Origin: a virus
Direction: 5' to 3' (one strand)
Virus record (IMG/VR): IMGVR_UViG_3300027668_002455
Coordinates: 64,001-128,000 of that record
DNA: 64,000 nucleotides
Shown: positions 1 to 64,000 of the stretch, one piece after another
How the letters are laid out: the number at the start of each line of letters is the position of its first letter
Numbering within the stretch: position 1 is the stretch's first letter
Made by a program: the position numbers and the translations under genes
The notes under the pieces: generated by a model
Told to the model about the DNA's origin: nothing
What the model saw: only the letters and a program-made list of their open reading frames with translations
Database searches by the model: none

Positions 1-1
1 A

Positions 2-550
2 GTAATATGTGATCAATCTCACCCAGATTCATCAGGAATGAAGATCAGTCTTGAGAAAATTAATTTCGAAGGAGGGGAGGTGGCTGAGGTCATATTAAAA
101 GACAAAGAGGTTAATATTTTTCCCGATTCCTTTTTAGACCCAAACGGGCACCCCTCTTTCCCTTGGAGGCTCCACATAAAAGACTGGATTATATACGCCG
201 ATAGCGAGACTGCTGACAGGGTCTGGGCTGGAATGCTTTCTACATATATAGCACTGGTATCAAATGACATAGTAAGGTTTATGGGTAACAAGCAGATTGG
301 GCTTATTCCCGGGGGAGAAGTCGTTAACGGGGCAGCTGCACTACTAAATAACAGCTGTCTTCACAGGCAACCCCTCCAAGGAAGATGCTTAAAAATTGTT
401 CACCCTAATGAATCGATGAGGAAGAGTGGTTTTAAAGGTAAGCACTTAAGCAGCAAGAAGCTTGGTATCATAAGGGGTGGGTCAGTAATATCCATGGGCT
501 CCCACCAAGACATGGTTGACAGAATACTTGAGTGGGTTGAGAAAAAATAA
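2..550 (+). CDS. Hypothetical protein, probably 5'-truncated by the window
   Basis: Frame is open from position 2; stop overlaps the next ATG (TAATG); no recognisable motif. Confidence 0.6.
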   Translation, partial: VICDQSHPDSSGMKISLEKINFEGGEVAEVILKDKEVNIFPDSFLDPNGHPSFPWRLHIKDWIIYADSETADRVWAGMLSTYIALVSNDIVRFMGNKQIGLIPGGEVVNGAAALLNNSCLHRQPLQGRCLKIVHPNESMRKSGFKGKHLSSKKLGIIRGGSVISMGSHQDMVDRILEWVEKK

Positions 551-1212
551 TGTCCTGTAAAAGAAATAATTTTATTTTTATCCATAACCCAAAAACAGGG
601 GGAGAAACTATAGAAACGTTATTAAAACACCGCAAAAACCATTCATATGCTTATGAATTAAAGGATAAAATTAAAAATAAATATTCTTTTGTTTTTGTTA
701 GGCACCCAGTTACAAGAATTATATCGTGGTATAATCACTTGTTAAAACATAGATATTATAAAGATATAGAAAATAATAAATTGAACAACTCTAGCACGTG
801 CTATGATAAGCTTAAAAAGTCCCACAAAATGGGACCCCGAGTGCACAGGCAGATTGCAGAAAAAAATAATATCAATGATTGGATTAAAATAATGCTTAAT
901 GATGTTGATACATATAATAAACCACAATGGGGACCATTATCCCATCAATATTTGTATGTTTATGATACAGACGGTAAAACAAAATTAGTATCAGAATTTT
1001 TTAAATTTGAAAATTATCAAGAAGAACTAATAAAAATATTTAAGAAATTAAAGAAAGAGGAATTAATTAAAAGCATAGATAAAACAAATCACTCCAAAAA
1101 AATAAATGATAAACTAACCAGTGAATCTATAGAACTGATATATAATTATTTTGAAAAAGATTTTGAACTTTTCAATTATAAAAAATATGAATATGATTGT
1201 ACACTAAAATGA
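550..1212 (+). CDS. Carbohydrate sulfotransferase (Sulfotransfer_2 family)
   Basis: 5'-PSB motif FIHNPKTGG and 3'-PB motif FVRHP..RIISWY. Confidence 0.85.
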   Translation: MSCKRNNFIFIHNPKTGGETIETLLKHRKNHSYAYELKDKIKNKYSFVFVRHPVTRIISWYNHLLKHRYYKDIENNKLNNSSTCYDKLKKSHKMGPRVHRQIAEKNNINDWIKIMLNDVDTYNKPQWGPLSHQYLYVYDTDGKTKLVSEFFKFENYQEELIKIFKKLKKEELIKSIDKTNHSKKINDKLTSESIELIYNYFEKDFELFNYKKYEYDCTLK

Positions 1213-1865
1213 AAACGGCAGCATTCATACCAATTAAAAGCAACTCCGAAAGAGTGAAAGGAAAAAATTTCACAAAGCTCTGCGGCAAAAAGCTTTATGA
1301 ACACATTATACTCAATGCCTTGGAAGCATCGTGTTTTGATGCCATCTATGTAGATACAGACAGTCAAGAGATAAAAGACTTTTGCAACAAAAATAATACA
1401 TATATAATTGAAAGAGACCCGCGCCTAGCAAGTAACAGTGCAAATGGAAATGATTTACTTAACCACCACGCGTATAACTTCCCTGCGTACGATTTATATT
1501 TTCAACTATTTGCAACAGCGCCCTTTTTAAAACCCAGCACGATTGCTGAGTGTGTTGGTAAGTTAGCCACAACAAATAAACACGATTCTATACTAACGGT
1601 TACTGAAGAGCCCGGTTGGTACTGGGTAAACGGAGTCCCCGTTAATTACAGACCGGGGATACTACCGAGAAGCCAAGATGCAGTGTCGGTTCTTAAGGAG
1701 AGCACGGGGCTTTATGGAGTAAGCAGGAGCTCTTTGAGAAAATACCAATGTAGGATAGGAGCAAAACCCATTTTCCACAAGATAGATAGGGTGGAGGCTA
1801 TGGATTTAGATACTGTAGATGATTTTTTAATAGCAAAGAGTTTTTGTAAAGATGAAGAAGCTTGA
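1209..1865 (+). CDS. Acylneuraminate/KDO-type cytidylyltransferase (NeuA/KdsB family)
   Basis: IPIKSNSERVKGKN, VDTDS, TAPFL, DLDT.DDF motifs; ATG at 1209 overlaps the upstream stop. Confidence 0.85.
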   Translation: MKTAAFIPIKSNSERVKGKNFTKLCGKKLYEHIILNALEASCFDAIYVDTDSQEIKDFCNKNNTYIIERDPRLASNSANGNDLLNHHAYNFPAYDLYFQLFATAPFLKPSTIAECVGKLATTNKHDSILTVTEEPGWYWVNGVPVNYRPGILPRSQDAVSVLKESTGLYGVSRSSLRKYQCRIGAKPIFHKIDRVEAMDLDTVDDFLIAKSFCKDEEA

Positions 1866-2391
1866 AACAGAAAATATAGAATCAGTTTTTGAAAGAGTAA
1901 TAAATAGCTCTGAGTGGGGCCTTTTACAACGTCATTTTAATCGTAGCAAAGATATATATTTAGCGGGTAACGGTGGTAATTCAGCCATCGCTGACCACGG
2001 CGCAATAGATATGACTCGCCATACTGACAAAAATATCGTATGTGCCGGAAGTGCTGTCTTAGCTACATCAATTATAAATGATGTTGGTTTTGAAAAGTGG
2101 ACATCTAAATGGCTAGATTTTATTTTGAGGGGTAGAGAAAAAGTTGGGGGAGGCATGTTCATAGGTATATCTGCCTCTGGTACATCAAAAAACCTTTTAG
2201 ATGCCTTAGATTATTGTGATGAAAGGGGCCGCGTTTCCGCATTAATAACAGCAAAGCCCCCAAAGGTAGAAAAGCCAAATTCTATAATAGTAGTTCTTGA
2301 CGTTGAATACTATCACACTGCAGAGGTATTAAGCCTTATGTTAATGTACCAACTTATAATTGGCTCTGGATTTAACTGTCCAAAAATATGA
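1852..2391 (+). CDS. SIS-domain sugar-phosphate isomerase (GmhA-like)
   Basis: GNGGNSAIADH, ISASGTSKN and EVLSL motifs. Confidence 0.8.
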   Translation: MKKLETENIESVFERVINSSEWGLLQRHFNRSKDIYLAGNGGNSAIADHGAIDMTRHTDKNIVCAGSAVLATSIINDVGFEKWTSKWLDFILRGREKVGGGMFIGISASGTSKNLLDALDYCDERGRVSALITAKPPKVEKPNSIIVVLDVEYYHTAEVLSLMLMYQLIIGSGFNCPKI

Positions 2392-3044
2392 TAATATCCC
2401 ACAAACATAAATTCATTTTCTTCCACCTTCAAAAAACAGGGGGAACATCGATTGCTCACGCGATGTTTCCTCAGTTGGGAAAAGAGGATGAGGTGATAGG
2501 ATATAAAAAGCTACAAGAAAAAAATCCCGAGTCCCCGCTCTCTAAGCACTCTTCTTGCTTAAGTGTTTTTGATTCTATGGATATTGATGTTTATAAAGAC
2601 TATTTTAAGTTTGCGTTTGTTAGAAATCCCTATGACTTATTCGTTTCCCTTTATCACTGGTGGCAAAAAACCCCCTCTTGGGATGATCCGTCCTTATTAC
2701 AAACAAGACTGAGTAAAGTAGAAAGTTTCGAAGAATTTTGTTATAGATATGAACAAATTAAAAAGCCTTATAATTTTTTATATGACAACCACTTTTTTAG
2801 CACTCAATATAAGTACTTTTTCTTTAATGACAGTCTTTTATTTAATTTTTTAGGAAGACATGAAACCCTTCAAGAGGACTACGAGAAAATATGCAAAATC
2901 ATAGGGATACGTTCATCTACCCTTGAAAAACTAAATGTATCAGAAAGAGACGCAAACCATAGAATCTACTACAATGAAAATTGCATCAAATACGTTAAGC
3001 GAAAATATAAAAAAGAATTAAAAACATTTAATTATAAATTTTAA
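2388..3044 (+). CDS. Carbohydrate sulfotransferase (Sulfotransfer_2 family)
   Basis: MIISHKHKFIFFHLQKTGGTSI, FAFVRNPYD.FVSLY, GRHETLQED. Confidence 0.88.
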   Translation: MIISHKHKFIFFHLQKTGGTSIAHAMFPQLGKEDEVIGYKKLQEKNPESPLSKHSSCLSVFDSMDIDVYKDYFKFAFVRNPYDLFVSLYHWWQKTPSWDDPSLLQTRLSKVESFEEFCYRYEQIKKPYNFLYDNHFFSTQYKYFFFNDSLLFNFLGRHETLQEDYEKICKIIGIRSSTLEKLNVSERDANHRIYYNENCIKYVKRKYKKELKTFNYKF

Positions 3045-3047
3045 TAT

Positions 3048-3124
3048 GCTCTCGTAGCTCAATTGGATAGAGCATCTGTCTTCTAAACAGAGGGTTCTGG
3101 GTTCAAGTCCCAGTGAGAGTACCA
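3048..3124 (+). tRNA. tRNA-Arg(UCU)
   Basis: Cloverleaf: GCTCTCG/TGAGAGT acceptor stem, GCTC/GAGC D-stem, TCTGT-CT-TCT-AA-ACAGA anticodon arm, CTGGG-TTCAAGT-CCCAG T-arm, encoded CCA. Confidence 0.97.
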
Positions 3125-3130
3125 TTTATA

Positions 3131-3613
3131 ATGAAAGAGGATATAAATAAAAAATATTTAGATGACCCCAAGTTCCACCGGATAATAAACAGTCTAATGA
3201 ACATAGAGCTTACAGTGGTAGCGGCTAGTGGTTATTTTGACCCACTTCATGTGGGTCATGTAGAATACTTAGAGAAGGCTAAGGCTCTTGGGGATAAGCT
3301 GGTTGTTATTGTGAATAGCGACGCTCAAGCCGCACTGAAAAAAGGGAAGTCTTTCATGAGTCAGGGCGATAGATTGAAAATCATTAAATCTTTAAGGTGC
3401 GTAGATGAAGCCTTCATTGCCATTGACACTGACCAAACCGTATGCAAGTCCCTGATAGCCTGTGACCCACATATTTTTGCAAATGGCGGAGATCGCTCGG
3501 AAGAAGAAATACCCGAGGCTGGAATATGCAAGGAAACAGGCATCGAAATGGTAGATGAATTAGGAAGAAAAATCAGGTCATCTTCTGATTATACAGGGTT
3601 AAAGAGTGGTTAA
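3131..3613 (+). CDS. HIGH-motif nucleotidyltransferase (TagD/RfaE domain II-like)
   Basis: SGYFDPLHVGH, VIVNSD, ANGGDR, IRSSS; start moved to ATG 3131 because GTG 3113 lies inside the tRNA. Confidence 0.85.
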   Translation: MKEDINKKYLDDPKFHRIINSLMNIELTVVAASGYFDPLHVGHVEYLEKAKALGDKLVVIVNSDAQAALKKGKSFMSQGDRLKIIKSLRCVDEAFIAIDTDQTVCKSLIACDPHIFANGGDRSEEEIPEAGICKETGIEMVDELGRKIRSSSDYTGLKSG

Positions 3614-3616
3614 AAA

Positions 3617-3633
3617 GTGTAATATAATTACAC
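3617..3633. promoter_or_regulatory. GTGTAA motif within inverted repeat GTGTAAT-ATA-ATTACAC
   Basis: Motif ends 12 nt before ATG 3635; the same hexamer recurs before many genes. Confidence 0.55.
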
Positions 3634-3634
3634 G

Positions 3635-3814
3635 ATGCAACTAAAATACTATGAATGCCCCTATTGCCCACCAGCAATTGATAATCGATTAGTACTTAAT
3701 CGGTTAGACGGAGCAGAGTCAAAACCAGTATATAAGTGCGGAAAGTGTGCTGAAGAATTTTTTGCCACTGAAGACTTTCGTCGAACCCAGTATCGTAAAA
3801 TAAAAGATGGCTAA
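3635..3814 (+). CDS. Small zinc-ribbon protein (59 aa, not in ORF track)
   Basis: MQLKYYECPYC...YKCGKC...KIKDG; two CxxC pairs; fills the intergenic gap. Confidence 0.7.
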   Translation: MQLKYYECPYCPPAIDNRLVLNRLDGAESKPVYKCGKCAEEFFATEDFRRTQYRKIKDG

Positions 3815-3890
3815 TTTAATACTTTTTTAAGTATTTTATTAATTTTTCACGATTTTTTGTAATTGTGTAAATTTTATTAGTATAATTATT

Positions 3891-4829
3891 ATGAAAAAAT
3901 TACTATCCTCTTTGATCGTAGCTTCTCTTCTGGTTCTACCCTCGCAAGCCGAAGAAAAGAAAAAACAAACCACAGCAGAACATTTACAAAATGTGTCTGT
4001 AACGATTAGAGCCGAGGGCTCATTCTCATCCGGTGAGGGTTCAGGGGTAATTTTCACACGAAAAGATGCAAAAGGAAATTTAGTAAATTTTGTATGGACT
4101 GCCGGACATGTCGTAGATAACTTAAGGTCCACAAGGGATATCCTCGTAGACGGCAAATCTAAAACGGTAGTTGAATTTAAAGACCCCCTAGTTGTTAAAG
4201 AGATCAGGCAAAACGGACGAACCGTAGGACGTCTCCAAATGGATGCTGAAGTTCTTAAGTATTCCGACGCAAAAGATGGTCATGACTTAGCTCTGCTGCG
4301 AGTTAGAAAACTTAACTTTGTACAAGACACCGTGACCTTTTACCTTGAAGAAAAAATTCCGCCCCTAGGCGAAGACCTCCTGCATGTTGGAAGTTTACTG
4401 GGCCAGATGGGAGCAAACAGTATGACTGATGGAATTTATTCACAGCATGGTAGATTAATTAAAAGCTTAAACAAGCACGTATTCGACCAAACAACCTGCA
4501 CGGCTTTTCCCGGCTCGAGTGGCGGCGGCGTCTACTTAAAATCTGACGCTCGATATGTAGGGATGTTAGTCAGAGGGGCTGGAGAAGGGTTTAATCTCAT
4601 TGTCCCCGCACGTAGAATGCAAGAGTACTGCGAAAAACATAAAATCATGTGGGCCTTAGATGGAAAGATCAAAATGCCCACCGAGGAAGAACTAAAGAAA
4701 CTTCCTATTGAGCATGAACCAAAAGAAAAAACCGAAGAAACCGAAGAAGAAAGTGCTGCTAAGAAACTGTTTCCCTTCAGACTGAGGGTGACATATCCAA
4801 AAATCTTAATCTTAAAAGAAAAGAACTAA
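3891..4829 (+). CDS. Secreted trypsin-like (S1) serine protease
   Basis: Signal peptide MKKLLSSLIVASLLVLPSQA; catalytic triad TAGH, HDLALL, PGSSGGG. Confidence 0.88.
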   Translation: MKKLLSSLIVASLLVLPSQAEEKKKQTTAEHLQNVSVTIRAEGSFSSGEGSGVIFTRKDAKGNLVNFVWTAGHVVDNLRSTRDILVDGKSKTVVEFKDPLVVKEIRQNGRTVGRLQMDAEVLKYSDAKDGHDLALLRVRKLNFVQDTVTFYLEEKIPPLGEDLLHVGSLLGQMGANSMTDGIYSQHGRLIKSLNKHVFDQTTCTAFPGSSGGGVYLKSDARYVGMLVRGAGEGFNLIVPARRMQEYCEKHKIMWALDGKIKMPTEEELKKLPIEHEPKEKTEETEEESAAKKLFPFRLRVTYPKILILKEKN

Positions 4830-4830
4830 T

Positions 4831-4989
4831 ATGAAAACATTAATTATTATCTGTAGTTGTGCCATGTTTATTGCCGCTGGATGTAAAGACTCTGCTGCCT
4901 CAGGGTGCCCAAATTGCTCGTGCGATGCGGGGTGTTGTGAGTCCGGAAAGTGCGCTGTTACGGACTGCAATTGTTCCTGCAAACCCTAA
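4831..4989 (+). CDS. Cys-rich metallothionein-like lipoprotein (52 aa, not in ORF track)
   Basis: MKTLIIICSCAMFIAAG-CKDSAASGCPNCSCDAGCCESGKCAVTDCNCSCKP; lipobox-like AAG-C; starts 1 nt after the protease stop. Confidence 0.7.
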   Translation: MKTLIIICSCAMFIAAGCKDSAASGCPNCSCDAGCCESGKCAVTDCNCSCKP

Positions 4990-5105
4990 AAATACAAGGG
5001 AACTTAGATAAGGGGCGTCGGAGGGTGGACATAAAAGAGTGATAAGGCTTTAGCTTTATTGCTTTTTTGTTCTTTTTTGTAAAAAAAAGTGTAATCCTTA
5101 AAGTA

Positions 5106-5816
5106 ATGAAGATCGAACATAAAAAATATGTCTGGGAGGTTGACCTTTTTGACGGAGAAGCTAGTAGCCTACAGAGCGCAGAGAGATTTGGCGGCAAAAA
5201 GCGTAGTGAACTCAAAGACAGTGATTTTCTTGACCCCAAAAGGCGATCATTCCCAGTAATGTCCTGCAAAGATGTAGAAGACGCCGTAAGTTCATGGGGG
5301 ATGTACAAAGGTTCAATGAGCTTTGATGAATTCAAAAGTAAATTGACGAGTCGCGCCAAAAAACTCGGATGTGAAAGCGCGCTTCCTGACAAGTGGGTTA
5401 AGGGGGCCAAAACCAAAAAAGAGTGGAATAAAATAGACAAAAAAGAACTTGATCGTGATTCTAAAAAAGAAAAAGGAGAACACGAAAAAGACGCCATTAA
5501 AGACGACGAAGATAAAATCAAGAAGCTAAAGAAAGGAAAACCCTCTGAAAAGAAAAGCGTAATGGTTCATGATCTTAAAAAAGATGAAAAGTTTGATAAG
5601 AAAGACAAGACTGCGACTTCTAAAAAAGGACTTCCCCCGTGGCTAAAGAAAGATAAAAAGGAAGACAAAAAAGACGGTAAGAAGGGCGATAAGAAAGACG
5701 ATAAAAAAGAAGAAGGCAAGAATGGCAAAAAGCTTCCGCCGTGGCTAAACAAAAAAAAGAGTAAATCAACAGACTATTCAGACTTGTATAAAAAAGTCTC
5801 TAACAAGAATAAATAA
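5106..5816 (+). CDS. Lys/Asp-rich phage protein with conserved N-terminal domain (DUF6582-like) and two LPPWL repeats
   Basis: RSELKDSDF..R.FP...RAKKLG...LPDKW pattern; highly charged tail; GTGTAA 11 nt upstream of ATG 5106. Confidence 0.6.
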   Translation: MKIEHKKYVWEVDLFDGEASSLQSAERFGGKKRSELKDSDFLDPKRRSFPVMSCKDVEDAVSSWGMYKGSMSFDEFKSKLTSRAKKLGCESALPDKWVKGAKTKKEWNKIDKKELDRDSKKEKGEHEKDAIKDDEDKIKKLKKGKPSEKKSVMVHDLKKDEKFDKKDKTATSKKGLPPWLKKDKKEDKKDGKKGDKKDDKKEEGKNGKKLPPWLNKKKSKSTDYSDLYKKVSNKNK

Positions 5817-5817
5817 A

Positions 5818-6027
5818 ATGCCACTCCCCTCAAAAAAAGGTAAAGAATCTCAATCAGAGTTCGTTTCTCGCTGCATGGGGGACAGCGTAATGAACAAGGA
5901 GTTTAGAAACAAAAGTCAACGTGCAGCTGTTTGCTATGATCAATACAAAAAAGCTGAAAAAGTAAAAGCTTCAGATAAAGACCCCCTATGGGATGAGTTT
6001 TCTAATGAATTTTTTACTATTTATTAG
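5818..6027 (+). CDS. Small conserved phage protein
   Basis: MPLP...E.QSEFVSRCM...M.KEF...QRAAVCY pattern, common in phage head-associated proteins. Confidence 0.65.
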   Translation: MPLPSKKGKESQSEFVSRCMGDSVMNKEFRNKSQRAAVCYDQYKKAEKVKASDKDPLWDEFSNEFFTIY

Positions 6028-6343
6028 AGAGTCTCTTTAGTTGTTCCGTAATCCGACTTACGTTCCCAAAATCTATTGAATTTGTTTTAATAGTATTAGT
6101 ATAATTAAAATCAACATCTATTCTCAATCCTGAGACGCGCTCCTCCGGAGTAACATACTGTTCTACATAGTCCATTAGACCAAGTTCCTTCATATAAATG
6201 AAGTAAACATCCTTCAACTCTTGCTCTACCTCTATTAAGTTATATAACTTTAGGTCGCACCGCGAAAATGCCATGACATATCTAATGGCTAAGCTATCAC
6301 TAAGGGGAGTGTCAATTAAAAGAGATGATGTAATCAAATTCAC
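6017..6343 (-). CDS. Hypothetical protein
   Basis: Fills the gap between + strand genes; GTG 6343 lies 8 nt downstream of a minus-strand GTGTAA. Confidence 0.6.
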   Translation of the reverse strand: MNLITSSLLIDTPLSDSLAIRYVMAFSRCDLKLYNLIEVEQELKDVYFIYMKELGLMDYVEQYVTPEERVSGLRIDVDFNYTNTIKTNSIDFGNVSRITEQLKRLSNK

Positions 6344-6351
6344 ATTACTCT

Positions 6352-6365
6352 TTACACCGGTGTAA
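6352..6365. promoter_or_regulatory. Back-to-back GTGTAA motifs (TTACAC-CG-GTGTAA), putative divergent promoter
   Basis: Perfect 14-bp palindrome; each copy is followed 8 nt later by a GTG start (6343 minus, 6374 plus). Confidence 0.65.
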
Positions 6366-6373
6366 TTATATGT

Positions 6374-6589
6374 GTGAGGACAAAACCTAAAATTGTTCAA
6401 TTAAATGGACTACACATCGAGGTATACAAAACAAAAATTAAAATACACGATGTCGTGAACGATGTTAGTTCTGTCGAAGCTGAAAAAATAGTATCCTACC
6501 TTTACCGTGAAGGATTTATTGAGCGAAAAAGCATAATCTGTGAGATATTACGGAACAGCGAGGAAGACATTGAGGGTGATGAGGAGTAA
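6374..6589 (+). CDS. Hypothetical protein
   Basis: ORF in tightly packed operon. Confidence 0.6.
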   Translation: MRTKPKIVQLNGLHIEVYKTKIKIHDVVNDVSSVEAEKIVSYLYREGFIERKSIICEILRNSEEDIEGDEE

Positions 6590-6591
6590 AA

Positions 6592-7278
6592 ATGGCCCAG
6601 CTAAACGCAAATGTACCTTACGTTCAATGCTTCATTAGAAATAAATATATTTTCCCGGAAGATGATGAAGGTCTTACTGAGGGATATATATTTGGATGTA
6701 AATCCATGCTCAATAGACCTATGCATTTCCATTTTCAATCCAAGTTCGGAGCAAATTTTTGGATGATGCCAATTTCAGCCTTTTGCCATAAAAAAGATTT
6801 TGATATTTTATCAACAGAGGAAGAAAAGCGGCTCTCCATGCTTCAAACGTGGGACTGTCAAAGCAATAACATTGCGGTTACAACATTTGCCTTTTTACAA
6901 CACAAAAGGGTGGACGTTCATTGTCGAGATGATGTTTGGCGCTCTGGTAAATACCTATTTACGATTGATGATTATGAAGGAGACCTTAACGAGCTTAATG
7001 TGGGATACGCCAACGACACTGACAGTAAATGCTATCAGTTCATAGTCCTAGATGATGGAAATTTCTGTATACCCCCAAATAACCTACTAAGGTGGCATAA
7101 TCCTGACTTTATAGTTCCATATCCCAAGGACAACGTGCCTAAACTCCGAGTATATTCTGATCAAATGAGCTCCGAAGACGTTGACAGAAGCTATGGCAAT
7201 AGCCCCTACTTTTTTTATAACCAAAAACCTCAAAAGAAAAATGAAACAAAAAAAAACAGTAAAAAAGAAGATGCATAA
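6592..7278 (+). CDS. Conserved aquatic-phage hypothetical protein
   Basis: MAQLNANVP..C.IR, PISAF, LQTWDC, G.YLFTID, LDDGNF...PNN pattern. Confidence 0.65.
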   Translation: MAQLNANVPYVQCFIRNKYIFPEDDEGLTEGYIFGCKSMLNRPMHFHFQSKFGANFWMMPISAFCHKKDFDILSTEEEKRLSMLQTWDCQSNNIAVTTFAFLQHKRVDVHCRDDVWRSGKYLFTIDDYEGDLNELNVGYANDTDSKCYQFIVLDDGNFCIPPNNLLRWHNPDFIVPYPKDNVPKLRVYSDQMSSEDVDRSYGNSPYFFYNQKPQKKNETKKNSKKEDA

Positions 7279-7447
7279 AACGGCTGATCCCACTTGGGAT
7301 GCTCAGACTTATGGCAATTCAAGTAAAAGCCCCTTTAATGTAGACTGGATAAAATACCGCAACCCAATAGAGGGCCGCGATCAAATAATATTCCTCTACA
7401 GCGATAAAGAAACTAAAAAAATTATAAAGCACAGAATACTGCAGTAG
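7271..7447 (+). CDS. Hypothetical protein
   Basis: ATG overlaps the end of the upstream gene. Confidence 0.45.
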   Translation: MHKTADPTWDAQTYGNSSKSPFNVDWIKYRNPIEGRDQIIFLYSDKETKKIIKHRILQ

Positions 7448-7476
7448 CCATATAATTAAGTGTAAGTAAAGGTGCC

Positions 7477-7791
7477 GTGAACTTTTCTCTCAAGGAATAT
7501 GTACTAAGAATTAAGTCGGAAGCTATTCAGGCTGGATACTCCTTGAGAATTGATGAAAGCGAGATGGATACCGTCACTCTGGTCTCTAATCCAAAGACCA
7601 GTAAGGTTGGGATGGCATTAATTTCGCCCAATATTTTTGGTGATTTAAAAATACGGACCTTTTTAATTAATCAGCGTAAATATCAATGGGCCAAAGACGA
7701 GGGATTTAGCCTTGACGAGATGATAGAGCTAAAAGATGAAGGGGTTTTCCTTGAGGTAGACCCTAGGAAAATGGTTAATTTTTTATTATAA
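7477..7791 (+). CDS. Hypothetical protein
   Basis: GTG start 11 nt after GTGTAA (7460-7465). Confidence 0.6.
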   Translation: MNFSLKEYVLRIKSEAIQAGYSLRIDESEMDTVTLVSNPKTSKVGMALISPNIFGDLKIRTFLINQRKYQWAKDEGFSLDEMIELKDEGVFLEVDPRKMVNFLL

Positions 7792-7820
7792 ATTTTAATT
7801 CTTTTTAATACAATAGTATA

Positions 7821-8066
7821 ATGAAAAAAAGCTTACAATTATTAGATGAGATTCTTGTAAAAGCTGAACATGACAACAGGGTGGAGTGTTCAATAGAGGG
7901 AGCTCTATTTGAAAGCTTTTATGTTTTCCACCTAAAAAACCTTAAAAAATTAATCATAGAAGAAGGTTCTGAAAATTTTCCATTTACAAAAGAAGAAGAG
8001 GAAGAAATTAAAATATCTATCCGGCAAGCGATGGGAGGGGACCCTAGTGATGAAAAAGTTCAATAA
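7821..8066 (+). CDS. Hypothetical protein
   Basis: ORF; TACAAT 6 nt upstream of ATG. Confidence 0.55.
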   Translation: MKKSLQLLDEILVKAEHDNRVECSIEGALFESFYVFHLKNLKKLIIEEGSENFPFTKEEEEEIKISIRQAMGGDPSDEKVQ

Positions 8067-8319
8067 AAAATACTTCCAAGAAAAGTATCTTTTAGCTTAT
8101 AAGAGCGTAAACTGGTGGGAAGAAGAAGTGGGGGAGCTTGTATCTTTCTTTGAAAATCTAGATAATAAAAAACTTAAACATAAATACAGCAAAAGGATAC
8201 TAGAGCATAACGTGAACGCCTATACAGCACTATGTGGACGTGGGGATGTAGAAGCTAAAATCCTAGACGAAATAGAGAAGGAATTTAAAAAATATAATGC
8301 CTCGAAAAAGAAAAAGTAA
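8050..8319 (+). CDS. Hypothetical protein
   Basis: Overlapping ORF in operon. Confidence 0.55.
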   Translation: MKKFNKKYFQEKYLLAYKSVNWWEEEVGELVSFFENLDNKKLKHKYSKRILEHNVNAYTALCGRGDVEAKILDEIEKEFKKYNASKKKK

Positions 8320-8461
8320 AATGTATCTAGTTCTCGCTGAGAGCAACAACTATACACAGGGAGCCTTCCCATACACAGAGGAGGGAAAAAGAATGGCCGA
8401 AGAACTTGTCGAAAAGGCCCGCACTAAAACCCGCGAATCCTTTTATATAACTGAAAAGTAA
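8297..8461 (+). CDS. Hypothetical protein (54 aa, not in ORF track)
   Basis: MPRKRKSKMYLVLAESNNYTQGAFPYTEEGK...; overlaps the upstream gene end. Confidence 0.55.
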   Translation: MPRKRKSKMYLVLAESNNYTQGAFPYTEEGKRMAEELVEKARTKTRESFYITEK

Positions 8462-8571
8462 TGACGCTATCTATAGTACAGTATATCGTCCACCAATAGA
8501 TAGTTTTTCGTTTCGGTTCTAAATTAACAACTCCGGACTTTCCCTTGGCGTCAAATTAAATGAAAAAAAAA

Positions 8572-8600
8572 TTGACAAAGCTGATTCAAGGCCCTAAGAT
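8572..8600 (+). promoter_or_regulatory. Sigma70-type promoter
   Basis: TTGACA-N17-TAAGAT, 8 nt before ATG 8609. Confidence 0.75.
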
Positions 8601-8608
8601 ATCGTTCT

Positions 8609-8863
8609 ATGACAGAAGATAATAGTAATAACACGAAATCCGCAATGACGACTGTAAAAACAGTATATGCTCGCGCCGCCTTAATGGTGATGTGCCTGAA
8701 TCTACTGTTGACCGGATACGCCATTGCAGCACTAGCAAACATCCAGACTACTGATCAAGTTAGCTTCCCACAAGTGACGCAAACTGAACAGGCATCAGCA
8801 CAAGAGACTTCTGGAGATAAAACTCCCACATCGGTAGAGGGGGTGGTTTCCGACAAAGAATAA
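8609..8863 (+). CDS. Small single-pass membrane protein
   Basis: Hydrophobic segment AALMVMCLNLLLTGYAIAALA. Confidence 0.65.
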   Translation: MTEDNSNNTKSAMTTVKTVYARAALMVMCLNLLLTGYAIAALANIQTTDQVSFPQVTQTEQASAQETSGDKTPTSVEGVVSDKE

Positions 8864-8866
8864 AGC

Positions 8867-8895
8867 TTGACACCAACACTAACACACACTATATT
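8867..8895 (+). promoter_or_regulatory. Sigma70-type promoter
   Basis: TTGACA-N17-TATATT, 8 nt before ATG 8904. Confidence 0.78.
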
Positions 8896-8903
8896 AAAAT
8901 AAT

Positions 8904-9182
8904 ATGAGCGAAAACCAAAACACAAATACAAACGAGAACCAAAACGCTAACATCGGTGCCCTCTGGGCTCGAGAGAGCCGCAACACCAACCAAAAATACT
9001 TGGCTGGCCATGTAAAAATGGAGATTGATGGCGAAGAAAAAACTGTTAAATTGGTAGTTTTCAAAAATAACCGCAAGGAAAAAGAAAACCAACCAGATTA
9101 TCAGATCTATAAGGCTCGTCCAGCACAACCTCAGCCCGAGGCTGCTACGACCAATGAGAGTAACAGTGACGACTTACTTTAG
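8904..9182 (+). CDS. DUF736-like putative ssDNA-binding protein
   Basis: IGALW..ES....KYL.G, VFKN..K.KENQPDY motifs; acidic tail DDLL. Confidence 0.65.
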   Translation: MSENQNTNTNENQNANIGALWARESRNTNQKYLAGHVKMEIDGEEKTVKLVVFKNNRKEKENQPDYQIYKARPAQPQPEAATTNESNSDDLL

Positions 9183-9211
9183 TTTTTTAAGTCTATAACT
9201 CCAAACACATG

Positions 9212-9241
9212 ATCGGAAGAAAATTTCTTCCGATTTTTTTT
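9212..9241 (+). terminator. Rho-independent terminator
   Basis: ATCGGAAGAA/TTCTTCCGAT inverted repeat followed by a T-run. Confidence 0.8.
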
Positions 9242-9273
9242 GTGTTTTCAAAAAAAAACGCTATATTAACTAT

Positions 9274-10368
9274 ATGGATTTTGCAGTAAATGTACCCCTA
9301 GGTAGTGTGAGCTTTGGACAGGTTTCAACAGCCATTCTTCGAGAGATCAAAAAGAAGGGGCACAACCCCTGCATTTTCCCGATACAGGACAATGTAGACC
9401 TTACCACACAAAACCACGATAAGGAATTTTTAGAGTGGATACAGAGCGGGATCGCGAAGTCACAATCCTCACACAAACGAGACATACCGATGCTTAAGCT
9501 TTGGCATCTCATGGGATCACTTGAGTCATTTAGTAAAAATCAACTCCTTTTTACTTTCTATGAACTAGATCAGCCAACGAAAGAGGAAATTAACATTGTA
9601 AAAAACAATACTCAGGTTTTTTTATCAAGCAGTGAGTCCACAAAGGTTTTTGAAACTTTCGGAGCTACCAATGTCTCCACCATCCCCCTTGGATTCGACA
9701 AACATAATTTCGAAAGAAAAAATAAAAAATACTTTGAAGATGAACGCATCACCTTTAATATGGTGGGTAAATTTGAAAAAAGAAAACACCACGACAAAAT
9801 AGTAAAGGCATGGCTAAAAAGATTTGGAAATCAAAAAGAATATTTTCTGCAAGCAGCAATTTTTAATCCATTCTTGAGTGCCGAAGATAATCAAAAGATT
9901 GTAGGCTCCCTTCTTCAAAATGCAAAATATTTTAATGTTAATTTTTTTGGATTCATGGCTAAAAATAGCCTTTACAATGACTTCCTAAACTCTGGAGACG
10001 TTGTATTAGGAATGTCTGGGGCTGAGGGGTGGGGCCTTCCCGAGTTTCAATCCGTCGCTATGGGTAAGCACTCAGTAATTCTTAATGCCTCTGGCTACAA
10101 AGAGTGGGCAAATGAAAAAAACTCAATCCTTATTAATCCCTGTGGAAAAATCCCCGCTTACGATGGAGTTTTCTTTAAGGAGGGACAGCCAATTAATCAA
10201 GGAAACATTTATGACTTTGATGAAGACTCTTTTATTGATGGGTGTGAGAGGGTAATCGAAAAGGTTAAAGAGAATCGAACAAATGAAGAGGGATTAAAAT
10301 TACAAGAAGAATTTACTTACGAAAAAACCACGGACTCCATCTTAGAACATATAGAGAAAGTACAATAG
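9274..10368 (+). CDS. GT-B glycosyltransferase (GT4-like)
   Basis: GKFEKRK and SGAEGWGLP..E motifs. Confidence 0.8.
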   Translation: MDFAVNVPLGSVSFGQVSTAILREIKKKGHNPCIFPIQDNVDLTTQNHDKEFLEWIQSGIAKSQSSHKRDIPMLKLWHLMGSLESFSKNQLLFTFYELDQPTKEEINIVKNNTQVFLSSSESTKVFETFGATNVSTIPLGFDKHNFERKNKKYFEDERITFNMVGKFEKRKHHDKIVKAWLKRFGNQKEYFLQAAIFNPFLSAEDNQKIVGSLLQNAKYFNVNFFGFMAKNSLYNDFLNSGDVVLGMSGAEGWGLPEFQSVAMGKHSVILNASGYKEWANEKNSILINPCGKIPAYDGVFFKEGQPINQGNIYDFDEDSFIDGCERVIEKVKENRTNEEGLKLQEEFTYEKTTDSILEHIEKVQ

Positions 10369-10369
10369 A

Positions 10370-10732
10370 ATGCCGCTATACACCTTTGAACACCCTACGA
10401 CACTCGAACAGATCGATATCCTTCAAAGAATGAAGGAGGAGCACACCCATATTGATGAAGGGGGTGTGGAGTGGAACCGTGTGTTCACGAGTCCCAACGC
10501 CGCCATCGATACACGACCAGATATATTTTCTACCGACTCTCTAGCTGGTGCTACTAACAACAAGAAGGATAGCTACGAGGATCTCGTAAAGAGATCACAG
10601 GAGGCTAGTGAAAAAAGAGCCGAAAAGACGGGAGGGCGCGATCCCGTAAAGCAGGTGTGGTATGACAACTACGCGAAGAAGAGGCAGGGTAAACGCCATC
10701 AAAGTGACCCTAAGTTTGACTCTGCCTCCTAA
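10370..10732 (+). CDS. FmdB-like small phage protein lacking the Zn cysteines
   Basis: MPLYTF N-terminus, W.RVF..P. Confidence 0.5.
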   Translation: MPLYTFEHPTTLEQIDILQRMKEEHTHIDEGGVEWNRVFTSPNAAIDTRPDIFSTDSLAGATNNKKDSYEDLVKRSQEASEKRAEKTGGRDPVKQVWYDNYAKKRQGKRHQSDPKFDSAS

Positions 10733-10843
10733 CGGGTGATACACTTTTAAAAGGTGCAATTGACAAAAAGTACACTCTGGTGTTTTTTTTCTTTCTTTTT
10801 CTTAAAACTCATGTAATACTGAGTATAGCTAAAGGCTTTCAAG

Positions 10844-13306
10844 ATGTCAGATAAACAAATTCACGTAAAAAAACGAAACGGTAGACTCCAAAAACTAGAC
10901 ATTAACAAAATAAATCTTTGCGCCGAAAGGGCGTGTGAAGATATTGATAATGTGTCAGCTAGTGAAGTCGTGCTAGACGCCCACGTTCAATTCTACGACA
11001 AAATCACTACCACAGAAATAGATAAGGCACTTATTCTAAGTGCTCGGCAAAAAATTGAAAAAGAGCCCAACTACTCCTACGTCGCCTCCAAGCTCCTGCT
11101 TTTCAATATTCACAAAGAAGTTTTTGGGGAAAGCCGAGACAGCGACGCCTTTGAGCATCAATATAAATTAGCATTTATTAGAAATACTAAAAAACTTGTT
11201 GAAGAAGAAATCTTAGATGAGAGACTATTAGATTTTGATCTTACCAAATTGTCAAGTGCCCTAGTGTTAACTCGAGATTTAAAGTTTAAATACTTAGGCT
11301 TGCAAATTTTACATGATCGGTATCTTCATCATGTTAATGACCGCCGCATGGAAACGCCTCAGGCGTTTTGGATGCGCGTAGCAATGGGGTTAGCTCTAAA
11401 TGAAAAAAATAAAGAATCAAAAGCAATTGAATTTTACGGGGTATTGTCTCAGTTTCATTTATGTTGTTCAACTCCTACTCTGTTTAATAGTGGCAGTACC
11501 CATAGTCAGCTTTCTAGTTGCTACCTTAATACTTTCGACGATTCTATTGATGGCATATTTGAAGGTCTGTGGCAGGAAGCTAGAAAAAGCAAGTACGCTG
11601 GAGGTCTTGGCTTCGATGTTACTAACTTCCGTGCTTCTAATTCTTATGTTAAAGGCACTAATGGTAAGTCTTCTGGCTTAATTCCGTGGCTTAAAATTTA
11701 CAATGATACATTAATCGCGGTAGACCAAGGAGGTAAAAGGCCGGGGGCTGGATGTGCGTATCTTGAGCCGTGGCATTTAGATATTGAAGACTTTCTTGAG
11801 TTAAAGAAAAACACTGGAGATGAGCGACGTAGGTGTCATGACATGAATACAGCGAACTGGATTCCAAACCTGTTCCTAGACCGAGTGGAAGAAGATGGGA
11901 GTTGGTATCTATTTTCCCCCTCAGATGTAGATTTGCATAATTTGTGTGGAACAGATTTTAATAAAAAATACAAAAAGTATTGTCTCATGGCCGATCAAGG
12001 CGAGCTACCCAATCACAGAGTCATAAAGGCAAAAGACTTATGGAAAAAAATGCTGCGGACCCTGTTTGAGACAGGCCACCCTTGGATGACATTCAAGGAC
12101 AACGCCAACTTCCGTTACTCAAATAAACACTTGGGAGTCATTAATAGCTCGAATTTATGTACTGAAATTTTCTTGCACACTAAACCATCAAGGTTTAAAG
12201 AAGGTGAAAAAACTGAGATCGGAGAAACTGCCGTATGTAACTTAAGCTCAGTTAACCTCAAGGAGCATCTTAAGAAAGATGGTAAATTAGATTTTAAACT
12301 TCTAGCCAAAACTATTGCCACCCAGATGCGAATGCTAGACAATGTAATTGATTTAAATTTTTACCCCACAAAAGAGGCCGAGAAGGCTAACATGAGCCAT
12401 CGACCAGTTGGCGCTGGAAGTATGGGGTGGGCTGATATATTTCATTCTTATGAGGTTAATTTTTCTAGTGATGAAGCCGTTAAATTTTCTGATGAACTTT
12501 ATGAGTTTATCTCTTATCACTGTATTTTAAATTCCAGTAAGATCGCTAAAGAAAAAGAGCCCTACTCCACTTACGAGGGGTCGCTTTGGGATCAAAATAT
12601 CTTACCCATTGACACCTATAAAGAGCTTATGGCTTTTCTTGATGAGAAACCTATCATCCATAGGGGTAAAAAGTTCTGCCCCGAAGTAGAGTGGAAGTAC
12701 CTTCGTCAGCATGTTGCAGAAAATGGTATGCGTAATAGTAATACCATGGCTATTGCTCCCACAGCCACCATATCTTACATACAGGGGTGTTCACCGTGCA
12801 TAGAGCCTGACTTTTCTGTTCTTTTTGTTTACGAAAATAAAAGCGGAAATCTAACCATTATAAATGAGTGGTTTATAAGCGAATGCCGCAAAAGGGGGAT
12901 CTGGAACCAAGCCATGATTGATGCCATAAAGGCCGTAGATGGCGATCTCAGCCGTTTAAATGGAGATATCCCACTAGACCTTAAGGATCGATTCCGTACG
13001 GCTTTTGATCACGATCAATTTAAGCTTATTGATGGGGCTGCTGCCAAGCAGAAATGGATTGATATGGGGCAGTCTTTAAATTTATTTAATAAAACTACCT
13101 CTTTAAAATATTTGCATGATTTGTATTTTTATGCTAAAAATAAAGGACTTAAGAGTACATATTATCTAAGGAACCGAAGCGCCAGTGAAATCGAGAAGTC
13201 GACTGGACCCAGTAGTGACGTTGGTAATGATAAGGCAAGTGATGGTGGTGGGACTCCTCTTGAAGCTTGTTCGGTCTTAGATCCAACGTGTGAAAGTTGT
13301 CAATAA
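10844..13306 (+). CDS. nrdA: Class I ribonucleotide reductase alpha subunit with ATP cone
   Basis: VKKRNG ATP cone, TPTLFNSG, QLSSCYL, SNLCTEI, VCNL, STYYLR, C-terminal CSVLDPTCESCQ. Confidence 0.97.
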   Translation: MSDKQIHVKKRNGRLQKLDINKINLCAERACEDIDNVSASEVVLDAHVQFYDKITTTEIDKALILSARQKIEKEPNYSYVASKLLLFNIHKEVFGESRDSDAFEHQYKLAFIRNTKKLVEEEILDERLLDFDLTKLSSALVLTRDLKFKYLGLQILHDRYLHHVNDRRMETPQAFWMRVAMGLALNEKNKESKAIEFYGVLSQFHLCCSTPTLFNSGSTHSQLSSCYLNTFDDSIDGIFEGLWQEARKSKYAGGLGFDVTNFRASNSYVKGTNGKSSGLIPWLKIYNDTLIAVDQGGKRPGAGCAYLEPWHLDIEDFLELKKNTGDERRRCHDMNTANWIPNLFLDRVEEDGSWYLFSPSDVDLHNLCGTDFNKKYKKYCLMADQGELPNHRVIKAKDLWKKMLRTLFETGHPWMTFKDNANFRYSNKHLGVINSSNLCTEIFLHTKPSRFKEGEKTEIGETAVCNLSSVNLKEHLKKDGKLDFKLLAKTIATQMRMLDNVIDLNFYPTKEAEKANMSHRPVGAGSMGWADIFHSYEVNFSSDEAVKFSDELYEFISYHCILNSSKIAKEKEPYSTYEGSLWDQNILPIDTYKELMAFLDEKPIIHRGKKFCPEVEWKYLRQHVAENGMRNSNTMAIAPTATISYIQGCSPCIEPDFSVLFVYENKSGNLTIINEWFISECRKRGIWNQAMIDAIKAVDGDLSRLNGDIPLDLKDRFRTAFDHDQFKLIDGAAAKQKWIDMGQSLNLFNKTTSLKYLHDLYFYAKNKGLKSTYYLRNRSASEIEKSTGPSSDVGNDKASDGGGTPLEACSVLDPTCESCQ

Positions 13307-13307
13307 A

Positions 13308-14318
13308 ATGAGCAAGAGTGGACTATTATTAGATGAAGGGGATTCTGGGGTAAATCAAATTTTACCCCACAAGCATCAATTTGCTTGGGACTTATTTCTA
13401 AAGGGGGTGGCTAACAACTGGTCTCCCTCGGAGATAAACATGAGCGATGATATTGACCAGTGGAAAAATGGATCTCTAAGCAAAGATGAAAAATTACTTG
13501 TTAAAAGATGTCTTGGTTTTTTTGCTGGAAGCGAATCCCTAGTTGGCAACAACTTACTTCTCAACGTTGCGAGGTGGATAACTGATGCCGAATGCGGTCA
13601 GTACATCATGCGACAAGCTTATGAAGAATCTCTTCACAACTGGACAGTCGTTACCTGTTGTGATTCTTACTCCCTCAGAGTTAACGAGGTATATGAAGCT
13701 TATTTAAATATCCCCTCAATTAAGGCTAAGGATGATTTCTTGATGGAAATCACTACAGATATAAACCGACCCGATTTTTCGACTAAGACTGTAGAGGGAA
13801 AAAGAGAATTTTTAAGAAATTTAATTACATATTATATTGTCTGCGAGGGTACATTTTTCTTTAGTGGTTTTGCTATGCTGTTAGCTCTTGGTAGACAGAA
13901 CAAACTTCCGGGACTCTCCGACCAAATACGGTATACTTTACGAGACGAAAGCCTACACATACAATTTGGAACCTATTTAATTAATACAATTAAAAAACAA
14001 TACCCATCGGTGTGGACGAAAAAATTCGAAGAAGAAACTGTGAGCCATGTAAAAAAAGCTGTAGAGCTTGAGGTAAAATATGCCCACGATGTTCTTCCTC
14101 GGGGAATCCTAGGGCTAAATGCTGATATGTTTGTCGAGTACATGCAGTACATCGGCAATCGACGTCTCGAAGGGATTGGTATTGGCTTCCAATTCGACAG
14201 TGACCACAACCCCTTTCCGTGGCTCTCGGAAGTCGTAGATGCAGCGGCAATGACCAACTTTTTTGAAAGAAAAGTGAAAGATTATCAGAGCTCAGGTGTC
14301 TTAGAAGATGACTTTTAA
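13308..14318 (+). CDS. nrdB: Ribonucleotide reductase beta subunit, class Ic (R2c)-type
   Basis: FFAGSESLVGNN, EESLH, CEGTFFFSGF, RDESLH, NFFE..V.DY; Glu as first metal ligand and Val at the radical-Tyr position. Confidence 0.93.
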   Translation: MSKSGLLLDEGDSGVNQILPHKHQFAWDLFLKGVANNWSPSEINMSDDIDQWKNGSLSKDEKLLVKRCLGFFAGSESLVGNNLLLNVARWITDAECGQYIMRQAYEESLHNWTVVTCCDSYSLRVNEVYEAYLNIPSIKAKDDFLMEITTDINRPDFSTKTVEGKREFLRNLITYYIVCEGTFFFSGFAMLLALGRQNKLPGLSDQIRYTLRDESLHIQFGTYLINTIKKQYPSVWTKKFEEETVSHVKKAVELEVKYAHDVLPRGILGLNADMFVEYMQYIGNRRLEGIGIGFQFDSDHNPFPWLSEVVDAAAMTNFFERKVKDYQSSGVLEDDF

Positions 14319-14334
14319 GTGTAACAAACTTTAT

Positions 14335-14753
14335 GGGAGCGTACTGGATTCGATTTAGATTCTTACGCCAGATTGCAAGCAGAGGATGATGGTTGGCCTC
14401 TTAAAAAAACTATCAAAAACCTATATGCCAACAATGACGTTGACATGGCTCCTTCGCTAGCTGAAGCAGACGAGATTCTCGCTCGTTTTGGCTGGGCTGA
14501 AGAGGCCGCGCTGGTAGCTTAGTTCTACCCCGTCCTGCCTCGGATGCTCGCTAAGAGGGTCAGGGCGTCGATAGCGAGCAAAAACTGGAGCACAACAGTA
14601 AAGGAGCCCAGTATAAAATTGATACATCCTTTGCGAACTCGTACAGGCGGTTTGTCGGTGACATGCCAAGCGAGTATTAACACCGACTAAGCTTGTAGTA
14701 TATTTGAGCCGACGGCTCTAAAGACGCGGGTTCGATCCCCGCCGCTTCCACCA
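14335..14753 (+). ncRNA. ssrA: tmRNA
   Basis: 5' GGGAGCG-TACTGGATTCGA, 3' GACGCGGGTTCGATCCCCGC-CGCTTCC-ACCA; G3-U70 alanine identity pair; internal tag ORF 14427-14522 ending ALVA-stop; GTGTAA 10 nt upstream. Confidence 0.95.
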
Positions 14754-14760
14754 AATCTAA

Positions 14761-14928
14761 ATGGATACCTTACTCATACAACTAGTAAAAAGGTATAGGC
14801 AGGAAATAAAAGATTCCAAAAACGAAGCCGAAAGAAAAATTTTGCGTAAAGTGGTCAGGGATTTAGAAAAAATGATTTATTGTTACCAACCGTCTGCAAC
14901 CTATACGCTAACTAAATGGAGCGATTAA
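14761..14928 (+). CDS. Hypothetical protein (55 aa, not in ORF track)
   Basis: MDTLLIQLVKRYRQEIK...; fills the gap between tmRNA and the convergent gene. Confidence 0.45.
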   Translation: MDTLLIQLVKRYRQEIKDSKNEAERKILRKVVRDLEKMIYCYQPSATYTLTKWSD

Positions 14929-14930
14929 AT

Positions 14931-15401
14931 CTACTTTACTTTACCTATGATATCATCCTCATAGATTATCCCCCACCATGATACGTCCCGATTATCTCCT
15001 ACCACCCAATACTCTTGTGGCCCCAAGGTAAACGGACCTTCATTCACGTTAAAGCCAAGGTCTTCCCAGTTAAATTCATCTATAAATTCTCGGCCATTTA
15101 CATAAATGATACCTCTCTTTATCTCTATGACTTCATAGGGAAGGGCAACGACACGTTTAACTAAAAACTCCCCGAACCCCCAGTGCCAAAAAGCTATCAC
15201 ATCTCCCCGATCAGGGCTCTGTAGATCATAGGATAGCTTATTGACTAGAATGACGTCCTTATCATCAATAGACGGATCCATAGATGCCCCATCCACGAGA
15301 AAGATCCGATACCCGAACCTAAAAACCCCTGCCAAAATAGTAACTAATATCAAAAGCCTAATTCCCCACCAAAAATCTTCTTTTTTAAATTTAAAATTCA
15401 T
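14931..15401 (-). CDS. lepB: Signal peptidase I (S26)
   Basis: N-terminal TM, GASMDP (Ser), RGDVI, LVKRVVALP (Lys), GDNR..S. Confidence 0.9.
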   Translation of the reverse strand: MNFKFKKEDFWWGIRLLILVTILAGVFRFGYRIFLVDGASMDPSIDDKDVILVNKLSYDLQSPDRGDVIAFWHWGFGEFLVKRVVALPYEVIEIKRGIIYVNGREFIDEFNWEDLGFNVNEGPFTLGPQEYWVVGDNRDVSWWGIIYEDDIIGKVK

Positions 15402-15495
15402 TTTAACCCTCTAGTTAGACCCCTTATCATAGTAATAAATACATAAAAAAAAATTAATTAACTAATAATTTTTTGGTGTAATTAGAGGTAAGCTT

Positions 15496-15786
15496 ATGAT
15501 GGATGCACAAATTATTCTAAACATTGCCTTTGGCACAATTTTGTTTTTAGGAGGGTGGCTACTGAAGCTTATCTTGGGTCACATTAATGAAATCAAATCA
15601 AATCACGAAAAATTACTTATAAAACATATTGAGGACATGGAATCCCTTCTAGAGAAACACACCAACCTAGCTCTCTCCATGCCAGAGAAATATGTCTCCA
15701 AAGACGACTTCCAAACCTTTGTGGAACGCATAGACCATCGATTTAATAGGATTGAAGAAAAACTCGACGATCTTCTTAAAAAATAG
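15496..15786 (+). CDS. Membrane-anchored coiled-coil protein (holin/XhlA-like candidate)
   Basis: N-terminal TM, YVSKDDF motif, RIEEKLD coiled coil; GTGTAA upstream at 15476. Confidence 0.5.
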   Translation: MMDAQIILNIAFGTILFLGGWLLKLILGHINEIKSNHEKLLIKHIEDMESLLEKHTNLALSMPEKYVSKDDFQTFVERIDHRFNRIEEKLDDLLKK

Positions 15787-15820
15787 TTTCATTCTTCCAG
15801 CATAAGGGCTATAATGAGAT

Positions 15821-16639
15821 ATGCTGTCTATTTATAGCACTGCTTTTAATGTAATTAAAAATAACTTTGACTACAAAGACGCAGTTAAAAACTTCTGCCT
15901 TTTCGCGCAAGAGGTAGTTATCTCAATAAATAAGAGTGACGACGATACATGGGAAGCCTTCGAGGAACTCAAAAAGACCTACGGAAACCTAACCACTATA
16001 CCCGCCAGTGTAAGCTATGAGGACCCCTGCATTGATGGAAAATTATTTAATTTAGCCCTTCAAAATACTACCCAAGAATTTAAGATTCTTCTTGGGTTAG
16101 ACCAACGAATCCCACTCAGGCAGCGGGAGAATTGGGAGCAACTGGCTTACTCTCTGAGGTTCGCCTCTCATGACGCATATCTTATCCCCGTTTTAGACCT
16201 CTGGGGAAGCGAGAATAAAATTCGATGGGATCCAGAAACCAATGTAAGTTTTCAGTGGTTCCTTCATAAGGACGGATTAGAAAGGGGCGTCGTGGATTTC
16301 GCCCAACTACCTAACGGCAAATTTGATCCATCAAAAAGTGACTCAAGTGAATTAATTTACCCCGACGGAAAGCTCGTAAAACACGAACACTATCTACAGG
16401 GAGGGAGTCCAACAAATTTAGAAGATTACTTGCTTGCATTAGAAGAGCAGTCAGTGTATGTTTTTCATTTGGGCTATATGAACTTTGAAAACAGAATTAA
16501 AGTTAATGAAGATATCTGGCGCGAGCAGTGGGAAGAAATCAGACCCCCAGAAAAAAGAGAAAATGCTGTTGCATTGAGTGTGGAAGAGTTAAAAAAACAT
16601 CCAACATTTAAACATAATCTAAAACTTTGGCATGAATAA
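15821..16639 (+). CDS. Divergent GT-A glycosyltransferase (GT2-like)
   Basis: LSIYST.FN start, EVVI.IN.SDDDT, VFHLGY. Confidence 0.55.
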   Translation: MLSIYSTAFNVIKNNFDYKDAVKNFCLFAQEVVISINKSDDDTWEAFEELKKTYGNLTTIPASVSYEDPCIDGKLFNLALQNTTQEFKILLGLDQRIPLRQRENWEQLAYSLRFASHDAYLIPVLDLWGSENKIRWDPETNVSFQWFLHKDGLERGVVDFAQLPNGKFDPSKSDSSELIYPDGKLVKHEHYLQGGSPTNLEDYLLALEEQSVYVFHLGYMNFENRIKVNEDIWREQWEEIRPPEKRENAVALSVEELKKHPTFKHNLKLWHE

Positions 16640-17618
16640 AAAATTAGGACTAGTCGGTTGCGGTTATTGGGGACCCAATATCGTAAGGAATATACAAAAA
16701 TTAAAAGGCGCAAGTCTTGAATTTCTTGTAGACACAAACCCTGAAGCATTAAATAAGCTATCGGTAGCAACCTCGCTGTATTCTGATTTAGAATCAGCAC
16801 TAGAACGGCACAAAGAGGTTGAAGGGGTGATCATTGCTACCCCCATTTCTACTCACTTTGAACTTGCAAAGAAAGTGCTAGAGTCTGGAAGGAGTGTTTT
16901 GATACAAAAGCCAATGACCATGAACGCACAGGAGTGTGACGTTTTAATGGACATTGCAAAATCTAAAAGCCTAGTGATAATGGTTGCACACACCTTTTTA
17001 TTCACTGGGGCGGTAAGGAAACTCAAGGAGCTTGTGGATTCTAATCACCTTGGTGACTTAAAGCACCTAGACTCTTGTCGGATTAACCTTGGCCTTTTTC
17101 AACGGGACTCTAATGTCGTATGGGACTTGGCCCCTCATGACTTTTCTATCTTGAGCTACTTAATTGGAGATAGAAAACCACTATTCTTATCAGCAGTGGG
17201 CTCAAGCCATACCCCCAAAGGCAACGCAGATGTTGCTAATATTTCTGTTCAATATGACGATGGATTTTCAGCCCACATCCACGTGAGTTGGTTTTCCCCA
17301 ATCAAGGTGCGTAATTTAATTCTTAACGGGAGTGAGAGGATGGTTGTTTACAACGACAACAAGCCCTCAGAAAAAATTATGATCTATGATAAAAGCGTAA
17401 GCTATGACGACAGCGTTTTTGACTATAGGTCAGGAGATATGTTTTGCCCCAAGCTAGAACACACAGAGGCAATTGAAGAAGAAATCAAGCACTTTTGTGA
17501 ATGCATGGACGGAGCAGAATGTATTTCTGGCCCCGAACTAGGTAAAAAGGTTGTTAAATTAATCGAAGCTACCAATAAATCCATGGGGTTAAAAGGGGAA
17601 CCATTCGATGTACAGTAA
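16632..17618 (+). CDS. Gfo/Idh/MocA oxidoreductase (WbpB/WlbA-like sugar 3-dehydrogenase)
   Basis: GCGYWG, IATP..TH, QKPM, WDLAPHD. Confidence 0.88.
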   Translation: MNKKLGLVGCGYWGPNIVRNIQKLKGASLEFLVDTNPEALNKLSVATSLYSDLESALERHKEVEGVIIATPISTHFELAKKVLESGRSVLIQKPMTMNAQECDVLMDIAKSKSLVIMVAHTFLFTGAVRKLKELVDSNHLGDLKHLDSCRINLGLFQRDSNVVWDLAPHDFSILSYLIGDRKPLFLSAVGSSHTPKGNADVANISVQYDDGFSAHIHVSWFSPIKVRNLILNGSERMVVYNDNKPSEKIMIYDKSVSYDDSVFDYRSGDMFCPKLEHTEAIEEEIKHFCECMDGAECISGPELGKKVVKLIEATNKSMGLKGEPFDVQ

Positions 17619-18069
17619 TGTTAAAGACTCGAAGGTGGGCACGGGCGTAAATATTTATAGCTTTTGTAACATCTATGGATGTACCATTGGAGACGAAACA
17701 CAAATAGGTTCTCACGTAGAAATCCAACGCGGAGCTATCATAGGTAAAAGCTGCAAGATTTCTAGTCACTCCTTTATTTGTGACGGGGTTACCATTGAGG
17801 ACGGCGTTTTTATAGGTCACGGAGTAGTATTTATTAATGATCGCAAACCTAAATCCTGCAATGAGAACGGAACTAAGCAGAAAGAAGGCGACTGGACTTT
17901 AGAAAAAACCGTAGTTAAAAAGGGGGCATCGATTGGTTCTAATGCTACAATTTTATGTGGCATCACGATAGGGGTTGACGCGACAGTCGGAGCAGGGTCC
18001 GTAGTCACTAAAGATGTGCCCCCAGAGTCTATTGTTTGTGGAAACCCAGCCCGAATAAAAGGAAATTAA
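17608..18069 (+). CDS. Hexapeptide-repeat N-acetyltransferase (WbpD/WlbB-like)
   Basis: Left-handed beta-helix repeats, VFIGHGVVFIND, GAGSVVTKDVP, GNPAR. Confidence 0.9.
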   Translation: MYSNVKDSKVGTGVNIYSFCNIYGCTIGDETQIGSHVEIQRGAIIGKSCKISSHSFICDGVTIEDGVFIGHGVVFINDRKPKSCNENGTKQKEGDWTLEKTVVKKGASIGSNATILCGITIGVDATVGAGSVVTKDVPPESIVCGNPARIKGN

Positions 18070-19164
18070 ATGAAAGTTAAATTCTTAGATTTATCTAAAC
18101 AAAATAAATACATAAAGAAAAAATTAATGTCAGAATTTTCTGATATTATTGACAATACGGCTTATGTTTCTGGAAAAAGAGTAGAAGCCTTTGAACAGTC
18201 TTTTGCAGAATATTGTGATGCAAAATACTGCGTAGCTACGAGCAGCGGAACCTCCGCATTACACTTAGCTCTCTCATGCTATAAACATAAGGGAGAAGTA
18301 TTAACTACCCCCAACAGTTTCATAGCTACAAGCGAAGCTATTTCCTACTGTCCAGATTTAAAACATAAATTTGTAGATGTAAATTGGACTGGAAATATGG
18401 ATTTTGAGGAAGCTGTCAAAAAAACAAATTCCAAAACCCGCTTTATACTTCCCACGAGTCTCTATGGCAATCCGTGTGACTTATTTAGCCTAAAGGTTAT
18501 AGCAAATCATAGTAACTCTGTGTTAATAAACGACGCAGCACAGGCACACGGAGCAACCCTTAACGGAAAAAAAATTGCCTCTCAAATCATGCTGACGTGC
18601 TTTAGTTTTTATCCGGGAAAAAATCTAGGAACCTGCGGAGAAGGGGGCGCTGTAGTTACTAATTCCAAACAGCTTTACGAATTAATGAAGTGCTTGTCAA
18701 GCCATGGACAAACCAGAAAGTATTATCACTCTTTAGTGGGGTATAATTATAGAATGAGTGAGATAGAAGCCGCAGCCCTGAATATTAAATTACCTTATCT
18801 AGATGAGTGGACTGATCAGAGAATCGAAGCCGCGCATAGATATAGAGTTAATTTAGCAGAGAATAAAAAAGTTAAGATGCTGCAAGTGAAAGAAAATAAC
18901 CGTTGCGTTTACCACATCTTTCCCATCTTCATTAAAAACAGAAATAAGGTTCAAGCCGAACTACTCAAAGAGGGGGTACAAAGTGCCCTTCACTACCCAA
19001 AACCCATACACCTTCAGAAAGCCTATCAATACTTAAAGCACAAAAGGGGAGATTTTCCAGTAGCTGAAAAACAGGCGTCCATGGAGTTAAGTTTACCCAT
19101 CTATCCGGGAATAACCACGAAAGAAATTGATTATGTTTGTAAAAAATTGGAAGACATTTTATGA
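18070..19164 (+). CDS. DegT/DnrJ/EryC1/StrS aminotransferase (WbpE/WlbC-like)
   Basis: SSGTSALHLAL, DAAQAHGA, FSFYPGKNLG, GYNYRM, LSLPIYP. Confidence 0.92.
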   Translation: MKVKFLDLSKQNKYIKKKLMSEFSDIIDNTAYVSGKRVEAFEQSFAEYCDAKYCVATSSGTSALHLALSCYKHKGEVLTTPNSFIATSEAISYCPDLKHKFVDVNWTGNMDFEEAVKKTNSKTRFILPTSLYGNPCDLFSLKVIANHSNSVLINDAAQAHGATLNGKKIASQIMLTCFSFYPGKNLGTCGEGGAVVTNSKQLYELMKCLSSHGQTRKYYHSLVGYNYRMSEIEAAALNIKLPYLDEWTDQRIEAAHRYRVNLAENKKVKMLQVKENNRCVYHIFPIFIKNRNKVQAELLKEGVQSALHYPKPIHLQKAYQYLKHKRGDFPVAEKQASMELSLPIYPGITTKEIDYVCKKLEDIL

Positions 19165-20051
19165 AAGTAAAAATTTTAGGATGGAAAAACGAAGAGCTCT
19201 CTATTGTTAATAGATTAGAGCGGGGCTTCATAGAGCTTGGGCATGAGGTTGTTTTTTTTAATGAAACACCAGATCTACTAATAGCCATCAACCCAGATGT
19301 TTATAGTGATGCCATTGAGGAGGAGGTCACAGAGGATGGGTTGAAAATTTTTAATGTTCTCGATGTACCAGAGCATCTCCTTGACACCTACCCTATTAAT
19401 GATATCAAAGAGCAGCTAAAAGAAGCAGACGTAATCACATCTATCTCTCACTTTACAAAAAAACAAATAAAAAAATATTTCAAGAAAAACGCCCAAGTAG
19501 TTTATACCCCCTCCTTAGAGATAGAAAACATTCCGCGCAATAAAGACATTGATTTTTTGTACGTAGGTAGAGCCACAGACCCCAATAAAAGATTTGATTT
19601 AATTGTCAACGGAATGAGAGACGCTGGAATGCCCCTTTCCAGCCTTACAGTGTGTGGCCCTGATCCAATTTCTTGCGGGATTTATCGCGGACTTGTGACC
19701 TCAACGCACCTTAATGAATTATACAATCAAGCAAAAGTAGTTCTATTGCCATCAAAACTTGAGGGCGTAGGGTTAAGTATGATAGAGGGAGCCATGGCAC
19801 AAGCAGTCCCTCTCACCTGTAGTGATAATAAAACTGTAAAAGAGTTTGGACTTGAAGAGTTTTGCGCGGAACCAGATCCCGAGAGCTATGGAAGGGCAAT
19901 GATGAAGACGTTAATAAATTTTTTAGAAAAAAAACAACGAGTACAAGAAATTGTAAAAGAACAAGATCTTTTTAATAAATTTGACAAAAAAACAGTTGCT
20001 CAAAAATACATCGATATTTATGAAAATAGGATTAATAGCGTCGGCGTATAA
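19161..20051 (+). CDS. GT4-like glycosyltransferase
   Basis: LYVGR..DPNKR, PSKLEGVGLSMIEG. Confidence 0.8.
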   Translation: MKVKILGWKNEELSIVNRLERGFIELGHEVVFFNETPDLLIAINPDVYSDAIEEEVTEDGLKIFNVLDVPEHLLDTYPINDIKEQLKEADVITSISHFTKKQIKKYFKKNAQVVYTPSLEIENIPRNKDIDFLYVGRATDPNKRFDLIVNGMRDAGMPLSSLTVCGPDPISCGIYRGLVTSTHLNELYNQAKVVLLPSKLEGVGLSMIEGAMAQAVPLTCSDNKTVKEFGLEEFCAEPDPESYGRAMMKTLINFLEKKQRVQEIVKEQDLFNKFDKKTVAQKYIDIYENRINSVGV

Positions 20052-20784
20052 TTGTGCACAGTTCTTAGAAGACTGTCTAGAGCCTTGGGGATTTTTTAAA
20101 AAACACAGTGAGCACGAGCTATGCTGTAGCTTTATCCATAATTGTTTTAAAGAAAACAAAGAGCTTCACTTGCCTATTGAATCAAATGATGATACAGCTA
20201 AAATTTTAGAACAAAAATATGACGACGGGACAATAGACTACTATAACTTTTCAACGGAACACCTTAAAGAGCACGAGGCCAGAAATGTATGTTTGAAAAA
20301 TGTGCTCCAAGAAAATGTAGATTACGTATGGACACTGGGGCTAGACGAGCTTTATACTGTTGATGAAATAAAAAAGACACTAGCCTTTGTAGAGGCCAAC
20401 CCCTTTGTAGATTGGTTCAAAATTAATTATAAAAACTACATCTTTGATGGTACACAGTGGGTGGATGGATTTTGTCCTCCTAGGATTTTTAAAGTAAATA
20501 CACACGCAGGATTAAAAGAGTTATATTATGATGATGATTTTGTTTATACAGACGGAACTGATTACAAAAAGTTATCTAACCTAGAAGTCCCCAAGGTAAT
20601 TGCCCACGTCAAGCATATGACTTGGCTTCATAGTAACGGTAAAGCTAAAGTTGAATACCAAAAATTACGCTGGGGAGACAACGGGTGCAGTTATTCGTGG
20701 GACTATAAAGAGAATAAATTGAAATTTAATGAAAATTTTTATAAGATTACCAATAAATCCTTACCAATTATAAATTATGAGTGA
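20020..20784 (+). CDS. GT2-like glycosyltransferase
   Basis: IASAYNC...L, EARN.CL, degenerate DxD (GLDE), PPRIF, VKHMTW. Confidence 0.6.
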   Translation: MKIGLIASAYNCAQFLEDCLEPWGFFKKHSEHELCCSFIHNCFKENKELHLPIESNDDTAKILEQKYDDGTIDYYNFSTEHLKEHEARNVCLKNVLQENVDYVWTLGLDELYTVDEIKKTLAFVEANPFVDWFKINYKNYIFDGTQWVDGFCPPRIFKVNTHAGLKELYYDDDFVYTDGTDYKKLSNLEVPKVIAHVKHMTWLHSNGKAKVEYQKLRWGDNGCSYSWDYKENKLKFNENFYKITNKSLPIINYE

Positions 20785-21715
20785 AGAACGCGAAATGAAA
20801 TTGTGGCTTTGCGGGATAACGCAAAACCGCCTTAAAGATATCGACGAAATGACCAAGGACATCCATCAATATTTTGATGGCCTTATTTTTGTTGACGGTT
20901 ACTCTACCGATGGAACTTTTGAACTTCTTCAAGAAAGACAGGGGGAAGGCAAGATCCTTCAGCGAAGATGGACAAATGACCATGATTTTCAAATGAATGA
21001 GTTCTTGCGCCAAGGACCGATGAAAAATGGGGACTGGTTCGTAACGCTAGATTCCCCTGATAGATTAGTTGTGAAATGGGCTGAGCAACTAAAAGAGGAA
21101 ATAAAAGGGCTTCACAAAGAAAAAGTGGGAGGTATCGGGATGGCTGGAAAAGTTTATTTAGCACAATATTTTGATCATATGTTTTATTTTCACACCCCTC
21201 ACTGGGGGTTAAATGGAATCGTGAATCAAATAAAGAACTACTCTGAAGAAGAAAAAAAAGAATACATAACAAGTGTTCGATTTGATGATCCAGTAAATTC
21301 AGCACTGCTGCACCCCGTAAAATATTACTATGTTTATGGTCGGTCAAATCACTGTAACTTGCTTTACCAGCAGTTTGGAAATGATGTTTTACAATTTCAT
21401 GAATCTCAGCGATTACAGTTTAGAATTTTTTGTCAAAACACTTTAAATCTAGATTTCACATTAGATTCCCTTGCAGAATATATGAAGACGGGTGACTGGC
21501 CTGAATATTTTTTAGAAGTTGTAGAACTCGAAGTTAATCTTAAAGACCTTTATAGGTACAGAGTTTTAGGACAGCCCTTTGAAGAAATCCTTGAAAATCG
21601 TTTTGATTGGAGTATTAAGGAATATTTTAAAACCGGCGACAAGAGCCAAAAAGATACCTCATACACCGGACCGTTTAACAGGTATCGAGCCGAGCTTGGA
21701 GCCCTACAGGAATAA
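20777..21715 (+). CDS. GT2-like glycosyltransferase
   Basis: FVDGYSTDGT, LDSPD. Confidence 0.65.
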   Translation: MSEEREMKLWLCGITQNRLKDIDEMTKDIHQYFDGLIFVDGYSTDGTFELLQERQGEGKILQRRWTNDHDFQMNEFLRQGPMKNGDWFVTLDSPDRLVVKWAEQLKEEIKGLHKEKVGGIGMAGKVYLAQYFDHMFYFHTPHWGLNGIVNQIKNYSEEEKKEYITSVRFDDPVNSALLHPVKYYYVYGRSNHCNLLYQQFGNDVLQFHESQRLQFRIFCQNTLNLDFTLDSLAEYMKTGDWPEYFLEVVELEVNLKDLYRYRVLGQPFEEILENRFDWSIKEYFKTGDKSQKDTSYTGPFNRYRAELGALQE

Positions 21716-21718
21716 AAA

Positions 21719-22075
21719 ATGATTAACCTCGCAGTCAGCGAAGCTTATGCTTTTGATTACTTGGCCATCTTACAAATAAAATGTGAGATAGACCCAAAGA
21801 AAAACTTTGCAAATTATGCTGGCTGCGTAACCCGTGTTATTGATGAAATTAATGACAACGATAAATGGAACGAAGTAATGAATTCTGTGTGTTATAAAAA
21901 CCTGTACGAAGCTAACAGAAAAATTTTTGAAGCCGTTGAAGATGCTAAGGAGGATGGGGTTTTAGCCAGCTACGTAGATAGATGCAACTACGAAAGATTT
22001 CTGGCCAAAAAAGCATTACAGGAAAAGTTTTTTCCTGAAGAAAAATTTAATGAAAAAAAACTGGGATACAAATAA
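21719..22075 (+). CDS. Small helical protein associated with glycosyltransferase clusters (DUF6165-like)
   Basis: VSE..AFDYLAILQIK, L...N..I, N.ER..AK pattern. Confidence 0.5.
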   Translation: MINLAVSEAYAFDYLAILQIKCEIDPKKNFANYAGCVTRVIDEINDNDKWNEVMNSVCYKNLYEANRKIFEAVEDAKEDGVLASYVDRCNYERFLAKKALQEKFFPEEKFNEKKLGYK

Positions 22076-22078
22076 AAC

Positions 22079-22987
22079 ATGTATCCAGAACATCACAATG
22101 AAACCACTGTCGTGCAGGGCTCAGATAATGCCATAGAGGTAAGGCCACCTGAGAATGCAAAGGTCGGCATTGTTAACAGTGGGGGAGGCATAGGGGACAA
22201 GATACAATTTGCCTCTATGCCTGAAAATTATTATTATAGTTTTGGAAAAAAGTTAGTAGACTTGCAGCATCTATGGGTTTACGACCATAATCCGTATGTC
22301 GAAAGACTCGGCCCTGACAATGGAGGAGTCATGGACGGAACAGTGGGTGTTGCAATAGATCTTTACAAAAATCAGCTTTTCTTCAAAGAGGGTGATAAGC
22401 CTCTCATAGGTTTAATAAAATTCAAAGATGAAAAATCTTACGTTTCTCAACCCGATAGATTTAAACAGCTATTTAACATACCCCGTGTTCGATTAAGGCA
22501 CCCACGGCTCTACCGATTCGAAGAATTGCAGGGAGAAAAATTGGGGATTGTTACTGTTCATACTACTGGAAAATCTGAAGGTGGAGAAATACCCAACCAC
22601 GTTATTGATCAAATAGCTGAGAACTATAAAAGCTATAGTATTTATCAAGTGGGGGGGCCAAATGATAAAGACACGCCGTTTATAGATAGACGCGGACTTG
22701 GAATGTGGGAAAGCGCCCAGTTAATTGCTTCAAGTCAAATTTTTATTGGAGTTAATAGCTCGATGATGAACATTGCTCAGTGCTACCCAAGAGTTAACAG
22801 GAAGCTTATTTTAATTGAAAACAATAAGAACTTTAAGACAAGTCACCTTGATTCTTATAAGCCCCTATGTCACTACCCAGAGGATGATGACACTGGAACC
22901 AGTTCAATGTGGGTGGACTATAACTGGCAATATTATAATGTTCATGATCACGACATAGGAATAACATATAGCTATAAAAAATTATAA
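22079..22987 (+). CDS. GT9 (heptosyltransferase-like) glycosyltransferase
   Basis: GIGDKI, QVGG..D, SA.LI..S.IFIGVNSS.M.IA. Confidence 0.65.
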   Translation: MYPEHHNETTVVQGSDNAIEVRPPENAKVGIVNSGGGIGDKIQFASMPENYYYSFGKKLVDLQHLWVYDHNPYVERLGPDNGGVMDGTVGVAIDLYKNQLFFKEGDKPLIGLIKFKDEKSYVSQPDRFKQLFNIPRVRLRHPRLYRFEELQGEKLGIVTVHTTGKSEGGEIPNHVIDQIAENYKSYSIYQVGGPNDKDTPFIDRRGLGMWESAQLIASSQIFIGVNSSMMNIAQCYPRVNRKLILIENNKNFKTSHLDSYKPLCHYPEDDDTGTSSMWVDYNWQYYNVHDHDIGITYSYKKL

Positions 22988-23046
22988 AAAAAACAGGTAA
23001 AATTTTAAAATTAGTGGAATTTCTTAATAGTCTGTAATATAATGAT

Positions 23047-24120
23047 ATGATGATAAAAGTTTTAGTGACAGGAGTCTTAGGGCAAGACGGAGCCAACATG
23101 GTAGAGTACCTACTCCGTGAAGTTGGCGATGTAAAGATCTACGGGATGATGCGTCGAAGCGCAAATCCAAATTTTATAAATACTCATAATTTTAAAAATG
23201 ACCCTAATTTTGAATTTATTTATGGTGATCTTAGCGATGATGTTAGTGTCGATAAAATTGTAAAAGACATTCAACCAGATTATTTTATTAATTTTGCAGC
23301 CAATTCATTTGTGGGATGCAGTTGGGATATGCCTCTCCAAGTGATGGATATAAATACCATCGGGGTACTGAGGTGCTTAGAAGCTATTCGTAAATTTAAA
23401 CCAGACTGTCGCTTTTATAGTGCTGGTAGTAGCGAGGAATGGGGTAACGTAGATTATTCGCCACAAGATATAAATCACCCGATTAAACCGAGAAGCCCTT
23501 ACGGAGCTTCCAAGGCAGCGGCGAGACATCTTGTAAAAGTTTATCGTGAATCCCATGATATTTTTGCGGTGCATGGCATTCTTTTTAATCACGAAGGAAC
23601 AAAACGTGGAGAGGAGTTTGTAACAAGGAAAATTACAAAAGCTGTAGCTAAAATATCCCACGAAATTAAAAATAATAAAAATATATCTACGCTCCAACTA
23701 GGGAATCTAGACGCTAAAAGAGATTGGAGTGATAGCGAGGATTTTGTTGAAGGTGTCTGGCTTATGATTAACCAAAATGAACCCAAAGATTATATTTTAT
23801 CAAGCGGAGAAACCCACTCAATTAGAGAATTTGTCGAGCTTGCTTTTTTCATAGCAGGGATTCAAGGGTACTGGGAGGGGTCAGGCGTAGAAGAAACTTA
23901 TAATCTAGAAAATTACATAGCCGAGGAACTTAATACCCAAAATCCAGTTCTTGTTAAAATAAATAAACAATTCTTTCGTCCCGCAGAGGTTGAGCTATTA
24001 CTTGGTGATTCCACCCCGATAAGAGAGGAGCTTGGGTGGACGCCTAAAGTTTCATTTGACAAACTGGTACAAAAGATGGTAGAGTTCGACCTAGATGAAA
24101 AAAAGGTCAACCAAAGCTGA
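23047..24120 (+). CDS. gmd: GDP-mannose 4,6-dehydratase
   Basis: TGVLGQDG, SSEEWG, PRSPYGASK, GILFNHE, FVTRKIT, GNLDAKRDW, RPAEV. Confidence 0.95.
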   Translation: MMIKVLVTGVLGQDGANMVEYLLREVGDVKIYGMMRRSANPNFINTHNFKNDPNFEFIYGDLSDDVSVDKIVKDIQPDYFINFAANSFVGCSWDMPLQVMDINTIGVLRCLEAIRKFKPDCRFYSAGSSEEWGNVDYSPQDINHPIKPRSPYGASKAAARHLVKVYRESHDIFAVHGILFNHEGTKRGEEFVTRKITKAVAKISHEIKNNKNISTLQLGNLDAKRDWSDSEDFVEGVWLMINQNEPKDYILSSGETHSIREFVELAFFIAGIQGYWEGSGVEETYNLENYIAEELNTQNPVLVKINKQFFRPAEVELLLGDSTPIREELGWTPKVSFDKLVQKMVEFDLDEKKVNQS

Positions 24121-24442
24121 AGCTACTCTTACTAAATACATTGTAAGTAAATTTCTTCCTCACTTGGCGCAAAGCAGGTGGCCTCACGAAAGAGCTATAG
24201 CTAAAAAGCTAGTTGAAAAATATCCCGATAAGAAATTCTGGGAGACTCTACCACCCTACCCCAAGCTGTATAGCCTGTCGTGGTTCCTGAAATTTCAATC
24301 TTACTACCTAAGCGACCACACCCTAGTTTACAAAGCTACGGGAGAACAGGTAGCAAAAGATTATAACTTTCAAAAAGAAAAAATTGGAGAAGATTTTAAA
24401 ATTGACAAAAAGCCCAAGAACACCTTAGACTTTTTTGATTAA
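24095..24442 (+). CDS. Hypothetical replication-region protein with C-terminal TLDFF motif
   Basis: ORF between gmd and recA-like gene. Confidence 0.6.
   Translation: MKKRSTKAEATLTKYIVSKFLPHLAQSRWPHERAIAKKLVEKYPDKKFWETLPPYPKLYSLSWFLKFQSYYLSDHTLVYKATGEQVAKDYNFQKEKIGEDFKIDKKPKNTLDFFD
24402..24431 (+). promoter_or_regulatory. Possible sigma70-type promoter
   Basis: TTGACA-N18-TAGACT upstream of the recA-like gene. Confidence 0.45.
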
Positions 24443-24450
24443 ATATTATT

Positions 24451-25551
24451 ATGTCACCACGTAAGAAAAAAGAAGAAACCTCCATGGGAGGATCAGTAGA
24501 TGCCCTTTATAAGCACCTCAAGCACAGCGATGATGAACACTACTCCTTCAGTGAGGCTGTGGACTATCGTGTCTCAAGTGGAAGCCTAAACCTCGACCTG
24601 CAAATGGGTGGAGGACTAAACCCCGGCATTAATGTTTTTAGCGGGGTTGCGGGTGGTGGTAAAACTTCATGTGCATTAACCTTCGCAGCTAATTTTCAAA
24701 AAGAAACTAAAAACTCATTTGTAGTTTACATTAAGGCTGAAGGAAGAATGTCAGACAGGATTATTAAATCCACAGGCATCGATACATCAAAAGACAAGTG
24801 GTTTTTATATTCTGGAAATATTTTTGAAAACGTTGGAGCTTTAATAAAAAACTGCATTGACCAAAACCCCGATAACCTGAAGTACATGTTTATCATTGAT
24901 AGCATGGATGCCCTTATACTCAAAGATGACGCAGAAAAAGGTCTAGACCAAGCTGTCAAGGTCGCAGGGGGTGCGTTACTAACCTCGACACTGTGTAAAA
25001 GGCTCGCACTCAGGACTGCCCACAATGGTCACATTGCCTTATGTATTTGTCAGGTAAGAAGTAAGGTAAGCATTAATCCCTATGCCAAAGAAGACCCAAA
25101 GCTTTCTAATAATTCAGGCGGCAATGCGCTTCAGCACTATGCTAATTGGATTTTAGAATTTCAAAGCAACCATTACAAATCCTCTAAATTTTTTAACAAG
25201 GACAAGGATGATGCAGTCGGGCACCTATGTAAAATCGCCATACGCAAGTCCATGACCGAGAATGTAGGAAAGGTGGTGGAGTATCCAATTAAATATAAAT
25301 CTGAAAACGGAAGTGTTTGGGTGGAGCGTGAAATTATAAATCAATTAGGTGCGTGGGAGATGATAAAGAAAAGCGGTGCATGGATATCTTTTAATGAAGA
25401 AACTTTAAAAGACTTAATCGCTCAGGGCTATAGTGTAGAAGAAAAATTTCAAGGAGAAGACAATCTACTTCAATTTTTTGAAGAGAACCCCGAAGTTACT
25501 CGTTATTTTTTCACCAAATTTAAAGCGACGCTAGAATCACTATTTAAATGA
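24451..25551 (+). CDS. RecA/UvsX-like recombinase
   Basis: SSGSLNLD..MGGG, Walker A GVAGGGKTS, IIDSMDAL, CQVR, GGNALQHYA, KSGAW. Confidence 0.9.
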   Translation: MSPRKKKEETSMGGSVDALYKHLKHSDDEHYSFSEAVDYRVSSGSLNLDLQMGGGLNPGINVFSGVAGGGKTSCALTFAANFQKETKNSFVVYIKAEGRMSDRIIKSTGIDTSKDKWFLYSGNIFENVGALIKNCIDQNPDNLKYMFIIDSMDALILKDDAEKGLDQAVKVAGGALLTSTLCKRLALRTAHNGHIALCICQVRSKVSINPYAKEDPKLSNNSGGNALQHYANWILEFQSNHYKSSKFFNKDKDDAVGHLCKIAIRKSMTENVGKVVEYPIKYKSENGSVWVEREIINQLGAWEMIKKSGAWISFNEETLKDLIAQGYSVEEKFQGEDNLLQFFEENPEVTRYFFTKFKATLESLFK

Positions 25552-25964
25552 GACTTTTAAATATTCACGGAAAATTAGTTTATAAAAGCGTTGGAAAGAA
25601 ACGCATTAAGTGGAACAAAAAAAGTCGTTCCAAATTACAAACTACAGCTAAAAACTTCCTTGCTGGAATTTGGAAAAAGCATATAGTTTTTGAGGAGTTT
25701 CCTGTCTACGGAACTCGCATGTCTGTTGACTTCTTAAACGCGACAAAAAAAATTGCAATAGAAGTTAACGGCAGACAACACTCTGAATATGTGAAATTTT
25801 TCCACGGCTCTCGATTAAATTATTTTAACTCCATTAAAAGGGATGTTAAAAAAGCAGAGTGGCTGGAAATGAATGGATTTACCTTAATAGAGATAGACAG
25901 GGAAGATGTAGAGCAATTATCGGTGGAGTACATCGAAAAAGAATTTAACGTAACATTAATATAA
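25548..25964 (+). CDS. DUF559/Vsr-like endonuclease
   Basis: EEFPV, VDF, AIEVNGRQH, RD.KK..WLE.NG..LIEI. Confidence 0.75.
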   Translation: MRLLNIHGKLVYKSVGKKRIKWNKKSRSKLQTTAKNFLAGIWKKHIVFEEFPVYGTRMSVDFLNATKKIAIEVNGRQHSEYVKFFHGSRLNYFNSIKRDVKKAEWLEMNGFTLIEIDREDVEQLSVEYIEKEFNVTLI

Positions 25965-25981
25965 AGAAAAAAAAAGAATAC

Positions 25982-27559
25982 ATGTCTGAAGAAAAAAAAT
26001 TCAATGAAGATAAACTTAAATCTCTTAGATTAGAGAAGCAAGCTTTGGGTTACTTACTCAAAAGCAAAAACAAAGAACAAGACTATTATGACGTAGCGCC
26101 GATTTTAACCGAAAGGTCCTTTGTAGATATTTATAATAAAAAAATATTTAATACGATAGTGCTCTTACTTAAAAGTGGGAATGAAATTAATACTACGTCC
26201 GTAGCACAGAAGCTTTCGGATTGGAACATTACCCACAAAGATGGCAATGATATAGACAACTATCTCGGAGCAGTGAGTTTTACCCAGTCCAACAAGAAGG
26301 GTTTTGGGGAGTGCTGCAAAGACCTTTATAAGCTTTCCCTGAGGAGGGACGCTTTTGAGCGAGCCAAGGAAATTGCCGCAGCCCAATTTAGTAATGCTGA
26401 TCAGTCCCCCCTCCAAATCATGAACGAAATAAATCGAATCGTTGATGACTTTCAGATTGGAGCTACCGATGATGTTGAACCAACCTTTATTCTAGAAGGG
26501 CTAGCTGATCATATTAAGGAAAAGGCAAACTCACCCCAGAAAGCAGTAGGTATTCCGTGGCCCTACGAAGAACTTAATGATGCATGTGGAGGGTTGCGGT
26601 TTGGAGATTTACATATGATTCTGGCAGATACAGGGGCGGGAAAAACTACGCTGCTTATGGATATCGCTCTCAAAGTAGCTCTTGGCGGTCATCATGTTAT
26701 TTATCTTAATACTGAAATGCAAGACGATGAAATGAGGGATCGCCTAGGAGGTATGCTCTCAGGGATCGAGCCAATACTTATTTCAACCGGACAGCTAAGA
26801 AAAGAGGTGGTAGAGTACAATAAGTTTATTGACAAAGAGGACGAGATGGAAAGCGTAGCAGCAAAAGCGGGAAAATTTCTCATTCACAAAACAGTATCAC
26901 ATATGAGTATTGAGGAGGTTGAATCATACATCAAATACGTATATCACCGCTACGTGGGGAAAGGAAAACCCTGTTTAATTTGCTATGACTACCTTAAAAT
27001 GACGGGTGAAAAGACAGCTGGCCACAATCAAGAGTATCAAATTATCCGCAATAAGTCAGCCCAACTCAAAAGAATTGCTCTAAGTCTTAACTCTCCGGTT
27101 CTTACCGCAATTCAATCTAACAGACAGCCCGACGACGATACGTTGCCCCTCAAATCAGTCCTAAAGGTTGACTCGACAGCGATGGCTATGTCCCACAGTG
27201 CCTCTTGGGACTGTTCTTTCCTCGGGTTTTACAAACAGAAGGATGAAAGAGAGCGGGAGCTTGATGGTCTGGATCGTGGCACTCATAAAGTTGTACCATT
27301 AAAAATCCGAGCATGGGGACTTCGTGGATTAGACTATGAGAGAGCACTCAGAAGGGAAACTCCAGATGGATTAATTTTTCAAAAAAACCATATTAATCTA
27401 CAGCGCGGAATCTTTACCCTTGAACCCCGTGGAACTTTAAGTGATATCATCAACCGCTCTGACATACAGGGAAATGATCGAGAGTCTACTGACGCCACTC
27501 AGGACGAAGAAACAGCCGCAACCCCAGTAGCAGTGAGCCGTGATGATGGAACATTATAG
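25982..27559 (+). CDS. dnaB: DnaB-like replicative helicase
   Basis: Walker A ADTGAGKT, NTEM, YDYL, AIQSNR. Confidence 0.9.
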   Translation: MSEEKKFNEDKLKSLRLEKQALGYLLKSKNKEQDYYDVAPILTERSFVDIYNKKIFNTIVLLLKSGNEINTTSVAQKLSDWNITHKDGNDIDNYLGAVSFTQSNKKGFGECCKDLYKLSLRRDAFERAKEIAAAQFSNADQSPLQIMNEINRIVDDFQIGATDDVEPTFILEGLADHIKEKANSPQKAVGIPWPYEELNDACGGLRFGDLHMILADTGAGKTTLLMDIALKVALGGHHVIYLNTEMQDDEMRDRLGGMLSGIEPILISTGQLRKEVVEYNKFIDKEDEMESVAAKAGKFLIHKTVSHMSIEEVESYIKYVYHRYVGKGKPCLICYDYLKMTGEKTAGHNQEYQIIRNKSAQLKRIALSLNSPVLTAIQSNRQPDDDTLPLKSVLKVDSTAMAMSHSASWDCSFLGFYKQKDERERELDGLDRGTHKVVPLKIRAWGLRGLDYERALRRETPDGLIFQKNHINLQRGIFTLEPRGTLSDIINRSDIQGNDRESTDATQDEETAATPVAVSRDDGTL

Positions 27560-28467
27560 TGGGTGATATTAAACACATAATGATGACCTTGGGGTTTAGT
27601 AACATTACTGAGCTCGCTAAAGAATATCGAGCCCTACCGATCCATCGTGACTCAGGCAACAGCACTGTCATGTCCGTCAAAAAAGACACGGGCTACTTTG
27701 TAGATTATGGAAGAAACATATCAGGTCCGCTTGAAGAGCTCGTTCAGCTATGTCTAGAGTGCTCCCGAGAGGATGCAAAAAAATGGCTTGAATCTGAACA
27801 GGGTTTTGTGGTAACGAGGCGTCCAGTTTTTGATGCGCCAGATAAAGTTTATAAAACCCTTTCAGCCAACACCTTTGATGAAGTTATCCGTGACCACTCC
27901 TACTGGGTGGGACGCGGTATTAATGAAAACACGATGGGAGTCTTTGAGGGGGGCGTTTTTGAAAAAGGAAGAATGAAAAATCGTTATACCTTTCCCATTT
28001 TTGATGTGGACAAAAAACTTGTGGGGGTTTCCGGAAGATACATTCACCCGATAAAGAAAGATTCCAAAATACCCAAATGGAAACACATTGGAGAAAAATC
28101 AAAGTGGCAATATCCCGCGCATTTTAATGGTCACATTATAGAAGAAAAATCTTGTGCGATAATAGTAGAAAGTATAGGGGATATGCTAGCCCTTTGGGAT
28201 GCGGGTATTAAAAATGTAATAGTTAATTTTGGATTAAACGTAAGTTTTGCTATAATTAACACACTGATAAAACACGATGTAGAAAAGATTGTGTTAGCCC
28301 TAAACAACGATGAAAATCTCGCAGGGAATCAAGCCGCTCAAAAAGCTCATAAGAAACTGTTAAAATTTTTTGATAGAGATCAAATCCAAATCTGTTTTCC
28401 AACAAAAAATGATTTTGGAGAAATGCAAAAGGAGGAAATTCAAGGATGGGAAAAAACAATAAAATGA
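27559..28467 (+). CDS. DnaG-like primase (TOPRIM)
   Basis: YW..RGI, RYTFPI, GVSGR, PKWKH, IVESIGD, LALNND, NDFGEM. Confidence 0.85.
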   Translation: MGDIKHIMMTLGFSNITELAKEYRALPIHRDSGNSTVMSVKKDTGYFVDYGRNISGPLEELVQLCLECSREDAKKWLESEQGFVVTRRPVFDAPDKVYKTLSANTFDEVIRDHSYWVGRGINENTMGVFEGGVFEKGRMKNRYTFPIFDVDKKLVGVSGRYIHPIKKDSKIPKWKHIGEKSKWQYPAHFNGHIIEEKSCAIIVESIGDMLALWDAGIKNVIVNFGLNVSFAIINTLIKHDVEKIVLALNNDENLAGNQAAQKAHKKLLKFFDRDQIQICFPTKNDFGEMQKEEIQGWEKTIK

Positions 28468-29471
28468 AATCGATGCTCTCAGCTTCAAGGATTAAAAATC
28501 TTGAGTCTTGCACTTGGAGTTACTGGTGCAAATATCACCTCCACCTCCCAGAGACTAACAATGAAGGTGCAATGCGTGGCTCCATATGTCATTTGGTCTT
28601 TGAGCTTATACAAACCAAAAAACATAAAAAGCATTTTAAATTAATCACAAAAAGTAATCGTATTGAAAGCTCCCCTTCTATAACTAGGTTAATAAATAAA
28701 CACTTAAATGCCTATGGTATAAATACTGAAGAGAATTATGAAATGATCAACGATATGATATTGGTTGGTTTGCATGACGATTTTTACTGCAAAGGAAGCA
28801 CTCTGCTTGACCCCGAATATGAATTTAACCTAGAAAACGGAGACCCCGAATATGTAGTTCGTGGATTCATAGACAAGGCAGCAAAGTACACAAAAGATAA
28901 AAAGATTCTAATTAAAGATTACAAGAGCAGCAAAAAAAGATTCTCAGGCAGTGAATTAACAGCGAACCTACAGGGGATGATTTACAGCCTTGTTGCGACA
29001 AAAACGTGGCCCAAGCTCAAACCAATAGTTCAATTTTGTTTTTTAAAATTTCCAAACGAGCCCATTCAAGAATTAGAGTTTTCAAAAGAAGAGCTTGCTG
29101 GTTTAGAAGTTTATCTTTCTCACTCTTATAAAATCATAAACAACTTTAACGAAGCAACGGCAAAGAGTAAATTTGCTGCAGATGAACCCTTTCCAAAAGC
29201 TGACGAAGGATTTAAAGGTCCTCTTTATTGTGGTTTTGCAAAATATCCGGGCCATCTAAAAAAAGACGGAACCACGATGTGGCACTGTCCTTACAAGTTT
29301 GCTTTTGATTATTATGAGCTTACAGATAAAGATGGTAAAAGGCTTAAGACGGCTTTTACTGCTGAAGAATTAAACGCTAAAGATGATCAAGAGATTGTAA
29401 AAAAGAAATATGCAGGATGTCCACGTCATATACGACACGATAGTGGTGACGACGATGATTTTGGTTTTTAA
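28464..29471 (+). CDS. PD-(D/E)XK exonuclease (AddB/Cas4-like)
   Basis: LSASRI....C, G...H, RGFID, IKDYKSSK, Q..IY, C-terminal Cys cluster. Confidence 0.82.
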   Translation: MKSMLSASRIKNLESCTWSYWCKYHLHLPETNNEGAMRGSICHLVFELIQTKKHKKHFKLITKSNRIESSPSITRLINKHLNAYGINTEENYEMINDMILVGLHDDFYCKGSTLLDPEYEFNLENGDPEYVVRGFIDKAAKYTKDKKILIKDYKSSKKRFSGSELTANLQGMIYSLVATKTWPKLKPIVQFCFLKFPNEPIQELEFSKEELAGLEVYLSHSYKIINNFNEATAKSKFAADEPFPKADEGFKGPLYCGFAKYPGHLKKDGTTMWHCPYKFAFDYYELTDKDGKRLKTAFTAEELNAKDDQEIVKKKYAGCPRHIRHDSGDDDDFGF

Positions 29472-29473
29472 AC

Positions 29474-29503
29474 TTGACAAAGACCCGTCTTAGGTGCTAT
29501 CTT
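29474..29503 (+). promoter_or_regulatory. Sigma70-type promoter with extended -10
   Basis: TTGACA-N18-TATCTT with TG at the extended -10 position, 6 nt before ATG 29510. Confidence 0.65.
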
Positions 29504-29509
29504 GTTGTA

Positions 29510-30262
29510 ATGGTCTTACCACTCTTTAAAACGCACTACTCTCTCGGGAAGAGCATTCTAACCCTTAATAAAAAGGGTTCCTCTATACCCAAGGGGCCCG
29601 ACTCTGTGATAGATATTTGTTTGGAAAATAAAATTAAAGAATTCTATCTAGTAGAAGATAACATGGGAAGCTTCTTACAGGCTTATGATAGCACTCAGGA
29701 TGAGGACTTAAGTTTCAGATTTGGATTACGATTAAATGTTTGTGGGAATCGTACAGAAAAAGGGGAGGAGGCTCTACGAGCTACTTCAAAATATATAATT
29801 TTTGCCCGTGACGAAGGGGGCTACAAGAGTCTCATTAAAATATATAGCGACGCCGCTAGCACCGGTTTCTATTATGAACCTCGAACTGATTTTGAATTTT
29901 TAAGAGAAATTTGGGATGATAAGCACCTAGCTTTAGCAGTACCTTTTTATGACTCCTTCTTATTCAGAAACACACTCGAAGACGGCGAATGCATCCCTGA
30001 GCTAGATTTTACGGCTCCCGTTTTCCTTCGTGAAGATAATGGATTACCTTTTGATGTAATCATGCGTCGTCGGGTAGAAAATTTTTGCGAAGATAAATAT
30101 GAAATGCAAGAATCTAAAAGTATCTACTATAAAAACAAAGAAGATTTCATGGCCTATTTAACAATGCGCTGCGTTAGTAAACGAACCACGTGGAGTAAGC
30201 CCAACTTTAATCATTTATCGAGTGATGAATTTAGCCTTGAAAGCTGGCAAGAAAAAAAATGA
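29510..30262 (+). CDS. Stand-alone PHP domain of DNA polymerase III alpha
   Basis: FKTHYSLGKS, VEDNM, FGLRL, IFARDE.GYK.LIKI.S resemble the DnaE N-terminus. Confidence 0.75.
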   Translation: MVLPLFKTHYSLGKSILTLNKKGSSIPKGPDSVIDICLENKIKEFYLVEDNMGSFLQAYDSTQDEDLSFRFGLRLNVCGNRTEKGEEALRATSKYIIFARDEGGYKSLIKIYSDAASTGFYYEPRTDFEFLREIWDDKHLALAVPFYDSFLFRNTLEDGECIPELDFTAPVFLREDNGLPFDVIMRRRVENFCEDKYEMQESKSIYYKNKEDFMAYLTMRCVSKRTTWSKPNFNHLSSDEFSLESWQEKK

Positions 30263-30786
30263 CAATACAACTTACAGAAAAAGAATTAACTTGGTGTGAA
30301 GGACAAGCACAAAAAAGGCATGACAAAAAAAACATGCGCTTTAGGAATACTGGTATCTTGATGGAGAACGTGAACTCCTCAAAGCATAAGTTTTATCTCC
30401 CACACCTTACGGGGATTGTTGGCGAAAAAGCCTACGGAAAACTAATAGGAGCAGAAGTAGACACTCGCCTCTATGACGTAAGAGATGGTGGAGAAGATTT
30501 TAAGGGGGTAGAAGTAAAAACGATTACGTATTTTGGATCAGGAGAGCCTGAGTTAAAAATTAAAAAAGCAGAATACGAATCAAAAACCCCAGAACTTTAT
30601 GTATTAGCGAGAGTAAAAACAGATGGCTTGTGCAAAGTTGAACTGCTAGGGAAAATAACTAGAAAAAACTTTGATATACATAAAAAATCAAAGCAGTACG
30701 GAGTAAATAAGCCGGAGAACTGGGTGGTAGGCCTAAGCTCTATGGAACTCTTCGTAAATAAAATAGATGAAGAATTTGGATTTTAA
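30259..30786 (+). CDS. Putative PD-(D/E)XK endonuclease-fold protein
   Basis: G.VGE.A, DGGEDF, VEVKT motifs. Confidence 0.55.
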   Translation: MTIQLTEKELTWCEGQAQKRHDKKNMRFRNTGILMENVNSSKHKFYLPHLTGIVGEKAYGKLIGAEVDTRLYDVRDGGEDFKGVEVKTITYFGSGEPELKIKKAEYESKTPELYVLARVKTDGLCKVELLGKITRKNFDIHKKSKQYGVNKPENWVVGLSSMELFVNKIDEEFGF

Positions 30787-30788
30787 AA

Positions 30789-31427
30789 ATGGACTCGCAC
30801 TTACTTAGATTTGACAAAGATAAAACTTTTGTTTTCATTGATTTTGAAACAGAGAACCTATGCCTTAACTTTCGGCAAAATATACCGTGGCAAATGGCGA
30901 TGATCAAGGTTCGCGGTGATTCAAAATTTGATGAACGTGATATAATGATTAAATGGGATCGTGAGCTCCGAGTGAGTCCTGAAGCAGCGCGGATTACCCG
31001 TTTTAGTGATGAAAAATATAAAAGCTTAAGAAAGCCACACGAAAAAGTTTTCCCCCTGATGGAAAAGTGGCTAGAAGAAGCAGACTATATTGTGGGACAT
31101 AATATCCTTGGGTTTGATATCTATTTAATTTTAGAATTTTATAAGAAAATGGGCAAAAACGGAGCTCATTTAGTAGATAAAATGATTGATACCTTCTGCC
31201 TCTCCAAAGCATACAAATTAGGCTCTCAGAAGCCCTCTGAGGCCTCTTTGATAGAGTTTCAGTATCGGTGCCTCGATATCCGTAAGAAGCGCTTAGGGTG
31301 CAGTTTACAAGCAATAGCGAGAAATTTTGATATTGAGCATAATTACGATAAACTACATGACGCGTTAGTAGATTTAGATCTAAATTTAAAGGTGTGGAAC
31401 AAATTAAAATGGCAATTAGAAGTATGA
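30789..31427 (+). CDS. DEDDh 3'-5' exonuclease (DnaQ-like)
   Basis: IDFETE (ExoI), GHNILGFD (ExoII), LHDALVD (ExoIII). Confidence 0.9.
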   Translation: MDSHLLRFDKDKTFVFIDFETENLCLNFRQNIPWQMAMIKVRGDSKFDERDIMIKWDRELRVSPEAARITRFSDEKYKSLRKPHEKVFPLMEKWLEEADYIVGHNILGFDIYLILEFYKKMGKNGAHLVDKMIDTFCLSKAYKLGSQKPSEASLIEFQYRCLDIRKKRLGCSLQAIARNFDIEHNYDKLHDALVDLDLNLKVWNKLKWQLEV

Positions 31428-34075
31428 GCAATTTAACTAAAAACTTTAAAAAATACGACCTCGACATTAAGGGAGTAAGGCTCCCTTCGTTTGAGATTTC
31501 TCCAGAAGAGAAGGAGAGAGTAGGCACAAAAAAAGATTGTGATAACCTTACCTTCTTGACCGCCCTCTGCGACAATCAACTGAAGGTAATCAAGAAGAAA
31601 GTCACGCCCGAAAAATACACTGAGTATGTTAAGAGGACTAAATATGAACTTAAAATATTAAATGAATTAAGTTTTGTTGATTACATTCTTCTTGTTTGGG
31701 ATGTTATTAACTTTTGCAAAAATGAAGAGGTAGCAACAGGAATGGGTCGGGGAAGTGCCGCAGGAAGCCTCGTGCTTTATTTAATTGGGGTGACACGCAT
31801 CAACCCAATCGTTAATGACTTATATTTCGAGAGATTTGTTTCCAAGGTCCGAGCTAAAAAGCAGGTAGTAGATGGAGTAACTTATCTCGACGGAGCGTTG
31901 ATGGCAGATATCGATCTTGATATTTGTTACTATGATCGTGATAAGGTTTTAAAATATTTAGGAGAAAAATTCAAAGGAAAAACTTCTAAGATTCTTACCC
32001 TTAATACTCTAAGCGGTAAGCTTGTAATTAAGGAGTGCGGAAAAATCGTGGGAGACCTAGAAGAGCAAGAAGTAAACAAAGTATCTAACATGATTCCTAA
32101 AAAGTATGGAAACGTCAAAGATATTTACGAGGCATACAGCGAAAATAGCCTAACTGAAGACGGGGAAGATACCGGAGAAGCTCTCTTACCTGATTTCAGA
32201 AACTGGTGTGATGAAAATCCACAGATTTTTAAAACCGCTTGTAAATTAAGGGGCTTAATTAAAAATAAAAGTGTCCACCCCTCAGCGGTTCTACTTTCTC
32301 ATGAGGAGTTAGAAAATAATTGCCCGACTGAGCTTGACTCTGCCAAGGAAAGTCTCGTTTCATCCTATGATGCAACTTGGGTTTCCATGTTCAACGTAAA
32401 ATTAGACATCCTAGGTTTACGGGGGGTGTCCGTTGTTGACCAAACTCTTAAAAACATAAAAGAGATTCACGGTAGAGACTTAAAGCAGCGTGAGATTTTA
32501 AATAAATACGCTGACACTGAAAATTTATGGCGTCACCTTGACGACCTACGTCAGAGGCACGGCCTTTTTCACATCGAAGCAGATACCGCTTACAAGGTAT
32601 GCCGAAAAGTAAAACCAGAAAGCGTAGATCAACTGAGTGCAGTTCTAGCTCTAGCTAGGCCGGGAGCAATTGATTTCACAGAGCAATATGCGGATGCAAT
32701 CAATAACAATATAGATGTCAGCATTCACCCTTTCTTTGACGACATTTTGTCATCAACAGGCGGAGTAGCCCTTTATCAAGAGCAGCTAATGAAAATGGCT
32801 CACAAGATGGGCTTTTCACTTGATGATGCTGAATTGCTACGTCGCATCGTGGGCAAAAAGAAGGTGAGCGAAGTTAAGAAGTGGCAAAAAAAAGTTCGGA
32901 AGCTAGTTGAAAAAAACGAACAACTACAAGTTAAAAATAGCCTCGAAAAAGACGCTGGTGAAGTTTTTTGGAAAATTCTTGAGGACTCAGCTAATTACAG
33001 CTTTAACAAGTCCCACTCCATTTCCTATGCATCTCTATCAGCAGTAACCGTTTATTTAAAATTTAATTACCCAAAAGAGTTTTTCTTAAGCTTATTGAAG
33101 ATGACCAAGTATGAGCCAGATCCGATGACTGAAATTGCAAAAATACAAAAAGAATTGGATTGCTTTGGTATCAAATTATTACCTCCCCATATTTTAAAAT
33201 CTAAACAAGACTTTTCTATTGAAGGGGGTGACCTCCGATTCGGACTAAGTTCTATTCGTGGTGTGTCAGGAACCACAATGGAAAAAATTGATAACTTTCG
33301 TACAGATGAGGGCTACAAATCCCTAAATAAATTTGAGGTATTTTTAACTGCTAAAGAAGCTGGCATAAACATTGGAGTCCTTTCAGCACTGATCCAAGCT
33401 GGGGCACTTGAAGGCTTTAGCGCAACACGAACCAGACTTGTTTATGAAGCCCAAATGTGGAATCTTCTAACAGATCGAGAGAAACAATATATCTGTGCTA
33501 ATGACTTTAAAATTGCAAAAGAAAAAAAATTCGACCTTAGGGAAATTCTTTATTACTTAGATAAAGAAGCTAAGACAGACAAGGGTAAAAACTTCCTGCG
33601 AGAGACACGACTAAACACCCTTAGAAAAAAATCTGAACCTTATGCGGAAATCTTCAGAATGAATAGTAAAAATGAAGACCTCGCTAACTGGTATTATGAA
33701 AAACATTTTCTTGGGTATTCATATCATACAACTCTAGAAAAATTATTTAATATAAGACTAAACCTAAGGGACGTAGAAGAGTCGTTGGTAGATCGAACCG
33801 TAGAGTATGCGGGGTGGGTGGAAGAGTGTGCCAAGAAGAAATCAAAGAATGGAAACGCCTATCAACAACTCATCCTTTCTGATGAGAAGGCCGAAATGAG
33901 AACGATGATCTTTACAAAAAAGATGGAAGTTTGCGAAGAAAATAATGGTCGCCTCCCCAAAAAGGGAGACATAGTTATCGTAAATGGAACAAAGAAAGAT
34001 GGGGTAGTTTTTGCAAATACTATTGAAATTCCTAATGTAAAAATTTATACTAAATTATCAGATCTTAAGGGATGA
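31424..34075 (+). CDS. dnaE: DNA polymerase III alpha catalytic core (no PHP domain)
   Basis: GRGSAAGSLV, FERF, DIDLD, KLDILGL, YQEQLM, YSFNKSHS, RFGLSSIRG, C-terminal OB fold. Confidence 0.95.
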   Translation: MSNLTKNFKKYDLDIKGVRLPSFEISPEEKERVGTKKDCDNLTFLTALCDNQLKVIKKKVTPEKYTEYVKRTKYELKILNELSFVDYILLVWDVINFCKNEEVATGMGRGSAAGSLVLYLIGVTRINPIVNDLYFERFVSKVRAKKQVVDGVTYLDGALMADIDLDICYYDRDKVLKYLGEKFKGKTSKILTLNTLSGKLVIKECGKIVGDLEEQEVNKVSNMIPKKYGNVKDIYEAYSENSLTEDGEDTGEALLPDFRNWCDENPQIFKTACKLRGLIKNKSVHPSAVLLSHEELENNCPTELDSAKESLVSSYDATWVSMFNVKLDILGLRGVSVVDQTLKNIKEIHGRDLKQREILNKYADTENLWRHLDDLRQRHGLFHIEADTAYKVCRKVKPESVDQLSAVLALARPGAIDFTEQYADAINNNIDVSIHPFFDDILSSTGGVALYQEQLMKMAHKMGFSLDDAELLRRIVGKKKVSEVKKWQKKVRKLVEKNEQLQVKNSLEKDAGEVFWKILEDSANYSFNKSHSISYASLSAVTVYLKFNYPKEFFLSLLKMTKYEPDPMTEIAKIQKELDCFGIKLLPPHILKSKQDFSIEGGDLRFGLSSIRGVSGTTMEKIDNFRTDEGYKSLNKFEVFLTAKEAGINIGVLSALIQAGALEGFSATRTRLVYEAQMWNLLTDREKQYICANDFKIAKEKKFDLREILYYLDKEAKTDKGKNFLRETRLNTLRKKSEPYAEIFRMNSKNEDLANWYYEKHFLGYSYHTTLEKLFNIRLNLRDVEESLVDRTVEYAGWVEECAKKKSKNGNAYQQLILSDEKAEMRTMIFTKKMEVCEENNGRLPKKGDIVIVNGTKKDGVVFANTIEIPNVKIYTKLSDLKG

Positions 34076-34977
34076 GATTTCTTGTTACAGGAGGAGCGGG
34101 ATTCATTGGGAGTAATATAGTTGATACTCTCTTACATTACCCCAATAATGTAGCGTGTATCGACAATGAATCCGCTGATAGCAATTCCGAATTTTATTGG
34201 AATAAAAATGCAAAAAATTATCCCATAGATATCAATGACTACGATGCCCTTAAGTGGGTATTTAAACACGAAAAGCCAGAAGTTGTATTTCACACCGCAG
34301 CTGAAGCACGGATTCAACCTACGATTGATGAGCCTCAAAAAGCGTGTCTAACCAACTTCGTAGGAACTTGTAATGTTTTACAAGCGTGTCGTGAATTTGG
34401 GGCGAGAAGACTCATATACTCCTCGACCTCTTCAGCTTATGGTCTAAAAAGTATTCCTCCGCTTCAAGAAGATATGCCTAGGGACTGCCTAAATCCTTAT
34501 TCAGTCTCTAAATCTGCTGGAGAAGACTTGTGTAAAGTATATTATAAAATATATGGTATCGAAACAGTTATTTTAAGATATTTTAATGTATACGGAAATC
34601 GGGAGCCCACAGAGGGTCAATATGCCCCCGTTATTGGTCTCTTCCTTAGGCAAAAGAGAGAGGGTTTGCCTATGACTATCGTGGGTGACGGCAAACAAAC
34701 CAGAGACTTCACCAATGTTAAGGACGTTGTAGACGCTAACATCCTCGCTGCCTTAGGCAATAGTAAGGAACTTCTTGGGGAAGTATTAAATATTGGAACG
34801 GGGCGTAGCTACTCAATCTTAGAAATCTCTCAGATGATTGGGGGAAAAACTACCCATCTCCCAGAGAGACTCGGGGAAGCTCGAGAAACTCTAGCTGATA
34901 ACTCTAAAGCAAAAAAATTAATGGGCTGGGAACCCAAGGTAGACTTAAAAAGCTATTTAAAAAATCTTGACTTTTAA
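34072..34977 (+). CDS. NAD-dependent nucleotide-sugar epimerase/dehydratase (extended SDR)
   Basis: TGGAGFIGS, YSSTSS, PYSVSK, LRYFNVYG, GDG.QTRDF. Confidence 0.9.
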   Translation: MRFLVTGGAGFIGSNIVDTLLHYPNNVACIDNESADSNSEFYWNKNAKNYPIDINDYDALKWVFKHEKPEVVFHTAAEARIQPTIDEPQKACLTNFVGTCNVLQACREFGARRLIYSSTSSAYGLKSIPPLQEDMPRDCLNPYSVSKSAGEDLCKVYYKIYGIETVILRYFNVYGNREPTEGQYAPVIGLFLRQKREGLPMTIVGDGKQTRDFTNVKDVVDANILAALGNSKELLGEVLNIGTGRSYSILEISQMIGGKTTHLPERLGEARETLADNSKAKKLMGWEPKVDLKSYLKNLDF

Positions 34978-34994
34978 TCAATAAACACTAAAAT
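34967..34994 (+). promoter_or_regulatory. Sigma70-type promoter
   Basis: TTGACT-N16-TAAAAT, 6 nt before ATG 35001. Confidence 0.6.
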
Positions 34995-35000
34995 AAATAT

Positions 35001-35549
35001 ATGATACAATTCTATAAACCGAATAAGTCTGTAACGGGAAATGCCTGTTCTTTCTGGCTAAACAGAGATGGCTCTATTATGTCATCCATGATCAAACAAG
35101 ACTCTTGGAACGAACAAAAAAGAGTAGGCTCATTTAGCAAAAATAAAGACAACCCCCAAAAAAGAGTAATTACTAAACTCAGTCGAGTTGAGGTCGCCGG
35201 AATCATTGATTCTATTGAGACTAATCGAGAGTTCTCTGCATACCATCGAAGCCAAAAGCAGGTTCTCCAAATTAAATTTTGCCCCTATATGAGGGAGGGT
35301 AAACAAGTCGGGTTTTCCTTTTCTATTAATAAACAGGATGTAGAAGACTCGACTAATAAAAGTTCTTTTGTAATTGGCTTTTATTTTCCAGAAGCCCGCT
35401 TGCTTCGTCACGATCTCGAAAGTTTTCTAGACAAAACGCTGAGTACGCAGGATTATACCCAAGAGCAAAAGCCGAGTGCACCCAAGGAGACTAAAGAGCC
35501 CAGCCAAGAAGACTCGGGAAGTCCGTTTGAAAATAGTGAAATTTTTTAA
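35001..35549 (+). CDS. Putative Whirly-like ssDNA-binding protein
   Basis: FYK..., K....KLS..EVAGII, YH motifs; acidic tail ending in Phe. Confidence 0.45.
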   Translation: MIQFYKPNKSVTGNACSFWLNRDGSIMSSMIKQDSWNEQKRVGSFSKNKDNPQKRVITKLSRVEVAGIIDSIETNREFSAYHRSQKQVLQIKFCPYMREGKQVGFSFSINKQDVEDSTNKSSFVIGFYFPEARLLRHDLESFLDKTLSTQDYTQEQKPSAPKETKEPSQEDSGSPFENSEIF

Positions 35550-37468
35550 TGTCTAAAAAGAAAAAAATAGTTTTTCAAAGCGACTACGCTTTGGCTAAAA
35601 CCGGTTTTGGAAGAAATGCCAAGGCGATTTTATCTTATTTATATAAAACAAATAAATATGATATCGTCCATTACTGCTGTGGCATGAATTGGTCTAATCC
35701 CGAACTTAAACGAACTCCTTGGAAATCGGTTGGTTGTCTTCCTGACAACCCCCAAGAAATCCAGCACCTTAACCGAGATCCCGGACTAGCTAGGTCTGCT
35801 AATTATGGCTCTCACTATCTTGATCGCATAATTGAAGAAGAAGAACCTGATATTTATATTGCAGTTCAAGATATTTGGGGGGTTGATTTTGCTGTGGGGC
35901 GACGCTGGTTTAAAAAAATTAATTCCATAATTTGGACCACCCTTGACTCTCTGCCGATTTTACCAACTGCCACTGACAGGGCATCTGAAATTGAAAATTA
36001 TTGGATATGGAGCAATTTCGCCACTAAGGAGATGCACAAGCTCGGTCACAAACATGTCAAAACCGTTCATGGTGCAGTTGAGGATAGTTGCTTCTTTAGA
36101 ATTGAAGATGAAAAGCGTCAACAGCTAAGAAGTAAATTTAATATTTCCCCAGATACTTTTGTAGTTGGATTTGTTTTTCGAAATCAATTAAGAAAATCTG
36201 TTCCTAATTTATTAGAGGGTTATAAATTATGGAAAACAAAAAGTAAAATTAAATCCCCCACCAAACTGCTTCTTCATACCCACTTTGGAGAGGGGTGGGG
36301 TATTATGAAGCTCGCAAAAGAATATGGTATCCCCGAGTCCGAAATCCTTACAACTTATGTGTGTAAAGACTGTGGGAATTACGAGGTTAAAAGCTTCACA
36401 GGTCAAGATTTAACCTGTCCTTCATGTGGTTCTGAAAAAGGACAAATTACTACCAATGTAAATACGGGTGTTACAGAAAAAGAATTAAATGAAGTCTATA
36501 ACTTAATGGACGTATATTGTCACCCATTCACTTCGGGCGGTCAAGAAATTCCTATACAAGAAGCAAAGTTTGCTGAGCTTGTAACCCTAGTGACCGACTA
36601 TAGCTGTGGGGAAGAGATGTGCGAGGATGAGGCTTACTCGTTACCCCTCGAGTGGACAGAATACAGAGAGCATGGCACAGAGTTTATTAAAGCTTCTACC
36701 TCTCCCCTTTCAATCTCTAAAAATCTACAAACTGTTTTCACCATGAAACCAGAAAGACGGTTAGAATGGGGGAGGAAGGCTCGCGAGTGGGCTCTTAAAA
36801 ACTTTTCCACTAGTGCCGTGGGTAAAATTATTGAAGATCAACTCGATAATATGCCCATAATCAAATATGATTTTTCTTTTGAAGAGGAAACTAAGAATCC
36901 AAACGCTGAATTAAAAGATATTGCGGGTGACTCCGAGTGGTTAGTCCATGTATATAAAGAGATTTTAAAAATGGACGTTGATGATCAAGATAGTGGTCAT
37001 CAATACTGGATGCAGGAAATTGAAAAAAAGGTTACCCGCGCAACTATTGTGGACTATTTTCGCAGGGTGGCAATACAAGATAATCAAAAAAATCAAAAAG
37101 TTGAGTTTTCTGAAGTTCTAGATAAAGACGATGAAGGAAAAAGGCTTTTATATGTAATGCCCGAGAGTATTGGTGATATATACCTTTCCACAAGCCTTTT
37201 TAAATCTGCAAAAGAACTTTATCCAGATTATAATCTATATGTAGCTGTTAAAGAGCAGTATTTTGACATTCTGGACGGTAATCCTTTTGTTCATAAGGTT
37301 ATCCCTTACATCCCTCAAATGGACAGCCTACCTTGGTTAGAGGGTCAGGGGAAAAATAAAGGGTTCTTTGAAATTGCATTCTTGCCCTACGGAACGACCC
37401 AGAAGTTCTTAACCTATCTTCACAATGGGAAAGATAAAATTGCCTACAAAGACTATAAATACGATTAA
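35549..37468 (+). CDS. Multidomain GT4-like glycosyltransferase with Zn-ribbon insertion and C-terminal GT9-like half domain
   Basis: TGFGR, FRNQLRK, CKDC..CPSC insert, SGGQEIPIQEA, C-terminal PESIGD...NPFV. Confidence 0.75.
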   Translation: MSKKKKIVFQSDYALAKTGFGRNAKAILSYLYKTNKYDIVHYCCGMNWSNPELKRTPWKSVGCLPDNPQEIQHLNRDPGLARSANYGSHYLDRIIEEEEPDIYIAVQDIWGVDFAVGRRWFKKINSIIWTTLDSLPILPTATDRASEIENYWIWSNFATKEMHKLGHKHVKTVHGAVEDSCFFRIEDEKRQQLRSKFNISPDTFVVGFVFRNQLRKSVPNLLEGYKLWKTKSKIKSPTKLLLHTHFGEGWGIMKLAKEYGIPESEILTTYVCKDCGNYEVKSFTGQDLTCPSCGSEKGQITTNVNTGVTEKELNEVYNLMDVYCHPFTSGGQEIPIQEAKFAELVTLVTDYSCGEEMCEDEAYSLPLEWTEYREHGTEFIKASTSPLSISKNLQTVFTMKPERRLEWGRKAREWALKNFSTSAVGKIIEDQLDNMPIIKYDFSFEEETKNPNAELKDIAGDSEWLVHVYKEILKMDVDDQDSGHQYWMQEIEKKVTRATIVDYFRRVAIQDNQKNQKVEFSEVLDKDDEGKRLLYVMPESIGDIYLSTSLFKSAKELYPDYNLYVAVKEQYFDILDGNPFVHKVIPYIPQMDSLPWLEGQGKNKGFFEIAFLPYGTTQKFLTYLHNGKDKIAYKDYKYD

Positions 37469-37470
37469 TC

Positions 37471-38655
37471 ATGCACCTTGTTGAAACATATGCTTTAAAC
37501 TGTGGCCTTAAAATAGATAAGCCATATATTATCGAAAAATTTTTTCCATTAGACACGGAAAGATTTATCACGTTGCACCCGAACAGTAAATACCCCTCAA
37601 AATGCTACGACTACTGGCAGGACGTGGTGGATATCTTGCTTCCGGTGTTGGAAAAAGAAGACATTAAAATTCTACAGATAGGCGTTAAAGAGGATATACC
37701 CCTTAGGGGGTGCTTGCACTCTCAGGGGCAAGCAAATCTAAATCAAACTGCTTATTTTTTATCGAAATGCATGCTTCATCTTGGGGTAGATAGCTTTCCT
37801 GCCCATGTGGCATCTGGATTTGATAAAAAAATAGTGTGCCTTTACTCTAATAATTATGCTGCCAACTGCAGCCCGTACTGGAGCCGACAAGAAGACATAG
37901 CTCTCTTTGAACCTCTTCGAGAAAATGGAGAAAAACCTTCTTTTTCTGCCGAGGAAGACCCTAAGAGCATAAACGAATTTAACCCAGAAGATATTACTGA
38001 AGCGGTTTTAAATCTTTTAAATATTAAAAGTAATAAAAATTTAAAAACGATCAGAAAGGGGTCCTTTTATAATCATTCGATAGTAGAACTGGTACCGGAC
38101 TGCGTAGCTAATATAAGCTCAATGAATATTGAGTCTATCATTGTAAGGATGGATTTAGAATTTAATGAGGAGGCGTTAGCCACCCAGCTTTCGATGGGAA
38201 AATGCTCCATCATTACCACAAAACCCATAAAATTTGAGATTTTAAATCAATTTAAAGAAAATATAAAAGAATTTGTATATTTTGTAGAAGAGGATCATGA
38301 TCCGACATTTATATCAGAGGTGGTAAAAATTGGTTTCCCAGTTATTTTGATGAGCGAGATGGAGGAGAAAAAGATCGAAGAAGCTAAAATTCATTATATG
38401 GATTTTGGTGTCATTCAAATCCCGCCCACGGCTCTTGAGGAAGACATTCAAGAAATAAAAAACCAAAAAGATAAAAATCTTTTTTATAAATCCAAAAGAG
38501 TATTAATTAGCAAGGGAAAAACTTATAAATCTGAAGCCGCATGGAAAAAGGGAGTCCCCAGTGATCCAAATGACCCCTCTCCGCTGCCTATTATTGATAG
38601 CCCTGAATTCTGGGAAGCTCTGGATGAATATTACATTCTAGCAAAGAAAACTTGA
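37471..38655 (+). CDS. GT9-like glycosyltransferase
   Basis: K.YDYW..V, ILQIG, QTAY.L..C.LHLGVDSF.AHVA. Confidence 0.7.
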   Translation: MHLVETYALNCGLKIDKPYIIEKFFPLDTERFITLHPNSKYPSKCYDYWQDVVDILLPVLEKEDIKILQIGVKEDIPLRGCLHSQGQANLNQTAYFLSKCMLHLGVDSFPAHVASGFDKKIVCLYSNNYAANCSPYWSRQEDIALFEPLRENGEKPSFSAEEDPKSINEFNPEDITEAVLNLLNIKSNKNLKTIRKGSFYNHSIVELVPDCVANISSMNIESIIVRMDLEFNEEALATQLSMGKCSIITTKPIKFEILNQFKENIKEFVYFVEEDHDPTFISEVVKIGFPVILMSEMEEKKIEEAKIHYMDFGVIQIPPTALEEDIQEIKNQKDKNLFYKSKRVLISKGKTYKSEAAWKKGVPSDPNDPSPLPIIDSPEFWEALDEYYILAKKT

Positions 38656-38680
38656 CAAAGAGATTAAAAAGAGCTACCCT
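38652..38680 (+). promoter_or_regulatory. Sigma70-type promoter
   Basis: TTGACA-N17-TACCCT, 6 nt before ATG 38687. Confidence 0.6.
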
Positions 38681-38686
38681 TTGTAT

Positions 38687-39421
38687 ATGGTAGCTAAGAA
38701 AAAATCAAAGTGTACTCCTCCGAAACTTATTACACGCAATGAGTATGGCTTAATTGAAGACGTTGATTACATTTTCAATGAGGATGGTTTTATCGATTGG
38801 CGCTCGATGCTAAAAGACAAATGGCTTTATCCCAATCCAAGCAAAAAACTTAATACAAGTGAAGTTTCTAAGCTTCAAGACCGTGACCTTTGCATCCTTT
38901 TAGGCGGCATAAAAGAACTTGCCCAGATTCGTGGCTTCACGAATGTAAGATATTCCCTCCATAGCCCCTCCTCGGATTATGTGGTTGCTTCTTGTGAAAT
39001 AACTTGGATTCCAAATTATGAGACCGAAGGTAGCGACGTCGTATTTACATCCGTAGGAGATGCTGGACCACATAATACTCACGGCTTTGGTCAGAGTTTC
39101 CTTGGGCCTATCGCGGAGAACAGAGCTTTTGTTCGCTGCGTTCGTAACTTTCTAAAAATTAATGTTGTCGCCCAAGACGAGATTGCAGTTAATCCAACGG
39201 CCCCACAAAGAGCCCAAGCGGAGACTACAACTATAGACATTTCTGATCCAAAAGCCCTTCTGTCTAAGCTTATGGGTGAAAAAAATATCAATTTCACCCA
39301 AATAAAAACAAAACTAGAAAAAGAAGATTACCCTAACGCAGAAGACTTTTCCTCAGTAAGTGATATTCCCAATATCAAGATATTTGAATTATTAGATAGA
39401 ATCCAAAAAATTAAGATTTAG
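38687..39421 (+). CDS. Rad52/Sak-like ssDNA annealing protein (putative)
   Basis: L.GIKELA..RG, GDA, IAENRAFVRCVR..L.I..V..DEI pattern. Confidence 0.55.
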   Translation: MVAKKKSKCTPPKLITRNEYGLIEDVDYIFNEDGFIDWRSMLKDKWLYPNPSKKLNTSEVSKLQDRDLCILLGGIKELAQIRGFTNVRYSLHSPSSDYVVASCEITWIPNYETEGSDVVFTSVGDAGPHNTHGFGQSFLGPIAENRAFVRCVRNFLKINVVAQDEIAVNPTAPQRAQAETTTIDISDPKALLSKLMGEKNINFTQIKTKLEKEDYPNAEDFSSVSDIPNIKIFELLDRIQKIKI

Positions 39422-39746
39422 GAAAGTCTTCCTTTGTCTTCATTATAAAATCATTTAATTCATTTAATTTTTCTGGCCTACCCATAGCATTTTCGGTGAT
39501 GGCTTCGAACTGCTTTGTGATGGGCCAGTGCTCAATAATCTGTGACTGTCTCATGTCCACCGCGCGCTCATCGGCTATTTCAGTTTGAACCCCTCCGTCT
39601 TCGCTGTGTGCTATAAGCTCTTCGTAAGATGGTTTGGGGATACTGTTTTCTGGAGACCACTCCAAAGTACCATAGTCATTATTTTTTATAGACCATTGAT
39701 ATTCGCTATATTTATGTGCTAGGATGTCTTCTATATCGGGATTCAT
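39411..39746 (-). CDS. Tail fibre assembly/chaperone-like small protein
   Basis: LEW....IPKPS.EEL and K..FPK motifs; immediately after the fibre gene. Confidence 0.55.
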   Translation of the reverse strand: MNPDIEDILAHKYSEYQWSIKNNDYGTLEWSPENSIPKPSYEELIAHSEDGGVQTEIADERAVDMRQSQIIEHWPITKQFEAITENAMGRPEKLNELNDFIMKTKEDFPKS

Positions 39747-39747
39747 T

Positions 39748-41475
39748 TTACCACCTTGATCCTGTTGGGTGAGGTTTAATTTCTGATATCAGAAACGATG
39801 AAACAGCCGCATCACCTAGGTAGCCCGATGCGTAAGGATATATATCTGGCCATGACTGCATTCTATTTATATATAAAATTGGACTATAACCCCGCGTCTT
39901 TCTTCGCCCTACCCTTATTTTATAAGTGTGAAGGTCCGTGTCTTCAGCCCTATGAAAGTACTTCATATTAAAAACGTCCGAAGCATTATTAGTAAAAATG
40001 GTTTGGTTCCACGCCCTTATCGGGTTTGCCTCGCTATCTCTAAAAATAGATACAGTAGCATTGCAAATTTCTTTAGCACTTAAATTAAGTTCGGTATCTA
40101 GTATTAAATAATTTCCAATTTCCTGTGCCGTATAATTTATATTAAAAATTTCCAACCCGTCACTTTGAGTAGGATTGGGTGGGACAATTTCTGAAGTTAA
40201 ATATCTATCGGTAAAATTAATACCAGAAATATTTAAACTTTTCATGGTCATTGCGCCTGACACACTCCCAGTTATTCTTAGATCAGAAACAAATATACCA
40301 TCACCTGTAGCCGTAAGAAGCCCAAACACTTCAAGACCAGAAATATTAACTTGTCCCGAAAAAGTTTTTAAGCCAGAAATGACTTGATCTCCGGTAGTCA
40401 TAACTACCTGAGTAGGATCTACATTAATAACCTGCTTTGAGTCGCCACTCCAAATAAACTCATTTAACCCAACACCACCTGTAATATACCCACTTACAGA
40501 ATTCGCTGCGCCGCTTTTTATATTGGAACCCGCGAAACCAAAAGATACCTTATCAGGGGTAATCCCATTGTTCATAACAGTAAACACAGCTAAATCATCC
40601 CCGCTTACGCCCGTGAATCCAATTGTGTCATCATCTACGGCAACACCTAAATTTATTGTTTCCCCTAAAAATATGCGTCCACTTTGCATATTGTAACCGG
40701 CTAGAACGTGATCTCCTGAAACAGTATGAAATTTACCAGTTAAGCCGACAGAGGCGTTGAAATCAACGAATCCAGCACCAGTATGCATAAATATGCCCGT
40801 ATCTACATTAACAGCGTCTTCTGTTATATGAACCCCTGTTCCCTCACCGACATCGAATCTTCTACTAAGAGTTACATCACCACCGCCTAGTAACCCAGAC
40901 CCCGCTATCATTAAAACACCACCGGGGTTATACTGACCAGTGGTTCCGGTGGGGTCAATTTGACGCTGAAAGACATTTCCATTTCCGTCAACAGCCAAGA
41001 AGCCAGTCAGGATATTATTGACGGGGGGATTTAAATATACTAATCCCGCGTGACTTAGTGCTGGGGTTGCGCCCTGAATAGATCCTGAAATACCTAGGTC
41101 GCCAGTAATAGTTAAATTTCCTGTAATTACAACCTCTTCACAGTTGTGAATGCACGGGGCGCTTGAAACCACCTCAAAAGGATAATAAGTTCCCGTACTG
41201 CGCGTATTCATGACCTCGAGAGTCATAAATGCTTCGGGGCTAATATCCGGAAGAGTGCCCGTTACCACACAATAGCCACCATTATGCCCAAACCCTGTAA
41301 CAAATGGAATATTATAAGAGCATCCGCCACAAGTGTCAGACGCTCTGACCCCTGTGGCCGAACACACTCCAGATCCCGTAACCAAAAATTTTCCCCCCGT
41401 GGGGACAATGGTCGGGCTTATTCCTGATACAAAAATATCAGGCTCGTACGTAAAATGAAAACCACCATGTGCCAT
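39748..41475 (-). CDS. Tail fibre-like structural protein, (S/T)G-rich
   Basis: N-terminal IPT-like module, AGSGLLGGG and TTGDQVISGLKTF fibre repeats, C-terminal fibre-tip-like domain. Confidence 0.7.
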   Translation of the reverse strand: MAHGGFHFTYEPDIFVSGISPTIVPTGGKFLVTGSGVCSATGVRASDTCGGCSYNIPFVTGFGHNGGYCVVTGTLPDISPEAFMTLEVMNTRSTGTYYPFEVVSSAPCIHNCEEVVITGNLTITGDLGISGSIQGATPALSHAGLVYLNPPVNNILTGFLAVDGNGNVFQRQIDPTGTTGQYNPGGVLMIAGSGLLGGGDVTLSRRFDVGEGTGVHITEDAVNVDTGIFMHTGAGFVDFNASVGLTGKFHTVSGDHVLAGYNMQSGRIFLGETINLGVAVDDDTIGFTGVSGDDLAVFTVMNNGITPDKVSFGFAGSNIKSGAANSVSGYITGGVGLNEFIWSGDSKQVINVDPTQVVMTTGDQVISGLKTFSGQVNISGLEVFGLLTATGDGIFVSDLRITGSVSGAMTMKSLNISGINFTDRYLTSEIVPPNPTQSDGLEIFNINYTAQEIGNYLILDTELNLSAKEICNATVSIFRDSEANPIRAWNQTIFTNNASDVFNMKYFHRAEDTDLHTYKIRVGRRKTRGYSPILYINRMQSWPDIYPYASGYLGDAAVSSFLISEIKPHPTGSRW

Positions 41476-41476
41476 A

Positions 41477-44400
41477 TTAAGAAGCCCCCGTTATACAAAT
41501 ACCTGAATCATACATTAATTCTATGCTTACTGACCCAAAATTTCTAAGTTCTTCACAAGGATAAATTTTAAAAAGCTGAACTTGGCTTCCCACGTCGATA
41601 TATCCTCCATCACCTGTGTAAACGCTGTTAAAGTGCCAGCCGGTTATAGTTTCAGTCGTTTGAGTCATGGCATTGGGGTCATGACTAGGTATCACAGTTG
41701 TTTGGGGAATAAATACGCCGCTATCCATATGACACTCGGCACTTGCATCGGAGTCAGCAATAAATTTAATCCCTGTAACATTGAGTGCATTTCGACCACT
41801 AATATGTAACTGCACACCCCCGTCGCCTCGAGTTGGGGTAACCCCTATCATAACTGGAATTCTACCCGATATTGTAGTTTGGTCTCCTGTAATTTTACTT
41901 ACATTTTGAAGAGCATACGTTTCGCGAAGCTGGATGAAATCCTGTCTTAATAAATCTATATCCACACCAGACTCACTATTGTAGTCGTCAAAGGTATATC
42001 CCAATTCATTATTAAATATTTCATGACGTGAAATTAAGAACGGATTACCGGTGCCTACCACCTGATCATTAAACGTTCCTGTGATAACTGTATATCCAGT
42101 CACATAACCTGCGCTTGCGTCAATGTGAGTTTTATCAAGTTCAAATTTACCAAAGTAAAAATACTTACTATAATTACCACTATTGTGTCTATCTATACCT
42201 ATTTCACTTATGGGCGGATAGGTATTATTTCTCATTGCGTGTGAATCACCAGTGTTCGCTACAAATTCTACCACTCCGTCTCCCGCAGTATAAGGTTGTA
42301 AACTATTCCCCGTAAACCCTAATAATGGAACTAGGTGAGAGGCATTAATTCCAGTTATCCTAAATTGACAGCCAACTTGAGTTTTAACAGTTTCAATACC
42401 AGAAATTGTTGGCATGGGGGTAAATTCCATTGGGGCTTTTATGGGTTGATCTGTATCATTCCATCCACTTATAATTGGTTTTCCCTTTACTAATTCATGA
42501 GGAACCTTTGCCTCAATACCTGTATTATCTATGTAAGTTATATCCATTCCTGATACGTAACGGGTTTGAACATAAGAACTACTCGATATGTCTTCACCTT
42601 GGTAAGCGGGGAACAGAACTATATCAACATCTGGTTCAAAGTTATTACCGGAGAAACTTACGGTTTCACCATAAACTCCAGTAAGAGGAATAAAGCTTCG
42701 AATACCACTAGTCAATATATTCAAGAGCCCTGTTGACATTTGCATTCCTGTTTGAGAAAATAACTGGATAGGGGTATAGGGTGCGCCGCTACTAGGAATA
42801 GAAAAGTTTATTCCCGTTGTGCCTACCCCTGTAAATGGAAGCAGCACCCTATCCTCAGAAAATCCTGAAAGATATAATTTTTGTGCAAGATCTAAAGATT
42901 GGCCATAAACCGAAACCACTTCGTTTGGATACCCAGAAATAGGTGTAAAACGAATGATCTTCATTTGTGGGGCTTCAATTTCAAAAGTACACCCCGTAAC
43001 TGGTGCAAAACCAGTTCCCACGATTGTAATGGGTCCGCTTACTGATTCTGCAGGGACAGTCACGTGTAGTGAAGTTTGATCAGACCTGAACCAGTCTTCT
43101 GCTGGGGTTCTATTGTCACCTACTAATACTCCAGTTATATCGAAGAAATACAACCCCTCTACAGTTAGGCTGTCTCCCCATGCTAATATCTTGCCTCCAG
43201 TGGGACAGCAATGAGAGTCAAAGAAGTAATGGGCATAATGAGGACCGTCTGCATGACACACAAGTTCATTTCGATGATGACAGGATACGAACGGGCGCGG
43301 TGCAACAAATACGCCGGTATATTTTGCATATCCAGTTTCTAGATTGAAACCATCCATTAGACCCTCATAACCAATAGCATCAAGTGAACCACCACCCAGA
43401 GTTAAGGGGCCGCTTTGAATATCAAGGCCGCTCCCGAGAGTAACACCAGCTATCCCTGTCGAGACATACGCTGACGTGCTATACTCTAGAGCTATACCAC
43501 TATAATTAATCATCCCCGCAAAATATCCATTAACATAAGCTTTGACATCTCTATCCTGCCTTGTGAAAGCTACGTGATTCCAATCGCCAGAGTTCCAATA
43601 CCCAAAATATGACCCTGAACTTTGAGTAGAGTTAGTTGTAAAGGCAAATAGTCTATCAGTGGGAATGCCGGGACTAAACTCACCACTACTCCCAGTGGTA
43701 TAATCTGGCCTTAGTCCGGTTATTCTACCCCCGTTAAAAAGATCTATACCAAGTGCTTGTTCGCCGTCGCCGCCTGAAAGGAAGAAGTTAAAGCCACTAC
43801 CTGTTGTTCCGAAGCTTAAAAGAGTTTGTCGTTTAATTCCGTTATCAACTGGGGCTCCGGTTAGAGTGGTAGAATAGGCCGTGCCGCTCGGTTTAATCCA
43901 CATCTCTGCGGTAAAGTCTTCAACTCCCAATGTTATATTTTGAGCAACAAGGGTATTTGCGCGGTTATAAGTCCTACTGCCAGTAGGAAATCTTAGGGCG
44001 TAAGTTCCAAACTTTCCTTCTCCAGTAGCAAATTCAATATTATTTGCAGGAGAACTCACCGAAGTAGTTGTAAACACGCGGGCGTATTGACTATCTCCCG
44101 TTATACCGTCAGCAATTATATTGCTCGGATCGCTCGGGATTTCAAAATTTAACATGGCATCCGTATAAACACCGCTGGTGATGGCACTTGCCGGCTTTGT
44201 GTATTTCCCATTATAGGGGGAAAATACTGCTCTTTTTGTTACATTGATTTCATCAATATACACTCTTTCACCAAGATCACTATTTAGCCAACCACTGTCG
44301 TAAGTTCCCGTTTTGGGAAGACTAGTATACTTTGATCCGCTTGAAATTATAAATTGGTCAACCTGCCCATGATAACTAACCAGTGGGCACTCCTTGAAGA

Positions 44401-47400
44401 TCAGTTGTTTAATAAACACTTCGTTGCCGTAGCCGGGGTTCATGTGGGACCCACCGAAACCCCCAGCTATCTTATCTATCGACGCGGCCACTTCACCGAT
44501 ATCAGGTTGCCCGTGCACCGTATTTCCCCACTGCGGACAGTAAAAATTAATCTTATCACCCTTGGTGACCCCTGTAATTATAGATGTTATAATTTGTTCT
44601 ACAAAACACGCGTTGGTGCCGTAAGCGGACCTGTTTTTTTCATCTACTCTGTGTGAAAAATTAGGAATTCCATAATCTGCCTCTGTTCCCAGTGCTCCGT
44701 GCTTATAGGTGTGGTGCGCGGCACCAGCGGCGCGGTTCATCCGAAAGCCGATTGGGAAGCTCTGTGCGTTTTCATATGTTCCCGTGGTGCCAGTTGAGCC
44801 ATATCTATTATAGATCCAGTTGGTGGTAATATTTGAGACCTGCCCTATCCACGGATACACGGGCTGCCTCTGATGTGTGGTGTGCATCTGATTGCCGCCC
44901 CATCTTGCGACTACCGTCGCCTGACACTCAACTGCAGCACCCTCTTGGACGGTGTACTCGTAACCTCCCGAGGTTGTGTCCATAAAACTGTTAGAAAAAC
45001 TGGAGGTGATGTTCTCCCGCTCCGGGGATAAAAAGTTTATATCAACCAGACCACTTGTAGTGGAATATCTTGGGAAGAACTTACAAGGCTGTGACTCCCA
45101 CAAGAGCCCTGTGTCATCTACTTTATGATAAGATAGGTGGCCCGAGACACCGCCCCCTAAAAACACCTGTTGACCCGTTGCGTCTATCACTGGCATACCA
45201 GTGTAAATATTCCTAGTGTTATGGTTTGCAGCAAAATCTTCAGTTTGCAAAGCACCTGCTGGCTCCCCATTAATATAAGTAAAGAAGTCAGTATTTTCGC
45301 GACACAGTGCAACGTGGTTCCATTCCCCCTTTTTAAAATGAACATCGTTATAAGGCGGTATTAAGTCAAACGAAAGATTCGGATTTTCGTAATCAAAACA
45401 CAGCCTAAATCTATTAGTATAATTATTTAATATAAAAGCTAAGCCATTTCCAGTAGCAAAATTATTATTACTCTGACCAAGTACCCATAGTGTTTGCATG
45501 CCGTTGCCCCCAACTCCGAGACCTTGAGTCGCGCCACTTGGCTTCATCCAGCACTCTACAGTGAAATCACCAGTTCCATAATTAAAATTACTTCCCGTGG
45601 TTTGTATATAGTCTATACCTGTTACCAGTAGACTTTGGGAACCACATTTTGGATTATCATTTACAAAAAGTGGAAAACCACCAGTGGTTATTGTTTGAGA
45701 GTATTTACCGCTATCTACAAAATTACCTTCTAATCCAAGTTGTAAATCAGTTCTAATGAGTCTGCCGGGAACATCTGGGGAGCCAGTAATGCTCGGAGAA
45801 AAACACTGATTATATCCAGTATTAAATGAATCAAAGTTTCCTGTGCAAAGACCACCGAAATAAAATTTTGTTCTTCCTTGTGGAAGATGCGGATCAATAA
45901 GCCCTGTTGGAATTATGTCTCCATATCTACAGCCATTATAATGAAAGCTATAACCCGTTACATCTTTAACGACAGCACAGTGATTGTATCCGCTTTGTGG
46001 AAACCACCCTGTCCATAAGTATTTACTTTCCAACTGTATGCCTGAGAGATTTACGTATGGCTTAATAGTGTTAGTAATTCCTGCAGTGCCGCTTTCACGG
46101 GTATACCCAACGTGGAAAAATGAATTTCCACTTACCCCCGTGTATTCACCGCTAAACCCAAAGAGTGCAATATCTTTACTGTGGTAAGGGTTGTGTTCTA
46201 AACCCGTGTGATCAATTGCAGGATTTATCCAAAACTCTACAGACCACGAATCTTCCTTGCTTAGATCTAACCCCGATGAAGCCTCGGTTTGTAAATAGCC
46301 GCCTCGGAACCTAAGGCTCCCACTACTATTTACTTCAAAGTTTTGTTCTCCACCTGTAGGGAAAAATGCTCCCGTAGCTTCGGATTCAATCCCAGAAAAA
46401 CCATAAAAAATAGCATTTAAAGCAGTTTGCGGATTCCAAATATTATGAGGAACCTCTGTAAATTCATAGACTACACCGCTCGAAACAATGTTTTGATCAT
46501 ACAGAGTATATCCGGTAGAGCCAGTATATAAAGCATGCCCATAACACTGATTAGCGTCACAAGATGTTAGTTCTGGGTCTGGCAATATATAAAAACCACT
46601 TATGCCCTGTTCCGTTGTAACCCCACTAAACGTTTGCACCGGAGGTTGGTCACACCCATCAGGGAAACTGGCGTGTCCTTCGATACAATGGTTTGGAACA
46701 CCGCATGTTCCCTCTTCGGGGGGAAGAAATATTGGGCCCCTCGGCGCGGGCGGCTGGCCCGGTTTCGGCGATCCTTGCGTCCCGATTGGTTGGCCATTCC
46801 ACGGGCCATTTACGGGGGGAAGTAAAATTGGCCCAGTCTTAGGATACCCAAATGATGTGACAGAGGGTATCCTCACGGTTATAAAAGGCGGCGAGGAGGG
46901 GTTTAGGCCGGGGTTTCCAAGGCCCACGGGGAGTTGCTGTTGATAAGACTCTGGCGGCCAGCACAACGGAAACTGTACGGGTGCACTAATTACTCCAGTT
47001 CCATTAGATCCACCAACCGTTGTAGTTGTAAAGGGGTTTTGTGCGGTTGAACAGGACACTATTCTACCGCCCATCAAGATCCGACCTCCAACTGTGGGGT
47101 CCTGTGTAAGCCCCTCTGGACCCGCTGAACCCACACGTGGAACAGTCATTGATTCGCCGGGTCTAAAAAGTACACTCCCTAGACTCCGTGAACCACCCCG
47201 AGAAACGCCCTCTGCACTCACCGTGCTGCCGGGGTTTTGGGGCTCTGGCTGGTTATTTCTTGGTAGTGGTGGCTGCAGTCCCGGCGACTCATGAGTACCC
47301 GGAAAATTAGGGTCAATTGTCTGAATCGCAGGACCACCTCCCGGTGGGGGGTAACTAGAATGAGTGCCCGGTCTGCTACCACCGCAGTTGGAAGTGTTGC

Positions 47401-50158
47401 TGGTCCCCCTTGGATTAGCCGTCTGCGTGCGTATCGAAAAAGCTTGTGCATTAGTACGCTCAAGTGGTGGATTTGGTACGGACGACTGTCTTTGCATGGT
47501 ATTCGGGCGAGGCTCAACCTGCGGAGCTAGAGAGATACGCCTATAACCAAGTGGAGCATTTTCTACCTCGGTTCTGCTACGCGCATATCTAGGCGCACCG
47601 TTTTCCCAAATTGTCGCCTGTGTCCAAAGCCCCCCCATAGAATACCATTTTATCGCATCGAAGATACCGATACTCCCACGGAGATTAACGCGGTTGCCCG
47701 CGTTATTCCTATAAGGTCGCTGAACTGAAGATATTCTGTGTTCTCCAAGAGTGCTAGATGTTATGGGTACTGAGGGGATAGTCGAGCATATCTGCGGTCC
47801 CTGCGATGGGGGATAGGGCCACGTACCGGGCATTTCCCGCACCACTGATTGTTGACCATATAAATTAGTTTGCTCGGAGTTAACTAGTGGCCCAAACGCG
47901 GGCGGCGTTGGAACAGGTTTCTCACTAGACTCTGACTCCCACGGGGGAGGAGATTCCCCACCGGGACCCGGAGGTTGATTACCACCACCGCCCCCTTGAT
48001 CATCACAGTCTTGAGAGTAAGGGTCACAGGGCGGAACCGGTTCGGCGTACGGGGGTTCGTTGGGCGGGTTTCCCGTCGGACAAATCGGTGGCTGTGGAGG
48101 GCCACCCGGCGATGTTGGTGGATGACCAGCGGAAGCTGCCGCCATTTGTACACACGGGTTATTATCATATCTTCCAGAAGCTGCCGTTCTATCAATATTG
48201 TTAAAATTAGTATTTCCAGCCAGCCCCGATGATAACACTTGCGTGGTAAGAAAACAATTAATCAGATCAGGTTGAAAATTAGGAGAATTGACATCCAAAT
48301 ATTCCCAGTGACCGCTAAAATAAAACAAGAACGCCTGCTCACAACCACTTAGGTAGTAAAGCGGAGAATCCCCCCTATCCTTCTTCGCTTGATAATCTTC
48401 CATGCAGGTTTGAACATTAGGGCCTGCTGTTGGATACCAAACACTTATAGGTGCAGGGTCGATCCCTGTGATTTCACACCCCGAAATTCCGCTCATGTAC
48501 CAATTCTGCACCGCGCTATTAACTGGGCGATAACCTAAATTACTTGAAACATTCGGCATCATCATTGAGTCAGATGAACCCTCATTGACAAGTACCCCGC
48601 TACTGTATGTAACCCCCGTCATTATGCCGCTCTCTAGAAGGCCAGTTATAGGGATATTAATATACCCACTTGGTCGTACCACAATACCCGAAATATAACC
48701 TGTAATTACGCCCGTGCCTGAAGCTAATCCGGTTACTACATAACCACTAAACCCCGTATCTAAAACAGTATTGAAACCAGTAACACCGCTTATTGCACCG
48801 CTGATCCCACTTGATAAATATCCGGTCTGGGTCATCATTCGCGGCTCGGACCCCACAGAAAAAACCTGTTCGGAACAGTTGCCCCAACACCCTGTGGTCT
48901 TATATACTCCAGAGTCATAGTTGCCTGTCTCTAAAAGATAGTGGGGCCAGAGACCTATACTATTATTTGTGACACCCGCTTGCATGCGTGTTGTCTCTGG
49001 GGCAAAAGGAGAAACATAATATTTATTATCAGAAATATAATAACCTGTTAATTCTCCATCAATATTTTCATTTTGTTTAATTCTAATGGGCCCAGTTCTA
49101 GCTGTGGCAGGGGTGTATCCTGTTAAGGCAAAAATCTCTGCGCCCGACTTAGGAAGAAACAGTCCAGTTGCTCCCTCTCCAGCAAACGCTACTAGATAAC
49201 CAGCTTCATCATCATAAGTTCCAGTAGTATTTAAAAATTGTCCCTGTGTCCAGTGCATCAATTCGGGTAAAAAATACCTACCCGATATCGTCATTGCTCT
49301 TCCTGAAAAACCTATACCATTGTTACAATCATCCTCTGGAAACCAAGTGCATCCAGTAATTTTTATACTCGGTTTAATTTTTCCTACAGAAGGTTGGCTT
49401 TTTAAATTTCCGCTTGAAAGAATCTGAACGTGACCGTAAAAATTTCCAGATGGTAACGTAAAACTAATTCCTGTATTATTAATTTTTTCAAAGGGTAGAT
49501 AAACAGTAACATCGCCCGTAGTATTAGCATAAACACCCGTTACAGATTGATATATAAAAATATTATTAGTGTTGTCTCCTGTAAATCCAACCCCAGTTAC
49601 CCCCGTCGGTTCTTGCCAATAACCTGATTCATTTTGAGTAAAACCAGTGGTACTCAATAAGGCTAAACCGCTAGCAGATAAAAGGCCATCTCCCACTACA
49701 TAAGCTGTGTCCCCCGATATACCTGAAAGTGGACTCAGATAATTAATCATCGGTATAGCAGTGAAACGTTCTCCACTAATTCCGGAGGCATACCCAGTAA
49801 CGTTTCTGGATGTAGAGATTACCGTGATGGGGGCCGGATAACCATATTTAACCCATTGATCTTTTGGCTGTAATCCGGTTATGGTGTCAATAGAGGGAAC
49901 GGTAAATTGTATTGTATTTTTGTTTACAACTTCATACTCAGCCGAAGTTCCACTTACTAGAATATTTAATCCACCATAGACAGCATTCCCAGTTGGGTCA
50001 CCCGAAGCTCCCGAAGCTAGTCCAGTAGGTGCCCATCCTGTTATGCCACTAGTATAAACTCCGCCAACCCTAACATCATTAATCTTAAAGAATTTACTAC
50101 CCGAGCCAGAGATTGTAACTTGGCTTTTGAGATTTCCAGTTGGAGGAAGAATTACCAT
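41477..50158 (-). CDS. Giant (2893 aa) virion structural protein with IPT/TIG repeats, LamG domains and a Pro-rich region
   Basis: F.P..G..G..V...G IPT starts; FT.E.W.KP and WNHVA LamG motifs. Confidence 0.8.
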   Translation of the reverse strand: MVILPPTGNLKSQVTISGSGSKFFKINDVRVGGVYTSGITGWAPTGLASGASGDPTGNAVYGGLNILVSGTSAEYEVVNKNTIQFTVPSIDTITGLQPKDQWVKYGYPAPITVISTSRNVTGYASGISGERFTAIPMINYLSPLSGISGDTAYVVGDGLLSASGLALLSTTGFTQNESGYWQEPTGVTGVGFTGDNTNNIFIYQSVTGVYANTTGDVTVYLPFEKINNTGISFTLPSGNFYGHVQILSSGNLKSQPSVGKIKPSIKITGCTWFPEDDCNNGIGFSGRAMTISGRYFLPELMHWTQGQFLNTTGTYDDEAGYLVAFAGEGATGLFLPKSGAEIFALTGYTPATARTGPIRIKQNENIDGELTGYYISDNKYYVSPFAPETTRMQAGVTNNSIGLWPHYLLETGNYDSGVYKTTGCWGNCSEQVFSVGSEPRMMTQTGYLSSGISGAISGVTGFNTVLDTGFSGYVVTGLASGTGVITGYISGIVVRPSGYINIPITGLLESGIMTGVTYSSGVLVNEGSSDSMMMPNVSSNLGYRPVNSAVQNWYMSGISGCEITGIDPAPISVWYPTAGPNVQTCMEDYQAKKDRGDSPLYYLSGCEQAFLFYFSGHWEYLDVNSPNFQPDLINCFLTTQVLSSGLAGNTNFNNIDRTAASGRYDNNPCVQMAAASAGHPPTSPGGPPQPPICPTGNPPNEPPYAEPVPPCDPYSQDCDDQGGGGGNQPPGPGGESPPPWESESSEKPVPTPPAFGPLVNSEQTNLYGQQSVVREMPGTWPYPPSQGPQICSTIPSVPITSSTLGEHRISSVQRPYRNNAGNRVNLRGSIGIFDAIKWYSMGGLWTQATIWENGAPRYARSRTEVENAPLGYRRISLAPQVEPRPNTMQRQSSVPNPPLERTNAQAFSIRTQTANPRGTSNTSNCGGSRPGTHSSYPPPGGGPAIQTIDPNFPGTHESPGLQPPLPRNNQPEPQNPGSTVSAEGVSRGGSRSLGSVLFRPGESMTVPRVGSAGPEGLTQDPTVGGRILMGGRIVSCSTAQNPFTTTTVGGSNGTGVISAPVQFPLCWPPESYQQQLPVGLGNPGLNPSSPPFITVRIPSVTSFGYPKTGPILLPPVNGPWNGQPIGTQGSPKPGQPPAPRGPIFLPPEEGTCGVPNHCIEGHASFPDGCDQPPVQTFSGVTTEQGISGFYILPDPELTSCDANQCYGHALYTGSTGYTLYDQNIVSSGVVYEFTEVPHNIWNPQTALNAIFYGFSGIESEATGAFFPTGGEQNFEVNSSGSLRFRGGYLQTEASSGLDLSKEDSWSVEFWINPAIDHTGLEHNPYHSKDIALFGFSGEYTGVSGNSFFHVGYTRESGTAGITNTIKPYVNLSGIQLESKYLWTGWFPQSGYNHCAVVKDVTGYSFHYNGCRYGDIIPTGLIDPHLPQGRTKFYFGGLCTGNFDSFNTGYNQCFSPSITGSPDVPGRLIRTDLQLGLEGNFVDSGKYSQTITTGGFPLFVNDNPKCGSQSLLVTGIDYIQTTGSNFNYGTGDFTVECWMKPSGATQGLGVGGNGMQTLWVLGQSNNNFATGNGLAFILNNYTNRFRLCFDYENPNLSFDLIPPYNDVHFKKGEWNHVALCRENTDFFTYINGEPAGALQTEDFAANHNTRNIYTGMPVIDATGQQVFLGGGVSGHLSYHKVDDTGLLWESQPCKFFPRYSTTSGLVDINFLSPERENITSSFSNSFMDTTSGGYEYTVQEGAAVECQATVVARWGGNQMHTTHQRQPVYPWIGQVSNITTNWIYNRYGSTGTTGTYENAQSFPIGFRMNRAAGAAHHTYKHGALGTEADYGIPNFSHRVDEKNRSAYGTNACFVEQIITSIITGVTKGDKINFYCPQWGNTVHGQPDIGEVAASIDKIAGGFGGSHMNPGYGNEVFIKQLIFKECPLVSYHGQVDQFIISSGSKYTSLPKTGTYDSGWLNSDLGERVYIDEINVTKRAVFSPYNGKYTKPASAITSGVYTDAMLNFEIPSDPSNIIADGITGDSQYARVFTTTSVSSPANNIEFATGEGKFGTYALRFPTGSRTYNRANTLVAQNITLGVEDFTAEMWIKPSGTAYSTTLTGAPVDNGIKRQTLLSFGTTGSGFNFFLSGGDGEQALGIDLFNGGRITGLRPDYTTGSSGEFSPGIPTDRLFAFTTNSTQSSGSYFGYWNSGDWNHVAFTRQDRDVKAYVNGYFAGMINYSGIALEYSTSAYVSTGIAGVTLGSGLDIQSGPLTLGGGSLDAIGYEGLMDGFNLETGYAKYTGVFVAPRPFVSCHHRNELVCHADGPHYAHYFFDSHCCPTGGKILAWGDSLTVEGLYFFDITGVLVGDNRTPAEDWFRSDQTSLHVTVPAESVSGPITIVGTGFAPVTGCTFEIEAPQMKIIRFTPISGYPNEVVSVYGQSLDLAQKLYLSGFSEDRVLLPFTGVGTTGINFSIPSSGAPYTPIQLFSQTGMQMSTGLLNILTSGIRSFIPLTGVYGETVSFSGNNFEPDVDIVLFPAYQGEDISSSSYVQTRYVSGMDITYIDNTGIEAKVPHELVKGKPIISGWNDTDQPIKAPMEFTPMPTISGIETVKTQVGCQFRITGINASHLVPLLGFTGNSLQPYTAGDGVVEFVANTGDSHAMRNNTYPPISEIGIDRHNSGNYSKYFYFGKFELDKTHIDASAGYVTGYTVITGTFNDQVVGTGNPFLISRHEIFNNELGYTFDDYNSESGVDIDLLRQDFIQLRETYALQNVSKITGDQTTISGRIPVMIGVTPTRGDGGVQLHISGRNALNVTGIKFIADSDASAECHMDSGVFIPQTTVIPSHDPNAMTQTTETITGWHFNSVYTGDGGYIDVGSQVQLFKIYPCEELRNFGSVSIELMYDSGICITGAS

Positions 50159-50161
50159 TTT

Positions 50162-51319
50162 TTAGAATCCTCCATCTTGTACTGTGAATATGCCGGGCAT
50201 GCCGTCTCCGTAGTTTGTGGCGGCTCCCAATTTTGCATCACCACCGGGGGACTTTAAGCCCACTCGACAGGTAATGGCCTCATCCGGTATGGTCGTAACA
50301 ATTGTGGTTGGGGTATGTGTCGTAAAGTGAGTGTACTCTCTTTTTTCATCTCCGAAAGTTACTTCTGTTACATTTTCTAAAGCGGCTCCTGAAATAGTTA
50401 TAGTTGCCCCCACTACTCCAGCAGTCGGAGTAAAGGAAGTAATTGCCGGGGCATTCTGATATTTTTCTTGGCTTAATGAAAGGGTGGTGGTAATTTTTTC
50501 ACCTGCTGTTACATTTATGTTATGTGCTTTTAAGGCTCCTCGGATTTTATAAGACTGCCCCGTAATGCCATTTGAATTACTAAAACCAACAAGCAATTCT
50601 CCCTCGGCTATTCCACTAAAAAATTTATCATTTAAATAATTTTGTTGCTCTGTATCACTAGTGAAGTCACCTACCCCTTCGTCCCACGAAGGTAAGGCAT
50701 AGCCATTGATGCTGGCGTCAATAGTTTTCTTATTAAATCGCAACTCTCTAGGTACTGCGTCTCCGACTGTATAAACTGGTTGCACATTACTTGAGAAAGA
50801 AAAAGAAACACTAGTGGAAGCTTTGACCTGTTCGGTTTCTCCATCCTCGTGAGGGGTTACTCCGGAGATTTGTGTTAATTTACAATCGGTGTAAGTTAAG
50901 ATATCTGCGTCTAGAGTTTCTCGAGTGGGGGCAAACCTCCCCCTAAGGCCTCCATAAAAAGCAATAGTAGCACTAATCATAGCAGGGCCAAATGGAGGGA
51001 CCTCAAAAGAGTAGCTATTTAGAACCCCGCTTGAAAAAGAAAGTCCAGCAAAATTTCCAGATATGAGATTATCAGACTCCATGAAGTTGGCCAGAAAATC
51101 TTCCCCTGTTAGATAATAACTTAAGGAAAGGTTTCCGTCGATTCCCCCTCCAGCTAGATAACCAAAGCTACTTCGATTAGGTAGGAGGTCAATTGCTTTT
51201 AGGTTATTAGTTAAAGAAATTGCTAAATTTTCGACATAGATTGGAACTGCTGCACCCCAAGACCCCCCGGCATAGCTCGCTAGCTCTAATTTGGCATTAT
51301 TATAATTATAATAAGACAT
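50162..51319 (-). CDS. Tail structural protein (tail-tube-like fold suspected) with C-terminal IPT/TIG domain
   Basis: Beta-rich duplicated N-terminal part; PAITSFTPTAGVVGATITISG IPT motif; minus-strand GTGTAA upstream (51349-51354). Confidence 0.55.
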   Translation of the reverse strand: MSYYNYNNAKLELASYAGGSWGAAVPIYVENLAISLTNNLKAIDLLPNRSSFGYLAGGGIDGNLSLSYYLTGEDFLANFMESDNLISGNFAGLSFSSGVLNSYSFEVPPFGPAMISATIAFYGGLRGRFAPTRETLDADILTYTDCKLTQISGVTPHEDGETEQVKASTSVSFSFSSNVQPVYTVGDAVPRELRFNKKTIDASINGYALPSWDEGVGDFTSDTEQQNYLNDKFFSGIAEGELLVGFSNSNGITGQSYKIRGALKAHNINVTAGEKITTTLSLSQEKYQNAPAITSFTPTAGVVGATITISGAALENVTEVTFGDEKREYTHFTTHTPTTIVTTIPDEAITCRVGLKSPGGDAKLGAATNYGDGMPGIFTVQDGGF

Positions 51320-51357
51320 TCTTCCTTTTAACCTTTTACCTTAATAAATTACACATT

Positions 51358-52140
51358 TTACACCAAAAGTTCTTCTTTTAAATTCTTATATTTCGTTAAC
51401 TCCTTTTTTTGCCGATCTACGTCCCAAGGTCTCGAAACTGTTCCATTTCTTACGTTATAGTAGCAAGCGATGACACTATCTACGGGTACCGTTTTAATTC
51501 CTGAAGACTTAAACTCATCCCATAAGAACATATCTTCGTGAGCATCCATTCCTTCATAAAATAACTGCCCATCATCTGGGATTATATCTGCATGCATTAA
51601 GGTGGTCCACGGGCCATATTTGCCTGTTTTTATGGAATCTGTAGCTTTTCTTAAATTTTTTTCACCGTTTTTACAGTGATACCAGCTTCCAACTAGGAAT
51701 CCCTCATTAAGCTCTCGGGCTATCTCGGGCAGAGCAAGGGCTCTTTCTTGGGTAAAAAAATCATCTGCATCTGCTAAAAATACAGCTGGATAATCTTCTT
51801 TATACCCTAAAGTCTTCTCAATTATTCTATTTTTGGCTCCCGCCACTGTTTGTGCCTTTTTAAATTTAAATAGATTAAATTCTTTTGCAGAGCTATATTG
51901 TGAAAAAAAATTAACTATTTTATAAGTATCATCATCACTTTCATCATCAGCAAAGTGCATGACCCAATCCAGATTTTTCATAGCATTCTCAATAGAATTA
52001 AGAACAATTGGCAACCAATCCGAGGCATTTCTCGCGGAAATCACTACTTGACAACCTCTTTTTTCCCATAAATTTTTATTTTTAATTTTCTGGGCTTTTT
52101 GTTGGAAAATTTTCTGCCTCTCTGCCACACTCCGGATCAT
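51358..52140 (-). CDS. GT2 glycosyltransferase inside the tail gene cluster
   Basis: VVISARN, DDESDDDT, AGAKN, DADD, HED motifs. Confidence 0.8.
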   Translation of the reverse strand: MIRSVAERQKIFQQKAQKIKNKNLWEKRGCQVVISARNASDWLPIVLNSIENAMKNLDWVMHFADDESDDDTYKIVNFFSQYSSAKEFNLFKFKKAQTVAGAKNRIIEKTLGYKEDYPAVFLADADDFFTQERALALPEIARELNEGFLVGSWYHCKNGEKNLRKATDSIKTGKYGPWTTLMHADIIPDDGQLFYEGMDAHEDMFLWDEFKSSGIKTVPVDSVIACYYNVRNGTVSRPWDVDRQKKELTKYKNLKEELLV

Positions 52141-52178
52141 TATTATAATAATAATTTTTCGAAAAATGACTAGAAAAA

Positions 52179-52184
52179 GTGTAA
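52179..52184 (+). promoter_or_regulatory. GTGTAA motif upstream of tail tip operon
   Basis: In the divergent intergenic gap, 21 nt before ATG 52206. Confidence 0.55.
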
Positions 52185-52205
52185 AACATAGAAGGGATAA
52201 GGTAT

Positions 52206-52736
52206 ATGGCATCAATATATGACACTATAGCTCGGTGGTACACAGAAAATACTTATGTAAAAAACCACATTGTAGAATGGCCAGAGAATTCAAATGATTA
52301 CTGGTACTCTCTAGAAGATAGTAATAAGAGCAACGAGCCGAGCATCGGATCGCCAGTTTGGGGCGGATTCGGGACTACGGACATCCTTGGTATAACAAAG
52401 CCACAATTCTTTTGGCCCTGCTCCTATAACCAAAGTACGTCAATTTCACCTCGTGTTTTAACCATTCGATATGGTGACGGATATACCCAAAGAATTCCTG
52501 ATGGTATTAATAACAATCTATTAAATTTAGAGTTGTCTTTTGATGGGAGAGATGAACAAGAAACTTTAGCTATTATCCATTTTTTAAACGTACGTCGAGC
52601 CTCAGAGGCTTTTCTTTATACTCCACCAGCGCCCTTTGCAACGGAAAGGCTCTTCGTATGCAAAAAAATAACTTCAGCAGTAATCTTTCGCGATAATTTT
52701 AATATAAAAGTTTCTTTTGAAGAAGTTCCGGATTAG
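52206..52736 (+). CDS. Minor tail protein, lambda gpM-like (distal tail)
   Basis: YGDGYTQRIPDGINN, I..FL, AF.YTPP, F.EV. Confidence 0.85.
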   Translation: MASIYDTIARWYTENTYVKNHIVEWPENSNDYWYSLEDSNKSNEPSIGSPVWGGFGTTDILGITKPQFFWPCSYNQSTSISPRVLTIRYGDGYTQRIPDGINNNLLNLELSFDGRDEQETLAIIHFLNVRRASEAFLYTPPAPFATERLFVCKKITSAVIFRDNFNIKVSFEEVPD

Positions 52737-52740
52737 CATT

Positions 52741-53949
52741 ATGGCTGAAGAATTTGTTAATCCTAAAAATGATAGCGGTGGCGCGGTGATTTCAAAATCA
52801 CAGGCGCAAACGGCCATGAAGAACTTGCAGGCGGAAGCCACCTCTTTATCGCCCACTGCTTTAATAGAATTATTTGAAATAGATTTAAGTGATATACTTA
52901 GTCCTGATAAACTAATAGATCGAGAAGAATTTAATGCATTAAATGTATTTCTGGGAGGCTCGCTAGAAGTGAATATACATAATCCCGAAATAAATTTATT
53001 TAGATTTCATAATAACTTAAAATTAATTTCAAGAAATATTTGGTTTCAAGATAACCTATATAAAGCTATACCCATACAAGCGGATGGCTTTGAAATGAAC
53101 TCTAATGGTGTAGCCGCTACCCCCAAGCTAAGCTTAAGTGTTAGCACGGAAAAAAGTCCACCTCAATTTGCTATTTTTAAACATCTTCTTAAAGATCTTA
53201 ATGATCTAGTGGGCGCTCGGGTAAACCGTATAAGAACTTTTGCAAAGTTTTTAGATTATAAAAATTGGTATGAATTAAAAGCAGACGGAACTCCCGATCT
53301 AAATAAAAGACTATATGAAGATATTCCTAAGAATATTGCTCCAGATGAAGGCTCTTATTTCCCCCCGGATGTTTTTTATATAGATAGAAAATCACACGAA
53401 GATAAATCATCTATCCAATTTGAATTAGCTTCTTTTATTAATTTTGAAGAGCTTCAAATTCCACAAAGAATTTTTAACGTGACCCGATGTCCATGGACGT
53501 ACCGGGGACAGGGGTGTACTTACGAGTATTCCAGCATGGTAAGGGCACAACGAACTTCAGAGCCATTTCAGATGTTTTACAAGACGATGATACCAACAAA
53601 CGCTCCTCCTATAGCTACAGAAAATAATGAAACTATTTCAAGCATTGTAGAGGGATACACCCCCGAAACAACAAATACCCCCGTGCCGTGGGAGCCGGCT
53701 CTTAAATATCCCAAAAAAAGCACTGTCTATGTAACCCATAACAAAATAAATTATTATTTTGTTTCGTCCGCAGATGTACCCGAAAACACACCACCCCCTG
53801 ATAAAGATTATTGGGTAGCAGATGTGTGTGCAAAAGATCTGGGGGCATGTAAGTTAAGGTGGGACAAGAAACTCAACACTGCCCTACAAGGAAGCCCATA
53901 TGGCGCCGCAATTCCTTTTGGCGGTTTTCCAGCAATTAAGCGTCAGTAA
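52741..53949 (+). CDS. Minor tail protein, lambda gpL-like
   Basis: IELFEID, PIQADGFE, R.RTFAKFLD, CPWTYRGQGC, DVCAK.L.ACK.R, PFGGFP. Confidence 0.9.
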   Translation: MAEEFVNPKNDSGGAVISKSQAQTAMKNLQAEATSLSPTALIELFEIDLSDILSPDKLIDREEFNALNVFLGGSLEVNIHNPEINLFRFHNNLKLISRNIWFQDNLYKAIPIQADGFEMNSNGVAATPKLSLSVSTEKSPPQFAIFKHLLKDLNDLVGARVNRIRTFAKFLDYKNWYELKADGTPDLNKRLYEDIPKNIAPDEGSYFPPDVFYIDRKSHEDKSSIQFELASFINFEELQIPQRIFNVTRCPWTYRGQGCTYEYSSMVRAQRTSEPFQMFYKTMIPTNAPPIATENNETISSIVEGYTPETTNTPVPWEPALKYPKKSTVYVTHNKINYYFVSSADVPENTPPPDKDYWVADVCAKDLGACKLRWDKKLNTALQGSPYGAAIPFGGFPAIKRQ

Positions 53950-53950
53950 A

Positions 53951-54703
53951 ATGATACTCACAAAAAAAAATAAAGAGAAAATAAAAAAACATGCCCGCGA
54001 GGAAAGCCCCCGGGAATGTTGCGGGGTATTAGTGTCTACTAACAAGGGTACTGAAGCGCACCCGTGCATTAATACCTCTTCTTTGCCTGAGTCTAATTTT
54101 AGAGTTTCTCCACGAGATTATATAAAATTTTCTAATTATGGAAAAATAGAAGCCATCTATCATTCTCACCCGTCAGGGAAAGGAGGCTTCTCCTTGGGAG
54201 ATCAACAAAATTATACAGTAAATAAAGAAAGATTTATATTATATAATATAGAAAGTGATGAATTTTTTGATTCACTAGAAGAAGGGGCATCTCCTTACTT
54301 AGGGAGAGACTTCGAACTTGGAAAAACGGATTGTATAAATATAGTTATAGACTATTATTTAAATGAACTTAAAATAAAAAGCAACTACGACGAATGTTGG
54401 CCCGGACCAAAACACTATATTAAGAAAAACGGTTCCTCCAATGTAAAAAAAGTTGTTCGTTCAATTGAAAAAGTATGGAGTGTAGGACGTATTAAAAAAT
54501 CAGAAACTCCGCGCAAACATGATATTATTTTGTATAAGGCTGACGGCATAAGGTCGGAAGTAGGGCTGCATTTAGGCGTTTGTATAGGCCACGGAAAAAT
54601 TATTATTCAACCAGTTGATAAAAAATCATGCCTAATTGATTATGAAGGATTTCTAAAGAAAAAAACAATTATGATATTTAGACCAAATTCTGCAAATGAA
54701 TAA
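53951..54703 (+). CDS. Tail assembly protein, lambda gpK-like (JAB + NlpC/P60)
   Basis: P.ECCG, YHSHP....S..D, GRDF..G.TDC, HLGV. Confidence 0.88.
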   Translation: MILTKKNKEKIKKHAREESPRECCGVLVSTNKGTEAHPCINTSSLPESNFRVSPRDYIKFSNYGKIEAIYHSHPSGKGGFSLGDQQNYTVNKERFILYNIESDEFFDSLEEGASPYLGRDFELGKTDCINIVIDYYLNELKIKSNYDECWPGPKHYIKKNGSSNVKKVVRSIEKVWSVGRIKKSETPRKHDIILYKADGIRSEVGLHLGVCIGHGKIIIQPVDKKSCLIDYEGFLKKKTIMIFRPNSANE

Positions 54704-55493
54704 ATTAGTAAAAATAAAAATGCATGGCATTTTTGGCGAAAGAATCGGAAAGGAATTCAATTTAGCGGTGAAGTCTGTTCCAGAAGCCTTTCATGCTATC
54801 AATACGATAACAAATGGCGCTTGGCAAAGATTTCAGTGCGATATGGTTAACGACTCTCTAAAGTATAACATCTTAGTTAACGAAAAAGAATTAAATTTAA
54901 ATGAACTAGATAACTTAGATTCAAATAGTACAAGGGAAGATGAAAATATCAATTTAATAAAAAACTCTGAATTAAACTTGATCCCTAAAGAGGGTTTAAA
55001 ATCTATAGATATAGTGCCCAGTGTTGAGGGCCAAATGGGCTGGATTGCTGCCACGATTGCTCTTATCATAATAACGACAATAATCACACTAGCATTAATG
55101 AAGCCCCCAGCGTTTAAGAGCTTTAAGGAAATTGAAGACACAAAAAAGGGGTCATCTTACCTTTTTGATGGTCCCAAAAATACAGTAAACGAAGGGGGGC
55201 CAATTCCGCTTGGCTATGGAAGAGTTATGGCGGGATCTCAAGTTATAGCTCAGAGTTATTCGGTTTACCATCAAGACGCCACTGATAGCTCTCTAGATTC
55301 AAACGGAGCACCGACACCAATACAAGGTTATGATGCCTATGATGAAACGGAGCTTTGGGAGAATATGGGGTATCCCGGCATCTTTAATATGACGTCATAT
55401 TTAGAGGCAAAAAATCTAAACAAACCTTTTCTAGGGGAATATGATCCCAATGCCCTTGGTACACGGATCGGAAAAAAATTTATTGGTCTTTAG
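54696..55493 (+). CDS. Tail assembly protein, lambda gpI-like
   Basis: L.VKS..EA, IVP.VEG, hydrophobic stretch, SYLFDGP.NT..EG.PIPLGYGR. Confidence 0.88.
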   Translation: MNKLVKIKMHGIFGERIGKEFNLAVKSVPEAFHAINTITNGAWQRFQCDMVNDSLKYNILVNEKELNLNELDNLDSNSTREDENINLIKNSELNLIPKEGLKSIDIVPSVEGQMGWIAATIALIIITTIITLALMKPPAFKSFKEIEDTKKGSSYLFDGPKNTVNEGGPIPLGYGRVMAGSQVIAQSYSVYHQDATDSSLDSNGAPTPIQGYDAYDETELWENMGYPGIFNMTSYLEAKNLNKPFLGEYDPNALGTRIGKKFIGL

Positions 55494-55522
55494 ACTAAAA
55501 AATATAATAAGGAATTTAACAA

Positions 55523-58500
55523 ATGGCTAATGCAGAACCCGGAATTATAGTAGACGGCATTAAGAAAAAATCTATTTCTAATATAGAAACTATTGACTTA
55601 ATAGCAGAAGGACCCATTGAAGGACCCGTTAAGCAGGAGTACGACTATGTAGGAACACTGGGGGCAACTGGTTGGGATACGGTAAATGCCCAGCCCGAAA
55701 AAAACTTCTTATCCTCTTTATATCTTAATGACACCCCTGTCATGGATGAGCAGGGTCTTTATAATTTTCAAAACATAGAAGTAGCTATTACAAAAGGTCA
55801 ACCAAACGGTGGGATTGGAAACGCTCAATACTTCAATGACTGGGACATGCACGAGGCGGGTGTGGATTATTGGAAAGGTAATTCCCCAGCTTCGTTCAAT
55901 ATTAATGTCAGCCCCGACACTGAGCAAAATCCCGAACAGTATCAAAACTGTGAACTTACAAAAGTTATTAACCCCAATCCTCGTTCGGTTTCTACCTATC
56001 GTCAGAAACAAGCTGTTTTATCTCTGGGGTCCGGGTATCCGGAAAGGTCGAGCTCCGCTGCATATGGTGAGTACTCTGTAAAAATGCCGCCAAGTGCTGC
56101 ACTAGTAGTACGTGACCCGGTGCTTGGTGATGACCTTTATAATTTTTGGCCGCGACAAGGGGGCTTTGTCGCTACGGAGGAAGAAGATTATACTCCTGAG
56201 GAGATAATCGAAGCACAAAACAAACAAGCGTTCACGTTTGAAGCGCAGGTTCAAGGGTCAGACTCAAACGGGCCGCAAGTGTTAGCGGGCAAGGGAAATC
56301 CGAATTACCCGGGAGGGTGGGTACTTATGATGGTTCCTAGTAACGAGGCACTAGATGATGATGGTAATTTTTATTTTAAAGTTACCTTTATCAACAACAA
56401 CATATCACTTGACACAGGTCATGTAATGCAATTTGGGGTTTGGTCTCACGTTGCGGTGTGCCTCAGTGAAAGAGCAGTTAAAATTTTTATTAACGGTGTT
56501 GAGCAGACAGGCGGTGGCAAGAATTATCCCAATATAAAACTTTCTAGCCCCACAGACCTTTTTCTGGGTAGGCATCCTGACGGCTCAACTAACCCCTTAA
56601 GGAATGTATTTTTAGATAATATATGCATGTCAAATAGGGCAAAGTATGCAACTAATTTTACCCCGGGGAAAGTTGAGCCCAATGATAGTACTCTATTTTT
56701 AATAGATGGGGAAGATTGGCGCTTTGAAGGTGAAGTACCAATAATTCCTCAAGATGATTCTATAGAAATTAATACTATGCTGCGAGGCACCTTAGTTAAC
56801 GATCAAAGGTTTGTATTACAAAGTAACCAGATTTTAAAAGATCTCAACACAGCTGCAAACGCCACGTTTTATGACTTTAGTTGTGTAAATGCTAAATTAC
56901 TAAAAAATAATACTCCCCAGTATGACACTACGATTACTGATCCCGGTGGGGGCTCAACACCAAGCATATATTTTGATGGAACCGAAGGTCTTGCAAACGA
57001 AGGTACATTACAAAATACAAGTCGAATGGTGGATTCTTTAACTCCGCATGCAGAGGTATTTCTTAACCCCAACTACTACAACTATACCACAAATGGTAGT
57101 CGTGAGTGGTTATTTGAAACGTGGATTTATCCCGCTTCGATGTCCAATGGGGATGAACAGTTTGTTGCGGGTCTAATGAGAGGCGATGGAACTTCTGCCC
57201 CATGGATGCTAACAACGAAACACGAATCTGGCGCTACTAAAATTTATTGGTCGTGCGTAGATATTACCGATGAATCTGTCAAGCAGCTTTCAGGATCAAT
57301 TTCAACGGCAAGCTGGAATCATGTTCAGGTTATATATAATGGTAGTTATTGTAGACTTTTTGTGGATGGAATACAGGTAGACACACGTGGAATCATCCCT
57401 TCGCACGAAACCCTCAATGAGGATACTCGCTTTTGCATTGCCCGTTCACATCCGAACGTAATAATGGATAGTTTTAAAGGATATATATTCAATGCAAGAA
57501 TACTGGGAGGCGAGTCCATCGCTCCAGTGGAAACAGGGAACACCTCTGTTTGGAGGAAGATTACGGCTATGGGTCCGAGTGTGCCAACAGCGGCGTTTAC
57601 ATCCACGACCAACTGCAAACTACTACTCCATTCAAACACTACGGATGGCTCCACTACGTTCACTGATTCAACTGGTAATTATAGCATAGGCAGATTTGGA
57701 AACGCCGTAAATTCAACGACTAAGAAAAAGTTTGGGACATCTTCGATTTATTTTGATGGATGGAACGATGGCGGCGAACTCGCGTCATCGCTCTATATAG
57801 ACACTACTGCGGGACAACTTGGCGTAGGCGTATATACAGTTGAGATGTGGTTTAACACTAGCAAGTCCGGCCTGCAGTATTTGATATCCAGAAATTCCAG
57901 CCAACAATATGGTGGGCTTTGTATCAGTCCAGAGAGTAACTATATACAATGGGGCGGGAATTGTACTGGTCCAGTCTTGCATGCGAGCGGTGTGACCATT
58001 AATCTAAACACTTGGCACCACGTTGCAGTAGTAAGTAATGGTAAAGGAAACAGCGCCCACATCTACTTTGACGGGGTTCAGGTTGGACACACTTCGTCTT
58101 GGGATAATTGGGGTTATCCGACTGCATCACACCGGATCACCATTGGCGCACAGACTTATAATGGCGCTCGACCTCGTTACCTTTTTGAGGGCTACATAGA
58201 TGAAATTCGTTGGAGTGACGTACCTCGTTATTCGCCTCAGGAGAATTATGCCACATTGAGCTCCACAGACTTCGCAGGTTGCGGCGTGTTGGGCGATGGC
58301 AATTTATCCTTTACAGATGCAAGTGGGCACTGTGCAGCGAGGTCGACCCAAACCATCGCTCCGGGTAAGGGTAAAATCTACTTTGAAGTCCTGTGTATTG
58401 ACGCTGCCAGTATCTGGTCCAGTCCGCCCGCCATCGGGGTCATGGGTGTTGGAAGCCCGATTAGCAGACAACTCGACGCGAGTCCATCAAGATGGGTTCG

Positions 58501-61500
58501 CGGAAACGGGTACAAATATAGTAATGGTTCTGAGATTGCAGCGGGCTACTCCACATGGAGCAATGGCGATATTATTGGGGTAGAGATTGATAGCACCGCA
58601 GGAACTTTCAAATTTAGGATTAACAATGGAAGTTGGACTACCGCATTCACAGATTTAGGAGACACCACTTGGATACCCACGATAAAAATCGCGGAAACAA
58701 GCATTAAGTTGACCGTTAATTTTGGGCAAGATTATTATTTTGCCGGCGGCAAGCCCAGCGGTCAAGATACCAGCCAGACACAATTTTATTACGCGCCCCC
58801 GAGCGATGCAGTAGCACTTAGCTTGCTCACTGTGGGTCAAGCAACGGTCTCGAGCAGTAGGCCGGGGCAGGTGTTTGCTTTGCAGTCTGATGCGGAAGAT
58901 GGTACCACGGAGTTTACGGATCTGTCATCTTATCGAAACGCCATAACAGCTAATGGCTCCGTTGAAAACTCAACCGATGTAAATAACCAAGCGGGAAATC
59001 AGGAGAGTAGCGTTTTCTTCAACAAAGCAGCTGGCACATTTCTTTCCTCAACCGCCGCAAAGGATGGTGCAAATTTTAATAACGACGATTGGACTGTGGA
59101 GCTCTGGGTGCGCCCAGATCACGCGCTGGGCAGCACCGCCGAATGCTTTATGAGTTGCGGAGGCGGCACGGCTAATTGGAATAGTTCTACTGGACACAGC
59201 TGGGCTATCACTAATTATGCCAATAAGATTTATTGGCAGTGGAACACTACTGGTTCGGGTTTTGGGGAAATTTATACGTCAAATACTGCTGTGCCGGCAA
59301 ATGAGTGGACGCACATCGCGATGGTAAATCAGTCAGGAACGAAACGACTTTATATTGGCGGGGTTCAAAAAGGCGAGGACACTACAGAGAAAACAACAAC
59401 GTCAATGCCCACTATGCTTTCATTTGGTCAAACCTCTGTGTTAAATGAAGGACCCTTTGGGGGGTACATTAATAACGCCAGTATCCAGCGCGACTACTGC
59501 AAATATCCCGACGGTGCCACCTTCCTTCCCTCCACGGCTCGCTTGGTCGGATATTGGAGTAGCGGAGCTACATGGATGAATAGGCAATATGGACCCGGTG
59601 AAGGGACTAACGGTCAGCCTTACTTTACTCCAAATACCAGCCAGTTTATAGGAAATATCACAGTCGCGAACGATGGGGAGCTAGTAATACAAAAAGATTT
59701 TATTGGTACAGGTAAGCTGTTAAAAGTAACTCGTCCCGAGGATTCCATAGAAGTTGAAAGATCGGGGGGCCTTAATGTTCACGTGATTCAGTGGGGGAGT
59801 GGCAAACCCTATCCTACATACGGGACTCACTACCCATGGAATGACACCATAAACAAAAATCGACCCGGTATAGATGAAAGTACATGGGTTCCGGGCGACT
59901 ATGGTGACCTTGATGGCACGTCATTTTCGAGCCATCGCGGAAATTATATCAGAGGTCATGTCGCCAATACTCCCGTTGTAGAAACTGAACACCTTATCAA
60001 AAAGAGATTTTTTGTGCAAAAGGTTCCGCTTAAGGGTGGGGAGAATTATACTATCTCGTGCAGGTCTTATAGGGCTACAAACACATCCCAAGGCAATGCC
60101 GGGTTTAAATTTGTTGCGTGGTTGGATTCAGGTAGTGGTCCCTATGCTGAATCAAGTACTTTTACCCCTATCGCAGAGAAGTTGTCTTCTGTAGATGAAT
60201 CCCAAAATGCCATGTCTTATACCTTCACTGCCCCGCCGGGTACGATGGAAAGCTGGATCGGAGTAGAGCTTCTACACGGAAACTCAACTCTATACTTTGA
60301 TAAAGTGACACTTGAAAGCAGTAAGGGTTTCCCCCTAACTAAAGCCAAAGCAATTAAGGAAAGATTAAGGGGCCCTACTGTAGATGGAAGCGGAAATCCA
60401 ACAGGTGATAATTATTCCGTCGACATGTTTGCAAAAAAATATAGAATTGTAAACAAGCATTGTGTGGGAGCAGAAGTTCACCTTAAAATTGACGCCTTAT
60501 ATAACAGCGTTAAAAGCTCGGGCGACTTGATTGACGCCTCTATAAATAATATCGTGGTTAAATTTAGACCACTTATACACAATGGTACCTCAGCTTATAA
60601 GGACGCCTATGATCAGCAAATTACCGGAAGGGCAGATGTACCATTTCTGTGGGTTTTTGATTTAGATTTTAAAGAAGTCATTAGTAGTTTCTCAGCTTCG
60701 GATAGAAATAACTTCTATGGATGGGAAATAAAAATTTATAGAACAGAGCCAGAAGTAACAGTAACGAACATAAAAAAATCTACAACAGTTGATGTGTTAG
60801 TAGAAAAATATGATACTGCGGCAGCCTATCCCAATTCCTCAGTCATTAGGCAGCGCTTTAATGCAGCGTATTTTAATAGCATTCCCAGTAGGTCTGTAGA
60901 TGTTCGACTTCTTCGGGTAAGAGTTCCGAGTAATTATAATCCAATCAAAAAAACATACGACGAAAGCCAAGGCCCATGGGATGGCACATGGAAAACCCAA
61001 AAATACTGGACTGATAATCCGGCTTGGTGTTTTTTAGATATGATTACCAATGACCGATATGGGTTGGGTCGGTATATACCCCTTGATGGTTTTGATAAGT
61101 GGACTCTTTATAAAATTGCACAATATTGTGATGTTATTGTCCCAGATGGTGCGGGGGGCATGGAGCCGCGATTGACCCTTAATACTATAATTACCAGTCG
61201 AGAAGATGCATTTAAAGTCATAAATGATATGGCAAGTGTTTTTAGGGGACTTCTTTATTACGCTGCAGGACAAATTTACGCAATTCAAGATTCTAAAAAA
61301 GATCCGATTTATACTTTTACAAATGCAAACGCACAAGACGGAAACTTTACTTACTCTAATAAGAGCCGTAAAGAAAGATATAATGTAGGCATTATAAGGT
61401 ATAATGATAAAACAAATTTTTATAAGCCCGCAATAGAATATGTAGAAGATTTGGCAGGTATTAGAGCTAACGGAGTTCGGGAACAAGAAATAACAGCATT

Positions 61501-64000
61501 TGGTTGCACTTCTCGTGGTCAAGCTATTAGGCTGGGTAAGTGGTTGGTTTATACAAATAATCTTGAAATAGAAAATGTATCTTTTAAAGCTGGCGTGGAG
61601 GCTAGTTATTTGCGTCCGGGAGATACCATATCCATATCTGATAATAACCGAAACCCATTCCGATGGGGAGGGCGAACAACAGTTATTTCAGGCGCAGACA
61701 CGACTACGAATACACCCGAAACTATTCAGTTAGATTCCTTTTTGGACCCCGAATACATTAATAATGATCAAGTATACAAGTTATCCCTTATAACCCCCGG
61801 ATGGAATTATGATAGTTACAATGTAAGCGGACTGAACTCCGACGACACCCCGGACATCAGGCGTAGTCAGGTGCAGGATTTTTTAATTAGCGGTAGCTTT
61901 ATTGATATGGGTTTAGATTTAGAAACTACTGCTCCTCCAAAATTTAGCACAATAAAATTAGGGGGTGCCACCGCAGTTCATTGGCCAGCATGGCTAGCTG
62001 GCGGTTTTGACGGCTCTACAAAAAATATTAACAGATCTGATTATACTGTAGGTAACAATCAGATTTGGACAATTAACCCAACAGGTAAAGAATTTGCCCT
62101 CGGAAGCTCTTTTGATGCATCTACTACTAAAGAGAAGCTTTTTCGAATAGTAGACGTAAAAGAAGATGAGAAACAAGTATTCTCGATTAAGGCTGTTGAA
62201 AATAACCCCATAAAATATGATAGAATAGAAGATGATTTATTATTCGAGCAGGCTGGGTTATATAACTCGCCCACACTAAAAGTTCCGGATGGACCCACGA
62301 GCCTCGCTCTTAAGATAGATCAATTTTCCCCAAATTCAGCACAAGTTAAATATTCTATTGGGGCCCCAACCAGCAAAAATGGTTTAGACGCTTATCAGGT
62401 ATTTGCAAAAGAAAATTCTCCTTTCTTTAGCATCTCAGACTTTACTGGAAATTACCCGGTGCTGTGGACACAGTATACCGGAGGATCACTAAGTGGACGG
62501 GCGTTTATAGATAATACCCCCCTTACAAAAGTAGTCTCTTCAGGTACCCAATATATCCCTGATAATGAACATAGAATCACCAGAATTCCAGCCCTAGCTC
62601 AGGCGCAAGGAATATTCAGACCTGAGCAATCAGGATCATGTCTATTTAAAGTATTTTCTGTGAATAACATGAATCAATACTCCTTGTCTTCTAGGTCCGA
62701 GAGGATAATCGTTCCCACGATTCACCCTATTGAAGATGTTGAGGTAGAAAACCTTGGACTATCAACCAATGAAGGTAGTCTTATAACGGCTGAAAAAAAG
62801 AAAAAACCAAGAATCGAATTTACTGGAGGTAGCCCAACTATACTTTGGACATCGACACTAGCTGCGTCCGGGTTTGTACCAAGCTCCTATGCGTACAGAC
62901 TTACGGTTAGAGAGCCTTCTGAAGGTACTCCCATTCCGAATCCAAACATTATCCATGAGATAACAGGATACAAGTCCGCTGACCGAGCGGCGACAAACTT
63001 AAGTGGATTTGCATTTACTTATGATTTAACAGGAAATTTATTTTATGCTTCTGGGAGGCGGACTTTTGACATCGTAGTAGAAGCTCATAATGAATATGGT
63101 GAAAGCTCTGCGGGCGGTAAATTTGGGTACAGCCTAGATCCAAGCGCACAGCCCTATACTGACAGTTCGGGGAATCTTATTACTGAAACTTATACAAAAT
63201 TAGATTCTCATTATACCAACATATATGGGTATGATATAGTCAGGCTAAATAATCCCCCCGTTCATGCCCACCTATCAAGCGACGGGGATGTTTGTGCTCC
63301 TAGTGATGATATTTGCACTACCCAGCAAATCACATTAGATAATAAAGTTAAAATGGTTTTTGAAAAAAATAGCCCCCAGAGTTTTAATAGGGATGTAGCT
63401 GGTGGATTTTTATACGTTTCCCCTCAGTATTTTGACGTTACTGGGGTACAGGGTGTTCTTCAAAATGACTTGCGCCATGACATTCAAAGAATAAAATTTG
63501 ATTATGCTCCGACCATTGAAGTTACCCCTACTGGGAATCTTTTACTAGATGGTTCGGCTTATATGGCTTACAGCCTTTATGATACCTTTGATCAAGAGAG
63601 AGACATCGCGTATCGTACTAATACAAAAAATAATCCAATCAAAAATAGAGGCTTTGATATGGCTAGAATGTTATCTGTAAGCTCTGTTCGTGAAGTTAAA
63701 CTCGACGACACAAACACAGTAAGAAAGATTATTAAACAGGGAAATCAAACCCTCACGTTTACCCTACCAGCCCAACGCCAATGGCACTTCCTTAAGATAG
63801 AGGGATCTCTCCAAGGGGAGAGGACCTTGTATACTAACGCTGAGTCTCAAAATGAGAAATGGCAGGAATTAAGTGAACTCAAAAATTGGAAAGTTTATGT
63901 TAATGACATCAGGGTAGATCAAGCTGAAAACTGGGCTTCTAATCCGCCCTCGGATAAAAACTTTGTATTTTGTAAAAATTCAAAATGGAATGGATCAACA
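55523..64000 (+). CDS. Tail tip/host-specificity protein, lambda gpJ-like; at least 2826 aa, 3'-truncated, absent from ORF track
   Basis: ATG 55523; DLIAEGPIEG, YLNDTPV, YPNS, VRVPSNYNP, WDGTW, WTDNPAW, RYGLG, DKW.LY.IAQYCD, FGCTSRGQA.R.G.W; same frame at 61007 and at the window end. Confidence 0.92.
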   Translation, partial: MANAEPGIIVDGIKKKSISNIETIDLIAEGPIEGPVKQEYDYVGTLGATGWDTVNAQPEKNFLSSLYLNDTPVMDEQGLYNFQNIEVAITKGQPNGGIGNAQYFNDWDMHEAGVDYWKGNSPASFNINVSPDTEQNPEQYQNCELTKVINPNPRSVSTYRQKQAVLSLGSGYPERSSSAAYGEYSVKMPPSAALVVRDPVLGDDLYNFWPRQGGFVATEEEDYTPEEIIEAQNKQAFTFEAQVQGSDSNGPQVLAGKGNPNYPGGWVLMMVPSNEALDDDGNFYFKVTFINNNISLDTGHVMQFGVWSHVAVCLSERAVKIFINGVEQTGGGKNYPNIKLSSPTDLFLGRHPDGSTNPLRNVFLDNICMSNRAKYATNFTPGKVEPNDSTLFLIDGEDWRFEGEVPIIPQDDSIEINTMLRGTLVNDQRFVLQSNQILKDLNTAANATFYDFSCVNAKLLKNNTPQYDTTITDPGGGSTPSIYFDGTEGLANEGTLQNTSRMVDSLTPHAEVFLNPNYYNYTTNGSREWLFETWIYPASMSNGDEQFVAGLMRGDGTSAPWMLTTKHESGATKIYWSCVDITDESVKQLSGSISTASWNHVQVIYNGSYCRLFVDGIQVDTRGIIPSHETLNEDTRFCIARSHPNVIMDSFKGYIFNARILGGESIAPVETGNTSVWRKITAMGPSVPTAAFTSTTNCKLLLHSNTTDGSTTFTDSTGNYSIGRFGNAVNSTTKKKFGTSSIYFDGWNDGGELASSLYIDTTAGQLGVGVYTVEMWFNTSKSGLQYLISRNSSQQYGGLCISPESNYIQWGGNCTGPVLHASGVTINLNTWHHVAVVSNGKGNSAHIYFDGVQVGHTSSWDNWGYPTASHRITIGAQTYNGARPRYLFEGYIDEIRWSDVPRYSPQENYATLSSTDFAGCGVLGDGNLSFTDASGHCAARSTQTIAPGKGKIYFEVLCIDAASIWSSPPAIGVMGVGSPISRQLDASPSRWVRGNGYKYSNGSEIAAGYSTWSNGDIIGVEIDSTAGTFKFRINNGSWTTAFTDLGDTTWIPTIKIAETSIKLTVNFGQDYYFAGGKPSGQDTSQTQFYYAPPSDAVALSLLTVGQATVSSSRPGQVFALQSDAEDGTTEFTDLSSYRNAITANGSVENSTDVNNQAGNQESSVFFNKAAGTFLSSTAAKDGANFNNDDWTVELWVRPDHALGSTAECFMSCGGGTANWNSSTGHSWAITNYANKIYWQWNTTGSGFGEIYTSNTAVPANEWTHIAMVNQSGTKRLYIGGVQKGEDTTEKTTTSMPTMLSFGQTSVLNEGPFGGYINNASIQRDYCKYPDGATFLPSTARLVGYWSSGATWMNRQYGPGEGTNGQPYFTPNTSQFIGNITVANDGELVIQKDFIGTGKLLKVTRPEDSIEVERSGGLNVHVIQWGSGKPYPTYGTHYPWNDTINKNRPGIDESTWVPGDYGDLDGTSFSSHRGNYIRGHVANTPVVETEHLIKKRFFVQKVPLKGGENYTISCRSYRATNTSQGNAGFKFVAWLDSGSGPYAESSTFTPIAEKLSSVDESQNAMSYTFTAPPGTMESWIGVELLHGNSTLYFDKVTLESSKGFPLTKAKAIKERLRGPTVDGSGNPTGDNYSVDMFAKKYRIVNKHCVGAEVHLKIDALYNSVKSSGDLIDASINNIVVKFRPLIHNGTSAYKDAYDQQITGRADVPFLWVFDLDFKEVISSFSASDRNNFYGWEIKIYRTEPEVTVTNIKKSTTVDVLVEKYDTAAAYPNSSVIRQRFNAAYFNSIPSRSVDVRLLRVRVPSNYNPIKKTYDESQGPWDGTWKTQKYWTDNPAWCFLDMITNDRYGLGRYIPLDGFDKWTLYKIAQYCDVIVPDGAGGMEPRLTLNTIITSREDAFKVINDMASVFRGLLYYAAGQIYAIQDSKKDPIYTFTNANAQDGNFTYSNKSRKERYNVGIIRYNDKTNFYKPAIEYVEDLAGIRANGVREQEITAFGCTSRGQAIRLGKWLVYTNNLEIENVSFKAGVEASYLRPGDTISISDNNRNPFRWGGRTTVISGADTTTNTPETIQLDSFLDPEYINNDQVYKLSLITPGWNYDSYNVSGLNSDDTPDIRRSQVQDFLISGSFIDMGLDLETTAPPKFSTIKLGGATAVHWPAWLAGGFDGSTKNINRSDYTVGNNQIWTINPTGKEFALGSSFDASTTKEKLFRIVDVKEDEKQVFSIKAVENNPIKYDRIEDDLLFEQAGLYNSPTLKVPDGPTSLALKIDQFSPNSAQVKYSIGAPTSKNGLDAYQVFAKENSPFFSISDFTGNYPVLWTQYTGGSLSGRAFIDNTPLTKVVSSGTQYIPDNEHRITRIPALAQAQGIFRPEQSGSCLFKVFSVNNMNQYSLSSRSERIIVPTIHPIEDVEVENLGLSTNEGSLITAEKKKKPRIEFTGGSPTILWTSTLAASGFVPSSYAYRLTVREPSEGTPIPNPNIIHEITGYKSADRAATNLSGFAFTYDLTGNLFYASGRRTFDIVVEAHNEYGESSAGGKFGYSLDPSAQPYTDSSGNLITETYTKLDSHYTNIYGYDIVRLNNPPVHAHLSSDGDVCAPSDDICTTQQITLDNKVKMVFEKNSPQSFNRDVAGGFLYVSPQYFDVTGVQGVLQNDLRHDIQRIKFDYAPTIEVTPTGNLLLDGSAYMAYSLYDTFDQERDIAYRTNTKNNPIKNRGFDMARMLSVSSVREVKLDDTNTVRKIIKQGNQTLTFTLPAQRQWHFLKIEGSLQGERTLYTNAESQNEKWQELSELKNWKVYVNDIRVDQAENWASNPPSDKNFVFCKNSKWNGST

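What the first reader, a model, noticed from the sequence alone, without database searches (positions are those of the whole stretch)
550..52140. Candidate phage-encoded virion glycosylation and sulfation system with an (S/T)-G acceptor motif
Seen: about nine GT-like genes (GT2, GT4, GT9 types), two carbohydrate sulfotransferases, and nucleotide-sugar enzymes (NeuA-like, GmhA-like, HIGH nucleotidyltransferase, WbpB/D/E-like, Gmd, epimerase). One GT2 sits inside the tail cluster. No flippase, O-antigen polymerase/ligase or GtrABC seroconversion genes are visible, and the GTs look soluble. The tail proteins are saturated with SG/TG dipeptides. Established: glycosylated virions are known in giant viruses and some mycobacteriophages, and Ser-Gly is the glycosaminoglycan attachment site in animal proteoglycans. 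Inference: this phage builds a sulfated, proteoglycan-like coat on its tail proteins in the cytoplasm. The coat could shield the virion, aid adhesion, or mimic sulfated polysaccharides recognised by the host.
Basis: partly seen in the sequence, partly recalled or inferred. Interest (0 to 1): 0.85.

Follow-up and report, generated by a model that had tools for sequence, protein, structure and literature searches.

The report
Ser/Thr-Gly-studded phage fibres, glycan genes
Two distal tail-fibre proteins of this large uncultured marine phage carry Ser-Gly/Thr-Gly pairs 2.5-2.8 times more often than chance and the phage has many sugar and sulfate enzymes, but relatives keep the motif without the sulfate enzymes or the tail-cluster sugar transferase, so a sugar coat on the fibres is possible and a sulfated one is poorly supported.

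Summary
Two Sulfotransfer_2 genes, a set of nucleotide-sugar enzymes and seven (not nine) supported glycosyltransferase genes are present. None has a membrane segment, and the window has no flippase-like gene.

The [ST]G excess is real (z 7.7 and 14.6) but occurs in only two proteins, the 575-aa fibre and the 2893-aa giant protein. It is absent from J, M, L, K, I and the TIG protein. It is specific to Ser/Thr (Asn/Asp-Gly is depleted), acts at the protein level, is conserved in homologues, spans several domain types, and is absent from T4 and lambda fibres.

Comparative data break the proposed link. The motif runs through a very large aquatic siphophage lineage (63/68 and 41/45 loci). The tail-cluster GT2 occurs only in the window's subclade. 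Three 91-100% complete relatives with [ST]G-rich fibres have no sulfotransferase, and one of them lacks most of the sugar-nucleotide island.

Only a core set is always present: a 364-aa GT-B, a GT2-like protein, Gmd, and a split GT9 fused to a zinc-ribbon GT4. No relative lacking this core was found. Fibre O-glycosylation by the core enzymes therefore remains the leading but untested reading (about 0.38). The sulfated proteoglycan-like coat rates about 0.1.

This scan has noted similar [ST]G and SGS motifs in other marine phages.

The parts
550..1212 (+). Sulfotransferase (Sulfotransfer_2), subclade-specific
   Evidence: PF03567 E 3.9e-14. PAPS-loop motifs PKTGGE and VRHPVTRIIS. Absent from G006, G007 and G008.
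1197..1865 (+). CMP-sugar cytidylyltransferase-like (PseF/KdsB/NeuA type)
   Evidence: PF02348 E 9e-19. PseF 78.6 bits, below the cut-off. No homologue in G001, G006 or G007.
1852..2391 (+). Weak SIS / GmhA-like isomerase
   Evidence: SIS E 3e-4. gmhA 34.7 bits against a cut-off of 209. Assignment tentative.
2388..3044 (+). Second Sulfotransfer_2 sulfotransferase
   Evidence: PF03567 E 5.5e-14. 42% identical to a G001 gene.
3113..3613 (+). HldE-domain-II-like nucleotidyltransferase (HIGH motif)
   Evidence: rfaE_dom_II 85 bits, below the 181.5 cut-off. 71% identical in G001, absent from G006 and G007.
9274..10368 (+). Core GT-B glycosyltransferase (364 aa)
   Evidence: phrog_2170 glycosyltransferase E 4e-19. 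Weak PF00534 match. 53-59% identical in G001, G006 and G007.
16632..19164 (+). WbpB-like 3-dehydrogenase, hexapeptide acetyltransferase and DegT aminotransferase (three genes)
   Evidence: Pfam matches. NCBIfam best hits are UDP-GlcNAc 3-dehydrogenase, NeuD/PglB family and PseC, all below cut-off. Absent from G007.
19161..20051 (+). GT4 glycosyltransferase (accessory)
   Evidence: PF00534 32.1 bits, above the cut-off. Not found in G006 or G007.
19981..21715 (+). Two weak GT2-like genes (19981-20784 is core; 20777-21715 is in G001 and G007)
   Evidence: PF00535 20 and 17.9 bits, below the cut-off. Homologues at 32-56% identity.
23047..24120 (+). GDP-mannose 4,6-dehydratase (core)
   Evidence: PF16363 E 5e-108. 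gmd 336 bits against a cut-off of 415. 47-75% identical in G001, G006 and G007.
34072..34977 (+). SDR sugar epimerase/reductase (present in only part of the lineage)
   Evidence: PF01370 E 8e-55. Best NCBIfam match is GalE. Found in 10/80 loci.
35549..37468 (+). 639-aa fusion: GT4-like GT-B with a 4-Cys zinc ribbon, a DUF4214-like segment, and the N-lobe of a GT9 enzyme
   Evidence: phrog_2170. PF00534 in 21/22 orthologues and DUF4214 in 16/22. C272, C275, C290 and C293 are invariant. The C-terminus aligns to residues 2-64 of GT9 structures 3tov and 1psw.
37471..38655 (+). 394-aa protein: GT9 C-lobe (residues 1-186) plus an unassigned domain
   Evidence: PF01075 28.8 bits. AF2 pLDDT 90. VIA Z 18.1 to WaaF, 17.2 to WaaC, 15.6 to TibC. 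Core gene with 216 IMG/VR relatives.
38681..39421 (+). 246-aa conserved protein of unknown function, last gene of the replication-side operon
   Evidence: No Pfam, PHROG, NCBIfam or PDB match. 40-57% identical across the lineage.
39411..39746 (-). 111-aa protein downstream of the fibre (possible assembly factor)
   Evidence: phrog_9114, unknown function. A 107-120 aa ORF sits at the same position in relatives.
39748..41475 (-). 575-aa distal fibre, [ST]G 2.78-fold enriched
   Evidence: Counts and shuffles. 26 homologues. Site conservation. Fibre collar motif BppL_N. The shaft cannot be modelled as a monomer.
41477..50158 (-). 2893-aa giant fibre protein, [ST]G 2.52-fold enriched (3.6-fold in residues 1-660), with two LamG domains and a Pro-rich linker that lacks the motif
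50162..51319 (-). 385-aa IPT/TIG protein, not enriched (0.88)
   Evidence: PF01833. Conserved position in relatives.
51358..52140 (-). Soluble GT2 at the head of the fibre gene block, subclade-specific
   Evidence: PF00535 E 3.7e-13. Start and DADD motif. Found only in L036, L038, L040, L134, L136, L137 and L182. Unrelated to the first gene of the other sublineages.

Best explanation
The window belongs to a large uncultured marine siphophage, about 175 kb, with a lambda-like M-L-K-I-J tail tip. It is a member of a very large aquatic lineage.

Shown: the distal fibre proteins of this lineage carry a hydrophobic-[Ser/Thr]-Gly motif across Ig-like, LamG and shaft regions. The motif is missing from the disordered linker, the rest of the tail and the non-structural proteins. 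The receptor-binding tip holds only two sites.

Inferred: these hydroxyl residues are O-glycosylation sites filled in the cytoplasm by the lineage's conserved soluble glycosyltransferases. These are the 364-aa GT-B, a GT2-like enzyme, and a two-protein complex in which a zinc-ribbon GT4 carries the N-lobe of a GT9 enzyme and the next gene carries its C-lobe. Gmd would supply a 6-deoxyhexose precursor.

Also inferred: the genes found only in the window's subclade are an accessory, exchangeable layer. They include four or five sulfotransferases across the subclade's genomes, the CMP-sugar, heptose-like and diacetamido-sugar enzymes, the GT4 and the fibre-block GT2. This layer either elaborates the fibre glycan or acts on another target. 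It is not what the [ST]G motif depends on.
For: - The motif is strong and specific. z is 7.7 and 14.6; only Ser and Thr are enriched before Gly (2.4-2.9 fold) while Asn/Asp-Gly is depleted (0.6-0.7); codon use is diverse.
- 70% of all Gly in residues 1-660 of the giant protein follow Ser or Thr.
- Sites keep Ser/Thr in 86.5% of homologue cells against 56.8% for other Ser/Thr positions, with Ser/Thr swaps and 1% Asn/Asp.
- The bias spans different folds but not the Pro-rich linker.
- T4 gp34-37 and lambda J, Stf and H show 0.7-1.65.
- In G001, a whole-contig scan found strong enrichment only in the fibre-block proteins.
- The motif and the core glycosyltransferases are both lineage-wide.
- The GT639 / GT9-like / 246-aa genes lie next to the fibre block in most relatives. 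GT639 is more conserved (58-64%) than DnaE (37-55%) although the fibres diverge.
- All the glycosyltransferases are soluble.
- Precedents: phage-encoded virion glycosylation in mycobacteriophages (as summarised in PMC12619734), and GT9-type cytoplasmic hyperglycosylation of beta-helical adhesins by TibC (PMC4358343).
Against: - There is no chemical evidence at all.
- Motif and core glycosyltransferases are both fixed in the lineage, so their co-occurrence does not discriminate. No natural knock-out was found.
- A distant relative (C24) has the GT639 / GT9-like / 260-aa trio, yet none of the large structural proteins on its 47-kb contig exceeds 1.6.
- The trio sits in the replication operon after DnaE and an SSB-like gene, not in the late fibre operon.
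- The fibre shaft could not be modelled (pLDDT 43.6), so exposure of the sites is unknown.
- Part of the bias in shafts may be structural. GxGL-type fibre repeats occur here, and a collagen-like (GSS/GTS)n protein occurs in G007.
Confidence: 0.38

Rival explanations
1. The [ST]G bias is a structural or evolutionary signature of this lineage's beta-rich trimeric fibre architecture. Ser/Thr would cap strands ahead of Gly turns, inherited through repeat expansion, and would have nothing to do with glycosylation. The glycan genes would act on host envelope glycans (LPS core, O-antigen, capsule or EPS) through host export machinery, for example to block superinfection or to stop progeny sticking to debris.
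For: - The motif persists unchanged where the tail-cluster GT2, the sulfotransferases and most sugar-nucleotide genes are absent.
- The sites are conserved like structural residues.
- The shaft contains GxGL-like repeats, and a relative has a true collagen-like (GSS/GTS)n fibre.
- The accessory island varies between subclades as O-antigen-type gene sets do.
- The best structural matches of the GT9 lobe are LPS heptosyltransferases WaaF and WaaC, ahead of TibC.
- Peripheral LPS and O-antigen transferases normally lack membrane segments (established knowledge).
Against: - The bias occurs in unrelated domain types (Ig-like, LamG, shaft), while Asn/Asp-Gly, the usual turn dipeptides, are depleted.
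- Classical fibres, this phage's own J and the TIG protein lack it.
- No membrane-linked initiating transferase, flippase, polymerase or ligase occurs in the window.
- No case of a strictly lytic phage remodelling host glycans with such a set has been shown (own knowledge).
Confidence: 0.3
2. One reading: a sulfated, proteoglycan-like glycan is built on Ser-Gly/Thr-Gly of the tail proteins. The tail-cluster GT2 starts it and the sulfotransferases finish it.
For: - Two intact Sulfotransfer_2 genes are in the window. G001 and G002 of the same subclade carry three of these plus one Sulfotransfer_1 each.
- A soluble GT2 with a DXD motif lies directly upstream of the TIG, giant and fibre genes.
- The motif is real.
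Against: - Complete or near-complete relatives with [ST]G-rich fibres have no sulfotransferase of PF03567, PF00685 or PF13469.
- GT2 is limited to one subclade.
- The sequence context is hydrophobic, not the acidic context of xylosyltransferase sites.
- No GT14, GT7, GT31 or GT43-type linker enzymes were seen.
- The sulfotransferase genes are more than 35 kb from the fibre block.
Confidence: 0.1
3. The GT639 / GT9-like pair, and perhaps the 364-aa GT-B, modify phage DNA or a replisome protein, as T4 glucosylates its DNA. The fibre motif would be unrelated.
For: - The pair is the tail end of the replication operon: RecA-like, DnaB, primase, nucleases, DnaE, an SSB-like gene, GT639, the GT9-like gene and the 246-aa gene.
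- It is more conserved than DnaE.
- The 364-aa GT-B sits beside ribonucleotide reductase.
- A zinc ribbon could bind nucleic acid.
Against: - No hydroxymethylase was found. The thymidylate-synthase homologues of G006 and G007 pass the true ThyA equivalog cut-off.
- No Tet/JBP dioxygenase was found.
- GT9 enzymes are not known to act on DNA (own knowledge).
- The rest of this phage's own genome could not be searched.
Confidence: 0.1

Closest known systems
Mycobacteriophage virion glycosylation (Che8, Corndog, Myrna; Freeman et al. 2023, as summarised in PMC12619734)
   Same: Phage-encoded soluble glycosyltransferases would modify the phage's own virion proteins in the cytoplasm. In the window's subclade one of them (GT2) lies among the structural genes.
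   Different: There the glycans sit on C-terminal ends of the capsid and tail-tube subunits. Here the candidate sites are hundreds of internal hydrophobic-[ST]-G positions in distal fibres only. The enzyme set is far larger and includes sugar-nucleotide synthesis and sulfotransferases. Nothing has been shown chemically.
Bacterial autotransporter heptosyltransferases (TibC/TibA, Aah/AIDA-I; PMC4358343)
   Same: A GT9-type enzyme in the cytoplasm puts sugars on many Ser residues of a repetitive beta-rich adhesin. The phage has a GT9 C-lobe (Z 15.6 to TibC), a 4-Cys metal ribbon in the partner protein and HldE/GmhA-like genes.
   Different: The phage GT9 is split over two polypeptides and fused to a GT4. 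It resembles LPS heptosyltransferases slightly better (WaaF Z 18.1). No iron finger lies within the C-lobe, and no N-terminal beta-barrel was detected. The ADP-heptose genes score below family cut-offs and are missing in relatives.
Giant-virus virion glycosylation (chlorovirus PBCV-1 Vp54, mimivirus fibrils; own knowledge)
   Same: The virus encodes its own sugar-nucleotide enzymes (including GDP-mannose 4,6-dehydratase) and soluble glycosyltransferases, without using a host membrane pathway.
   Different: Those are eukaryotic viruses with different acceptor proteins and atypical N- or O-linkages. No [ST]G rule is described for them.
Animal proteoglycan Ser-Gly attachment and Sulfotransfer_2 carbohydrate sulfotransferases
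   Same: A Ser-Gly dipeptide and the PF03567 sulfotransferase fold with PAPS-binding motifs.
   Different: The flanks are not acidic and Thr is used as often as Ser. No xylosyltransferase or linker enzymes are present, and the sulfotransferases are not linked to the motif across relatives.
Bacillus BclA collagen-like glycoprotein (GxT repeats O-glycosylated on Thr; own knowledge)
   Same: A Thr directly before Gly in a surface filament is the glycan attachment site. A relative (G007) has a true (GSS/GTS)n collagen-like fibre.
   Different: The window's proteins have no Gly-X-Y periodicity; spacing between sites is broad.
Alg13/Alg14 split GT-B glycosyltransferase (own knowledge)
   Same: The two Rossmann lobes of one GT-B enzyme lie on separate polypeptides that must associate.
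   Different: That is a eukaryotic ER enzyme of the GT1/MurG type. Here the enzyme is GT9-type, and its N-lobe is fused to another complete glycosyltransferase.

Membership tests
Sulfotransfer_2 (PF03567) sulfotransferases | Profile match above the curated cut-off | tested here: met
   53.8 and 53.3 bits against a cut-off of 22.
Sulfotransfer_2 (PF03567) sulfotransferases | 5'-phosphosulfate loop (PKxGxT-like) and 3'-phosphate motif (RxPxxRxxS-like) | tested here: met
   PKTGGE / QKTGGT and VRHPVTRIIS / VRNPYDLFVS. The motif definitions come from my own knowledge.
Mycobacteriophage-type virion glycosylation | Phage glycosyltransferase genes among or beside virion structural genes | tested here: met
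   GT2 at 51358-52140 lies between tail gene M and the fibre block, but only in the window's subclade.
Mycobacteriophage-type virion glycosylation | Glycans on C-terminal ends of the capsid and tail-tube subunits | not tested
   The capsid and tail-tube genes lie outside the window and the genome is not held. The motif studied here is internal and confined to the fibres.
Mycobacteriophage-type virion glycosylation | Glycan detected on virions | not testable with these tools
   The phage is uncultured and no proteomic data are available.
Bacterial autotransporter heptosyltransferases (BAHT) | GT9-type GT-B catalytic core | tested here: inconclusive
   Only the C-lobe lies in the 394-aa protein (VIA Z 15.6 to TibC, but 18.1 to WaaF and 17.2 to WaaC). 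The N-lobe motif lies in the preceding protein with weak statistics (E 0.011).
Bacterial autotransporter heptosyltransferases (BAHT) | Four-Cys iron finger inserted in the C-lobe | tested here: not met
   Among 40 orthologues of the 394-aa protein only C11 and C245 are nearly invariant. An invariant CxxC...CxxC exists, but in the GT4 part of the partner protein.
Bacterial autotransporter heptosyltransferases (BAHT) | N-terminal beta-barrel and beta-hairpin thumb for dodecamer assembly | tested here: inconclusive
   The AF2 model starts directly with the GT9 C-lobe. Residues 187-394 form an alpha/beta domain that no listed structure spans. Oligomeric state was not tested.
Bacterial autotransporter heptosyltransferases (BAHT) | ADP-heptose as donor | tested here: inconclusive
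   The HldE-II-like (85 bits against 181.5) and GmhA-like (35 bits against 209) genes score below cut-off and are absent from G006 and G007.
Animal-type proteoglycan (glycosaminoglycan) attachment | Ser-Gly in an acidic context | tested here: not met
   Position -1 is mostly I/V/T/S/P and +1 mostly I/V/L/Y. Thr is used as often as Ser.
Animal-type proteoglycan (glycosaminoglycan) attachment | Xylosyltransferase and linker-tetrasaccharide enzymes | tested here: not met
   Pfam scans of all window proteins gave only GT1/4, GT2 and GT9 matches.
Phage seroconversion / O-antigen modification (GtrABC, Wzx/Wzy, Oac) | Polytopic membrane proteins (flippase, GtrC-type transferase, polymerase) | tested here: not met
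   No window protein has two or more hydrophobic segments, and no such Pfam family was hit. Use of host machinery is not excluded.
T4-type DNA glycosylation | Route to hydroxymethylated bases (dCMP/dUMP hydroxymethylase or Tet/JBP) | tested here: not met
   No PF00303 match in G001-G003 or G008. G006 and G007 carry a true ThyA by the equivalog cut-off. No PF12851 match. The window's own genome beyond 64 kb was not available.

The most novel reading that the evidence does not exclude
A whole lineage of aquatic siphophages writes a hydrophobic-[Ser/Thr]-Gly sequon hundreds of times into its distal fibres. A conserved cytoplasmic two-protein GT4 and split-GT9 machine hyperglycosylates these sites. 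In the marine subclade of this window the glycan is further elaborated and sulfated, which would make it the first sulfated glycoprotein coat on a phage particle.
Probability: 0.1. Interest if true: 0.85.

Novelty: new variant of a known kind. Interest (0 to 1): 0.58.

Why it matters
If the [ST]G positions are sugar attachment sites, phage fibres would carry a dense, genetically encoded glycan layer. That layer could affect host recognition, stickiness to marine polysaccharide gels, resistance to proteases and grazers, and virus decay in the sea.

The lineage is abundant in aquatic metagenomes: hundreds of IMG/VR contigs, with genomes from about 29% to 43% GC.

It would also give a simple sequence rule for predicting modified virion proteins. 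It would reveal a new enzyme design, a GT-B split between two proteins and fused to a second transferase.

Even if the motif is purely structural, the comparative result is useful. It shows that the large and variable sugar and sulfate island of these phages is not tied to the fibres. That points to another target, such as the host envelope.

Tried and rejected
- **DNA-level cause of the bias:** rejected. Ten Ser/Thr codons and four Gly codons are all used in [ST]G pairs.
- **Generic fibre property:** rejected for T4 gp34-37 and lambda J, Stf and H, and for this phage's own J and TIG proteins. No marine outgroup fibre set was sampled.
- **Collagen-like periodicity in the window's proteins:** rejected, because spacing between sites is broad. 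A relative does have a true (GSS/GTS)n protein.
- **Tail-cluster GT2 as the motif's enzyme:** rejected as a general explanation.
- **Cultured relatives:** tblastn of the fibre, the giant protein, GT2 and the GT9-like protein against 50,697 phage records found nothing. GT639 and the 364-aa GT-B gave only weak cyanophage hits.
- **Fibre structure:** the AF2 monomer was too poor (pLDDT 43.6) to map site exposure.
- **The 246-aa protein:** a profile search against PDB found nothing. The Rad52-like idea from other notes was not testable.
- **GTGTAA 'late promoter':** the motif is not over-represented in the window (18 and 6 copies against about 21 expected per strand). One pair lies between GT2 and the TIG gene and one copy before tail gene M. 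Not pursued.
- **Host:** the only bacterial-MAG hits (Flavobacteriaceae, Halobacteriovorax) are phage-like contigs that were probably mis-binned. No host was assigned.

Full report
**What the window is.** The 64-kb window (GC about 0.39) is one long stretch of phage genes.
- On the + strand lie a glycan and sulfate island, ribonucleotide reductase, a tmRNA, a second glycan block, then a replication operon: RecA-like, DnaB, primase, nucleases, DnaE, epimerase, an SSB-like gene, two glycosyltransferases and a 246-aa gene.
- Converging on that operon is a minus-strand block: GT2, a 385-aa IPT/TIG protein, a 2893-aa giant protein, a 575-aa fibre and a 111-aa gene.
- Diverging from that block is a lambda-type tail tip: M, L, K (JAB), I and a J-like protein longer than 2826 aa.
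- Identical or near-identical proteins occur on marine (TARA, JGI, ENA) contigs up to 175 kb.
- No cultured phage has the fibre, the giant protein, GT2 or the GT9-like gene.
- No whole genome is held for the window.

**Check of the enzymes.**
- Both sulfotransferases are solid Sulfotransfer_2 members and keep their PAPS-binding motifs.
- The sugar-nucleotide enzymes are real at family level:
  - a CMP-sugar cytidylyltransferase;
  - an HldE-domain-II-like nucleotidyltransferase;
  - a weak SIS/GmhA-like protein;
  - a WbpB/D/E-like dehydrogenase, acetyltransferase and aminotransferase triad;
  - Gmd;
  - a GalE-like SDR.
  None passes an NCBIfam equivalog cut-off, so the exact sugars are not known.
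- Seven genes have glycosyltransferase support, not nine.
- The tail-cluster GT2 starts at the ATG at 52140. The hydrophobic stretch upstream belongs to an over-extended TTG frame that a relative lacks. It keeps a DADD (DXD) motif.
- Once the GT2 start is moved to 52140, no glycosyltransferase has a hydrophobic segment, and no window protein has two or more.

**Check of the motif.**
- [ST]G is 2.78-fold enriched in the 575-aa fibre (37 against 13.3) and 2.52-fold in the giant protein (164 against 65). No shuffle out of 2000 reached these values; z is 7.7 and 14.6.
- Every other protein is at background, including the J-like protein (1.06), the TIG protein (0.88) and M, L, K and I.
- Among all residues before Gly, only Ser and Thr are enriched. 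Asn and Asp, the usual turn partners of Gly, are depleted.
- The reverse dipeptide G[ST] is not enriched.
- Ser/Thr and Gly codons in the pairs are diverse, so selection acts on the protein.
- Flanks are hydrophobic (I/V before, I/V/L/Y after) and spacing is irregular.
- The bias holds in every folded part of the giant protein:
  - residues 1-660: 3.56-fold, with 70% of Gly preceded by Ser/Thr;
  - residues 1181-1500: 3.16-fold;
  - the two LamG regions: 2.8 and 2.3-fold;
  - the C-terminal Ig-like part: 3.18-fold.
- It vanishes in the Pro-rich linker (0.45). The fibre's tip domain holds only two sites.
- T4 gp34-37 and lambda H, J and Stf give 0.7-1.65.

**Conservation.**
- In nine fibre homologues down to 32% identity, the 37 sites keep Ser or Thr in 86.5% of cells. 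Other Ser/Thr positions keep it in 56.8%. Ser/Thr swaps are frequent and only 1% of cells hold Asn or Asp.
- In the relative G001 (114 kb), a scan of all ORFs found strong enrichment only in the three proteins of the fibre block. J was 1.25 and a 1519-aa tail protein next to J was 0.62.

**Comparative test of the proposed link.** I collected 80 IMG/VR loci through the GT9-like gene (216 relatives exist) and 79 more through tail protein L (470 relatives).
- The lineage is large, with genomes from about 29% to 43% GC.
- Its layout is conserved: DnaE, sometimes the epimerase, the SSB-like gene, GT639, the GT9-like gene and the 246-aa gene, then the converging fibre block, the TIG protein and the diverging tail genes M and L.
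- [ST]G-rich fibre proteins (observed/expected 1.9-4.0) are present in 63 of 68 and 41 of 45 loci with enough flank.
- One of the exceptions, the complete genome G006, has five such proteins elsewhere, four of them within about 20 kb downstream of J.
- The fibre-block GT2 was found in only 3 of 80 and 4 of 45 loci, all close to the window's subclade.
- In some sublineages the TIG gene abuts tail gene M. In others the block opens with one conserved 270-330-aa family that is not a GT2: it has no Pfam hit and hhalign probability is 0.1%.
- Sulfotransferases of three Pfam families are absent from G006 (209 kb, 100% complete), G007 (194 kb, 100%) and G008 (158 kb, 91%). The same search finds three or four in G001 and G002.
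- G007 has [ST]G-rich fibre proteins. It lacks the CMP-sugar, SIS, HldE-like, WbpB/DegT, GT4, epimerase and GT2 genes.

**What remains linked.**
- A core set is shared by all genomes examined: the 364-aa GT-B (53-59% identity), the GT2-like gene at 19981, Gmd, GT639, the GT9-like gene and the 246-aa gene.
- The GT9-like gene was found on 5 of 8 further contigs. The three without it are only 19-57% complete. No natural knock-out exists in the data, so the co-occurrence is compatible with the model but does not discriminate.
- One distant relative (contig C24, binned in a Halobacteriovorax MAG) has the trio, but none of its large structural proteins exceeds 1.6 in 47 kb.

**The core enzymes.**
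- The AF2 model of the 394-aa protein (pLDDT 90) has a GT9 C-lobe in residues 1-186. VIA-align gives WaaF Z 18.1, a GT9 of Veillonella 17.5, WaaC 17.2 and TibC 15.6, clearly above other GT-B enzymes at 12.6 or less. No listed structure spans the second domain.
- A profile of GT639 orthologues aligns its last roughly 110 residues to residues 2-64 of the same GT9 structures. The statistics are weak (E 0.011), but it is the classical N-terminal motif at the right place.
- One GT9 enzyme therefore appears to be split between two adjacent genes. They are in different frames, 2 nt apart, and an extra small ORF separates them in G001, G002 and L025.
- GT639 also holds a GT4-like GT-B interrupted by an invariant four-Cys ribbon. 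Most orthologues have a DUF4214-like segment as well.
- This resembles the TibC logic: a GT9 catalytic core plus a Cys4 metal finger that reads a beta-helical substrate (PMC4358343). BAHT membership fails on the iron finger within the C-lobe and is inconclusive on the other features.

**Rivals.**
- Host-glycan remodelling is not excluded by the lack of membrane proteins. It fits the variable, island-like accessory genes.
- DNA modification is suggested only by the position of the trio in the replication operon. No hydroxymethylase or Tet/JBP enzyme was found, and the thymidylate synthases of G006 and G007 pass the ThyA equivalog cut-off.
- A purely structural origin of the motif fits its conservation and some repeat patterns. 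It does not explain its presence in unrelated folds or the depletion of Asn/Asp-Gly.

**Verdict.**
- The motif is real, unusual and lineage-wide.
- The enzyme arsenal is real.
- The specific model of a sulfated, proteoglycan-like coat started by the tail-cluster GT2 is not supported by comparison with relatives.
- Fibre O-glycosylation by the conserved core glycosyltransferases is the best remaining mechanism, at about 0.38. The structural-motif-plus-host-glycan reading follows at about 0.3.
- Other agents' notes in this scan report similar [ST]G or SGS biases in other marine phages. I treat these as leads only.

Noticed in passing
window 35549-38655: A GT9 glycosyltransferase appears split between two genes. 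Its N-lobe motif ends the 639-aa zinc-ribbon GT4 protein and its C-lobe starts the next 394-aa protein. Relatives have an extra small ORF between the two. Other first readers noted the same thing on this and other genomes.
   Followed up: yes
window 14335-14753: A one-piece tmRNA gene (Rfam RF00023, 124.7 bits) inside the phage. ARAGORN predicts an unusually long 31-residue tag.
   Followed up: no
window 14931-15401 (-) and 3891-4829 (+): The phage encodes a signal peptidase I (Peptidase_S26, E 1e-24) and a trypsin-like serine protease (Trypsin_2).
   Followed up: no
window 43100-47100 (giant protein residues about 661-1180): A Pro/Gly/Gln-rich, more GC-rich, probably disordered linker of about 520 residues sits inside the giant fibre protein. 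It is the only part without the [ST]G bias (0.45).
   Followed up: partly
G007 135023-142477 (loci L118/L119): A complete relative at 29% GC has a 2484-aa collagen-like protein. It is built of (GSS/GTS)n triplets (25% Ser, 23% Gly) and ends in a tail that looks like an intramolecular-chaperone domain.
   Followed up: partly
L121:6599-7696 and L123:8775-9854: The thymidylate synthases of relatives G007 and G006 are 360-397 aa long. They match the family in two or three pieces, which suggests an insertion of about 40-100 aa.
   Followed up: no
window 6592-7278: A 228-aa protein matches phrog_3704 ('ferredoxin', E 8e-40) end to end but has no Pfam match.
   Followed up: no
L083:19290-20108 and 23 further loci: A conserved 270-330-aa family with no Pfam hit in the representatives tested opens the fibre gene block in most sublineages. 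It occupies the place that GT2 holds in the window's subclade.
   Followed up: partly
G010 (contig of L187, 144 kb): IMG/VR classes one 90%-complete member of the lineage as a provirus. If that is right, it could reveal the host.
   Followed up: no
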